A stretch of 64,000 bases of DNA from Ranitomeya imitator (GCF_032444005.1 NC_091288.1:221650001-221714000); one strand, 5' to 3'. Numbered from the stretch's first letter, positions 1-64,000 are shown. The notes: a model not told the origin generated them from the sequence alone. Translations and numbers: made by a program.

Positions 1-678
1 CAGTGCCAGGCAGCAGCTGCCAAGGCAAACAGGATCATGGGGTGCATTAAAAGAGGTCTGGATACACATGATGAGAGCATTATACTGCCTCTGTACAAAT
101 CCCTAGTTAGACCGCACATGGAGTACTGTGTCCAGTTTTGGGCACCGGTGCTCAGGAAGGATATAATGGAACTAGAGAGAGTACAAAGGAGGGCAACAAA
201 ATTAATAAAGGGGATGGGAGAACTACAATACCCAGATAGATTAGCGAAATTAGGATTATTTAGTCTAGAAAAAAGACGACTGAGGGGCGATCTAATAACC
301 ATGTATAAGTATATAAGGGGACAATACAAATATCTCGCTGAGGATCTGTTTATACCAAGGAAGGTGACGGGCACAAGGGGGCATTCTCTGCGTCTGGAGG
401 AGAGAAGGTTTTTCCACCAACATAGAAGAGGATTCTTTACTGTTAGGGCAGTGAGAATCTGGAATTGCTTGCCTGAGGAGGTGGTGATGGCGAACTCAGT
501 CGAGGGGTTCAAGAGAGGCCTGGATGTCTTCCTGGAGCAGAACAATATTGTATCATACAATTATTAGGTTCTGTAGAAGGACGTAGATCTGGGGATTTAT
601 TATGATGGAATATAGGCTGAACTGGATGGACAAATGTCTTTTTTCGGCCTTACTAACTATGTTACTATGTTACTATGT
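1..678 (+). mobile_element. CR1 LINE, 3' end (ORF2 C-terminus, 3'UTR, (ATGTTACT)n tail); runs off the window start
   Basis: ORF 37-567 matches the C-terminus of the RT ORF at 25225-26622 (one difference seen, E vs G in YLAxDLF). 8-bp tail repeats end at ~678. Confidence 0.95.
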
Positions 679-1687
679 AAGACCATGGTCTGACGACGAG
701 GGCAGCAGCGAATAGTCCTGGACTCTGCCCTGGCTCTTAGGCTGGCGTGCGGCGCTTAGCTGAACAGGGCTCCCGACTCTTCCCTTATTACTGTGGTGGG
801 CTCCCTCAGTGTCCAGACATCGGATCAGCCGTGTGTTGTTGCGGTCCAGCTGCGCGCCCCTCGGGGCCCGTTGCGCACCCCCTTGCCCCTGTCACCGCCA
901 GTGGGAAACTGCTCGACGCTGCTGCATTCGCTTTTACTTATAACAGCGCCACCAGCTTCCAGGTCAGGGAACCTCTCCGGGCCTTTTTGCCTTTCTCCAG
1001 ACAACATGGGATGCAGCCTCAGCAGTTCCAGACTCGGCCTAGCACAGGTACCCACAGTCCGGTCTTCCTCCTTACATCACTACTGTCCATTTTCACTTTT
1101 CTAAAATTAGGTAATCAGACTGAAGTGAGAAATCATTCACATTAAGACATAACTAAAAAAAAATGTCCTCCCAGAAGCTTGTGGCTTTCAGTCATTCAGT
1201 CAGTGTACAGGCATGATACAGTCCCGGCTGTAAAAGTGCCTGGGCGTGCTTATGGCATAGTGAGTGATGTAGAGACCACTGACTGTAGCCACTCCGTTAC
1301 CACCCCAATGACTGAAATCAGATCAATTTCTCCTGGTAGGTGCACTTCAGTAAGTATTGTAACTCTATTTACCTGCAGATTTACCCTATGTATGCAGGTA
1401 TATGGTGTATTCCGAGGTGAGAGGTTTCCTTTAACTTATACCACTTAACCACATAATGTGGGACGTTCTGAGACGTTGTGCCTGCACCAATTTATATAGT
1501 GAAATTCAAATATGTGCACGGAAGAGCCATGCTGATACATTGAGCATCAAAGCAGATCTCTCTTTATTACTTCATAACATTATCTTAGGTAGGTTATTAG
1601 TATTCATACTTGGTAACAATATAATTGGCTGTGCTTATCTCTAAATATGTGCTGGCATTAGCATACATACATCTCATTGGCTAAAGG

Positions 1688-3750
1688 CAGTAGTGTAGCT
1701 ACCAGGGGGGGCAGAGGGGACCACTGCCCCGAGCCCGGTGCTCAGAGGGGGCCAACCCAGAGCTACGCCGATACATTTACATTCTGCGGCAGAGCAGGGA
1801 CAATCGATCTCCCTTCTCTGCCACTATGGGGCCCCTGAGCTGCGCTATGCTCCTTCTCCCATCATCACCCTGTTAGCGTCTGACATCACTGACACCAACA
1901 CTAACAGCTGGCCCTACCCGGCACCTGCTGTCAGGAGATGAGGGGGAGCTCGGAGCACCGCGGGAACAAGGAGGAAGAGAGGTATTTATTTACTGTTTTT
2001 TTATGGGGCTGCCTTGTACTACAGGGTCTGCCAATGAGGGTGCTGCCTTATAGTACAGGGTCTGCCTATGGGGTGCTGCCTTACACTACAGAGTCTGCTT
2101 ATGGGGTGCTGCCTTATACTACAGAGTCTGCCTATGGGGTGCTGTCTTATGTTACATAGTCTGCCTATGGGGTGCTGCCTTATGCTACAGGGTCTGCCTA
2201 TGGGGTGCTGCCTTTTACTACATAGTCTGTCTAATGGGTGCTGCCTTGTGCTATAGAGTCTGCCTATGGGGTTGCCATATTATATAGAGTCTGCCTATGA
2301 GGGTGCTGCCTTGTGCTATAGAGTATGCCTATGGGGGGTGTTGCCTTATACTATAGGGTCTGCCTATGGGGGTGCGGCCTTGTGCTATAGAGTATGCCTA
2401 TGGGGATGCTGCCTTGTGCTATAGAGTCTGCCTATGGGGGTGTTGCCTTATACTACAAGGTCTGCCTATGGAGTGCTGCCTTATACTACAGGGTCTGCCT
2501 ATGGGGGTGCTGCCTTTTACTGCAGAGTCTGCCTATGGAGTGCTGTCTTATACTACAAGGTCTGCCTATTGGGTGCTGCCTTTTACTACAGAGTTTGCCT
2601 ATGGGGTGCTGCCTTGTGCTATAGAGTCTGCTTATGGGTGCTGCCTTATGCTATAGAGTCTATCTATGGGAATGCTGCCTTGTGCTATAGAGTCTGCCTA
2701 TGGGGATGCTGCCTTATACTACATGGTCTGCCTTTGGGGGCTGCCTTATGCTATAGAGTCTGCATATGGGGAGTGCATTATGCAATATAGAGTCTGGAAA
2801 TGGAGAGTGCATTATACTATATTTAGGACGATCTGGTGCATTATACTATATAGAGGCTATCTAGTGGGCCATCGTACAGTGTGGGGATTACAGTGAAGGG
2901 GCTAGCATACAGTGTGGAGATTACAGTGAGAGGTCCATCATACAGTGTTGGAGCCATCAAACAGTTTGGGGGCTACTAAGAGGTCAGTATACTGTGTGGG
3001 TGGTACTGTACAGTGAGGGGGCATTATACTGTGTATAAGAGAGCATCATGATGTGTATAGGGGAGCTGTATAGGGGGGAGACTCGGGACTTAATTAAATA
3101 TAAAGTGGGCACTTATTGTTATAGGGGAACTCAGTTTATTGTGACTATCAAAGGGGCACACAGGGCAATATTACTTTCTAGGGGGCAAAATATGGGCACA
3201 GCTCTCTAGGGCACTTGCACTCAGCATTATTATATTATAGAGGGGTGCTTTAGAATTTAGGCACGGAGAACCACACCGCAGGTGCAGTAATAGGGACACA
3301 TACGGCAGCAGCAGTGGGGTATCGGCAGGATGAGGATTTTGTGCAGGTTGGGAATACATGGTGATGGGGCTGGAATATGAGAAGTGAAATGAGTCTTTGT
3401 TGTAATCTCTGCAGCTGAGTCCTGGGTGGATGAAGTTGTCATGTCGGTCTGGGCCAGATGGAAAAGAGTGGAAAAGTGAACGACTCAGAAAGAACGTCAG
3501 CGGTAAGTCATTATCTGTACCTGTGCTGTGATCTCTTACATGTTCTGTAGGGCTGGTATCTACCACTGACCATATGGTGGTAATATCCATATTGGTCTTT
3601 ATATAGAGATTATCTTCAGTAACAGCGCCGTCATCTGCTGAGGTTCTCCTCCACTATTAGGGCACGTCACCCAGTTGTAATCAAGGTTACCTGGTTAGGG
3701 GCCACTCAGAAGCTTCGCCCCCCTGAACCAAAACCCTAGCTACGCCTCTG
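1688..3750. mobile_element. Non-autonomous hAT-type DNA transposon carrying a minisatellite
   Basis: Imperfect TIRs CAGTAGTGTAGCTA / rc CAGAGGCGTAGCTA. 8-bp flanks GCTAAAGG (1680-1687) and GCTAAAGC (3751-3758). No transposase ORF. Confidence 0.75.
2003..2800. repeat. 33-bp minisatellite (~24 units) inside the hAT element
   Basis: Unit ~GTCTGCCTATGGGGTGCTGCCTTATACTACAGA, period 33 (2061, 2094, 2127). Explains the repetitive ORFs at 1938-2896. Confidence 0.95.
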
Positions 3751-4474
3751 GCTAAAGCTGATTCGGTCTACACCCAGTTGAAAAGTTAGGTGTGTTTCTT
3801 GTCCTTAGGTTTCATTTTCTCTCACTTTCATATGTTTTGTCTAAGTCCATTACACAAAGACATTCCTGAGGGACTTCTGTTATCTCACACACACACTGGC
3901 TCAAACTCCATCTTGGAAAGCCAGAGACAACAAATGTAGAACTAGATGGTGGCCCGATTCTAACGCATCGGGTATTCTGGAATATGTATGTATGTATGTA
4001 TGTCGCGCTGTGAGTGGGGGTTAAATTCCGCGCCAGTATCGCTGATTGGTCGCGCCCGGTTGGCCGATCAGCGAAGCGTGGTTCAAATCTGGTGCCAATT
4101 CGTGGCTGGACTGCGCCTGTCACTGATTGGTCACGGATGGCCGGGCACAACCAATGACCGAAGCGTTGTTTAAATACCTCGCCAATATCGCTGATTGGTC
4201 GTGGCCGGCCGTGAGCTACCAATCACTGAAGCGATGTTTAAATCCCGTGCCAATATCGCTGATTGGTCGCAGCCGGCCAGGCACGACCAATGACCGAAGC
4301 GATGTTTAAATCCCGTGCCAATATCGCTGATTGGTCGCAGCCGGCCGGGCGCGACCAATCAGCAAAGCGTGGTTTAAATCCCACGTCAATTTATGGCTGG
4401 ACTGCGTCTGTCGCTGATTGGTCACAGGATGTCGAGGGTTCGGGGCGCTGGATGTCGGGGGTTCGAGGTGCAGG

Positions 4475-5300
4475 ATATAGTACAGCCATATAGTATATAG
4501 CACATCCACATAGTATATAGCACAGCCACGTAGTATATAGCACAGCCACGTAGAATATAGCACAGCGAAGTAGTATATAGCAGCCACGTAGTATATAGCA
4601 CAGTCCGTAGTATATAGCACAGCCACATAGTATATAGCACAGCCACGTAGTATATAGCAGCCACATAGTATATAGCAGCCACATAGTATATAGCACAGCC
4701 ACGTAGTATATAGCACAGCCACATAGTATATAGCAGTCACACAGTATATAGCAGCGATGTAGTATAAAGCACAGCCACCTACTATATAACACAGCCCACG
4801 TACTATATAACACAGACAGCCACGTAGTATATAGAAGAGCGATGTAGTATGTAGTATATAGCAGCCATATAGTATATAGCACAGCCACGTAGTATATAGC
4901 ACAGCCATGTAGTATATAGCACAGCCATGTAGTATATAGCACAGCCACGTAGTATATAGCACAGTCATGTAGTATATAGCAGCCACATAGTGTATAGCAG
5001 CCACATAGTATATAGCACAACCACATAGTATATAGCACAGCCACATAGTATATAGCACAGCCATGTAGTATATTGCACAGCCACGTAGTATATAACACAG
5101 TCATGTAGTATATAGCAGCCACATAGTATATAACAGCCACATAGTATATAGCAGCCATAGTACATAGCACAGCCACGTGGTATATAGCAGCCACGTAGTA
5201 TATAACAGCCCACTTAGTATATAACACAGCCCACACAGTATATAACACTGCCCACGTAGCATATATCAGTCACGCAGTATATAACATAGCTCACGTAGTA
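4475..5300. repeat. ~18-20-bp minisatellite inside the Helitron
   Basis: Unit CACAGCCACGTAGTATATAG with shorter variants. Source of the Y/A/V-rich ORFs at 4306-5248. Confidence 0.95.
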
Positions 5301-5383
5301 TACAGTAGTGTGGGCACCCTATCTCTGTTAACAAAAAGAATTAAAATAAAAAATAGTTATATATTCACCCTCTGGCATCCATC

Positions 5384-5541
5384 GATGTGCGTGAGTGGCG
5401 AGGGTGCCGCCAGCTTCCGTTCCCAGTGATGCATTGCGAAATTACCCAGATGACTTAGCGAGACGGCTAAGTCATCTGGGTAATTTCGCAATGCATCTCT
5501 GGGAACGGAAGCTGGCTGCAGCCTCGCCACTCACGCACATC
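5384..5541. repeat. ~160-bp near-perfect palindrome inside the Helitron
   Basis: GATGTGCGTGAGTGGCGAGG...GATGACTTAG arm is mirrored by CTAAGTCATC...CCTCGCCACTCACGCACATC around a short loop at ~5459-5466. Confidence 0.9.
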
Positions 5542-6593
5542 AGTGGACGGTGGAAGGTGAGAATAGCACCATAAGCATAGGCAGCATCAATAGTAAAAAG
5601 TTAGTCACATAGGGTTAATAGCAGCGTTAACGGACTGCGTTACACCGGTGTAATGCAGTCGGTTTAACGGACTGCTAAAATGCTATGTGGGTGGCAGGTG
5701 CTGATGGGGGGGAGTATGAAGGGGGCACTGACTGCAGGGGAGTAGGGAGCAGCCATTTCGTGGCCGGACTGTGACTGTCCGGACTGTGGCTGGCCGCGAC
5801 GAATCAGCGATTTGGGATTTCTGTGACAGACAGACAAACAGACAGATAGACAGACAGCCGGAAGTGCCCCTTAGACGATTATATATATTGATATGCACAA
5901 TAGAGTCAGGATAGATAAATATACATCCTGCTCTCACACCACTGACTAGTCAATGTTTTTGTTCTTTAAGGCCAAGTTCACACTACATTTTTTGAGGACT
6001 TTTTTTTAAAGCTGATCTTTCCAAAATTCCTGTTAGAAATATTTTGAAAAACTCTTCCAATGAATTTCTATAGTAGATATATCTACTTTTTCGTTCCCAG
6101 CTGTACCTTTTTAAATATTTTTTTCAGGAGATGTTTAAACAATCAGCTGATGAGGGTAATATGGCATATCAATTTAAAAAGCTGCAAAGAAAACCTTTAG
6201 AAAATAACATTTTTCCAAAACGTTTCAACATTTTTCAAAACTGAGGTTCCTGAAGCAGATTACACTTGAACCACTTGCTATTTTTGATCGACCAGTAGTT
6301 GAATGTGAACATTTCCTATTAGAAGCTCTTGTTGACATGAACATTTTCCGACCTTGTCCTGCTCACACAGGGTTTATTACAGTGTAGACAATCCTCTGTT
6401 AGATGCCGGCAGATCCATAGGCACAGACCTTTCTCCAGGCCAGGACTCCACGCTCTGGTGAGCCGGTCACAGGACAGAGATTTGCTTATAGCATGATCTT
6501 GGCGCGAGACTTCCCCGGATATCGGATAGGGCTAAAATTTGCTTATTTCAGGTTTTTGTATAACTATAGCTGTAAGAAAACCAGACCCAGCAG

Positions 6594-7513
6594 ATGGGAG
6601 CTGACTCTACCACTGTCCAGAACATCGCAGAGATGTTCCAGTCTGTAGATTTGTGGAAATTTATCTTGATGGTCATCACATTTACTCTGGGAACCGCTCT
6701 AAAATCCATGATCATCTCTGCCTACTATGGAGACTGGAAGAGGAGGCAACATTACAGCTTGTGTGATCAGATACTTCTCTCCATTGCTCTGACCAACCTG
6801 ACCATGCAGATGTTCTTCCCCCTCATACTCATTATATTGTTCTACTTCGTTGACGTTCCAGCCATCCAGCTGTACCTCCTGCATATCTGTATCTTCTCCC
6901 AGTCCCTGATTTATCTCCATTTCTGGAACACTGCTTGGCTTTCCAGCTATTACTGCTTTAAGCTGGTGAGATGCTCTCATCGTCACTTCACCTGGTTGAA
7001 GAGCCGCTTCTCCTCTTCCATTGCGCAGATAATCGGAATATCGTTACTTGTGATATTTCTCATTAATCTGCCTATTAACTGGATGGCAGAAAACACTACG
7101 GCTCATAATGAGACCAGATACCATTTTGATGTAAGGTCTCCTTACGTGGCTTTCAATCTGCTTGTCGGTTGCGGGGTTCCTTTGCTTGTGACTGTCACCT
7201 GTATTGGTCTCAGTGTGACAACTCTCTTGAGACATGTGTGGAGGATCAAGAGGAACAGATCAGAGATCAACTCCCGTCCTCAGGTCAAGGGACATGTACG
7301 GGCAGTCAGGGTCATGGTCCTGCAGACCCTCCTCAATGTCACTCTCCACTTGCAGACAGTGGCTTTTTTGTGTTTTCGAGAAGCCTTGGCTCCATATTGG
7401 ATGGAATCTTCCTTTTCTTGTTCCTGATTAACCCCACGGCTGATGCTTTAATGCTAATTACTGGAAATCCTAAATTAAAAAGCAGAGTATTGATAAAAGT
7501 CAATATTTTCTGA
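6594..7513 (+). pseudogene. TAS2R: TAS2R-like bitter taste receptor with a single frameshift (may be intact)
   Basis: Intronless 7-TM pattern with DQILLSIAL, FWNTAWLSSYYCFK, LLRHVWRIK and HVRAVRVM motifs. TM7 (PTADALMLITGNPKL) is in another frame. One extra T in the T6 run at 7364-7369 gives a 306-aa ORF. Confidence 0.88.
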
Positions 7514-8128
7514 CAAAGATATAATGTTCCATTTATCCTAAATCTGCTATTATCTATTGATCACAGCTATCATCTCATATCTATCTATTATCTGTTTCTG
7601 TTATTTTATGGGTCTGGTTGTATTACTATGCTTGATTTTGTCTTCAGTATCTTCATGTCATTATGCTGTTGACCTTTTTCCTTTCAGGCAGATTTTTTGA
7701 TTGGATGAATAAATTTTGTTCATGAATTATTTTTTTTTTATTACTCTTGATTCTTTTTTTTAGTTTTTGATTCTTATTGTTGGAGTATGCAACAGCCACC
7801 CGGGATTCTGTGGAGTGGACAGATTGTAGCTGTGCATAGTAGCTCCTCTCTAGTCTGTACAGTATGACGTTGGTTCAGTTTGTGTCTCCTGTAATCCTCC
7901 TTCTTGTTCTGATAATGTTGATGGTGGCTGCCTGTAAGTAACAAGTCCTTCTCCCACAATGTAGGAGGGATGAACATGTTTACTGAAAGCTGAAATCTAC
8001 AACTGTCCCAAACCATCATCGGCAGCAACTTAGTACGGCACTTTTTTCTGGTTTACTCTTAGTTTTTGGTCATCTGATTACTTGTTTTCTTTGGCTTCTC
8101 CTTCTCCTCCTATATTGGATGTATGATG

Positions 8129-9175
8129 TGTGAAGTAGCATTACCTGAGTGGGCTGGGGAACGCTCGCTTGGCACAGTTTCTCACAAATACAGTCTATTT
8201 GGTTTATTTAGGCATCATAAACCACACCGTATGCCATATTGCTCATCACAGGCCTACACATAGACCATAGCACTTTAACTCGCCGAACAGTTCATAAACG
8301 TCAACGGAACACAACATGCATCAACAATCTGTTCCAAAGACAGATACTTCTCTGCCCGTAACCCCCTTTATCTGGAATTACCTAACAGGACCTCCTACTC
8401 CACACACTGACTCCTGTCAGTCCTGGTTCACAGGAAAGCTGCCGAACTGGGATCACAGTCATTGTGACCAGGGCACTTCAGATAGTCCAGACCCGCAGAC
8501 GGAATTGTAGCTTCCCCAACACAGTAGCCATCACAGGCTCTGCAGATACGGCCTCTCTGGACGCTATTCAGGACGTCCAGTCCCAGGCACTTCTAACACA
8601 CAGGCCATCAGTCCATGGCCTCATCATGTGCTTCCTGGAATCCAGTCCACTCCAGGACATTCCAACACACTGACCATTCATTCCATGGTCTCACCATGTG
8701 CTTCCAGGAATCCAGTCCACTCCAGGACATTCCAACACACAGTCCCTCAGTCCATGGCCTCACCATGTGCTTCCAGGAATCCAGTCCACTCCTGGACATT
8801 CCAACACAGAACATCCAGGAATTTACACACTGACCATTCCGGTCCATACACTCTGAACATGTGACCCAAACCCTGGTCACATTATGTACCTGTAACCACC
8901 CCATAGGTGGAAGGTGTGTGTGGTTAGCCATTCCCGCCAAGCTCTTTGACTAACCCTGCAAGCCTCCCTATTAACTATACAAATACTTGTGGGACTACAG
9001 GTCCCAGAACAACAATACTACAGGCTTAGAGCGCAGACTCCCTCTGCCACACAAACCGGCCATTTACAATCATGCCGGACACTGTTTCATTATCACCATT
9101 ACAGATACGCCTCCATGCGTATCCTGAGGAGCAAATACAGTGCCCCCTGGCTGTAACATGGGTCACTGCATCACA
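8129..9175. mobile_element. Solo LTR (Gypsy-like) with an internal ~70-bp tandem repeat
   Basis: TGTGA...TCACA termini. 4-bp TSD GATG at 8125-8128 and 9176-9179. ~70-bp repeat at ~8570-8830. Confidence 0.75.
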
Positions 9176-9897
9176 GATGCTTCCGATCCGTCTTATTACT
9201 TGTTTTCTTTGGCTTCTCCTTCGGTGGACATCTGTGGTCTTTCTTCATTGTATATTCGATGTGTGATGCTTCCGATCCGTCTTATTACCTGTTTTCTTTG
9301 GCTTTTTTTTCGATTGACATCTGTGGTCTTTCTTCATTGTATATTGGATGTATGATGTTTCTGATCCGTCTTACTGCCTGTTTTCTTTGGCTTCTCTTTC
9401 GGTGGACATCTGTGGTCTTTCTTCATTGTATATTGGATGTGTGATGTTTCTGATCCGTCTTATTGCCTGTTTTCTTTGGCTTCTCCTTCGGGGACATCTG
9501 TGGTCTTTCTTCATTGTATATTGGATGTGTGATGTTTCTGATCCGTCTTATTGCCTGTTTTCTTTGGCTTCTCCTTCGGGGACATCTGTGGTCTTTCTTC
9601 ATTGTATATTGGATGTGTGATGTTTCTGATTCGTCTTATTGCCTGTTTTCTTTGGCTTCTCCTTCGGTGGACATCTGTGGTCTTTCTTCATCGTATATTG
9701 GGTGTATGATGTTTCTGATCCGTCTTATTACTTGTTTTCTTTGGCTTCTCCTTCGTGGACATCTGTGGTCTTTCTTCATTGTATATTCGATGTATGATGT
9801 TTCTGATGCATCTTATTGCTTGTTTTCTTTGGCTTCTCCTTCGGTGGACATCTGTGGTCTTTCTTCATTGTATATTCGATGTATGATGCTTCCGATA
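9176..9897. repeat. 89-bp minisatellite, ~8 units
   Basis: Unit GATGCTTCCGATCCGTCTTATTACTTG...TTCGATGTGT, period 89 (9176, 9265). A partial unit lies left of the LTR at ~8075-8128. Confidence 0.95.
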
Positions 9898-11039
9898 TTT
9901 CTTGAGATCCAGAGAAGTTCCGTGTGATTATGCTACTTAGTCAACCGCAGATATCTCACTATGCATTTCCGAATCCTGTAAAGTTCCTCGTATTTTACAC
10001 TCAGGTGGTTGGGACTGAGAATCAGCAATACTTTATTAGGCGTTGAACTCATTAAAGGGGTATTCCACTACAATCATTCATCATCTATCCGTCACTTGGC
10101 TTGTCAAAGTTATACATCTGATTTGATGCAAATAACGTTTGTGCTAAATTTTGGGGAACTTAAACAATTTGAATTTGAATATATGCTAATTACTAAAATG
10201 TCAGGGGGAACATTTGAAATCTATGTGGACTTCCTTATAATGCCTTGAAACTATAATTAATATGGTAGAATGCAACCAATCAGCATGGACTTTTATAACC
10301 TGTATGAAATAAGAGGCAGGAAATACAGTGCACATTGTATGGTGAATCTGGATAGTGAGATGACGTCACTTCTCTCAGATATGCAATAATGATAAGAACA
10401 GAAAGCCATAAAACACTGATAAAACTGTATGTACAGAGTGTGACAGTGCAGCACTGAAGAACAGTTATCATCTGTTCACCCAAACCCATATATTTAGAGG
10501 TCACTTTAACATTAATAAGATGAGTTTTTCATCAACAAGCTTGACATGGGATAGATACAGTCCTAGGAGACCCCCGAGTGTTACACATGCAGATTTCTTG
10601 GAGCACTTGTGATTTGCAGTTATGAGATTTGAGAATTGATTCACCACACATTTTTGGGAAATTTTTCCCAGAGCTCTCTATCACAAATTTCCCTCCTCTA
10701 TAAAACCCCATTATAGGCTGATTGGTCCGGTCAGGCACTGCTTTGTCTTTAGTGCAGCGCATTCAAAAATGAAAATGTAATATAAAGTCTAAAGCAACAG
10801 CCTAATACTCAACATGTGTCCGTGATCTTAGGCTATGTTCACACAAACTTTTTTGCAGAGTTTAAAAACTATGAGTATTTACGTGAAAACCACTTTTAAA
10901 AATTCTCCCTCTTTCGGTATATTCACTCGGCATCCTTTTCAGATGGATTCAACCTGGAACCTGCCGCTAAACCGCCACAGAAAATGACTATAGCGCACAG
11001 CAATGTCAAAACCAACGTGCCATGTTGTCTTTAATTACT

Positions 11040-12981
11040 TCTCTTAGAAGCCCCCTGGACCAAGTAGCACCCCTCACCCTCAGAACCTCCAAGCACAGAG
11101 AAAAACAGCCCTGCATCTCCCCTGGCTCACTCTCCACATTCGATCCTATCACAGAAGAAGTCTCCAGGTTCCTCTCCTCTTCTCGTCAGACTACATGCAC
11201 CACCGACCCCATTCCCTCACATCTCCTCCAGTCTCTCTCTCCAGTCGTCACAACTCACCTAACTACAATCTTTAATCTTTCCCTCTCTTGCATTTTCCCC
11301 TCCTCCTTCAAACACTATCATTACTCCATTACTAAAAAAAAACCACCCTTGACCCATCCTGCACAAACAACTACAGACCGGTCTCCAATCTCCCCTTCAT
11401 CTCTAAACTCTTGAAGCGCCTGGTCTACTCCCGCCTTACCCGTTACCTCTCCACTCACTCCCTCCTAGACCCTTCACAGTCCGGCTTCCGCCCCCTACAT
11501 TCGACAGAAACTGCACTCATGAAGGTGACCAATAACCTTCTGACAGCAAAACGTAACGGTGACCACTCTCTGCTCATTCTTCTTGACCTTTCTGCAGCTT
11601 TCAACACTGTTGACCACCCTCCCCTGCTCTCTAGGCTCCAGTCACTAGGCATTAAGGACACTGCTCTCTCCTGGTTCTCTTCCTATCTTTTTGACCGCTC
11701 CTTCAGTGTTCTGTTCTCTGGCTCCACTCCAACTCCTCTTCCTCTCACTGTCGGGTACCTCAGGGCTCAGTCCTTGGCCCCCTTCTGTTCTCTCTCTACA
11801 CGGCCCCAATTGGACAGATCATCAGCAGATTTGGCTTTCAGTACCATCTTTATGCCGATGACACACAACTATACATGTCATCCCCTGACCTTACTACAGA
11901 ACGCCACTGACTGTCTGTCCGCAGTCTCCAACATGTCCGTTCTCTATCTGAAACTCAACCTCTCCAAAACTGAACTTCTTCTGCTCCCACCATCTACTAA
12001 CCTCCCTAAACCTGACGTTTCCCTCTCCGTGGGTGGCACCATAATAACACCCCCACAGCAGGCGCGCTGTCTAGTGTTATGTTTGACTCCGATCTCTCCT
12101 TCACCCCCCATATACAATCTCTTGCCCGCTCGTGCTGCTTTCACCTAAAGAACATCTCTAGAATCCGCCCTTTTCTCACCATGGAGACAGCTAAAACCCC
12201 TCACTGTCGCCCTGATCCACTCCCGCCTGGACTACTGTAACGCTCTATTAATTGGCCTCCCCCTCACGCGACTTTCCCCTCTCCAGTCCATCCTTAATGC
12301 AGCAGCCAGGGTCGTCCATCTGGCTAATCGTTACTCGGACGCGTCCGCTCTTCGCCAGTCGTTACACTGGCTACCCATTCATTACAGGATACAATTCAAA
12401 GTACTTGTTCTCCCCCACAAAGCTCTCCACAGTGCGGCCCCCCATACATCTCCTCCCTCATTTCTGTCTATTGGCCTAACAGACCACTGCACTCTGCAAA
12501 TAGCTTTCGACTAACCTCTGCACTAATCCGTACCTCCCACTCCCGACTCCAAGACTTCTCCCGTGCTGCGCCAATCCTCTGGAATGCTCTACCCCAAGAT
12601 ATTAAGACCATCCACAATTTGCATAGTTTTAGGCGCTCGCTCAAAACACATTTGTTCAGAGCGGCCTATCACGTTACCTAATCAAAGTCATTTTATGTTA
12701 TGTTTGTGTGTAGCCCATTCACTATCTCCATCTATCCCCCACCCCCTGAAGATGGCCGGACCCTCATTGTAAATACATCATTGTAAATACACACCTGTAC
12801 TTTGTATCTCCCCCACCTCATTGTAGATTGTAAGCTCTCACCAGCAGGGGCGGCTTATTGTGCTTTAATTATTGTATTGTTAACGTTGTTACTTATGACT
12901 TTTGTGTTTGAAACTGTTAAGCTGTAAAGCGCTGCAGAATATGTTGGCGCAATATAAATAAAGATTATTATTGTTATTATT
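11040..12981 (+). mobile_element. L2-clade LINE, 5'-truncated and frameshifted
   Basis: RT motifs [26 protein letters not shown] and YADDTQL, split across ORFs. (TTA)n tail at ~12963-12981. Left boundary approximate. Confidence 0.92.
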
Positions 12982-13002
12982 CTCTGAATTGCTCCAGAGT
13001 TA

Positions 13003-13701
13003 AGGTACCGTCACACTGAACGATATCGCTAGCGATCCGTGACGTTGCAGCGTCCTGGATAGCGATATCGTTGAGTTTGACAGGCAGCAGCGATCTGGAT
13101 CCTGCTGTGCCATCGATGGCTGGAGCAGAAAGTCCAGCACTTTATTTCGTTGCTGGACTCCCTGCAGACATCGCTGAATTGGCAGTGATGTCTTCACTGG
13201 TAACCGGGGTAAACATCGGGTTACTAAGCACAGGGCCGCGTTTAGTAACCCGATATTTACCCTGGTTACCAACGTAAACGTAAAAAAAAACAAACACTAC
13301 ATACTTACCTTCCGCTGTCTGTCCTCCGGCGCTCTGCTTCTCTGCACTGTGAGCGCCGACCAGCAGGAAAGCAGAGCACAGCGGTGACGTCACCGCTGTG
13401 CTTTCCGGCTGGCGCTCACAGTCAGTGCAGAGAAGCAGAGCGCTGGGGGACAGACACCGGAAGGTAAGTATGTAGTGTTCGTTTTTTTTTACGTTTACGC
13501 TGGTAACCAGGGTAAACATCGGGTTACTAAGCGCGGCCCTGCGCTTAGTAACCCAGTGTTTACCCTGGTTACCAGGGGACCGGCATCGTTGGTCGCTGGA
13601 GAGCTGTCTGTGTGACAGCTCTCCAGCGACCAAACAGCGACGCTGCAGCGATCGGGATCGTTGTCTGGATCGCTGCAGCGTCGCTAAATGTGACGGTACC
13701 T
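13003..13701. mobile_element. PIF/Harbinger-type MITE
   Basis: TIR AGGTACCGTCACA / TGTGACGGTACCT. TTA TSD at 13000-13002 and 13702-13704. Extensive internal inverted symmetry. Confidence 0.9.
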
Positions 13702-14050
13702 TTAGGAAACCATTAAATGGTTAAAAAAAAGTAGCCGGTTCACTCTAGTAATAATTTAACCTGCAGAAAAAAAAACTTGGCAAATCGCCAGGACGCTGAC
13801 TTTTTCCTGAAGAGGCTTTGCTTAGGAAAACTGGGCGGGTCCACCAGTGTGTTAAAGATGGTGAGTGCATGTAAGGGAGCCCTCTGCAGACGGTAGGCAT
13901 GGATGGCTGAGTGTCCTTACTCCATTAGAAGAATTTGCTGAGCGCATGTTGCCAAGTAGCAGACAGGACCAAACGACTTAAAGTGACCTATCAACAGGAC
14001 TGTGCTCAGTGACAACAGACAGTGTCAGGTCGGCGTCGTTATACTGATTA

Positions 14051-14234
14051 GGCCGGGATCACACATGCAAGAAACATGGCCGAGTCTCGCATGTTAATAC
14101 CCGGTACTGCCGCCGGCAGTCGGGAGCAGAGCTTGCGGCTCCATGTATTGCTATGCGGCTGCATGCTCCGCTTCCGAGTGCCGGGTATTAACATGCGAGA
14201 CTCGGCCATGTTTCTCTCATGTGTGATCCCGGCC
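14051..14234. mobile_element. PIF/Harbinger-type palindromic MITE (184 bp)
   Basis: GGCCGGGATCACACATG...CATGTGTGATCCCGGCC. TTA TSD at 14048-14050 and 14235-14237. Confidence 0.92.
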
Positions 14235-14869
14235 TTAAACTGACACCTGGTGATGGAATCCGTCTTGTGGTTGTTGTGGAATCTTTATTTTCAGTTAATG
14301 ATATGCTGATGCTTTGGGGCGGGTCTGTGGGTGGAGCTGTGGGCGAGGCTATGGGCGGGGCTTTATGTGATGCTCTTATTACACATTCATCTGTATGGGC
14401 TTATGATAGGTCACTGATCCCTCACTGACCCGCCCGCTATTTTGCATAATGCATATCATATTATGCGGTTAGAAAAAAAAGGTTTACATTCAGCCAAATG
14501 GCGCCATTGGCAGTGCCTGCTCAGTCGCATGTACCGCGTATGTATCACATTATGCATATAATATTGTAGTGTAAAAAAATAAATAACTTCATCTAAACGG
14601 CGCCGGCAGCGCAAGTGCAGTAGAATCTACTTCCTATTTTTTTGTTTTGACAGAACTTTATTGACATACTTAGGTATGGATTACATGTGGAAACGCGCTA
14701 AAAAAGCATGTGTATCTTCTTGTTGCGGATTTTCTGCATCTTTGGGGAAAAGCTGCACAGAAATCTGAGCGTACCTCCCAGAGAAATTGACATTAGAACC
14801 CATGAGCGTCCATTACCCCAGTGTCACGAATGACGATTATTACGTACCGGACGGCACAGAGAGCTTCCA

Positions 14870-15165
14870 GAATCGACGACAATACACAACGCAATCTTCT
14901 TTATCTCTCTATATTTTATTGTCTTACATACATAGTTGCCGACAGACATCAATCCTCGGACCCGCAGACACCAGAGAATGGATTTTTTTCTTGAACATAT
15001 TTAATGCAGTTGGTTTCATTCTATAAACTCTCAGACGACCCCTTCGAGTCCAGGAAGACCTCACTTGTTTCTGCAAACAATAGGATTGTGATGATGGAGC
15101 TCAGAACTCGTGTTGAAAGCAGATAAACCAGGGCTGACGTCCGGACTCACTGGACTGGTTTGTGA
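14870..15165 (+). pseudogene. Highly decayed TAS2R relic (TM1-TM3 remnants)
   Basis: QYTTQSSLSLYILLSYIHSCRQTSILGPAD aligns without gaps to QYVVGIALNLYILLIYKGNLKNGLSLGPSD of the 33386 gene. TSGLTGLVC at ~15137 resembles NSWLTALLC. Confidence 0.45.
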
Positions 15166-15324
15166 AGGCACGGTGATCTACGAAGAATGTTCTACGTTTA
15201 CTTTACCCAAGGATGGGCTGAGAGGACGACTGTGCCGAAAATAGAACTGAGGACAATGAGGTGTAATCCCGTAGGTTACGTGACATATACAAACATCTAC
15301 ACTTACAATGGAAATCGTCTACAC

Positions 15325-15510
15325 CAGTGTTTCCCAAGTCCGGTCCTCAAGAGCCACCAACAGGTCATGTTTTGAGGATTTCCTTAGTATTGCACAGGTC
15401 ATTGAATGCTTGCCTGTCCAGGTGATGCAACTATCACCCGTGCAATACTAAGGAAATCCTGAAAACATGACCTGTTGGTGGCTCTTGAGGACCGGACTTG
15501 GGGAACACTG
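15325..15510. mobile_element. hAT-type palindromic MITE
   Basis: CAGTGTTTCCC...GGGAACACTG. Perfect 8-bp TSD GTCTACAC at 15317-15324 and 15511-15518. Confidence 0.93.
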
Positions 15511-16599
15511 GTCTACACAAATATCCGAGTATTAACGTTACAATGTAGAGCAAGAAACGTTACTAAGGGCGAGATGACAACGCAGAGCTGGAAGCCACAA
15601 AGCTGAGAATTGGAAGCCACTCATGATCCAAGCTCAATGACCAAGTTGTGGAAGGTCATTACCGCCATGATAATACAGAAGAATCCCTCGGTGCTAGGGA
15701 GGAACGCCACTAAGCCACGTTTATCATATCTTCACAGCCAAAGCTAAAGAACAAAGCATTGGGGCTTCATGACGGAGGGAAAACAGTTTTGCCCATTTCC
15801 CATACGATTCCTTACAGTCCCATGTAAAATCTTGTCGCCACTTACTCTCCATTCATTTTATTTATTGGAGATGAGCAATATGTTCATAATTCACTTTTCC
15901 AGTTTCCTGATGATGCAGAATTCGGTTGTCCCATAGATGCATGCAGAGCAGGAATGGTAAAATAAAGTGGTGCAAGGATCGGGATCGAAGAGATTGTTAT
16001 CGCACTCCACCAGAGATGAGCGGTGTGGTGGAACAAATGACCATCGGGTCCCCGCTCCACCACCTGCTCTGGCAAACTGCAGGCTGATTTAGATTGGTGA
16101 GCTGCCGGACGTTTGAAGTACACAGGGCATGTCATCTTCTGCCTGCTCCAGGCTGGAGTGAGGAGCAGCGTGATGTAGAGGCAGAAACCTCATACCAGCA
16201 ATGTGTCACTTACTGGGCTGCAAGCTGTAGTTTTGATAAAATCCCTGTTTTTTCTGCTACAGATCTAGCAGTGCTATAAAGGTTGATCCCTGCATAACCC
16301 CGCCCACATCACTGATTGGCAGCTTCTTGTATACACTGTGCATAGGCAGAAAGCTACCAATTAGTAGTGGAGGTGGAGTTATCCTGAGCTCATGAATATA
16401 GAGGACTACCTGACAACTGGTTTACTAATGATAATTTCCTACTGATAAAAAAGCCTAGGAAGTGGCATATCGCTGAAATAAGGGTCTCTGCCCCTACATC
16501 ATTCTGCTCTCAGATTAGGTGCAAAGACCTGGTGACTGACTCCCTTTAAATGCTATTTATAAGTTATGGTTGTTAAAGTCCAACACCAGCCCGGTTCCT

Positions 16600-17030
16600 T
16601 TTCTCCCTGGATTGTTACCAACTATGAACCATATGGTGGCACTATTATCTCCGCTAATTTACAGGATGGATTTTGTATGTTGATAGTTTTTCAGCATTGT
16701 ATAGCGGCACTAGACTCACATTCTGAGATTTATAGTGGTTTCCGCTATTGTTCTTGACTGTCAGGTGCTTTCTTTGGTGAGAGCAGAATAAACTTCTGCC
16801 GGAGACCTCTTGTCTCCAAAAGGGCCAAAAAAATAGGGTGGTGAAATCTATCGGTAGCTTTGGCTGATGTGTTTGGGGGTCTTTAGGCTGCTGTGGGTCG
16901 CACCGGTGAACTCTCATCCAATATCATAGAGGGAAGAGGGAGAACAAGATGAGAGACATTAGTCAGAGCTCCAAGTGACATCCAATCAATTACCATCATA
17001 TATCGGCCATAACTAAGGAGGAGAACATCG
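16600..17030 (+). pseudogene. Highly decayed TAS2R relic (TM3-TM6 remnants)
   Basis: Stop-interrupted frames give HYYLR*FTGWIL (cf. YYYMRIVRFSGGFL), LGCCGSHR*TLI (cf. LGCGVPLMFTLI) and HISAITK (cf. HITAVRT) in the same order as the 17713 gene. Confidence 0.38.
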
Positions 17031-17712
17031 ATTCTAAAGAAACCAAAGTCATTAAAATTTCCCCAAATTTATAGATTTCAGTCAGTCTCAAATTTTGAGA
17101 TTTTGATTTGCTTGAATCAATATTTCTAGATTCATATGGGACGGGATGAGGTTACAAAAAACCAGTAAGATAGCACACTTACTTTGCCCCCTACCTATCC
17201 CTGCCTCCAAAGCTCCTGGACAGTCCTCCTCTGGCTCTCGAAGCCTCCAGCTCTGGTCCTGGTCTTCTTCTCAGCTCTCGAAGCCTCCAGCTCTGGTCCT
17301 GGTCTTCTTTTCACCCATCATTGGTGGTTTCGACACATATTGTAACATGCCGGATGTCAAGGCGAAGGTTGAAGAAAAGATTGGAGACAGAGCATGTGCG
17401 AGAACCAGAGGGAAGATGTAGATGTAGGGACAACTGAGAGGGAAGGTGAGGGTGATAGTTTATTATTTGACCTCGGGGTGCAATAAACCGCTTTGCGTAA
17501 ATGGAATCCAATCAAATTTAGTCAAATAAATTTGAACGTCAGCAGATTCCCTCATCTCCAGCCATGACCTAGCTGCACCAATTCTTCACCTAATTATTCG
17601 AGTATATTAGTATGATCTCATGTAATACATTTATTGTTATCCTTGTTTAACATTCTAGGGTGATTAACTACAAGTCACTTATTCCTTACTGAGTGCGATA
17701 TCTGATAATATC

Positions 17713-18636
17713 TCATGATGGGTTGGTTGCACAAGGCGTTCCACACCTCAGGAGACCTTTGCTGGCCTGTTTCAGTTTTGAATTACCAGTGATCATAACA
17801 AAAGCTTGAATTGCCGGGTACAGAATTATAAAATACCCACAGAAGTTCATTAAAATATCAACAAAGTTGAGTGATCTTTTCAAAACATAGATTGAAATGG
17901 CATGAAATCCGGTGTGAGCAGTGACCAGGAGGACCATGGTCCTGACCGCTGTGATATGAGCCTGGGTCTGAGGACGAGAAGACATGGCTTTATTTGTCTT
18001 CATCCTCTTCATGTGTCTCCACAGTGAGCTTAGGGTCAGTCCTATGGGAATCAACGTAAACATGAGGGGTACACCACACCCCAAGTATGCTGTTATCCGG
18101 TAGGGAGTCGATATTCTAAGTAAGGTATTCTCCTCACTAGAATTTAATGTTGCATTTCCAATAGTTTCTATTTTGGTGTAATTGTTCCAAAATGATGGAA
18201 GAGCAATGATGAAAGATTCAATGATGGACACAACCATGAGCTTTGGGAGAAGTTTAGATATCTTCATCTTTATCTCCAAAAGGAAACCTCCCGAGAAACG
18301 GACAATTCTCATGTAATAGTAGATGGAGAGCCAAGCCGTCAGCCATATGTTACAAGAAATTAAAAATATCAAGACGTCTAGGATTTTCAGATGAATTTGA
18401 TTGGTATTGTCAAAAAAACCTGTGGCAATGGAAATTACATCAAAACAAAGGAGATTCTCCATCACAGCATTTATCAGGGCCATAAAACTGAGAATCTGAT
18501 CCGGTAGACTTAGGCAAAAACCTCGCCCCCAGTCCATCAGGTTAATGTACACAATCCATGAGTTACCGCCGACCCCGAGGACTACCGCAGCTATACCTAC
18601 AAGCATGTTTGTTATTGAAAAGGTCAATCTGTCCAT
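17713..18636 (-). CDS. TAS2R: TAS2R-like bitter taste receptor, 307 aa, intact
   Basis: Single-exon 7-TM ORF with PDQIL, NIWLTAWLSIYY, ECL2 N-glycosylation sites (NAT, NSS), SLWRHMK, HITAVRTM and ITGNSKL motifs. Confidence 0.93.
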   Translation of the reverse strand: MDRLTFSITNMLVGIAAVVLGVGGNSWIVYINLMDWGRGFCLSLPDQILSFMALINAVMENLLCFDVISIATGFFDNTNQIHLKILDVLIFLISCNIWLTAWLSIYYYMRIVRFSGGFLLEIKMKISKLLPKLMVVSIIESFIIALPSFWNNYTKIETIGNATLNSSEENTLLRISTPYRITAYLGCGVPLMFTLIPIGLTLSSLWRHMKRMKTNKAMSSRPQTQAHITAVRTMVLLVTAHTGFHAISIYVLKRSLNFVDILMNFCGYFIILYPAIQAFVMITGNSKLKQASKGLLRCGTPCATNPS

Positions 18637-18787
18637 GATCGTCTTTTCCGCCAGCCTTCACTTACACTGGATTACAACAAGTGGGTTGCGTAGAGCAATT
18701 ATGGCTTTTATGGCTCGTGAAGCTCAATGCAAACCAGATGATTAGGTTTCACTTGTTATTTTTTTTATGTCACCACTTGGTTTCCTG

Positions 18788-18812
18788 ATTTGCATTCACT
18801 TGTGATTTGCAT
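18788..18812. promoter_or_regulatory. Two perfect POU octamers upstream of the 17713-18636 gene
   Basis: ATTTGCAT at 18788-18795 and 18805-18812, plus near-matches at 18727-18734 and 18817-18824. Confidence 0.5.
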
Positions 18813-19191
18813 TCTGATTTGCAAAGTGGCACCAAAAATAGGACATTTGAATTATTTTTTTTCTGTAGAACGTCCAGCCATTTTTTTTCCGCCTTATTAC
18901 GAATTGTTAAAACATAATTAGACAATTAAGAAAACGCATAAAAAAATCAATGTAGCAAGTTAACATATTATTTTAAGAAAAAAAGGTCCGCGACATCTGT
19001 TCTCGTGCTGACAACCAAGTCAGTATTGAGTTTGAGTAGGTCAGCCTTACACGGACAAGACCAAATGACCAGACATGAAGATTGCTCGTTAAGCATCGTT
19101 TCTGTACGACAGAGTACAATGTGATTGCTGTATGTTCCCCAGGTGGGATTGGTTTCATCTCTTACTTATCACTGCCTGAAAACAGGGATTA

Positions 19192-19728
19192 AAACACCTA
19201 AGTATATCCTACATATAAGGCCATGAAGAAAACAACAAATAAGCCACCAAAAAGAAACACCTTCACTTAAGGCCAATAAAATCCACATAATCTTTATTGA
19301 ACATTATAAAAACAATGTAAGTACAAAAGGTATATAACCACAGGCACAGGTAACAACAGGTGGGTAACCCAGGTAGTAACTTCAAAATATAGCATATAAA
19401 TACGCAACAATACTGTATCTAACAACTGTGTGACCATGTACAATCAAACACAAAAGTAAGAGTAATGTAGTAATACAAGTGTATAAGAGAAACAATAATG
19501 TAGTATAATTACCAATGGAGTACTCCTGGGGACCCACCATACCCGACGCGCGTTTCGCATAGAAATGCTTCGTCCAGGGGTGCATGGTCACACAGTTGTT
19601 AGATACAGTATTGTTGCATATTTATATGCTATATACCTTTTGTACTTAAATTGTTTTTATAATGTTCAATAATGATTATGTGGATTTTCTTGGTCTTATG
19701 TGAAGGTGTTTCTTTTTGGTGGCTTATT
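19192..19728. mobile_element. Penelope-like element remnant with inverted pseudo-LTR arms
   Basis: Inverted arms 19236-19337/19629-19730 and ~19387-19438/19582-19633. Flanked by a 15-bp direct repeat TGAAAACAGGGATTA (19177-19191, 19729-19743). Central hammerhead-like motif. Confidence 0.7.
19542..19580 (-). ncRNA. Minimal type-I hammerhead ribozyme-like motif
   Basis: Minus strand reads CCC-CUGGACGA-A-GCA(UUUCUA)UGC-GAAAC(GCGC)GUC-GGG. Stems I and II, GAAA, palindromic stem-III loop and GUC site are present. The core has an extra G relative to CUGANGA. Confidence 0.6.
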
Positions 19729-20176
19729 TGAAAACAGGGATTAGTTTAATCTATCTGTAGATAATGAGTGGCTTGTGTAGAGTAAACCCTTCCTATGGCT
19801 CTACCTGCCATGGAGACAAGGCATGATAAACCAAGCCACTTTTTTAATATCTGTCAAATGTAAAAGATGGAAAATGTAATATAGAAAGTTCTTTTAGCCT
19901 AAATGAAGAACTTGCAGCTAGTCAGATCGGTGACGAATTTATTTCGTTACTTTAGATGAGTATTTCCAACAGTTGCATATCGACAACGCCCAACATTCTC
20001 CGAGGTGCAATAAGTATTTTCCGAGTAACCAAATTATCCATGTAGGAACTTCATTCTTTATTCGTATTACCTTTATATCATCATATAACTATTACAAGCA
20101 TGCCAAAGTTAAGATCTAATAGAGTTTTTTTTAATTGTAAAGTTTATATTGTTTGATAAGGGTTCATTTTTGTTTT

Positions 20177-21094
20177 TCAACGTGTGATCGTCCTGGAGCA
20201 TAAAACTCCTCTACTGGCTTCTCTTAGCTTTGAGTTGCCGGTTATAATAACAAGAGCTTGTGCCATTGGGTAGAAAATTATAAAATACCAACAAAAGAAC
20301 ATAAAAAATTCCAAAAAGTTGAATGTTTGTGAAATTGTATAAATTGCAGCTCCAAGTAGAGTCGTGTGAAGAGACACTAGAAGCACCATGGTCCTGACCG
20401 CTCTTACATGGACCTCTGTGCGAAAATGACAAGAGTTAGCTTTATTCGAGCGCATCCTCTTCATGTGTCTCCAAAGTGAGCTCACGGTCATCCCAATAGG
20501 GATAAGAGTTAAAATGAGAGGTAAAATGCACCCCAAAAATACTATCTGCTCATATGGAGATGACACAGCTATGGAGCGTTGTTCCCTAGTATGATTGTAG
20601 GTAGAATTTCCGATAACTTCTACATTTATTACATCATAAATGTTCCAAAATGATAAAAGACACAAAATGAATGAAGCAGCAGTGGAAACCACCAGAAGCT
20701 TTGGTAAAAGTCGAGAAATCCTTGTTTTGCAAACTAAAAAGATTCCTCTTGTGAAATGAACAATTCTCATGCAATAATAGATGGAAATCCACGCGGTCAG
20801 CCATACATTGGAGGAGATAAGAAAGATGAAAAGTCCTATACAACTGAGATGAATCTGGTCGAATGAAGAGTAAGATTTCGTCTGAATCGAGGTCATGTCG
20901 AAACATAGTACAACTTGCAATGCTATGTTGATGAGACCCATAAACGTGAGAATCTGATCAGGCAGACTTGGGTGGAAACCTCTTCTCCAGCCTTTGGCAT
21001 TGACATGAACAATCCATGAGTTTAGGACGAGTCCGAACACTCCCGCAGCCATATTTGCCAATAGCTTTACTGCTAACAGAGCAGGAGGATCCAT
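20177..21094 (-). CDS. TAS2R: TAS2R-like bitter taste receptor, 305 aa, intact
   Basis: Likely ATG (MDPP) at 21094; the track start at 21172 is a TTG. Motifs PDQIL, NVWLTAWISIYYC, SLWRHMK, HVRAVRTM, ITGNSKL. Paralogue of the 17713 gene. Confidence 0.93.
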   Translation of the reverse strand: MDPPALLAVKLLANMAAGVFGLVLNSWIVHVNAKGWRRGFHPSLPDQILTFMGLINIALQVVLCFDMTSIQTKSYSSFDQIHLSCIGLFIFLISSNVWLTAWISIYYCMRIVHFTRGIFLVCKTRISRLLPKLLVVSTAASFILCLLSFWNIYDVINVEVIGNSTYNHTREQRSIAVSSPYEQIVFLGCILPLILTLIPIGMTVSSLWRHMKRMRSNKANSCHFRTEVHVRAVRTMVLLVSLHTTLLGAAIYTISQTFNFLEFFMFFCWYFIIFYPMAQALVIITGNSKLREASRGVLCSRTITR

Positions 21095-21166
21095 GATGCA
21101 GGTTCTCCAGGGATTTCCACCTGCAGTGACTTTTGTAGTGCGGGTAAAGTCATCATTTGTGTGCGG

Positions 21167-21174
21167 ATGCAAAT
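21167..21174. promoter_or_regulatory. POU octamer 73-80 bp upstream of the 21094 ATG
   Basis: ATGCAAAT exact match. Confidence 0.5.
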
Positions 21175-21427
21175 CATTTGGTTAGGTATTACTTTGGATC
21201 ATCTGCTTTGCATACAACTCTTCCATGAATGAGTGTGTCCATGATCAGTGAATCACCATCCTTAATATTTACCCTTTCATGGAGGTGTAGGTAAGTAACG
21301 ACCATCATGGGTAAAGTGTCTAGAGACCTCCAAAGTTGAGCTAATTGGCACACACAGGCCAATATTTCAGTCAGATCTTTGACATAATCTTTAAGAGGCT
21401 ATAGAGATGAGCAATTAGACTTGATAC

Positions 21428-22108
21428 TAGTGTTGAGCATTCCGATACCGCAAGTATCGGGTATCGGCCGATATTTGCGGTATCGGAATTCCGATACCGA
21501 GTTCCGAAACGTTTGTGATATCGAGAATCGGTATCGGATCCCTATTAATGTGTAAAATAAAGAATTAAAATAAAAAATATTGATATACTTACCTCTCCGG
21601 AGGCCCCTGGACATCACCGCTGGTAACCGGCAGCCTGCTTTGCTTAAAATGTGACCGCCACGCGACTAATCACAAGCCGCGACGTCATTCTCAGGCCCTA
21701 AACTCCTCATTCTAGGAATTTAGGACCTGAGAATGACATGGTCACATGAGCGGCACGCGACCAATCAGAAGCCGTGACGTCATGGAAGGCCCTAAACGCG
21801 CTCATTTTAAGCAAAGAAGGCTGCCGGTTACCAGGGGTGATGTCCAGGGACCTCCGGAGAGGTAAGTATATCAATATTTTTTATTTTAATTCTTTATTTT
21901 ACACATTAATATGGATCCCAGGGCCTGAAGGAGAGTTTCCTCTGCTTCAGACCCTGGGAACCATCAGGATACCTTCCGATACTTGGTGTCCCATTGACTT
22001 GTATTGGTATCGGGTATCGGTATCGGCGATATCCGATACTTTTCGGGTATCGGCCGATACTATCCGATACCGATACTTTCAAGTATCGGACGGTATCGCT
22101 CAACACTA
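21428..22108. mobile_element. hAT-type MITE with CCGATAC/GTATCGG subterminal repeats
   Basis: TIR TAGTGTTGAGC / GCTCAACACTA. Perfect 8-bp TSD CTTGATAC at 21420-21427 and 22109-22116. Confidence 0.93.
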
Positions 22109-23221
22109 CTTGATACTAATTGACTTTGTATTAATTTTTAAAATAATTCACTTAATCTGAAATTCTTACACTTTGCAATATTGTTCACTCGGAGCGCTGA
22201 AAATGCCCCCCCATTTTACATATTGCATAAGAGAAGAATTACATGATAACAAAAGCATCCACAAAATTCCTTGCAGCTATCATACCATAAGGCATAGCAT
22301 AGGAAATTAGGAGACACACTTATAAAAGCTAAGGCAGGGAATGCAGTGGCCATTTTGTGGTGAATCTGGATGATGAGAGAATGTCACAACTCACAGTTAA
22401 ACAATAGGGGGAGAACGGCAAGAGAAATTGTAGAGATAGTGTGTAACAGCACAACAATGGAGAGCATTACTAAGTCTGTGCTTGTGTTAAAGAGCTTGGG
22501 TTCTAAGGGAATAACATTTTTCCTTGTGGAGAGTCACAAGCCAGACCTGAAATGTAAGAGTGAGGAGACATATAAGCCATGTTTATATGAGACATGAGAC
22601 AATTTGCATATTTAAATGCTTTAAAGAGGTTGGATACAGACCTGGGGGACGTCAGACTGTTACACACATCTTTTTTTAGGCAATTGGAGTCTTTGCTGTG
22701 CTTTTGATTGAAAGTGCGTTAATTTGCCACAAAATGAACGTCTTTGAAGAAAAATTTGGTTCAGCTATCAAATTCGAATTTCAGAACATTTTCTAATTTC
22801 TAAAGGAATGGAACAAAAATAATAAAAAAACATTTACATTCATTTTAGTTTTTGTACTATAAAAGTATTCAATGTCAAACTATGGGAATGCGGAATTTTC
22901 TAGAAAATTTGATCATTTGTAGTTTAAAGTTTCAAAGATTTTTCAATTTCTGTGTCTTTCATATATGTGTCAGATTACAAGAAGATGAATTATTTGTCTT
23001 TATTTATCGAAGCTCTAAAGGCAAAGAGCAGTAAGAGGGAAAAGACCTGATTCCTGCCTGTGTGACCTGATGGAAATGTTCATCAGTCTTATGCCCTCTC
23101 GTATTATGGAGGCCTCAGATTACAAAGAAAAATGAAAGTTTTTCTCTTTCATTCACTGGTCATATAACTAATATAGTAATATTTTACTATCTACTTACAT
23201 TCTCATCACATCTCGTTAGAT

Positions 23222-24107
23222 TTAGGTCTTAACTGCTTTGTTCCCTTTTTTTAAATAAAACAAATGTCCAAGAAGAGTCTTCCTAAGCCTCTCGCTGCTT
23301 TGGATGATGATGATGGCTTCCGACATTGGGTAGGATACAATTACAAACCAGATGGTTAACACTACGGCATCGGAAACAGAGGGTGGGAGCATGAAGAAGG
23401 AAACAACCACCACAATGTAGATAACAGAGATGAGAATAAACAGGATCATGGTTCTGGTAGCGATAATTTGGGTTTTGAATTTAGAATGAACATTATTCTG
23501 CTTCATTCTCCACGCGTGATTTATAAGAGACCAGGAAGTCAACATGGTGGAGACAAGAGCTATAACCTAGGGCAAAGAGAAGCCCAGGATGGTAGATATC
23601 ATTCTGTAGGTAACATCTTGAATAAATGTCCCTCGCATAACCAATCTTTGTGTTACTAAACCAAAATATCGGAGCACATATGGCAAGAGAACCAAGTCCT
23701 GATACTAGAAGGATGTGGAGCAGGTGAGACGAGAGGCTCCTCTTCAGCCAAGCTAAGACTCGGTGACCCCTCGTGGTGGTATTGGTGTAGTAGTAGACAC
23801 AGAGCAAAGCCGTCAGCCAAAAATTATAAATGATGAAGAACATTAAAATCATTATAACACTGAGAAAAACTTCATTTTTAGAAAGCATATATGGCCAAAA
23901 CATAAATATGACATTTTCCGCGCACATTGAAAGATTCAGGGAGATGTTGAGCAGAGCCTTGGTGAGGAGGACTTCATCAGGTGGGCTCAGGGTGAAGCCA
24001 TTTCTAAGGTTTCCAATATACACGAGCAAGATGTAGAAGTTCATGGCTATTCCAGATAAATATTCAATAATTGCAGCTGTGAGAACGATCACTTCTGCTG
24101 AAGCCAC
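23222..24107 (-). pseudogene. TAS2R: TAS2R pseudogene, subfamily A (copy A1)
   Basis: Start is GTG where paralogues have ATG. ~26-nt net loss in ECL2 causes a frameshift. In-frame TAG at 23567-23569. C-terminus in ORF 23222-23545. Confidence 0.9.
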
Positions 24108-24163
24108 AGTGCCAAGAGTTGTGTGTCTTACGAATGTGAGAAGTCAATTATTAGGATGGAAAG

Positions 24164-24171
24164 ATGCAAAT
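24164..24171. promoter_or_regulatory. POU octamer upstream of copy A1
   Basis: ATGCAAAT 57-64 bp from the start, same position as in A2 and A4. Confidence 0.5.
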
Positions 24172-24864
24172 GTCCACCGAGCTTCAGCTACCTATTTACG
24201 TAACTCCATTATGCAAAGACGCTCTCCATGACTGTACAGCTATACCTTATTCTATACTCACGCATGACTCAATATCATATTTTGTAGAACTCCTCCAAAA
24301 TTAAGACATTAATTAAATTTACAAATAATGATCATCAGGAATCTATGATGGTGTGGGTGGATCAGGTTTGGAAGATGCAGCTTCCACACAATCCTTGGGC
24401 TTTGGGCTCCAGGCAACAAGGTGCATATGCTCAGAATAAATGCCATCTAACTGTTCAAAATCCTGAAGATTATCGCAAGGCTTTGTCCATTATCAGCATC
24501 ATGAACTGTCGGCAGATGCACTTATGTTTAAATTAGGAACATATTTGCCTTATGAATTATGCAACAGTCGATAGGTTTGTTTCCTCTTTTATTTGTGCTA
24601 CAGGTGAGGATCCATTTTGGGATTGGTGCACATCGCAAACCTTACCCTGAAAAATATCCAACCTTTACTTTTAAAGGGACCCATTAGATTAATGAGACCA
24701 CCTTGACGATGGTTGATGGGCTCACACTATTTGGCCAAATCCTGTGCTAGGCATCTCTCAAATATTTTTCCTAATGTTCAAAAGCCATTTTGCTATTCAT
24801 ATTTCATGTATTTCATATTAGACAATGCTTTGGCACGATAGAGTGCAACCTTTTCTTGTATATC

Positions 24865-25100
24865 AGCCTCATTAGAAACCTTTAGATTGACCAAGAAGTA
24901 ATGGTCTGAAAGGAGCACGGCTACATGGCTTGCTTCAGAGTAGAGCAAGGCGTCAGACAAGCCTGCATTCTGTCACCATTTCTCTTCAATTAATATGCAG
25001 AAGCTAATTTCAGGAAGGCCGGACTTGCTGAAAAAGAAGAAGGAATCAAAATTGCTCGACAAATTATCAGCAGTCATAAAAGCGCAGGTGATACAGCACA
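24865..25100 (+). mobile_element. RTE-clade (BovB-like) LINE reverse-transcriptase relic
   Basis: Translates LIRNL*IDQEVMV*KEHG..FRVEQGVRQACILSPFLFN*YAE..RKAGL.EKEEGIKIARQIISSHKSAGDT, collinear with the RTE/BovB RT core as I recall it. Confidence 0.7.
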
Positions 25101-25120
25101 GGTTACAGATGTGTGAATCA

Positions 25121-26613
25121 TAGTAACATAGTAACATAGTAAGGCCGAAAAAAGCCATTTGTCCATCCAGTTCAGCCTATATTCCATCATAATAAATCCC
25201 CAGATCTACGTCCTTCTACAGAACCTAATAATTGTATGATACAATATTGTTCTGCTCCAGGAAGACATCCAGGCCTCTCTTGAACCCCTCGACTGAGTTC
25301 GCCATCACCACCTCCTCAGGCAAGCAATTCCAGATTCTCACTGCCCTAACAGTAAAGAATCCTCTTCTATGTTGGTGGAAAAACCTTCTCTCCTCCAGAC
25401 GCAAAGAATGCCCCCTTGTGCCCGTCACCTTCCTTGGTATAAACAGATCCCCAGCGAGATATTTGTATTGTCCCCTTATATACTTATACATGGTTATTAG
25501 ATCGCCCCTCAGTCGTCTTTTTTCTAGACTAAATAATCCTAATTTCGCTAATCTATCTGGGTATTGTAGTTCTCCCATCCCCTTTATTAATTTTGTTGCC
25601 CTCCTTTGTACTCTCTCTAGTTCCATTATATCCTTCCTGAGCACCGGTGCCCAAAACTGGACACAGTACTCCATGTGCGGTCTAACTAGGGATTTGTACA
25701 GAGGCAGTATAATGCTCTCATCATGTGTATCCAGACCTCTTTTAATGCACCCCATGATCCTGTTTGCCTTGGCAGCTGCTGCCTGGCACTGGCTGCTCCA
25801 GGTAAGTTTATCATTAACTAGGATCCCCAAGTCCTTCTCCCTGTCAGATTTACCCAGTGGTTTCCCGTTCAGTGTGTAATGGTGATATTGATTCCTTCTT
25901 CCCATGTGTATAACCTTACATTTATCATTGTTAAACCTCATCTGCCACCTTTCAGCCCAAGTTTCCAACTTATCCAGATCCATCTGTAGCAGAATACTAT
26001 CTTCTCTTGTATTAACTGCTTTACATAGTTTTGTATCATCTGCAAACATCGATATTTTACTGTGTAAACCTTCTACCAGATCATTAATGAATATGTTGAA
26101 GAGAACAGGTCCCAATACTGACCCCTGCGGTACCCCACTGGTCACAGCGACCCAGTTAGAGACTATACCATTTATAACCACCCTCTGCTTTCTATCACTA
26201 AGCCAGTTACTAACCCATTTACACACATTTTCCCCCAGACCAAGCATTCTCATTTTGTGTACCAACCTCTTGTGCGGCACGGTATCAAACGCTTTGGAAA
26301 AATCGAGATATACCACGTCCAATGACTCACCGTGGTCCAGTCTATAGCTTACCTCTTCATAAAAACTGATTAGATTGGTTTGACAGGAGCGATTTCTCAT
26401 AAACCCATGCTGATATGGAGTTAAACAGTTATTCTCATTGAGATAATCCAGAATAACATCCCTCAGAAACCCTTCACATATTTTACCAACAATAGAGGTT
26501 AGACTTACTGGCCTATAATTTCCAGGTTCACTTTTAGAGCCCTTTTTGAATGTTGGCACCACATTTGCTATGCGCCAGTCCTGCGGAACAGACCTCGTCG
26601 CTATAGAGTCCCT
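25121..26613 (-). mobile_element. CR1 LINE, 5'-truncated, with an open RT frame (ORF 25225-26622, 465 aa)
   Basis: [28 protein letters not shown] and FADD motifs. (CATAGTAA)n tail. Candidate TSD AATCA at 25116-25120 and 26614-26618. No endonuclease domain. Confidence 0.96.
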
Positions 26614-28267
26614 AATCAACACTAAACATTCATTATTGATTTCCCCTGAAAATCCAGATCCTAATGAACGTAAGTTTTTAGAATATCGATTTGTGCAGAA
26701 GCAAAAAAATCGTGGAAAGATAGCTGCTATTTTGCTGAAATATAATGGCTGGAAAGTGGATGAAAAAACTCCCCACCTGTGACCCTTGACCGCTTCTCCT
26801 TAGTCCTCGCCTACTTCTGGATCTTCAGGCGACGGGCACAATTAATTATGCTCCATTTAATTCCATGATTTGAGACACATGTCAATGAAAAGGAAATATC
26901 CCACATAGGCTCATGGGGCACAATGCATGTCATTAATGTTAACGACAAGCAGGTCATAATCATTGGACGAATCTGCTGTAGAATGATTCCATTGCTATTG
27001 TGGTAGGTCGACTCACTGGGCTTCTTAATGGGATAGACACAGGAACCATTTCTATTTAAAGTCCGGCTGTTTATTGCAGTCCTCATAAACAACGTCACCA
27101 GAAAACATAAATCCAGCCTTTGTCTGGCACAAGGTGAAACAAAAAGAAGCAAGCCAATACAATAGTGCTGGTTAGCCCACATTGGCTAATCAGTTTCTCA
27201 GTCCTTTTAGCAAAGGCGCTCAATCCAGGAGATCTGCAACCTGCACACACCCAACCCTGTGCGAGAGAAACAGCTCTCAAATTGCAAAGTGAAGCACACC
27301 CAGAGGTGGAGATATGGTGAGCAGCCGTCTCTCCCAGCTGCTCACAATCAATCTGTCATGGCCGATTAACCCCTCTCAGTACTTAGTGTGCTGGAGCATT
27401 TTTCTATATGTACTAAAGCATTACTTCAAATTTATCTCCCAACCACTAGGTGTCTGATAGCCACCTTACACTACAGTAACAAGGCACGTTATTTTTACTA
27501 TATCACCCTCCAAGCATCATAAAAACTGATGATATTCACATGGTCATCTTCAGTAACATGACGGAACCTTGGTCATCGACAGCTCCACAATATTCAGCCA
27601 TTTCGACCACTTTCTCTAAAGGAATTTCATAACTATGGGTGGTTAGGAGAATCCATTTGAAGCACAATGAGAAGCATGAACTCTGTATTGCAGGACAATG
27701 GCTTTAGAGAACGTTATGTTCTTTTTATTATTACAATTTCCATTAGCGCATTACTGCCATATTGACTATGCTTATAAAACTTAGTGCACAAATCAGCCAG
27801 TTCGTGTATGCCCACTCGCTACTGCAAAGAGCGGCTTTCTTAGATGGGACCCTGACCTTTCCTTATAACATTCGCCTCTCTTACGTCAAACATCTAAAAA
27901 ACATTTCCCTCTGTTCCTCCCCGTGGAGAGACTCTGCTGCTGGAAATGACATATCAACCAATCGACAAATCTAAAAGGATTTTTAAAGTTGGGGTTTCAT
28001 TAAAAATAAAATGTCACTTCATTTCAGATTCCAATTTGGCAAACCATGAGAACTTTTCAGGGAAAATCAATTTGTATCAAAGTCTTTTGATGCAAATTGA
28101 ATGTTCCTTATTGTGCCATGGGATCTCGCCAGACTCCAGAGCAAAATATATTTAAAAAGTAAAAAAAATAAATCGAGTGCCTTTGTTCTGGGCATCTAGG
28201 TCTATGATGAAAGTGTTGTTACCACGAATGTTGTGACTTTCTGACATTATGACATACATTGGCCATG

Positions 28268-29081
28268 TGTTGTGAATTCTGTTGTCGAGCTCCCTCCTGT
28301 GGTCATGAATGGTACTTCGGCTGGTTCTGTCCATGGACTTCCTCTGGTGGCTGTGGGTGTTTCTGAGTTTCCTTCCACAGGTGACGAGGCTAAGTCGTTA
28401 GTGGGCTGCTCTATTTAACTACACTTAGATCTTTGCCCCATGCCAGCTGTCAATGTTGTACTATTGGTCTAGTTCGCTCCTGGATTGTTCTGGTTACCTA
28501 TTTACTCCAGCAGATGCTAAGTTCCTCTTGCTATTTTCTTGTTTGCTATTTTTTTCTGTTCAGCTTGCTATTGTGAATATTGCCTTGCTTGCTGGAAGCT
28601 CTGGGACGCAGAGGGGCGCCTCCGCACCGTGAGTCGGTACGGAAGGTTTTTTTTCCCTGCACTCTCTGCGTGGCTTTTTGTAGGTTTTTGTGCTGACCGC
28701 AAAGTTACCTTTCCTATCCTCTGTCTGTTCAGTAAGTCGGGCCTCTCTTTGCTAAATCTATTTCATCTCTGTGTTTGTGATTTCATCTTACTCACAGTCA
28801 ATATATGTGGGGGCTGCCTTTTCCTTTGGGGAATTTCTCTGAGGCAAGGTAGGCTTTATTTTCCTATCTTTAGGGCTAGCTAGTTCTGAGGCTGTGACGA
28901 GTTGCACAGGGAGCGTTAGGAGCAATCCACGGCTATTTCTAGTGTGTGTGATAGGATTAGGGATTGCGGTCAGCAGAGTTTCCACTTCCCAGAGCTTGTC
29001 CTGTGTTTTTGTAGCTATCAGGTCTTTCCGGGTGCTCTTGACCATCAGGTTCATTCTTGTCCTAACCACCAGGTCATAACA
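28268..29081. mobile_element. Solo LTR
   Basis: TGTTGTGA...TCATAACA termini. 6-bp direct repeat GCCATG at 28262-28267 and 29082-29087. Confidence 0.8.
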
Positions 29082-30762
29082 GCCATGGTCCGGTCTTACC
29101 ATGCATACGCACGTTTGGACATCAGGACGTGCGCCGTGGCTCAGCCTGTCAGAGGTCTGTTTGGCACAGAAGGTTTCATGCAATTGTTTTTTACCAATTG
29201 AAAAACTTGCTGGTTCAGCATTCAAACACGTTGTGGAAATAAAAAACATTTAACTCATCTTGCCGGGATCCTACTTTATCTACTGCTGTTTCTCCATGAT
29301 CACCACTGCGGAAAAACGTAGTGCCGACTCACGTTCTTTTCTCTATTGATATTGTGTTATCGTCCAAATTGGTCAATCTTTTCATATAGGTGCAGAAATT
29401 TGCGTCTAACTACGAGGCAGATGCTCTCAGAAAATAAGTCCAGTTTATCTCTTTCATTATGGTCATAATGGGATGAATGTGAATTGGGGTTTATATGTCT
29501 TCAGCTACAATGAGACAATATATCTGATGTAGCTCACAAATGAATTACGCAGATTCTCATCTGATCCTACATTATGGTGCGACTCTCCGAATCTACACTC
29601 AATAGAGGACTGTGGCGGAGGCACAACTGAAGCTTTATGTTAATAGTCACGGAAAATGATTGGCATGTCCGATATCTAAGGAGAAGGCCGATAACCAAAG
29701 AAAAAAGGTAAGTCTTTCAACTTGGGAAATAAGAGTCAACGATGGAGATGAAAGAGAACAAACTATATTTGAGATCTAAAAGAACAAGTGATCGATTTCT
29801 CATGTATATTTAGTGGCCGGGTTCCTTATATTCAGTCATTTGATCCAGCTCCATTGATGCAGATAATGATTCCCACCAGTGTCAGTCATTGACTTGATCC
29901 ACCGAGAGACCACATGAACTCCTCCATGGTCATGCCCACGCTCTCCACGAAGTACACTCATGTATATTCATGTCCGGAAGTCCTCATATTATCATAACAA
30001 TGGATTTATCAAAGTGTCTTTAGTAATATTTAGCATTATTTATAAAAAAAAAATGTTAAACACTGCTTTATTAGATTATTGGATTGTTTATTTCAGAATT
30101 ATGTGTATGTAAATTTAATCGATGAGTAAATTTGCCAAAATTAGAATTTGCCCTTTTGCTCGAATTTGGCCAAGAAATTCAATTGTATAAATCTTATTGC
30201 TACAAATCAAATGTTCCTTCTTATGTTCTGAGGTCACTGCAGATTCTGCAGAATAATAAAATGATTTTTTTTTAAAAAGAGAGAAAAACAAATTCTATTC
30301 ACACTTCCCTTACCTAATTTCTTACAGTTTTCTGGAACCATCTTCAATGGGTCATCATCAATGGTTTACGATACCTTTCATATTTAACACCTTCTGCATT
30401 CAAAGTAAATTGTGACATCACGGACAGGACAAAGCAAACATTTCAAACACTACAAAAATGCTAAGAATGGAGCAGTGAAGATCCCACTGGTGATTAAACT
30501 GAAGACGATACGTGAGTGCCAGTTAAGTATTAATTTTTTAACCCCTTTATATCACTTTTCAATCCAGCAAAATAGCAGAAGCGCACCATTTTTAAGGATT
30601 TGCTCAAATAAATCAAAAGGGCAAATACAAATATTCGATAAAATTAAAAGTGAGTTACTCATCTCTACCAGAGAAACAAAATAACAAATATTAATGTGAT
30701 TCAGATTTTTCTTTTCTTCAGTCACTTTGCATTTGGTTTATTTATTGCAAACTATTAATTAA

Positions 30763-31275
30763 AGGGAACCTGTCACCTCAAATTGGCGGGGTATGTAAAT
30801 GCCTTTTTTCCGATCCGATGGGCGGCGTTTCGTCTTCATTTCTCCACCAGGTCCGTCCCTTTTTTCCGCAATATGTTCGAGAATTAGAGTACTTGTCCTC
30901 CTTAGTTCGCGCATGCGCAATGCAATGTTCGCTCGCGCGCGCACGCGCAGTATGCTTTGCTCAACTGCGGGCAAAGCAAAAAGCACTATGTGCACTATGT
31001 CCCAGAACACAGCAAAATACTTCTGGAACATAGTGCACGGGCGCATGCGCAGTAATGCTTTTCATCTTTGCCCGCAATTGGGCAAAACATACTGCACGTG
31101 CGCGAGAGAAGATTACATTGTGCACGCGCGAACTATGGAGGACAAGTACTCTAATTCTCGAACATATTGCGGACAACAGGGACGGATGGGGTGGAGAAAT
31201 GAAGACGAAACCCCGCCCATCGGTCCGGAAAAAAGGCATTTACATATCCCGCCAATTTGAAGTGACAGGTTCCCT
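30763..31275. mobile_element. T2/Kolobok-type palindromic MITE
   Basis: AGGGAACCTGTCAC...GTGACAGGTTCCCT. TTAA TSD at 30759-30762 and 31276-31279. Whole element is an imperfect hairpin. Confidence 0.92.
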
Positions 31276-31351
31276 TTAACACTTGTACTTTTGAAATAAT
31301 TTTTACTTTTGCCCAATACTGTAAAAATATATAATGTGGTTGACAGACATA

Positions 31352-32956
31352 CAGTGGGGCAAAAAAGTATTTAGTCAGTCTGCAATAGTGCAAGTTCCAC
31401 CACTTAAAAAGATGAGAGGCGTCTGTAATTTACATCATAGGTAGACCTCAACTATGGGAGACAAACTGAGAAAAAAAAATCCAGAAAATCACATTGTCTG
31501 TTTTTTTTACATTTTATTTGCATATTATGGTGGAAAATAAGTATTTGGTCAGAAACAATATTTCATCTCAATACTTTGTAATATATCCTTTGTTGGCAAT
31601 GACAGAGGTCAAACGTTTTCTGTAAGTCTTCACAAGGTTGCCACACACTGTTGTTGGTATGTTGGCCCATTCCTCCATGCAGATCTCCTCTAGAGCAGTG
31701 ATGTTTTTGGCTTTTCGCTTGGCAACACGGACTTTCAACTCCCTCCAAAGGTTTTCTATAGGGTTGAGATCTGGAGACTGGCTAGGCCACTCCAGGACCT
31801 TGAAATGCTTCTTACGAAGCCACTCCTTCGTTGCCCTGGCGGTGTGCTTTGGATCATTGTCATGTTGAAAGACCCAGCCACGTTTCATCTTCAATGCCCT
31901 TGCTGATGGAAGGAGGATTGCACTCAAAATCTCACGATACATGGTCCCATTCATTCTTTCATGTACCCGGATCAGTTGTCCTGGCCCCTTTGCAGAGAAA
32001 CAGCCCCAAAGCATGATGTTTCCACCACCATGCTTTACAGTAGGTATGGTGTTTGATGGATGCAACTCAGTATTCTTTTTCCTCCAAACACGACAAGTTG
32101 TGTTTCTACCAAACAGTTCCAGTTTGGTTTCATCAGACCATAGGACATTCTCCCAAAACTCCTCTGGATCATCCAAATGCTCTCTAGCAAACTTCAGACG
32201 GGCCCGGACATGTACTGGCTTAAGCTGTGGGACACGTCTGGCACTGCAGGATCTGAGTCCATGGTGGCGTAGTGTGTTACTTATGGTAGGCCTTGTTACA
32301 TTGGTCCCAGCTCTCTGCAGTTCATTCACTAGGTCCCCCCGCGTGGTTCTGGGATTTTTGCTCACCGTTCTTGTGATCATTCTGACCCCACGGGGTGGGA
32401 TTTTGCGTGGAGCCCCAGACCGAGGGAGATTATCAGTGGTCTTGTATGTCTTCCATTTTCTAATTATTGCTCCCACTGTTGATTTCTTCACTCCAAGCTG
32501 GTTGGCTATTGCAGATTCAGTCTTCCCAGCCTGGTGCAGGGCTACAATTTTGTTTCTGGTGTCCTTTGACAGCTCTTTGGTCTTCACCATAGTGGAGTTT
32601 GGAGTCAGACTGTTTGAGGGTGTGCACAGGTGTCTTTTTATACTGATAACAAGTTTAAACAGGTGCCATTACTACAGGTAATGAGTGGAGGAAAGAGGAG
32701 ACTCTTAAAGAAGAAGTTACAGGTCTGTGAGAGCCAGAAATCTTGATTGTTTGTTTCTGACCAAATACTTATTTTCCACCATAATATGCAAAAAAAATGA
32801 TAAAAAAACAGACAATGTGATTTTCTGGATTTTTTTTCTCAGTTTGTCTCCCATAGTTGAGGTCTACCTATGATGTAAATTACAGACGCCTCTCATCTTT
32901 TTAAGTGGTGGAACTTGCACTATTGCTGACTGACTAAATACTTTTTTGCACCACTG
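31352..32956 (-). mobile_element. Full-length Tc1 transposon (IR/DR type)
   Basis: TA TSD at 31350-31351 and 32957-32958. ~205-bp TIRs with outer and inner AAGTATTT(A/G)GTCAG repeats. Intact transposase inside. Confidence 0.97.
31568..32590 (-). CDS. Tc1 transposase, 340 aa, DD34E
   Basis: Paired-like N-terminus. WSDETK, QHDND and PDLNPIE motifs with 34 residues between the second D and E. No stops or frameshifts. Confidence 0.97.
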
Positions 32957-33385
32957 TACATGTAAAAATGAAATCTCCACGTTAGTGAGACAGATGAAAA
33001 ACAAAAACATAGATAGAGTGAAAAGATTTGATCATATAATAAAGATATAATAAACATAAATCAAAAGTTTAATTAGTACAAAGATAAAGTGTGCACTATT
33101 CATTTGTCTAAATTATCCCCCACATTACATGGTTCTGAAATAATCATTATGACAACCATCGCAGAAAATGATCGCTGCTCTCAAATCTCATCACCTGGTC
33201 ACCCGAAACACTTTTATGCTCTCGCCTATTATAAAGTGGCTGACAACCCAAATCAGACAATATATTGCTCAGGTTCCCTTACTATTACAAGTTGAAAACA
33301 TTAATAAAGAAAATTGCTAATTTTTATTAAGTTATAATCTAAAAAGTTATTAGACCCTTCAGGATTATTGCATCGCCTCCATATG

Positions 33386-34297
33386 TTAAGTCCCAACCTC
33401 TCGGTTACTACTCGCCCTAAAAAAAAACTTCCTTACAAGAGTCTTCCTAAGCTTGACGTTGCTTTGGATGATGATGATGGCTTCTGATATTAGGAAGGAC
33501 AAAATAACAAACCAGAAGATTATTGTCTCAACACTGAAGGTCCCGGGTGGGACAGTGAAGTAAAAATAGAGCGTAACATTGTAGATTACAGAACTGAGGA
33601 GAAACAGGATCATGGTTCTGGTGGCATTAATCTGGGTTTGCAATTTAACATGAGTATCATTCTTCTTCATTCTCCACATGTGATTTATAAGAGACCATGA
33701 TGTCAACGTGGTGGAGATGAAAGCTATAGAAAAGGGTATGATGGAGCTCAGGGTGGTAGAAATGATTCTGTATGTTGTATGTGGATGGAGTGTTCCTTGG
33801 GAAAATGTGGATTGACGTGTGCTGTTCCCGGCAGATTTTGTGCCAGTAAGCCAAAATACCGGAGAACATATAGCAACTGAGCCAAGTCCTGATACCAGAA
33901 GGATGCGGAGAAGGTAAGACGAGAGGCTCCTCTTCAACCAAGCAAAGCCGCGGTGACCCCATGTGATGATGTTGGTGCAGTAGTAGACACAGAGAAGGGC
34001 CGTCAGCCAAGAATTATAGGCAACTACGAACAAGTCACTAAACATAAAAAAGAAAAAAACTCCCTTTGTATAAAACAGAAATGGCCAAAAAAATATGACA
34101 TTTTGTAAAAGCATCACTAGTAGCGTAGAGACATTAACCATAGCCTTGGTTAAGTGAATGATATCCGATGGGCCCAGAGAGAGGCCATTTTTCAGGTTTC
34201 CTTTGTAAATGAGCAGGATGTACAGGTTTAAGGCTATGCCCACCACATATTGAAGGATTTCAGCAGCAGTCACACCGATCAGGACTGCAGACGCCAT
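33386..34297 (-). CDS. TAS2R: TAS2R-like receptor, subfamily A (copy A2), 303 aa, intact
   Basis: ATG (MASAV) at 34297. Motifs LGPSDII, NSWLTALLCVYYC, GNST, SLINHMWR, INATRTM, IQSNVKL. Confidence 0.92.
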   Translation of the reverse strand: MASAVLIGVTAAEILQYVVGIALNLYILLIYKGNLKNGLSLGPSDIIHLTKAMVNVSTLLVMLLQNVIFFWPFLFYTKGVFFFFMFSDLFVVAYNSWLTALLCVYYCTNIITWGHRGFAWLKRSLSSYLLRILLVSGLGSVAICSPVFWLTGTKSAGNSTRQSTFSQGTLHPHTTYRIISTTLSSIIPFSIAFISTTLTSWSLINHMWRMKKNDTHVKLQTQINATRTMILFLLSSVIYNVTLYFYFTVPPGTFSVETIIFWFVILSFLISEAIIIIQSNVKLRKTLVRKFFFRASSNREVGT

Positions 34298-34353
34298 CGC
34301 ACCGAAAGTTCTGTGTCCTATCAAAGCGAGCAGCCAATTATAAGACTAGAGAG

Positions 34354-34361
34354 ATGCAAAT
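34354..34361. promoter_or_regulatory. POU octamer upstream of copy A2
   Basis: ATGCAAAT 57-64 bp upstream of the ATG at 34297. Confidence 0.55.
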
Positions 34362-34739
34362 ATCCTTGGAGTTTTAGTTACTCATTTTCATAACTCCATC
34401 ACACAATCAAACAAGATCTGTGACTGAGATTACAAGGACTAAACATCTAACATAAATTATGTGCTCACTGCTTCAGACATTATTCATGTCAGTTTCTCTG
34501 GATAATGATAAACCTCAATACCAGAACTCAGACAATCACTTCTAAACGGCTATGTTTCCCACTCATTAAATAATAAGTGACCTCCGATGTCAGCGCCTTT
34601 CCTCTGGTGTTAGCAATGGCTCTCGGGGATTGTGTGACATTGTTAAGGCATGAGTTCCCTTCAGCATTGGCTTCACTCTTCCCTTCTTCAGGCAAATCTC
34701 ATACATCCAGAGAAAGTGAGAGACCAGCATGGCATGGAA

Positions 34740-35111
34740 TATTTCTGCCTCATTTTCTGTAGATGTCTTAAAAGCGAAGAGTTCGTCAACGTGATAGAGA
34801 CCATGATAAGTAGAAATGGCACGCAACATCCTACAAATGACGCAGATTGTATGTGAAAAGGCTGAAGATGGAAAGACCCACTGATAAATTTTGGATCAAG
34901 GCTGCTATTCAGAGGGTATTGTAGAGTGACCTCCACAGTTGCTGTCCAGATGGTGGGAAGACTAATGAAGAAACTGCCGGCTGCTGACAGAAGAAGAAGA
35001 CGTGGTAGATACATTGAGATGTTCCTCTTTGACCAGACGAAGAATGGATGACTGAAGGTAGAGATGGTGACACAGTAATAGATGCAGAGCCAGGCAGTGA
35101 GCCAGAAGGTG
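34740..35111 (-). pseudogene. TAS2R: Internal fragment (TM3-TM5) of a subfamily-B TAS2R
   Basis: FWLTAWLCIYYC...MYLPRLLLLSAAG...GCCVPFLL...SSLLRHL, closely matching the 49236 and 53492 genes. Both ends are missing. Confidence 0.88.
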
Positions 35112-35140
35112 TTGGCTGCTGCTAGAAGAAGAAGACCTAG

Positions 35141-35260
35141 TACACTCCCTGACAGAAATTATGTCATTTATCCATGTTATGTAAATAAAAGCTTATAACC
35201 TGACGTTACATTCATCCATTCGTTGTATAAATTATTATTTTGAAAGCTGAAACCCTCATC
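35141..35260. mobile_element. Probable Tc1-type terminal fragment
   Basis: Begins TA-CACTCCCTGACAGAA, resembling a Tc1 TIR from recollection. No partner end seen. Confidence 0.35.
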
Positions 35261-35368
35261 TAGTTTAGGTTCTGTGCAATCTTTCTTGGCTGGCTATTAG
35301 TAGGCCATTGATATTATTTCTGATGACAATGTTGTGTTCCCAGGTTAGTACTTTTTCTACTTTCTCGA

Positions 35369-35742
35369 ATAGTAACATGGTAACATAGTAACATAGTTAG
35401 TGAGGCCGAAAAAAGACATTTGTCCATCCAGTTCAGCCTATATTCCATCATAATAAATCCCCAGATCTACGTCCTTCTACAGAACCTAATAATTGTATGA
35501 TACAATATTGTTCTGCTCCAGGAAGACATCCAGGCCTCTCTTGAACCCCTCGACTGAGTTTGCCATCACCACCTCCTCAGGCAAGCAATTCCAGATTCTC
35601 ACTGCCCTAACAGTAAAGAATCATCTTCTATGTTGGTGGAAAAACCTTCTCTCCTCCAGACGCAAAGAATGCCCCCTTGTGCCCGTCACCTTCCTTGGTA
35701 TAAACAGATCCTCAGCGAGATATTTGTATTGTCCCCTTATAT
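35369..35742 (-). mobile_element. CR1 LINE 3' fragment
   Basis: Near-identical to 25121-25485, including the (CATAGTAA)n tail. Confidence 0.95.
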
Positions 35743-36827
35743 ATTTACAATTTGTGTAAATATATATCATCCTGGTCGTGCACTGCAGCCATCTAGTACA
35801 GTTTTTGTTGTTTCAAAAATATATGGATAACCTAAAAAAGTTTCAATACAATAATTGTAGAAAAGTGACTAGAGGTGAACGGTTTTGTCAAGGTTTGAAT
35901 TTGGCAAATCATGGAAATCTTTCAGCGAAATTCAATTTTCAAAGTTATGTAATGTCTTTGAATGTTGCTTTTTATGCCATGTGGTCTCTCCAGACTCCAC
36001 AGCAAAATAAAGGTGGAATGTAAAAAAAAATGTATGCTCACCTGTCCTTCTGCCCACACAGCTTTCCCTTTCTTCTTCGACGCCTCTTCTTTTCTCCTTC
36101 TAGGTCCATTGTCTTTAGCGCCTTTATTGTGGGCCATGATTTCCAGTCAACAAGGCCTATGACAAAGATGTAATTTGTGGCTTGCGTCATGATGACTTCA
36201 TGATATTATAGCGTGCCCATGCCCAAGACCTAGTCATGCCTTTGTGAAGGTATATCATGACGTCACAACGTTCACCACAACGGAACAGCATGTTGGGATG
36301 ACAGAGGTTTAACTGGACCAGAGTAAAAATAGGCGAGCAAAACAAAGCAAAAAGATGCAAATAATGGGATGACATTCGGGGTGGTTGGTGACTATTTTGA
36401 GTATTCTTTATTTAGTTTTTTGTCCTAATTTTAACCTTTTGTAAGCCCTCCACATTTCAGCAAAAAATCTGTATTTTAAAAAAGTAATATTTTTTTTAAA
36501 TTCAAAGAGAATTCTACCCAAATAAATTTGCTCACACATTATGAAAATATGTGATGATAGAGAAGCTTCTATGCTTCGAGGACCGGCTTTCACATTGCCT
36601 CTCAGCCCCACTTCTTCTCGCCGCCTTGGGCCCACAACCCACAGCTCTATTTCTGGCTTAGGTCAGACTTACCACAGATGGTTCCCTTTGTCACTTTAAC
36701 TCCTCCAGTGTTAAGGGTCTTATGTTTTGGCCACTTTTCCTGTACAATTTCTTTCTGGGCTTGCTACCTCTGCAATCCTCCGGTCAGACACACCAGTAAT
36801 GTGAGACTGGTAGTTCTTCTCTCAGAA

Positions 36828-37381
36828 CTCCTCACTACCTGCTGACTCCCTGTAACCAGGAAGTGACTGCCTTTCTCCCAGAGACTGAACTCCTCACTAC
36901 CTGCTGACTCCCTGTAACCAGGAAGAGACTGCCTTTCTCCCAGAGACTGAACTCCTCACTACCTGCTGACTCCCTGTAACCAGGAAGTGACTGCCTTTCT
37001 CCCAGAGACTGAACTCCTCACTACCTGCTGACTCCCTGTAACCAGGAAGTGACTGCCTTTCTCCCAGAGACTGAACTACTCACTACCTGCTGACTCCCTG
37101 TAACCAGGAAGAGACTGCCTTTCTCCCAGAGACTGAACTCCTCACTACCTGCTGACTCCCTGTAACCAGGAAGTGACTGCCTTTCTCCCAGAGACTGAAC
37201 TCCTCACTACCTGCTGACTCCCTGTAACCAGGAAGTGACTGCCTTTCTCCCAGAGACTGAACTACTCACTACCTGCTGACTCCCTATAACCAGGAAGTGA
37301 CTGCCTTTCTCCCAGAGACTGAACTACTCACTACCTGCTGACTCCCTGTAACCAGGAAGAGACTGCCTTTCTCCCAGAGAC
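36828..37381. repeat. 62-bp minisatellite, ~9 highly homogeneous units
   Basis: Unit CTCCTCACTACCTGCTGACTCCCTGTAACCAGGAAGTGACTGCCTTTCTCCCAGAGACTGAA, period 62 (36828, 36890). Confidence 0.97.
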
Positions 37382-40300
37382 TCGTCCCACCTGCAGGGCT
37401 TACTGTTAACTCTTCTGTGCCCTGACTCTACACTGTTACTTTCCCTTTCCACTCACAAGTGCAGAGAGGGGCAATAATCAGACATTGAACAATTACATGA
37501 AACATCACATAGAGGAAATGCAGCAATATGGCAAATTCAGTCATCATCATATCTTCAGTGGGGGCTATGTCTTCTGCTGTACTCTTACATTATCACCACT
37601 TGCTGCTGAGGTTTTATTAGATCTGTGCTGTTTTCCTATATTAATCATCAAAAAGGACATACAATCCCCCAAAACATTGCCAAAAAAGGTCTGCCTCACC
37701 TACTAATACCAGGTCACAATACCAATGCACTAACAGCATGCAGGAGACCCCCATAATGAAGGCGGGGGGCAGCACAGGTGCAAAATACTGATGGAACCAT
37801 TCACAAACCTCCCAATCATGGATGAGATGGCTGTCTAGTGTTATAAATACACACTGATGAGGTCTGCATAGGGCAGAAGTCACACACATATGGGTGATAC
37901 AGAACGTCTGGATTTTAGAGACCCCAATACTGTTACACCTGGCGGCAACCCTGCAGTACATATATACACCCCACAAGGACAGACACCCCAAATTAACCAG
38001 CCAATACTAAAGGGCCTGACTACATCTTGCATAAAAAAGGAAAAATGTGCAATAAAAAGTTGCAAAATAGGCAAGCTCCAAACCCACGTCAGGGGTCCTC
38101 ATTGTTTTATCACTAAAATACTGCATTCAATCTGTTTAGTGAGAAATTGGAGTCTTGAAAAAATTTGAGCCAAAAGTAAGATCATGACATAGTGTCACCA
38201 GTCTGCCTGGATATAGTGAGTTTAATAAAGATTTCCTGCTTTTTGGAGCCACATGGAGGACAAATAGAGGAACCATTTTGGGATACGTGCACAACACCTG
38301 GTAGGGGAACTTACCCTGAAAAATATCCTACCTTTACTTTAAAAATAACACTGTTATGTCATTGCGCAAAAATCATCAAAAATGAGATGTTGCATGGATG
38401 GGGCTGTGGGATCTGGTGCACGCTCCCCACGGATTGTTTTAAGGTCAACTCCATTCCGCTTTCTTCATTGGTTGGCCGCGATGGCTTCACCTGGATGCTC
38501 TCTCTGCTGAAACTCTGTGCATGTGCTGGCAGGGAGATGACCCCTCGCTGTTCTGTTCATGTGCCGATATAAAATAAAAATGGTAAATCTAAAGCCAGCA
38601 CTGCCAATCAATTAAGATGGTGCGATGATAGCCTAATAACAGTTGCCAATGGGCACCAAGACCCTCACCATCATATCACAGTAAAGGCAACGGATTGTAA
38701 TAAGAAAGGTAAGACTCTGTTCACAATACATAATGAAAACCATAATTCAATTGGCAGCAGGGATGAAGCCATAGACCACCATGACACAAACAAGTGTAAA
38801 GGGCTCCATCGATATGTTCTTGGGACAGTATCTATAATTTCAGATGGGTACAGAAATTTAGTAGACCGTTTCTGTGTTATTTCTCATAGACAAAAGTTGT
38901 CGGAAAAAAATAGAGTCCAGTTTAATTCCGTTTGCGTCATTACGGTCTATGACTCCTTCGTGGGTTGCGTGTGAATCCCATGGGTTCAGCTACGATACAC
39001 CTGATGTAACCCACAAAGGAGTTACAGGGTCTCGTGATTCTGTGTTATGGCCTGGTTCTCCCAATCTGCACTCAATAGATGGCTGCGATGGACGCTCTAC
39101 TGCAACTTCATGTGAATAGTCATGGAAATATGATTGACATGTCCGATATCAAAGGAAAAAGCCAATAACCACAGGGAAAAATGAAATCTGTAATGAGAAA
39201 CATGAGTCAGAAATGGAAAAGAACAGACTATATGTGAGAATATTGATGGGAGGAATCTAGGAGGACAAGGGATCCATTTCTGGTGTATATTTAGCAGAAA
39301 TGTTCCCTAAATTAAGTAATTGAGTCCAGCTCCATGGCTAGAGATAATAATTCACTCTAGTGTCACTTAGACATTGGTTGGACCCACTAATGAACCACAA
39401 GAGCCCGTCCATAGTCATGCCAGCGCTCTGCACAGATTACACCACATCTATTCATATTTAGCAAGTTTTTCTAAAGAGAAGTTAAACACTATTTTATTAG
39501 ATTATTGGATTGTTTATTTCAGTATTTTGTGTATTTAATTATAAATGATGAGTAAATTTGGCGAAATTACAATTTGCCCTCTGGCTCGAATTTGGCCAAG
39601 AAATTCAGTGTTTAATAGATCTTATTGCTACAAGTAAAATGTTCTTTCTTATGCTCTGAGTTCACTTGAGATTATTGGATTACTTACGTCACTATTTTGT
39701 GTATGTACATACAAGTGATGAGTGAAGTTGGTGAAATTGTAATCTACTGGACCCACTACCATGCCGCCGATGGCACCATCTCTACTTTAAATGCTGTAGG
39801 AAAAAGATTAAACCTGCATAATGAATGAATCCTTGTGCAGAATCACTAAGGTATGACTACATGCTCGAAGAGGTGCGAGATTATCTAGGTTATCTGAGAT
39901 TATCCAACATAGGAACCATTCTATAAACTAATTGCCAAGATTTATAGTGTAGGTTAAACTGAATAGAAAGTACACTCCGCTGTTGTAACAAACATGTATT
40001 GATCAATGGCCAAAGGAAAGAGGGACCAGTATATAAGAGTGACCAAGGCATCAAAGCACTGAAGACCATGTGCTGCCACAAGAAAGGTCCTGGAATGGAC
40101 AAGTCTGTTGAGGGAACGTCCTCCCATTGCCACTTCCTGATTTGTCTGCTGTACGCAGGTCACTCCAGCCGGTAGCGTCCCTGGAAATGCCACGCACGTG
40201 TTGGAGATGCATATGACGTCACTGGTGTAGGTCACGGAGTCTCGATGCAGCCAGACTTCACCAACATGTTTCACGGGGCGCAGTCCTTCTTCACTCCCTG

Positions 40301-40609
40301 GCTTAAATTTGGCCAAGAAGTTCAGCTGGCATAAAATATATTGATACCAATAAAATGTTCCTTCTTATGCTCTGAGTTTAATCCTGGGCGTCAGAAACAT
40401 TTTTTTCTTTTTCTTTTAGTCATTCAGCCCATACCTGACTTCTTAGACAATGTTCTGGTGCAGTCTTCACTGAGTCATCTTCAATGTTTTCCTTCATCAT
40501 AATTAATGTCTCCTGAAATTACTAGACCGCCAAGTAAATTGTGACATCATGGACAGGAGATACCAAAGATATCCGGCACTGGAAAACTCAGAGAATGAAC
40601 CAGTGAAAA

Positions 40610-42600
40610 TAATAATATTTTGTTTCTATAGCGCCAACAAATTCCACAGAACTTTACATTTTAGAAGGGATTTGTACAGACAATAAAAAACATTACAGAC
40701 TAACACAAATCACAGATACCAAGAGGAGTGAGGGTCCGGCTGCTCGCAAGCTACAATCTATGAGGAAATTGGGTAGACACAAAAAGTGAACGGTAAAAAA
40801 AATGTTTGTCATGTACTTTCCAGCCGTAACATACTAAATAGCGTATGAGCATAACGCTGCGGGTATTAAGTGCATGGGCACTTTGTGTGGGCAAAACAGG
40901 GATAGTTAGATAAGTTCAGTCATAGGCCAAGCTAAAGAAATGTGTTTTTTGCCATGTTTAAATCTGTGCGTATTATGGGTTGATTGAATTGCCCTGTGTA
41001 GTGTATTCCAAAGAATTGGCACAGCACGTGAGAAGCATTGAAGGTTCGCATTATTGAGGATGATAATCTTAGCGCTTTAACAGAACAGAGGGCACGGGTA
41101 GGGTGGTAGACTGAGACAACGGAGGAGATGTAGGGTGGTGCTGAACCATGGAGAGTTTTGTGGGTGAGAGTGATAAGTTTATTTTGAATTCTGTAGCAGA
41201 TGGGTAACCGGTGTAGTGACTGGCACAAGGTAGAGGCATCGGTGTAACGGTTGGTGAGGAATATGATCCTGGCTGCAGCATTCAGGACAGATTGGAGTGG
41301 GGAAAGTTTGGTAAGAGGGAGGCCAATTAGTAGAGAGTTACAATAGTCCAGACGAGAATGAATAAGTGAAACAATAAAAGTATTTGCAGAGTCAAAAATG
41401 AAAAAGGTGTAGATGACAAGAGTGAACCAGTGATCGGATGTGGGGGGGTCAATGAAACATCTGAATCAAGTATGACTCCAAGAAAGCGGACCTGCTGCTG
41501 GGGGGTAATGATGGAGCCACACACGGAAATGGCAAACTCGGGCATAGGTAGGTTAATGGAGAGAGGAAACACAAGGAGTTCAGTTTTTGACAGACTCAGC
41601 TTCAGATGGAGGGAGGACATGATGTTGTAGACAGCGATAAGACAATCACTGGTGTTTTGTAATAATGAAGGCATGATGTCAGGAGTAGAGGTGTATAATT
41701 GGGTGTCATCAGCATAGAGATGGTACTGGAAACCAAATCTACTAATTGTTTGCCCAACAGGGGCAGTATACAACGAGAAGAAGAGGGGGCCTAGGACTGA
41801 ACCCTGAGGAACCCCAACAGTAAAAAGAGAGAGCCGGGGACTGTACCCTGAGGAACACCAATAGTGATAGGAAAGGGCCGGGGACTGTACCCTGAAGAAC
41901 CCTGACAGTAAGAGGAGAGAGCCGGGGACTGAACCCTAAGGAACCCTGACAGTAAGAGGAGAGAGCCGGGGACTCAACCCTGAGGAACCCCAATAGTGAG
42001 AGGAAAGGGCCGGGGACTGAACCCTGAGGAATCCCAATAGTGAGAGGAAAGGGCCGGGGACTGAACCCTGAGGAACCCCAATAGTGAGCGGAAAGGGCCG
42101 GGGACTGAACCCTGAGGAACCCTGACAGTAAGAGGAGAGAGCCAGGGACTGAACCCTGAGGAACCCTGACAGTAAGAGGAGAGAGCCGGGGACTGAACCC
42201 TGAGGAACCCTGACAGTAAGATGAGAGAGCCGGGGACTGAACCCTGAGGAACCCCAATAGTGAGCGGAAAGGGCCGGGGACTGAACCCTGAGGAACCCTG
42301 ACAGTAAGAGGAGAGAGCCAGGGACTAAACCCTGAGGAACCCTGACAGTAAGAGGAGAGAGCCGGGGACTGAACCCTGAGGAACCCCAATAGTGAGCGGA
42401 AAGGGTCGGGGACTGAACCCTGACAGTAAGAGGAGAGAGCCAGGGACTGAACCCTGAGGAACCCTGACAGTAAGAGGAGAGAGCCGGGGACTGAACCCTG
42501 AGGAACCCCAATAGTGAGAGGAAGAAGAGGCGACAAGAGATACAGTGAAGGATCAGTCAGAGAAGTAGGAGGAGAACCAGGAAAAAGCGGTGTCCTTGAG
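40610..42600 (-). mobile_element. Degraded L2 LINE containing an RT-derived minisatellite
   Basis: 3' tail at ~40610. [14 protein letters not shown] in ORF 41327-41773. RT (LKDTAFSWFSSY) resumes at 42520-42600 beyond the array. Confidence 0.88.
41793..42520. repeat. 44-bp minisatellite (~16 units, two variants) derived from the L2 GVPQGS codons
   Basis: Units GGGGACTGAACCCTGAGGAACCC-TGACAGTAAGAGGAGAGAGCC or -CAATAGTGAGCGGAAAGGGCC. Minus strand reads PLTVRVPQGSVPG. Confidence 0.95.
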
Positions 42601-43518
42601 ACTTCTCAACAGACTAAAGATAATAGGTGAGGGCTGTTTCAGTATTGATTTAACCCCTTCAAATATTTTTTTAATCCAAAAAATAGCAGGAGACCAACAT
42701 TTTTCTGGATTGTTTCTTCAAATAAATCTAAAGGGCAAATCCAAATATTTTGTAAAATTTAATGTGAATCACTCATCTCTTCTGTATAAACTGAATAACA
42801 AATATTCATGTGATTTACATTCCTTCACTTTCCATTTTCTTGACTGATAAAAATAAACTATTAACATTCATTTTTTTTAAAATAATTCTTACTTTGTAGC
42901 ATTTTTATCCACACCTGCCTAAAACTTTTGCTTGATACGAACTATATACAGTATGAAGCAATAGTTGATGGCAGGTGTGGAAAAAATGCTACACAGTAAG
43001 AATTATTTAAGAAATATATATTATATCAAACAGATATTTATAAGTATATAGTATATAGTATATAGTATATTTATTACTATATATAATATATATACATGCA
43101 TAATTTGGCAGACAGACTTACATACAACATCAAATATCTAAGTTAGTGAGATGGAGATGAAAAATTATAGTATATACATTTGATTTTATAAAAATGAATG
43201 TGGCGTTTTCTAGATTTAATAACAATTTAAAATGTTAATTGCTACAAATATAAAATGCTCAATATTGATTTCTGTCTGAATTATTATATCCCACAATAAT
43301 CATTATTACAACCATCACATAAAATGATCTCCGGTCTCAAATCTCGGATATCATCATCTGGGCAATTTGAAACCCCCCGATCAGACTGTAAATCGCTTCC
43401 TCTCCCTCACTCTCACCAGGTCAATGACATTAATGATACCTTGATAAAAATTTGCATTATAAATTTTGCTTTGAAAAACATTTTACACCCTTGATGATCA
43501 CGGCATCGCCTCCATAAG

Positions 43519-43777
43519 TTAAGTCTCAGCTTCTCGGTTATTACTTGCACCTACAAAGAACTTCCCGAGAGTCCTCCTAAGCTTGACGCTGCTTTGGATG
43601 ATGATGATGGCTTCTAAAATTAGGAAAGATATCAAAACAATCCAGATGGTTACTGCAACAAGATCAGAGCCTTTGTGTGACACGGTGAAGTAGAAGTAGC
43701 TCGCTACATTGTTGATTACAGCACTTAGAAGAAACAGGATCATGGTTCTGGTGGCATTAATCTGGGCTTGCAATTTA
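43519..43777 (-). pseudogene. TAS2R: 3' fragment (TM6-TM7) of a subfamily-A TAS2R (copy A3)
   Basis: LQAQINATRTMILFLL...IQSSVKLRRTL. The 5' two-thirds are absent and replaced by cluster spacer sequence. Confidence 0.9.
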
Positions 43778-44313
43778 GAAGGAGAATTGCTATTGATTTA
43801 CCCAAAAATCCAAATATTTGTTAAAATTGATAGCGAATCACTCATTTCTACTAGATATTCTGTGTAAGAAACATTGATGGGATTTACATTTCACTTTTGG
43901 TCATTCACTTTGCATGTTGTTGATTGTTAATAGTTTTATTTTAACACCTCTATTTTTTAAATTATTCTAACTTTGTAGATTTTTATCTGTACCTGCATTA
44001 CACCTTTACTTAATATCGTATATGTATATATAATGTGGTTGACAGACTAACATACTAAATGAAATATCCAAGTCAGTGAGACAGACATGAAAAGACAAAA
44101 CATTTTTTACTTTGTATTATAAAATGCATAGATTTGATTGTATAAAGATGAAATTGGAGTTTTCTAGATGTGATGACACAATTCTAAATTTTAATTAGCG
44201 CAAAGTTACAATTTTCGAAATTGATTTCTGTCTGAAATCTTACTTCCCACATTTTCCGGTGGTGAAATAATCATTATGCCAAACATTACAGAAAATTGAC
44301 CATTGGTCTAAAG

Positions 44314-44496
44314 TAGTATTTCCCAAACTCCAGTCCTCACGGACCCCACAGGTCATGTTTTCAGGATTTCCATAGTGTTGCACTGGTGAGACAGTTCCTG
44401 ATGCCTTGATGATACTTCCACTACTTGCGCAATACTAAGGAAATCCTGAAAACACGACCTGTGGGGTCCGTGAGGACTGGAGTTTGGGAAACACTG
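44314..44496. mobile_element. hAT-type palindromic MITE (same family as 15325-15510)
   Basis: Perfect 8-bp TSD GTCTAAAG at 44306-44313 and 44497-44504. Inverted arms. Confidence 0.92.
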
Positions 44497-44705
44497 GTCT
44501 AAAGTCTCGAATTTCATCACCAGCTCAATGTAAACACTGTTATGCCCTCCTTATTATAAATTGCCTTAGAACCCAAATCAGACTCTAAATTGCTTTCTTT
44601 CCCTCGGCGTTATGAGGTCAAAGACATTTAAAAAGAAAACTATACTTTATTAAGAATTTGAAAACTAAATATTGCTGTGTAAAATTTATTACGACCTTCA
44701 AGATG

Positions 44706-45610
44706 TTAAGTCTCAGCCTCTCGGTTACTACTCGACCTTACTAAGAACTTCCCTACAAGAGTCCTCCTAAGCTTCACGCTGCTTTGGATGATGACTTCTG
44801 ATATTAGATAAAATATAATAAAAATCCAGATATTTATTGCATCAATATCGGAGGTCCCGGGTGGGACATTGAAGTAAAAGAAGATCGCAACATTGTTGAT
44901 TAGAGAACTGAGGAGAAACAGGATCATGGTTCGGGTGGCATGAATCTGAATTTGCAACTTTGAACGAGTATTCTTCTTCTTCACTCTTCACATGTGATTT
45001 ATTAGAGACCATGATGTCAGCATGGTGGAGATGAAGGCTATTGAGATGGGTAGGAAGAGGCCCAGGATGGCAGGCATTATTCTGTATCTTGTATGTGGAA
45101 GGATGGTTCCGTGGAGATTTGTGAATTGACTCGTGCTGTTCCCGGCAGATTCTGTGTCCATAAACCAAAGAATTGAAGAACAAATGACAAGTGAGCCAAG
45201 TCCTGATACAAGAAGGATGCAGACAGGTAAGATGAGAAACAGCTCTTCAGCCAACCTAGGTTGTGGTGACCTTGGCTAGTGAGATTGATGCAGTAATAAA
45301 CACAGAGCAAAGCCGTCAGCCACGAATTATAGACGACTACTAGCAAGTTATTAAATATAAAAAAGAGAACAATGTCACTTAGAAACAGCAAATTGGGCAA
45401 AACATATATTATATTTTGTAAAATCATCAGCGCTTGCATACAGACATTGACGAGAGCCTTCATGAAGTGAATCATATCAGATGGGCCCAGAGAGAGGCCA
45501 TTTTTCAGGTTTCCTATGTAAACAAGCCGGATGTACAGGTTTAAGGCTATGCCCACCACATATTCAATGATTATAGCAGCAGTCAGGCCGACCAGTCCTG
45601 CAGAAGTCAT
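44706..45610 (-). pseudogene. TAS2R: TAS2R pseudogene, subfamily A (copy A4)
   Basis: ATG at 45610. 1-bp loss near 45221-45226. TGA at 44988-44990 where the paralogue has Trp. Short in-frame deletion in TM7. Confidence 0.92.
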
Positions 45611-45667
45611 AGCGCCGAGAGTTCTGTGTCTTATGAAAGCGAGCAGTCAATGGCAGGACTAGGAGAG

Positions 45668-45675
45668 ATGCAAAT
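45668..45675. promoter_or_regulatory. POU octamer upstream of copy A4
   Basis: ATGCAAAT 58-65 bp upstream of the ATG at 45610. Confidence 0.5.
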
Positions 45676-46825
45676 GTCCACTAAACTTTGGTTACTCATT
45701 TACATAACTCAATTATACAATCAAACAAGGTCCGTGACTGAGATAAGATGAACTAAACATCTGACATAACTTCACTCACGAAAATTACACTTTAATCAAT
45801 AGACCTTGGAGTAATAATAATTTCCACAATTAGATGTGATCAATAAAATGTTCCTGTGATGAGATAATCTTATAAATGTGCCCCTGCTGTGTACTGTGTA
45901 ATGGTCGTGTCCGACCATACAGGAATATGGTCTGATCGTAACACATCTGCTGGGCAGGGGAGGACACATGTTAGTGTATCAATTTGTGTGAAAAATGAAA
46001 AAAATGGTGGCCAGTTATCATCTAGCTTGATTCTGATTGCTGGAAACTGGCTGCAAAACACAGTGAACTCCTCACCACGGCCTCTGGTCTGCTCCTCTTT
46101 GGTCCTCACTTCCTTCTGGGTTTTAGAGTGAGCGATGCCATTGACTCTGCCACTTGCCATTAAATGGGGTGCGGCACTAGTTAATAAAAGGCGACATGTC
46201 TCATGTGGCCTCATGATGTCAAGCGTTGCTGGTTGTAGTCACTGGCGGTGCCGGCAGGAAGAATCTGGTGCAGGAACATTGACTTGCTGGAAACAATGGA
46301 AGCCGAAGTTGGTTTTTGCTCTCCTGCTTCATTAGACAGAGTGGTTCCATTGCCCCGGCTTTAAAGTAATGTCATTTTTTCTCTATCATCCTCCAAGCAT
46401 CATAACATCTGATGATATTCACAAGCTCATCCACCGTACCGTCAGGGCCTACGGTAATCAACAACTTCCACAATTGTGAGTTATCGCAGCTTCCTTCTAC
46501 AAAGGGATTTCGTAACTACGGCATCACATGACTTGGTTTAATTAAAGATTCTAAAGTCGCCAAGTAACAATAGAGATGAAGAGGAGAACTGTGCAGAGGC
46601 CGAAGCTCTAAGATCTGAGCTTCTTATGAAAGCTAGCAGGAAGAGATTAGCGGATCAGGCAAAACTCTAACAAATCACAAATTTAAAGTCCCTTATTATG
46701 CTCTGTGCTCTCTCCACAATCCATCCACTATATAATCATCTAATTCTGTCTGTTTGTCTGTAATAGAAATCCTGCGTCGCTGATTGGTCGTGCCAGCCGC
46801 CCGCGACCAATCAGCGACAGGCGCA

Positions 46826-48470
46826 TAGTTCAGTCACAGTGTCAGTCACAGTGTGATGTAGTTCACTCACGTTTACTGAACAAGTTCTGTCAGTCACAGT
46901 GCCACGTAGTTCACTCACGTTTACTGAATAAGTTCTGTCAGTCACAGTGCCACGTAGTTCAGTCACGTTTACTGAACAAGTTCTGTCAGTCACAGTGCCA
47001 CGTAGTTCAGTCACGTTTACTGAACAAGTTCTGTCAGTCACAGTGCCACGTAGTTCAGTCACGTTTACTAAACAGGTTCTGTCAGTCACAGTACCACGTA
47101 GTTCACTCGCGTTTACTGAACAAGTTCTGTCAGTCACAGTGCCACGTAGTTCACTCACGTTTACTGAATAAGTTCTGTCAGTTACAGTGCCACATTTACT
47201 GAACAAGCTCTGTCAGTCACAGTGCCATGCAGTTCTGTCACGTTTACTGAACAAGTTCTGTCCGTTACAGTGCCACGTAGTTCATTCACGTTTACTGAAC
47301 AAGTTCTGTCAGTTACAGTGCCACGTAGTTTAATCACGTTTACTGAACAAGTTCTGTCAGTCACAGTGCCACGTAGTTTAGTCACGTTTACTGGACAAGT
47401 TCTATCAGTCACACTGCGACATAGTTCACTCACGTTTACTGAGCAAGTACTGTCAGTCACAGTGCCACGCAGTTCAGTCACGTTTATTGGACAAGTTCTG
47501 TCAGTCACAGTGCCACATAGTTCACTCACGTTTACTGAACAAGTTCTGTCAGTCACAGTGCCACATAGTTCACTCACGTTTACTGAACAAGTTCTGTCAG
47601 TCACAGTGCCACGTAATAATAATAATAATAATAATAATCTTTATTTATATAGCGCCAACATATTCCGCAGCGCTTTACAGTTTAACAGTTTCAAACACAA
47701 AAGTCATAAGTAGCAACGTTAACAATACAATAATTAAAGCAACACAAGCCACCCCTGCTCGTGAGAGCTTACAATCTACAATGAGGTGGGGGAGATACAA
47801 AGTACAGGTGTGTATTTACAATGATGTATTTACAATCATGGTCCAGCCATCTCCAGGGGGTGGGGGATAGATGGAGATAGTGAATGGGCTACACACACAC
47901 AAACATAACATGACTTTGATTAGTGAACGTGATAGCGAGCGCCTAAAACTATGCAAATTGTGGATGGTCCGAATATCTTTGGGTAGAGCATTCCAGAGGA
48001 TTGACGCAGCACGGGAGAAGTCTTGGAGTCGGGAGTGGGAGGTACGGATTAGTGCAGAGGTTAGTTGAAAGTCATTTGCAGAGTGCAGCGGTCCAGTAAA
48101 CTCTTGTTTACTAGACAAGTTCTGTCAGTCACAGTGCCACGTAGTTTAGTCACGTTTACTGAATAAGTTCTGTCAGTCACAGTGCCACGTAGTTCAGTCA
48201 CGTTTACTGAATAAGTTCTGTCAGTCACAGTGCCATGCAGTTCAGTCACGTTTACTGAACAAGTTCTGTCAGTCACAGTGCCACGTAGTTCAGTCACGTT
48301 TACTGAATAAGTTCTGTCAGTCACAGTGCCACGTAGTTCAGTCACGTTTACTGAATAAGTTCTGTCAGTCACAGTGCCATGCAGTTCAGTCACGTTTACT
48401 GAACAAGTTCTGTCAGTCACAGTGCCATGCAGTTCAGTCACGTTTACTGAACAAGTTCTGTCAGTCCACA
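46826..48470. repeat. 48-bp minisatellite, interrupted by L2
   Basis: Unit GTTCTGTCAGTCACAGTGCCACGTAGTTCAGTCACGTTTACTGAACAA. Gives the 16-aa periodic ORFs. Confidence 0.96.
47614..48093 (-). mobile_element. L2 3' end (same family as 11040-12981) nested in the minisatellite
   Basis: (TAA)n tail at 47614-47638, followed by the reverse complement of ~12480-12960. Confidence 0.92.
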
Positions 48471-49235
48471 AATTCTAGAATACCTGATGCATTAGAATCG
48501 GGCCACCATCTAGTAGCATAATAACCATATTATGGAAAAAGTAATACAAATCTGTATTCTCACCTCTCCAGCCCGTCCGCTCATCGCCATCACCTGTCCG
48601 GGCATCACCACAGTCACTCTAGGCTGAGACTTCCGGGTTCGCTATGCTCGCAATGGTTCGGCACATGTGGCTGCAAAGGTTGTGGTGCACGGTGGGCTGT
48701 TACCTTAATGGTCGCATGCACAGAACTCTCCTCGTAAACCCGGAATCCTCTGCCCAGCGACTGAGGCACAAGGGATTTCAGCGCTGCCGACGCCAATCCG
48801 AACAAGTGATGATGACTGGACGGGTCAATATCTTTTTTCTGGCAAATGCAATGTACGTGTAAAAAGTAAGTGATGAAAAATGTTCGAAAATGACAAAATC
48901 TTTCACCAGAAACAACTCCACAGACTTTTTTACATACGAACATTTATCACTTCGCGCTGTACGACACTATGGTGCGTTTTGTTATTTATATTTAACATGA
49001 ATGAAGATTAAAAAAAAAACATATTTGATATACGAGTTATTAAAAAAGTATTCATCTTGTGATTTTTTTACTCAACTTTTGCAAATTGTAAAAATATAAA
49101 CTAAATGGTGGAGTATTTCGTAATGTACGGCACTATTGTACTAAAACAATAGGAAAATAGAAAATAGAAATATTCCAGTTTTCACACTAATCACTAGAGG
49201 AGACACAAGACCGACTCTTCCTAATGTTTAATTTC

Positions 49236-50159
49236 TCACAATTTTCTGTAAAAGCACAGGATCTTCGCCATGATTTGCCTCCTGAGCTTGGGGTTGGCAA
49301 AGGTAATGACGAGAGACTCTGCCGTTGGAAAAGACATAAATATCAACCAGTTGACAAGTGTTAAATAATTTTCAGGGTTGGGGCTTAGAGAAAAAAACAA
49401 AATTTCGCTTACACAAAATATGATGGAAATTGTAAGGAACAACCACATGGTTCTTACGGCATTAATGTGAGCCTGGTATTTGGTTTGGGACAATCCAGAT
49501 TCCTTCTGCTTGATCCTCCACAGATGTCTTATCAGTGAAGAGTTGGTCACTATGATAGAGGCCAAGATGAGTAGAAATGGCACGTAACATCCTAGAAATG
49601 AAGCACTTTGTATGTATAAAGGCTGAAGATGGTAAGTACCACTGATAAATATCTGGCCAAGGCTGGTGTTCACAGCAGATTGTAGAGTGACTTCCAACGT
49701 TGCTGTCCAGATGGAGGGAAGACTAATGAAGAAACAGATCACTGCTGACAGAAGAAGAAGATGTGGTAGATACATTGAGATGTTCCTCTTTGACCAGACG
49801 AAGAATGGATGACTGAAGGTAGAGCTGGTGACACAGTAATAGATGCAGAGCCAGGCAGTGAGCCAGAAGGTGAAGTATACGAGAGTCAGCATGACCACAG
49901 TGATCGGGACAATGATCTCCCTAACAGACACTGAATAAATGAAGAAAATGTATAGTAGACCCTGGATGCTGAACAGAGACGGGAGAGCGATGTTCACCAC
50001 TCCGATGACAAGGTGGAGAAGATCCGGAGGATTCAGCTTTGGTCCAGTCTTCAGGCTCTTGACACCAGACACCATGATGCACACGTTCAGAATATACCCA
50101 ACCCAACTGTCCAAGAAGCCGAGGAGTATCACAAGGATCACCACTGTACTTGGCATCAT
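49236..50159 (-). CDS. TAS2R: TAS2R-like receptor, subfamily B, 307 aa, intact
   Basis: Motifs FWLTAWLCIYYC, NTS glycosylation site, SLIRHLWR, HINAVRTM, FPTAESLVITFANPKL. Confidence 0.93.
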   Translation of the reverse strand: MMPSTVVILVILLGFLDSWVGYILNVCIMVSGVKSLKTGPKLNPPDLLHLVIGVVNIALPSLFSIQGLLYIFFIYSVSVREIIVPITVVMLTLVYFTFWLTAWLCIYYCVTSSTFSHPFFVWSKRNISMYLPHLLLLSAVICFFISLPSIWTATLEVTLQSAVNTSLGQIFISGTYHLQPLYIQSASFLGCYVPFLLILASIIVTNSSLIRHLWRIKQKESGLSQTKYQAHINAVRTMWLFLTISIIFCVSEILFFSLSPNPENYLTLVNWLIFMSFPTAESLVITFANPKLRRQIMAKILCFYRKL

Positions 50160-51350
50160 GAACCTCCTGTGGATGCGTTTTTGTTTGAACCAGAAATGTA
50201 TTGGCTAAAGTTAAAAAAAAATCCTATATTTTATGTATGAGTTATGCAAAACGCGTTTAGCATGAGTTTGCTTTTACCCACTTTTGCAAATCAGATGTTT
50301 TGTTTGCACCTTGTTTCAATGATGTTGAAGTGTAACCACGCCTCGCAGTGTGAGGGTTACGGCTAAACCCATCTCTATGCAATCTTTTTTTGACTGCTTT
50401 TGTTAATAAGCCATTCATATTATTTCTCATGACGACACTGTGCAAACAGGTTTGTACTTTTTACACTTTATAGAGTGTATATAAATGTATATAATCCTGG
50501 CCGTGCACTGCAATTGTGCAGTACTGGTCTTTATGTTTCAAGAATATACAAACAACTTAAAGTGTATCTTATGCAATGAATGTCTACTAATGAGTGAGTC
50601 TAATATATACAGTATGGTGCTATTTTGTTTGTCCATGTATTGACTGTGTCATAAATGTCCTGCCTGTTCCCTGGGATCCATCCTGTGATGACGTCTGTCC
50701 GAGGGCAGTGTCTGATGTTCTCCACCTGTGCCTGTGCTACGCCTGAGGCCTGAGAGAAAGGTTCTCCTGATATGCCCGTGCCAGATGACCCTGGGCTGCT
50801 TCAACCCATGATGACCTCTTGCCATCGTCTGATGTCTGCTGTCCAGTGACGTTCACCCTTCCTTGATGTGCGGAATCGGGAGCCTACATTGTCATGCCTT
50901 GTGTTCTGTATGATGGCTTTATCTAAGAAAACTTTATGGTTCTTCATACCTGAAGTTATGCGGTGCCATCTAGTCCTGCATGTCACCACCTTGCCCACAT
51001 GTTCAGCTGCCACAGATCCCAGTCATTGCCCTTCCCTAGTCCGGATAGGTCCGGGTCCCCCTCTGTGGTCCAGTGGGTCCACATTCCATTACCACCTGGG
51101 ATGCATGCTCCACATCGTCGTGGGAGCGTAAGCTAGCCGCTTCCGTCGTGACACATCACTTCTATGGAGCGAGGCTCTGCCCTTCTTATGATGGAGCTGG
51201 CCAGTGGGCACTGCTCACTAGAGGGCATGGTCTCGCTGCATACAAGAGTATGGAGAGCGTGACCATGCCCACTGGATGGGAGTATGTATAACTCATATAT
51301 ACCCTCCAGTCTCGGGACTGAAACCGGCGAATCCCCGCAGCGCAGTAAGT

Positions 51351-52469
51351 TGCCTGCCAGGGCCATGGGCTACTTGGTACCGGGTCCAGTACTTCACAGG
51401 GGGGTGTCACGGTGGTGACCCAGTCCGTGACCCTGGGCGCCCATGTAAAAGGGGAAATGTCTTTAGGGAATTGGTGAATAGAGTTGGTGGCGCCACCTGT
51501 GGTATTCGGTCAGTAGGGACCGATGCTGCTTTAAGGGGTTCTCTGAGGTGATGTTATGGCAGCTAGATGGTATACCTTCCCACAGGTGAAGTATATCCAC
51601 AGGACTCCCAGTGTGTAGATAGTAGATGGTGAGTGGTGCAATAAAGAACGAGGACACAGGTTTGCAGTCTCTTTACCTGGTTTACTGAAGACTTCAATGG
51701 CCACAGTCCAGGGCACCAGATCACAGGGCAGGCAGGGTCTGGCCAGTTTGGAAGCGAATCCAGAGTCCCCTTTACCAGGTGGAGGTAAAAGCCTTCCTCT
51801 AGCGCGGTGGTGTTGTAGTTCCTTACTGCCTATGGCTTCAGATAAGGTCCTCACAGTTCTTATCTCTGTCCCCCATATAGGATAGGACAAAACCCGTATG
51901 ACTGGTGACTTGAGCCTGTTTATAGGGACTCTAACATGCCCCGGGCTCCACAGGTGTCACCATGTCTCCTCGGTATAAGGCGGACAGGTAACTTGCAGTT
52001 CAGCTGCCCTGCCGGTCTCTGCTGTAATACGTGGAGATCCGTACAACCTCAGTATTCCGGCTACCGGTTAACTGCGCCTCAGAGGGAGGCAGCCTGCTCG
52101 TAGCTGGTCTCCCCTGATATCACTTTCCTGTGCTTCACTCTCCTTCATGCTCACTGACTGATGTCCTGCTTTCTGTATAATCTCCTTTCCTGGGAGCTGT
52201 AGCACTGTGGCTACACAGCTCTGTTTAACCTTGCCCTGCCTCAGACTGCTCCATTCTGCTTCCTGGCAGTAACTGTCCTGTCTTTCCCACCAAACCACAA
52301 TATATATAGGTGAGTCACCTAGTAAATAGGATCAAAAGCTCCCCCTTGTGGCCTGGAGTGTGAACATGTTGTGTGCATTGTGATTACCTGGTGAGAGTTA
52401 TCTTTCATCGCTTCCAAACGTAATATCACTCTCCCCGTGAGGAATGCAATGCTAGTTTGGGGTGCCGCA
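51351..52469 (-). mobile_element. LTR-like element between the head-to-head TAS2R pair
   Basis: Minus strand begins TGCGGCACCCC and resembles amphibian Gypsy-type LTRs from recollection. No matching TSD found, so the left boundary is uncertain. Confidence 0.45.
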
Positions 52470-53491
52470 CACAGTGCATGCGCCCGAGAACTCAGAAGTC
52501 TCAGTCACACAGAGTGACCCCAGACTGAGTGATTTAGACCAGACAGACCCTTTAATGCACCAATGGTATTGGGAAGGAGTTGGTTATCCCCAGAAACAGA
52601 TTGTCTAATGTGCTAGCCTGTGTCCAGGACGGATGCAAGTTATTATTTTTAGATTAAGAAGAAACCAGTATCTAAGGAACTTTCTATCCCGAGAGCTTGT
52701 TTGTGTGTGTTGGTTTTACATTCACTGGTTATCAAAATGTGCAGAGCCACATCAAAAAATAAATGTCATTGTTTCACACGTCAACATTTCAATGCTTTTA
52801 TTTTATCCCTTAAATTCCAATGCCGAATTAAATCAGATGACATGTGCCGCAAAACATGCGGGCTCAGCGCTGGAGCCTACATGGAGTGTGGGGAGATGAC
52901 CAATGACGTACCTATATGTCATAGGCCCAAGGTTGCTCTGAGTTAACGCATTGAGTTGCTGATGACATTTCGGAGTCATGAGTATACAATGTATTTTTTT
53001 CCCACTTTTTTACAGTATTAGTGCTGGAGGTATCTGACAGACACCTTACAAATATTATCACCTTAGAGTCAGCCAGGAATAACTGACTGTTAGGCTCACT
53101 GGGTGAGGTGGATTCTCCAAGCCAAAGGTGTGAGTAGGCACAGAGGCCACGGCTGCAATGTATTACCAGTATGATATATATATTGTAAACTTTAGAAAGT
53201 AGGAAAAGTACGAATCTGAGAATGCAGCATTGTCATCAGCGTTATTACAAATGGCCTATTAATAGCAAGCAAAGTAAGATTGCTTCGAGCCCGATGTAGA
53301 CATATCCATAACACTGCGCTGCCTGGTGACACTCTGCAACATCGTTTGATTGGAAATGAGGTATAAACACCTGATTTGCAAAAGCAAACTCAGGCAAAAC
53401 GCTTTTTGCATAACTTGTGCATCAAACATAAAATCTTTTTTTAACATCACCCAATACATTACTGGTTCGAAGACTCGTCCACCGGAGGTTC

Positions 53492-54421
53492 ATGATGCCG
53501 AGTACAGGATGGATCCTTGTCCTTGCGACAATCTTCAGCATATTGGACACTGGGTTGGGATACATTCTGAATGTGGGCATCTTGGTGTCTTGTGTCAAGA
53601 GCTTGAAGACTGGACTGAAGTCAAATCCTCCTGATATAATCCACCTTGTCATAGGATTGGCGAACATCGCTCTCCAGTTTTTGCTCACATTACAGGGTCT
53701 ATTATCTATGTACTTTACTTCTTTTCTGTGTATTAGGGAGGTCTATGTCTCAATCTCTGTGGGCACGATGACTCTTACATACTTCAGCTACTGGCTCACT
53801 GCCTGGCTCTGTATCTATTACTGCGTCACCATCTCTAACTTCAGTCATCCATTCTTCATCTGGTCAAAGAGGAACATCTCAATGTATCTACCACATCTTC
53901 TCCTTCTGTCAGCTGCCGGATGTTTCTTCATTAATCTTCCCGCCATCTGGACCATAACTATGCAAGTCTCTCTACAGAACCCTCCAAATAGCAGCCTTGA
54001 TCCCAAATTTATCAGTGGGTTTATACATTTTCAGCCCTTTTACTTACAAACCGCAACATTTCTAGGATGCTGCGTGCCATTTCTACTCATCTTGGTCTCT
54101 ATCATAGTGACCAACTCTTCACTTCTAAGACATCTATGGAAGATCAAGCAGAAGGAATCTGGATTATCCCAAACCAAACACCAGGCTCACATTAACGCCA
54201 TAAGAACCATGTGGTTGTTCCTTACAATTTCCATTGTCTTCTGTATAAGTGAATTGTTGCTGTTTTCAAAAAGCCGCAACCTTGAAGACCCTTATACAGC
54301 TTTGAGTGAGTTGATATTTATTTCTTTTCCAACAGCAGAGTCTCTCGTCATTACCTTTGCCAACCCCAAGCTAAGGAGACAAATCATGGGGATGGTCCCA
54401 TGCTTTAATAAAAAGTTATAG
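53492..54421 (+). CDS. TAS2R: TAS2R-like receptor, subfamily B, 309 aa, intact
   Basis: Paralogue of the 49236 gene in inverted orientation with the same TM3, TM6 and TM7 motifs. NSS site in ECL2. Confidence 0.93.
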   Translation: MMPSTGWILVLATIFSILDTGLGYILNVGILVSCVKSLKTGLKSNPPDIIHLVIGLANIALQFLLTLQGLLSMYFTSFLCIREVYVSISVGTMTLTYFSYWLTAWLCIYYCVTISNFSHPFFIWSKRNISMYLPHLLLLSAAGCFFINLPAIWTITMQVSLQNPPNSSLDPKFISGFIHFQPFYLQTATFLGCCVPFLLILVSIIVTNSSLLRHLWKIKQKESGLSQTKHQAHINAIRTMWLFLTISIVFCISELLLFSKSRNLEDPYTALSELIFISFPTAESLVITFANPKLRRQIMGMVPCFNKKL

Positions 54422-55046
54422 ATGTAAGAAATTAAAGATTAGGAAGAGTCAGTGTTGTGTCTACTTTAGTGGACCAGTGTAAAACTTGGAATATTTCAAG
54501 ATTTTTTTAAACAATCTTTTAGCACAATTATGCTATACTTTATACTCTAATTTAGTGTCTATCTCTCCTGATTTGTAAACATGAGTACAAAAAATCCAAA
54601 CTAAAGAATTTTGTATAAAACATGCATCAAATATGTATATTCTACCTGCGATCAAGTAAGCTACAGATAAAACATAAAGTGCACCATGGGGTACCTTCAG
54701 TAAGAAGTGGTAAATGTTGGCATTGTTAAGATGTCTGTCCAAATTTCCTTATTGTGCTCTTAGTATAAGCATAATGCCACAAGCCTTCGATTCTCAGAAA
54801 AAAAATGTCCATTTAGAGAGCTCAATTTAAAATGTAAGTACACAAAAACAGGAGCAAGGTGCGCTGCCAACAGTAAGAAACGTGGAAATGAAGTAAAATG
54901 CATTGAATGGTTATTTCAGTAATATCGAACAATTCATCTCAGAAAAGGTAACATCTTGGACCTGACAAAGAGGAGAGACCATTCTTGAAACTAGCCTTGC
55001 AATAAATATTTTAAGCACCTTGCTTTATCAAGATGTTCCTTATTAT

Positions 55047-55078
55047 TTGACTAAGGTACACTGAAACGCGCGTCGGGG
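55047..55078 (+). ncRNA. Degenerate hammerhead-like motif (Penelope remnant)
   Basis: TTGACTAAGG-TACA-CTGAAACGCGCGTCGGGG. 3' half identical to the 19542 motif; 5' core has two mismatches to CUGANGA. Confidence 0.4.
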
Positions 55079-56145
55079 AGGATGTATACCAGAAACACTG
55101 CTGTCTATATGCAATAAAGTATATGTATACCACTGATATCCTGTTTCATATCTACTGTATTTTGCGGATTACAAGACGCACTTGACTATATGACCCACCT
55201 CAAATTTTGGGGACCAAATAGGAAAAAATGTTTTTTTTAAATAAAATGGTGGTACATCTTCTAGTCTGATTTTGTGGTAGATTATCGAGGGGCAGCTGCA
55301 TTGAAGCAGGGACACAGGAGGCAGGGTCACTGTTCCAGCAGGCCAACAGCTTCAGGAGTGAGGCAATGCTACGGACTCTGGGCTTTCATAAAATGTTGTC
55401 ATAAGCGGAGTCTTCTTCCCATTACTTTTCCTGAGGTGAGCTTTTGGAAAATGGCCCCCCCAGAGGCAGCGCATTTTTAGAATGATATCAAGGGGGCCAA
55501 AATCTCAATTTGTGCATGACCTGCCTTTGGTGGCCATTTTACCAAAGCCCACCTCAGGGAGGTGGACTCCGCCGCCATTTTGTGAAAGCCCAGGACCCAC
55601 AGTTTCGCACCGCCAGTACACCCCCTCCTGCCATCACGGGGCCCCCAGCATGTTACGATATCTTGCAAAAAAAGTTTTTTCATACAAATAGATATCGATT
55701 GTATTATAAGTTTATGCCAACAAAGGATATATACAAGGCTGATATTATATTTACATCACATATTATACTTAAACACTTATGTATAATAATGTAATAAAAA
55801 CACGATTTTGTCTTCTGATCTCATTTTTTCCCCCATTTTTCCCTTGCTCGCTATCTGCTGGCAGAGCATCACACTTCATATCCAAAGATGAAAAATACTG
55901 GATATTTCCACAGCAAAATCTGAATGACACAATAATTTCTGATTATACATTCCCTTTAAAAAAATATTCATGAGATATCAACATTATAGAATTCTGGTAT
56001 GAAAGGTTTAATAATCTCTATACATTTTGCATCATGGACTTTGTAAACATCCAGTAGATTTTGAGAAATATAATATTGACCTCTGCGGGAATATATTTGT
56101 CCTTGTTACCTAAGACATGAAGAGCGAGTTTGATTGTATAATGTA

Positions 56146-56229
56146 ACGTATTTTCCGGCATAAAAGATGACTTTTTAACCCCTGAAAATCTCAAAAGTTG
56201 GGGGTCATCTTATAAGGCGGAAAATACGG
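56146..56229. mobile_element. 84-bp Tc1/mariner(pogo)-type mini-MITE
   Basis: CGTATTTTCCGG...GCGGAAAATACGG inverted ends, flanked by TA at 56144-56145 and 56230-56231. Confidence 0.55.
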
Positions 56230-56438
56230 TAGTTATATAAATTGATAACCAAAGTTTGATGAAGTTTTGCATTTCTTTCAGCTAAGGATTGACCTCCTTG
56301 TGTGTGTAAGATACAGAAGTCTTCAGCTGTGGCTTTTATAGATGCGATTGGTCTCACAGCATTAACTATCGAATATATGGTGGGAATAGTCTTTAACATT
56401 ATGTTATTTCCTATTATACATCCCCTGCTTGCGTATGA

Positions 56439-57591
56439 GGACAGCTCATAGAATCTCACGGCTTTCAGTATCACCTCTATGCTGATGACACAGATCTACA
56501 TCTCTGGACCAGATATCACCTCCCTTCTAACCAGAATCCCTCAATGTCTGTCCACTATTTCATCCTTCTTCTCCACTAGATTTCTAAAACTTAACATGGA
56601 CAAAACAGAATTCATCATCTTTCCCCCATCTCACGCGACCCCCCCAACGAACCTATCCATTACAGTAAATGGCTGCCCACTCTCCCCAGTCCCACAAGCT
56701 CGCTGCCTCTGGATAATCCTTGACACTGATCTCTCCTACAAACCACATATCCAAGCCCTTTCCACTTCCTGCCACTTTCAACTCAAAAATATTTCATGAA
56801 TCCGTTCATTCTTCAACCATGAATCTGCAAAAACCCTAGTCCATGCCGTCATCATCTCTCGCCTTGTCTACTGCAACCTCCTGCTCTGTGGCCTCCCCTC
56901 TAACACTCTCGCACCCCTCCAATCTATTCTAAACTCTGCTGCACGACTAATCCACCTGTCCCCCCGCTATTCCCCGGCCTCTCCCCTCTGTCAATCCCTG
57001 CACTGGCTCCCCATTGCCCAGAGACTCCACTACAAAACCCTTACCATGACGTACAAAGCCATCCACAACCTGTCTCCTCCATACATCTGTGACCTCGTCT
57101 CCCGGTACTTACCTACCCGCAACCTCCGATCCTCACAAGATCCCCTTCTCTACTCCCCTCTTATCTCCTCTTCCCACAATCGTATACAAGATTTCTCTCG
57201 CGTATCACCCCTACTCTGGAACCCTCTACCACAACACATCAGACTCTCGCCTACCATCGAAACCTTCAAAAAGAACCTGAAGACCTACCTCTTCAGACAA
57301 GCCTACAACCTGCAGTAACCACCGATCGACCAAACCGCTGCATGACCAGCTCTACCCTCACCTACTGTATCCTCACCCATCCCTTGTAGATTGTGAGCCC
57401 TCGCGGGCAGGGTCCTCTCTCCTCCTGTATTCTCACCCATCCCTTGTAGATTGTGACCCTTCGCGGGCAGGGTCCTCTCTCCTACTGTACCAGTTATGAC
57501 TTGTATTGTTTAAGATTATTGTACTTGTTTTTATTATGTATACCCCTCCTCACATGTAAAGCGCCATGGAATAAATGGCGCTATAACAATA

Positions 57592-57621
<30 letters not shown>
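56439..57621 (+). mobile_element. L2 LINE (second family), 5'-truncated, with a ~60-bp tandem duplication in the 3'UTR
   Basis: [18 protein letters not shown] start. ORFs 56479-56799 and 57046-57318. Duplication at ~57363-57482. (AAT)n tail. Confidence 0.92.
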
Positions 57622-57622
<1 letters not shown>

Positions 57623-58039
57623 TAGGAAACCTGAAAATTGAATTCTCGCTTGGCCCAGAGAATAGAGTCCTCTTCACCAAAGTTCTGGTCAATGCCTCCT
57701 TACATTTGTCAATAAACTAAAAAAGATATATATTTTTTGACTCATCTATTCCTTAAATATGACATTGTTTGGACTAAAATATTTTTACTATTCTAAATCA
57801 TTTACAGCTTTTGGCTGAGGGCTTTCGCTTTGTCTAGTACTACACCAATATCATCACTTGGGGTCACCGAAGCTTAGCTTATGGGTTTCGAGAACACTTA
57901 AAACTGTGGATTCTGTGAATTATCTGGATTGTCTGGTGTAGTGCATTCTAGAGAACTGGCACGGAATGAAAGTCTTTGTGAGGAGAGTATAAGATTCAAA
58001 TAATATAGGATTCTATTCTAAGATGACTAGCAAGACTGA

Positions 58040-58987
58040 GAGGACACGTTGGGTGGTCGACAGAGATGAGGAGATGTAGGGCGGTGTAACACTATGGAGA
58101 GGACGGGTAGAGTGGTAGATAGAGATGAGGAGGAGATGTAGGGCGGTGCAGCACTGTGGAGAGGACGGGTAGGTGGTAGATAGAAATGAGGAGGAGATGT
58201 AGGGTGGTGCAGCACTGTGGAGAGGACGGGTAGAGTGGTAGATAGAGATGAGGAGGAGATGTAGGGCAGTGCAGCATTGTGGAGAGGACGGGTAGGTGGT
58301 AGACAGAGATGAGGAGGAGAAGTAAAGCAGTGGAGCACTAAGGAGAGGACGGGTAGGGTGGTAGACAGATGAGGAGATGTAGGGCGGTGCAGCACTGTGG
58401 AGAGGATGGGTAGAGTGGTAGATAGAGATGAGGAGGAGATGTAGGGCAGTGCAGCACTGTGGAGAGGACAGGTAGGTGGTAGACAGAGATGAGGAGGAGA
58501 AGTAAGGCAGTGGAGCACTAAGGAGAGGACGGGTAGGGTGGTAGACAGATGAGGAGATGTAGGGCGGTGCAGCACTGTGGAGAGGATGGGTAGGTGGTAG
58601 ACAGAGATGAGGAGATGTAGGGCAGTGCAGCACTGTGGAGAGAACGGGTAGGTGGTAGACAGAGATGAGGAGGAGAAGTAAGGCAGTGGAGCACAAAGGA
58701 GAGGATGGGTAGGGTGGTAGACAGATGAGGAGATGTAGGGCGGTGCAGCACTGTAGAGAGGATGGGTAGGTGGTAGATAGAGATGAGGAGGAGATGTAGG
58801 GCGGTGCAGCACTGTGGAGAGGACGGGTAGGTGGTAGACAGAGATGAGGAGGAGATGTAGGGCAGTGCAGCACTGTGGAGAGGACGGGTAGGTGGTAGAC
58901 AGAGATGAGGAGGAGAAGTAAGGCAGTGGAGCACTAAGGAGAGGACGGGTAGGGTGGTAGACAGATGAGGAGATGTAGGGCGGTGCA
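58040..58987. repeat. ~59-63-bp minisatellite (~15 units) derived from the L2 ORF2 C-terminal segment
   Basis: Minus-strand unit reads LHSAAPPYISSL/SVYHPTRPL, matching L2 sequence at ~12424-12480 and ~41085-41160. Confidence 0.93.
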
Positions 58988-59099
58988 TGAAATTTTAAAA
59001 TGTTTTTGTAGCACAGGTGACATTAGCGAGTAATCAAATATAGAGAATAAAGGAAAGATCTTTGTCAAATAGACCGCCAATACAGCGAGTGTGCTGCTG

Positions 59100-59800
59100 G
59101 GGAGTTGTGAAATAACTACACACGGAATTGGCAATTTTGGGTTTATGTAGATTAGTAGAGGAGGAAACACACGGAGTTCAGTTTTGGAAACATTCTATTT
59201 TAGATTCAAGGAGGATATAGTTTTTGAGAAGATATATGCACACAATCACTGGTAATTTGTAGTAATGCAGGGTTGATGTGTATAATTAAGTGTCATAAGC
59301 ATAGAGATGGGAATGGAAACCCAATCTACTGATGGTTTGTTCAATACGGGCAGTGTAAAGGGAGAAGAGAAGCCGTCCTAGGACTGATCACTAAGGATCT
59401 TGACAGTGAGAGGAAAAGGAACCAGCAAAACATACAGTGAAAGAGCGGTCAGAGAGGTAGGAGGAGAACCAGGAGAGAACGGTGTCCTTGAGGCCGATGG
59501 AGCGGAGTATAGTGAGGAGGAGCTGATGGTCCACAGTGTCGAATGCTGCAGAGAGATCCAAGGGAATAAGCATGGAGTAGTGACCATTAGATTTAGCTGT
59601 TAGTAGGTCATTGGAGACTTTAGTGAGGGCAGTTTCAGTAGAGTGTAAAGAGCGGAAACCAGGCTGTAAAGTGATTTGAGAGATATTGGAATAGACAGGT
59701 GTGGACCAAGCGTTTAGAGTTGAAAGTAACATTACTGACTCCTTGGTAGTTAGCAGTGCTGTTCTGGTCAAGGGATTTTTTTAGTAATGGGTTTATCATG
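59100..59800 (-). mobile_element. Degraded L2 RT fragment
   Basis: [22 protein letters not shown]...[12 protein letters not shown] in ORF 59391-59771. Boundaries approximate. Confidence 0.85.
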
Positions 59801-60656
59801 GCATTTTGTAAGTAAGATGGAAAAGATACCAGAAGAAAGAGAGAGGTTGAACATTTTAGTTAGGTGAGTGGTGATAAATGGGGAGAGGGAGGAGAAGGTA
59901 GGAGGGAATAGGGTTAGGGTGAAGGTTGAAGGCCAAGAAGAAGTGAAAGACGGTTAACTTATTTTTCCCTTAAATAGTCAAACAGACGACACTTAAATAA
60001 TTCAAAGAGGTTTTTTCATTTATTGAAAATTCAATTGGTTTGAAAAAAATCCACACAAATTTTGTTCATATATAGATGAAATTGGACTTTTCTAAAGCGA
60101 TGTTTTCGCTCATCCTGCGCTTATTTGCTCAGTTACTACAAAACATAAATGATTGCAAAAATATATATTACAATATTGCAATATGTCATAAAGAAAAAAT
60201 CCCACATATGCACATATGAGAAAATATATTCATGTCAAGTGCTGAAATCTAATTCAATGGGATATAATACCCCAAATGGAGAGTATGTAATAAACCACAC
60301 ATCACAGGTAAGTATAGTGAGGGCAATAGATAATATAAAGTGCAAGTATTTATGACTGGGGTGCTATACTGACTACAGGAATGAATATGATAATAAATAT
60401 ATAGAGCAGCTATACAGACTACAAAAATACATATAGTGTTAAGTATAAAGCAACTCTCAAGTATGCAAAAATGACCAAACATGCAAAACTGACTCATGAG
60501 TCCTGATAAATGCCGACATGGAAACAGTACAAAGTGCAAGTGCTAAATCTAACAGGGCAGCTGCTGAGCACATAAGCATGAAGTCAAAAAGGAATGGATT
60601 ACCCCTAAATGCATTTCAATGGTCAAAAAAACATCTCATAGTCACCAATTATACCA

Positions 60657-61514
60657 TGTCACGATTCACACCGTGACCGTCACCCCCACGTCACAGATCG
60701 GGGTGACTTTAGGCCAAAAGTAATTATAAAATAAAGGGATTAAATGAGAATAGGTAAAACTCACATGTTCTCAGTTCATTTCAGGCAAAACCATGCTGGT
60801 AGGCAAAACCCCAAATGTCCCAGTGCATCAGGAGGTCAGGATAGAAACAGCTCCTCAAGTAAAAAACTCAGACTGAAGGCTGGGTTAAGGGTAGAGACTT
60901 TTAAACCCCAGCCTCGTGACATCACTAAAGGGATTGGTTTACCCAGTCCGTCCTCTCTCTTCAGACTTACCAAATTTAACTCTAATTCTTATAAGTCTCG
61001 TATTTTCGTTCCCAAACATGTCAGAATCATAACACACCCAGGTTTCTTCTTATTTTACCATTGGCTGTCCAATGAAACCAAATTTGGGCTAATGGGGACA
61101 TCCAGCTTCGGAGAAATCCGTACTCTGTCCCTGCTGGAACTAGAGGTTCAGGCTTACAGTGGCGGATAGATCCGCCGATGGAGGTTAGCAAGATATACGT
61201 ACTTATTATTTTTCTAGCCCAAATCGGTGGCCCAGAATCTTACAAGATTATGACAAAGAGCCTCATGTTTTAAAAGAGAGATCAGACCAGTTTCAGCTGG
61301 TACAATTGTCTATTGCAACTACAGCGGTCGTAAAAATTCCTTTGGTGGGAACAGAGGAGTAAGTCGCTCCAAACCTGGAATTTGCAGCAAGAAGCAATAA
61401 AAACCTCTTCTACACACAGCAGAAACACACAGAGAAGATGGGGGGGTTAGCCCGCAGCATGGGTCTAACAGGCAAGCTACAAAATTATGTTACATTTCAT
61501 ACAATATCGTGACA
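60657..61514. mobile_element. Probable solo LTR
   Basis: Perfect 8-bp terminal inverted repeat TGTCACGA/TCGTGACA. Flanks TACCA/CACCC do not form a clean TSD. Confidence 0.6.
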
Positions 61515-62100
61515 CACCCATTAAGCGCGTCCATCAGTGAAGGGGTGTCAAAACGCAGTGTGAAAGCACACTTACACAAACAGTAGAAAATTGCAAATCT
61601 TCTCCTTCCGATTGACTATCAAAAATGGAAATCCATGTTCTGTCAGTGATTTGTACCGTAGGGTAATTTTCATTCATAAGTCATATCCAAAATAGACAAA
61701 TGTCCAACATTTTTTTATGATGCGGACACAGAGTGTGCCAAAAATCACAGAGATATCGTTACACGATAATAGATACATGTTCCATTCATGAATATACAAA
61801 ATATACAGTATATGGAATAATTCTACTGCAGAAACTCAGCAAGCTCCAAGCTGTATTTTTGTGGAGTCCCCCAAAGCCTTCTGCCTGGATAACGAAAATA
61901 AAAGATTGTCATCTCCCTCCGGTGTTGGGGAGCGGTAGGCTGGAGAAACAAATCACATGGAGACCAGTACAGGTGTGCATCAAAGTGTCTCTATGGGCCG
62001 ACCGTTGGTGCCCCCTTATTATAGCAGCAGTAGGAAGGAGAAAATTACCATGAATCAAAGTACAGATTCCACATGACATACATCTTTGGTGATTAATTAC

Positions 62101-62878
62101 TGTTAGGGCTAGCGGAACGCACTGAGTATAGATAGGTAGCTTCAAGGTGCGTTCGCAGCCCGGGGTCCACTGTGCAGAGATACCTGCTGCAAAGTAATGG
62201 TGGATAAACTCTGAGCTCACACATGGGTTAAACTTCACCCCGTGTGAAATGTAAGCGATCTCTGTTGCCTCACAGAGTCACGCTGTACACAGAACTATTA
62301 CCCTAACTAAGGGTTGTGCTTGCTCTGGAACTCTTTTACGCTAACCGCTCACATGAAGCAACCAGATGCTAAGCCAAGGCTAATTGCCCCCACTGACGCT
62401 AGCTGCCTGCCTGAGTGAACAGTCCCAAAGATACAACCTAACACCACATATGTAAAGAGTGGTATAGTATCCACCGGCATAAGCCAAACACATTTGATAC
62501 TAGCGCATGGCCGTGCGGCCATGCAAACCTTTTATAGTTGCAGCTCTTCAGGACCTTTCTGGTGGACCAATAGGAGCTGCCACAGGACCTGAGCATGTAA
62601 CCCCTGACCTCCAATGGGAGGTCATCCCGTGGGCATGCTCAGTGTGTGAAAAGCAGGACTTAGTCCCAGAAAAGCCTGCTCGCCGCTGACCAGTGCTGGT
62701 TACAGTGGCAGAGCCTGGAAGGACAGCAGTAACCAGTCACACAGTATCAGGCGGAGCCAGACGCTGGGACTGACGTCTCCGCTTAGCAGACTCCACTGCG
62801 GCTGGAGGAGAATGGGAGACCGCAACGGACCTGGTTCGAGATTCCCCCTGTGCAGCGGTGAGAACTCGACACCTAACA
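62101..62878. mobile_element. Solo LTR
   Basis: TGTTAGG...CCTAACA termini. Perfect 5-bp TSD ATTAC at 62096-62100 and 62879-62883. Confidence 0.88.
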
Positions 62879-64000
62879 ATTACGTCATCCATTGCAGACG
62901 ACATCTGATTTATTGTTAACCCCAAAAAGCTTCCCTAAAATATATTTTTGGATTTATTTAGTTTCGTTGGTTTCCTCATGGTAAATCGACTTGTGCATTG
63001 TGTTGGTTAATTGCTCTAGATGACTGAAGTTTTTGTTTCTGCACTTTCCATTTTTCCTCCCTTTGTGTGAAGAGAAATAACTTTTTTATTTTTCCCTGTA
63101 TCTTGCTGATGAAGGCTTGTTTCTGAGGGACGAGATGTCGTTTTGAATGACACCATTCATTTTACCATATAATGTACTGGAAAGTGAGGAAAAAATCCAA
63201 TTTTGGTGTTACTGTCTTCATTGTGTGGTTTAATGACCTGGAATCATGATTCCCTGAATTAGTGCAATTAAGAAGGGGTTGTTTAGGGCAAATTATGTTC
63301 TGAGTTAATGCACTGAGTTTCTGACGACAATTCTGATTTATGAATTCGCATTCGGTCACCATTATTATATGCGCCCACATGTCTGGGACTGTAGAGAACA
63401 TAGAAAGTCCCAGTTTTTGCCAGCAGAGCATAGACATGAGCAGTCACAGGATCAAGAAGGAGGAAAGGTAAAAGCTGTGCCAAAAAGCTTGTGTAGTAGC
63501 TAGCAAGTAGTAGGGGTGAGTAGCACAGGCTGGTAGGTGCGCTGCCCCTGAGGTTTAGAAGGGTCACATATGGTAGTTTGTTTCTGGTGGAGGAAATCAG
63601 CCCACTTAGATGAGAGTTCAGTTGAGAGAAATAAAGGGCAAGGATTTACAAAGCATAGATGCTTATCGTTACACGTAAAGAGTGTTTCTGCCAACAGGGT
63701 GGAGATTAGTTACCAAAGGTTAGAATTTGTTAAAGCAAAGAAGAGCAAAAAGTCTTATTTGTGACTGAAGTTTGCCTCCCCATAGGAGTTAGAGTGCCAA
63801 TTTTTGAGAGTGAAGAGGAGTTTGTCTTTTTTCCTAACTCATATGACAAAGCTTGTTAGAGGGTCGATATTGACTGTAAGAATGGCCGCCTCCAATAGGT
63901 GGAGCTCGAGGTCTAGTCTTCTTCCTCTCTGAAGAGGTAATTTGCATATTGAAGAGGCGCTGTCACACCAAAGACTAATGAAGTCTGATGTCTATGTGTG

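Follow-up and report, generated by a model that had tools for sequence, protein, structure and literature searches.

Octamer promoters in described systems

The immunoglobulin V genes offer the first point of comparison for the frog bitter taste receptor (TAS2R) promoters described here, their own promoters combining an octamer with a TATA box and being read by Oct-1 or Oct-2 with the coactivator OCA-B. In both cases the genes form a large, fast-evolving multigene family whose members keep ATGCAAAT or ATTTGCAT and have a short leader, the site lying a few tens of bases 5' of what in most of the frog genes is a candidate TATA-like box, and the orientation of the proximal TAS2R site is that of the octamer in V-kappa promoters. 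The two differ in gene family and cell type, and the putative frog promoters mostly contain two sites and are variable at octamer position 8. POU2F3 (Skn-1a), which specifies the TAS2R-expressing cells of mammals and together with OCA-T1/T2 acts as the master regulator of type II taste and tuft cells, provides a second parallel: the motif is the same and adenine 5 is kept, but mammalian POU2F3 is described as a lineage specifier that works mostly through enhancers. Histone H2B and snRNA genes likewise have an octamer near the core promoter, read by Oct-1, and the TTTGCATAAC/TTTGCATACC found directly 5' of the TATA-like box in the frog B group recalls the H2B box; those genes, however, are ubiquitous or cell-cycle expressed.

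OCA-T binding requires adenine at octamer position 5, position 2 is contacted by the POU-specific domain, and the OCA-B and OCA-T coactivators are homologous (PMC12755459). In mouse type II taste cells open chromatin is enriched in POU motifs and the Tas2r promoters are selectively open, and the same recent study termed the cis-regulation of taste receptor genes understudied (PMC10239704). The literature searched contained no description of a family-wide octamer in TAS2R promoters and nothing on a role of frog POU2F3 in taste or on amphibian pou2f3/OCA-T in TAS2R cells; the words promoter, motif, regulatory, transcription factor and POU are all absent from the main amphibian TAS2R survey.

Octamer sites upstream of the TAS2R genes

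The window, a 64,000-nt stretch of Ranitomeya imitator DNA, is a TAS2R cluster with eight start-bearing genes or pseudogenes, and a profile search matched all eight start-bearing ORFs to Pfam PF05296 at 41-153 bits (cut-off 22.2). All five starts at 18636, 21094, 24107, 34297 and 45610 are on the minus strand. The genes are as follows.

6594..7501, plus strand: G1, TAS2R with a 277-aa ORF, the C-terminal part lying in a different frame (frameshifted); no heptamer
17713..18636, minus strand: G2, intact TAS2R, 307 aa, Pfam PF05296 (E 5e-41), 94% identical to a Ranitomeya variabilis locus
20177..21094, minus strand: G3, intact TAS2R, 305 aa, Pfam PF05296 (E 1e-44)
23225..24107, minus strand: G4, TAS2R pseudogene, frameshifted, homologous start GTG
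33386..34297, minus strand: G5, intact TAS2R, 303 aa, Pfam PF05296
44709..45610, minus strand: G8, TAS2R pseudogene, frameshifted
49236..50159, minus strand: G9, intact TAS2R of subfamily B, 307 aa, Pfam PF05296
53492..54421, plus strand: G10, intact TAS2R of subfamily B, 309 aa, Pfam PF05296

Octamer and octamer-like sites upstream of these genes are listed below, with negative numbers counted from the start codon.

6480 and 6537: one-mismatch ATTTGCTT pair upstream of G1, the exception to the pattern
18727..18734, minus strand: G2 proximal sense site GTTTGCAT, heptamer TTTGCAT (18727-18733) at -97, invariant in six hyloid genera
18788..18812, minus strand: G2 distal pair of exact ATGCAAAT copies, at -159 and -176, 17 bp apart and antisense to the proximal copy
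21167..21174, minus strand: G3 proximal exact octamer at -80, reading ATTTGCAT on the gene strand
21207..21213, minus strand: G3 distal antisense heptamer ATGCAAA at -119, kept in five of six G3-group genes
24164..24171, minus strand: G4 proximal exact octamer, sense ATTTGCAT, at -64, with a further sense heptamer at 24211-24217
34354..34361, minus strand: G5 proximal exact octamer, sense ATTTGCAT, at -64, kept in the Dendropsophus and Anomaloglossus paralogues
45668..45675, minus strand: G8 proximal exact octamer, sense, at -65
50244..50251, minus strand: G9 proximal sense site TTTTGCAT, heptamer at -91, in a block kept in Bufo; exact octamer in Pseudophryne
50284..50291, minus strand: G9 distal one-mismatch site ATTTGCAA at -132; CTGATTTGCAA kept in Bufo
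53374..53381, plus strand: G10 distal one-mismatch site ATTTGCAA at -118
53404..53411, plus strand: G10 proximal sense site TTTTGCAT, heptamer at -87

The original prediction had placed exact octamers at 18788, 18805, 21167, 24164, 34354 and 45668 and one-mismatch copies at 50244/50284, 53374/53404 and 6480/6537. Every one of these was found where it had been placed, the exact copies lying 57-176 bp upstream of five starts. Two features had been overlooked, namely the third G2 copy, in proximal sense orientation at 18727-18733, and the occurrence of sense TTTGCAT at a similar distance from the start in all subfamilies but G1.

This core heptamer is present on the sense strand at -63 to -97 in seven of the eight window genes. 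Genes of the G2 and G3 groups have in addition an antisense copy, at about -97 to -184. The distal site lies 28-62 bp 5' of the proximal one; its form is antisense ATGCAAA(T) in these two groups, while genes of the G5 group have a ATGTAAAT-like sequence and those of group B have ATTTGCAA. Position 8 of the octamer is variable, with A, G or T preceding TTTGCAT, and ATGCAAA is present in all conserved sites, that is, positions 1-7 are intact with adenine at position 5. Flanking bases differ from group to group, leaving TTTGCAT as the sole sequence common to all groups.

The ATTTGCTT pair before the gene at 6594 had also been proposed as octamers, a proposal that we do not uphold: position 2 is broken and the gene downstream is frameshifted. 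As functional octamers the pair is weak, given the mismatch at position 2 and a background in which one-mismatch octamers are frequent by themselves (0.29 per 200 bp).

Enrichment, fixed position and conservation

The window contains 15 exact octamers, as opposed to 4.4 +/- 2.3 in dinucleotide-preserving shuffles. Six of the 15 lie within 200 bp upstream of TAS2R starts, a zone (8 x 200 bp) making up 2.5% of the window, where 0.23 would be expected (Poisson P 1.7e-7), and the same zone holds 11 copies of the heptamer TTTGCAT versus 0.46 expected (P 3e-12). Nine exact octamers are located elsewhere, and two of these (12617 and 47951) belong to one repeat in opposite orientations. The enrichment holds when paralogues are collapsed, the sense site being present in five of the six subfamily groups (P about 2e-10).

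Across 30 TAS2R starts from ten frog genera, a set of orthologues and paralogues that are not independent trials, 22 have a sense heptamer at -110 to -55, an interval picked post hoc with the data already seen (per-gene chance 0.008). Placement in these 30 genes follows strand, sense copies falling only between -120 and -60 and antisense copies only between -200 and -97; no heptamer lies between -300 and -200 or between -60 and 0. The proximal 300 bp contain 4.56 heptamers per kb, and the corresponding figures are 0.15 for coding sequence, 0.11 for the downstream flank and 0.33 for sequence further upstream. Of the 22 intact ORFs, 21 have one or more exact heptamers in their upstream regions, and an unbiased ranking of shared k-mers placed TTTGCA, TTTGCAT and ATTTGCAT first at k = 6, 7 and 8, respectively.

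In an alignment of the G2 orthologues of six hyloid genera, AATGCAAATC is the longest stretch without variation (10 columns) and TTTGCAT the second longest (7 columns); the distal octamer duplication at this gene, meaning the second copy, is confined to dendrobatids in the orthologue comparison. The upstream regions of G2 and G3 are 40% identical and not alignable, yet both sites are present in both. The octamer element was found also in Bufo and Pseudophryne. The one gene at the Lithobates locus has ATGCAAA at -129 and ATTTACAT at -94, fitting the pattern (n=1), and an exact sense octamer, at -139, is present in one of two Anolis genes and absent from the other, too few to judge (n=2); a look-up of TAS2R records for Latimeria returned no record. 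Conservation is not uniform. Leptodactylus retains the G3 proximal octamer, which is degraded in Phyllobates, R. variabilis and Engystomops. Decay of the proximal site is seen in four genes of the G3 group, in one intact gene of Leptodactylus and in the B gene of Anomaloglossus.

Repeated sites could arise by chance, from base composition or by unselected hitch-hiking in promoters that were duplicated recently, and the copies are indeed paralogous within G4, G5 and G8 (about 66-79% identity over -120 to 0) and within G9 and G10 (76%). However, the site persists between frog families and between subfamilies that share 28-33% protein identity and have unalignable upstream DNA, while heptamer density in the control regions is 14- to 40-fold lower. 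This explanation, already contradicted by the enrichment, the k-mer ranking, the orthologue footprint and the local controls, is in our estimation wildly improbable. The proposal of a proximal element common to divergent amphibian TAS2R subfamilies is instead borne out by fixed position and strand, the top-ranked k-mer and the most invariant orthologue block. Judged from these comparisons, the octamer site is a proximal element maintained by selection and is most simply regarded as a putative POU class 2 binding site. Its conservation about 60-180 bases 5' of the start codon in ten frog genera points to direct POU-family control.

Putative promoter architecture and candidate binding proteins

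We consider it probable that frog TAS2R genes have a short proximal octamer promoter read by a POU class 2 protein, with POU2F3 and an OCA-T-type coactivator the likeliest pair. The promoter of each gene would comprise about 120-200 bp, the most constrained parts being one or two ATGCAAA/TTTGCAT sites. The proximal site, TTTGCAT on the coding strand 60-100 bp 5' of the ATG, would be followed in most genes by a TATA-like box, and a POU class 2 homeodomain protein bound to the octamer sites would drive transcription from a predicted start about 15-50 bp 5' of the ATG. Candidate TATA-like boxes in the window are as follows.

18705..18712, minus strand: predicted G2 box CATAAAAG at -76, partly conserved in orthologues
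21130..21137, minus strand: predicted G3 box TACAAAAG at -43, TATAAAAG in Phyllobates
34337..34343, minus strand: predicted G5 box TTATAAT at -46, in a block reading TAATAATTGAC in relatives
50224-50235, minus strand: putative G9 box CATAAAATATAG, downstream of the proximal site
53427-53434, plus strand: putative G10 box CATAAAAT, downstream of the proximal site

The boxes lie 9-28 bp downstream of the octamer in most genes and are weak or absent in several, including weak forms in the Dendropsophus, Leptodactylus and Pseudophryne copies. Transcription might alternatively start far upstream, so that the octamers would sit within a 5' intron or within a long 5'UTR and serve as an intronic enhancer, or would not be promoter elements in any sense. 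The G5 group has a conserved pyrimidine-rich block, CTTTC.TAAG, ending AAG or TAG at about -25, that could be a 3' splice site, in which case the octamer would be intronic; a TTGAC/CTAAT block at about -45 is a possible branch site. The candidate acceptor, however, varies (AAG, TAG or GAG) and in the G2, G3 and B groups is missing or lacks conservation, and a by-eye check for splice sites near the ATG in all groups found none conserved as a YAG acceptor or GT donor. Paralogue conservation, moreover, collapses beyond about -120 to -300, and TATA-like boxes lie downstream of most sites, making a distant start improbable. Four small RNA runs yielded nothing on G2, G3 or their upstream regions and only repeat-like scraps at 19194-19582.

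Returning to a proximal promoter read by a POU protein, the heptamer is conserved in both orientations, and recognition is therefore expected at the DNA level, which speaks against an RNA element. A reading by some non-POU factor is further disfavored by the fact that TTTGCAT alone is shared among groups whose flanks differ, and we give this pair of explanations, non-POU or RNA-level, very little credence. C/EBP, forkhead and Rbfox were considered as readers and rejected, their consensuses misfitting some of the groups.

Because POU2F3 specifies the TAS2R cells of mammals and all sites keep the adenine at position 5, we infer that the binder is most plausibly POU2F3 with an OCA-T-type coactivator. 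It is possible, though rather unlikely, that the sites are functional but read by the ubiquitous POU2F1 (Oct-1) or another POU protein, contributing basal strength while the choice of cell type is encoded elsewhere. The octamer core is common to all class 2 POU proteins and sequence cannot separate POU2F3, POU2F1 and POU2F2, but the class 2 factor of mammalian TAS2R-expressing cells is established to be POU2F3, and positions 1-7 are kept in all sites, including the A5 needed for coactivator recruitment. Amphibian TAS2Rs are expressed also outside the tongue, whereas in dart frogs most expressed TAS2Rs are tongue-specific (PMC11798467).

The position-fixed, conserved octamer module provides a concrete, mutable element in front of dozens of fast-evolving receptor genes and, with POU2F3 as its presumed binder, would connect the receptor genes directly with the factor known as master regulator of bitter-sensing cells. 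The module further invites comparison with the promoters of immunoglobulin V genes and with the family of OCA coactivators. More tentatively, TAS2R genes may be direct terminal targets of POU2F3 and OCA-T through a family-wide proximal octamer pair that is at least as old as neobatrachian frogs and perhaps as old as tetrapods. If so, these promoters would correspond, in chemosensation, to the immunoglobulin V promoters that Oct-2/OCA-B reads, and one factor would both specify the bitter-sensing cell and switch on each receptor gene. The compactness of the module suggests that newly duplicated TAS2Rs may keep their expression by carrying with them a self-contained promoter of 120-200 bp.

Octamer cores upstream of the TAS2R genes of the window

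The window contains a cluster of bitter-taste receptor (TAS2R) genes with the start region present at eight loci, all eight of which match Pfam PF05296. The core of the POU-type octamer, the heptamer TTTGCAT, precedes most of these starts.

TAS2R loci of the window, all start-bearing loci matching Pfam PF05296, with heptamer positions counted from the start codon
G1: start 6594, + strand; heptamer element absent upstream of the start
G2: start 18636, - strand; coding-strand TTTGCAT at -97 (18727-18733), antisense copies further upstream at -159 and -176
G3: start 21094, - strand; coding-strand TTTGCAT at -79, antisense copy further upstream at -119
G4: start 24107, - strand, frameshifted; coding-strand TTTGCAT at -63 or -64
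G5: start 34297, - strand; coding-strand TTTGCAT at -63 or -64
G8: start 45610, - strand, frameshifted; coding-strand TTTGCAT at -63 or -64
G9: start 50159, - strand; coding-strand TTTGCAT at -91
G10: start 53492, + strand; coding-strand TTTGCAT at -87
34727-35110: TAS2R fragment without start region, 76% identical to subfamily B
43522-43836: TAS2R fragment without start region
57631-57882: TAS2R fragment without start region

The original prediction proposed octamers upstream of the TAS2R starts as a candidate POU2F3-type promoter code, and all of its octamer coordinates proved right on recheck. The window has 15 exact octamers compared with 4.4 +/- 2.3 in dinucleotide-preserving shuffles, six of them within 200 bp upstream of the eight starts (1,600 bp), where the rate outside those 1,600 bp predicts 0.23 (Poisson P 1.7e-7). 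Nine lie elsewhere. The octamers at 12617-12624 and 47951-47958 belong to one repeat family in opposite orientations, indicating copies carried by a repeat. For TTTGCAT the excess is 29 versus 15.6 +/- 3.4 in shuffles, with 11 of the 29 in the upstream 1,600 bp (0.46 expected; P 3e-12). The predicted pattern is real but was under-described, as coding-strand TTTGCAT occurs at -63 to -97 in seven of the eight genes, including the G2 copy that had been overlooked. G1 is the sole exception, and reading the ATTTGCTT pair upstream of it as octamer copies is without support.

In G1 the C-terminal part lies in a different frame, and G2 is 94% identical to a R. variabilis locus. G4 has GTG at its start position (24105-24107), for which the R. 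variabilis orthologue and the paralogues have ATG; both heptamers are retained in G4 despite the frameshift and GTG start. Four open reading frames lie between TAS2R genes (25225-26400 and 31568-32590 on the - strand, 11519-12148 and 37-567 on the + strand), and by eye their initial residues resemble pieces of reverse transcriptase and Tc1/mariner-type transposase. The translation of overlapping reading frames at 4306-5248 (-) is a repeat of low complexity with abundant Y, V, A, and I; this is probably tandemly repeated DNA and not a gene.

Enrichment across frog TAS2R genes

Within the window, the -120 to 0 regions of G4, G5, and G8 are paralogous (66-79% identity), as are those of G9 and G10 (76%), identity falling away further upstream in both sets. 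The upstream regions of G2 and G3 are unalignable (40%), and each has both kinds of site.

We extended the comparison to TAS2R DNA of Phyllobates, R. variabilis, Anomaloglossus, Dendropsophus, Hyla, Engystomops, Leptodactylus, Bufo, Pseudophryne, Lithobates, and Anolis, with every gene anchored at the homologue of the window genes' initial methionine codon. Sense TTTGCAT was found at -110 to -55, a range picked post hoc, in 22 of 30 frog start regions, where the background rate of the loci themselves gives a chance of 0.008 per gene; related genes are not independent trials. The pattern persisted when paralogues were collapsed, with the sense site in five of six subfamily groups (P ~2e-10, one trial per group), and the margins are big enough to absorb both the post hoc range and kinship. 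Across the 30 start regions, sense copies are confined to -120 to -60 and antisense copies to -200 to -97, with no heptamer at -300 to -200 or -60 to 0. Heptamer density in the proximal 300 bp is 4.56 per kb, compared with matched local controls of 0.15 (coding), 0.11 (300 bp downstream), and 0.33 (-900 to -300). Every strand-specific k-mer of the -200 to -1 interval was enumerated and ordered by how many groups and genes contain it; TTTGCA, TTTGCAT, and ATTTGCAT came top for k = 6, 7, and 8, respectively. At least one exact heptamer is present in 21 of 22 intact reading frames versus six of eight broken genes. In Lithobates the single gene is preceded by ATGCAAA at -129 and by ATTTACAT at -94. 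Of two Anolis genes, one carries an exact sense octamer at -139 and the other carries none.

Footprints within subfamily groups

Over the 250 bp that precede the start, the G2 orthologues of six hyloid genera align with many gaps (64% mean column identity). Two invariant runs stand out, AATGCAAATC at 10 columns and TTTGCAT at 7; no other run exceeds 4 columns. In dendrobatids (18788-18824; Phyllobates L001 and locus L007) the distal G2 site is a tandem duplication of GAATGCAAATCA with a 17-bp period, comprising two exact copies and one degenerate; other hyloids have one copy. For the G3 group it is the distal antisense site that is stable (5/6 genes), the proximal one having decayed in four genes.

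In the B group CTGATTTGCAA and TTTTTGCATAAC are retained, and after them come CATAAAAT and CCAAT-like blocks, with an exact octamer in Pseudophryne and one change, to TTTTGCGT, in Anomaloglossus. CTCATGC occurs 9 bp upstream of the octamer in G9 (50260-50266), G10, and Bufo L008, and is similar to CTCATGA, the heptamer found together with the octamer in immunoglobulin VH promoters.

The G5 group retains ATTTGCATCT at -64 and a ATGTAAAT-like block at -92, and downstream of the octamer sites a TAATAATTGAC block and then a conserved leader. It is possible that a pyrimidine-rich block at about -25 in this group, ending in AAG, TAG, or GAG, is a 3' splice site that would make the octamer intronic; however, the block is not a conserved YAG and the other groups lack an equivalent splice-like site near the ATG. 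Upstream of the octamer, GTTAYGTAAAT is kept at about -92 in G5 (34384-34394), G8 (45698-45708), and G4 (24191-24201), and in the comparison loci L002, L006, L007, and L011. It is readable as an octamer variant (ATGTAAAT) and also matches the PAR-bZIP/NFIL3 consensus RTTAYGTAAY at 9/10 positions, its T/C variation being the change permitted at the central Y.

In each of the five groups, a short (G/C/T)AAAC block of weak information content (0.9-1.2 bits) precedes the proximal heptamer at a distance of 12-16 bp, as at 18746-18750 (G2) and 34376-34379 (G5). The block may be bound by a second factor or be a coincidence.

Hyloid families split at about the Cretaceous-Palaeogene boundary, and the Myobatrachidae earlier. 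Retention of the heptamer across these divergence times points to selection.

Predicted binding protein and promoter layout

Conservation of the heptamer in both orientations points to recognition as double-stranded DNA. TTTGCAT alone is common to all groups having the site; octamer position 8 is constant within a group and varies between groups (A, G, or T). This core is a binding site of POU class 2 proteins, a member of which is the predicted binder. Positions 1-7, including adenine 5, are retained at all sites. Both POU2F3 and the coactivators OCA-T1/T2 contact adenine 5, which is needed for coactivator recruitment (PMC12755459).

In the majority of genes a TATA-like box lies 9-28 bp from the proximal site on its ATG side, so transcription would start 15-50 bp before the ATG. 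Four small RNA runs gave no match to G2, G3, or the DNA upstream of them. The arrangement is similar to that of immunoglobulin V-gene promoters. Which protein binds the sites, where transcription begins, and whether expression is affected are all inferences. In dart frogs, the majority of the TAS2Rs that are expressed are tongue-specific (PMC11798467).

Our literature search found no account of an octamer in TAS2R promoters, and the words promoter, motif, regulatory, transcription factor, and POU are all absent from the main amphibian TAS2R survey. Within the literature searched, cis-elements of this type are known, but had not been described in the TAS2R family.
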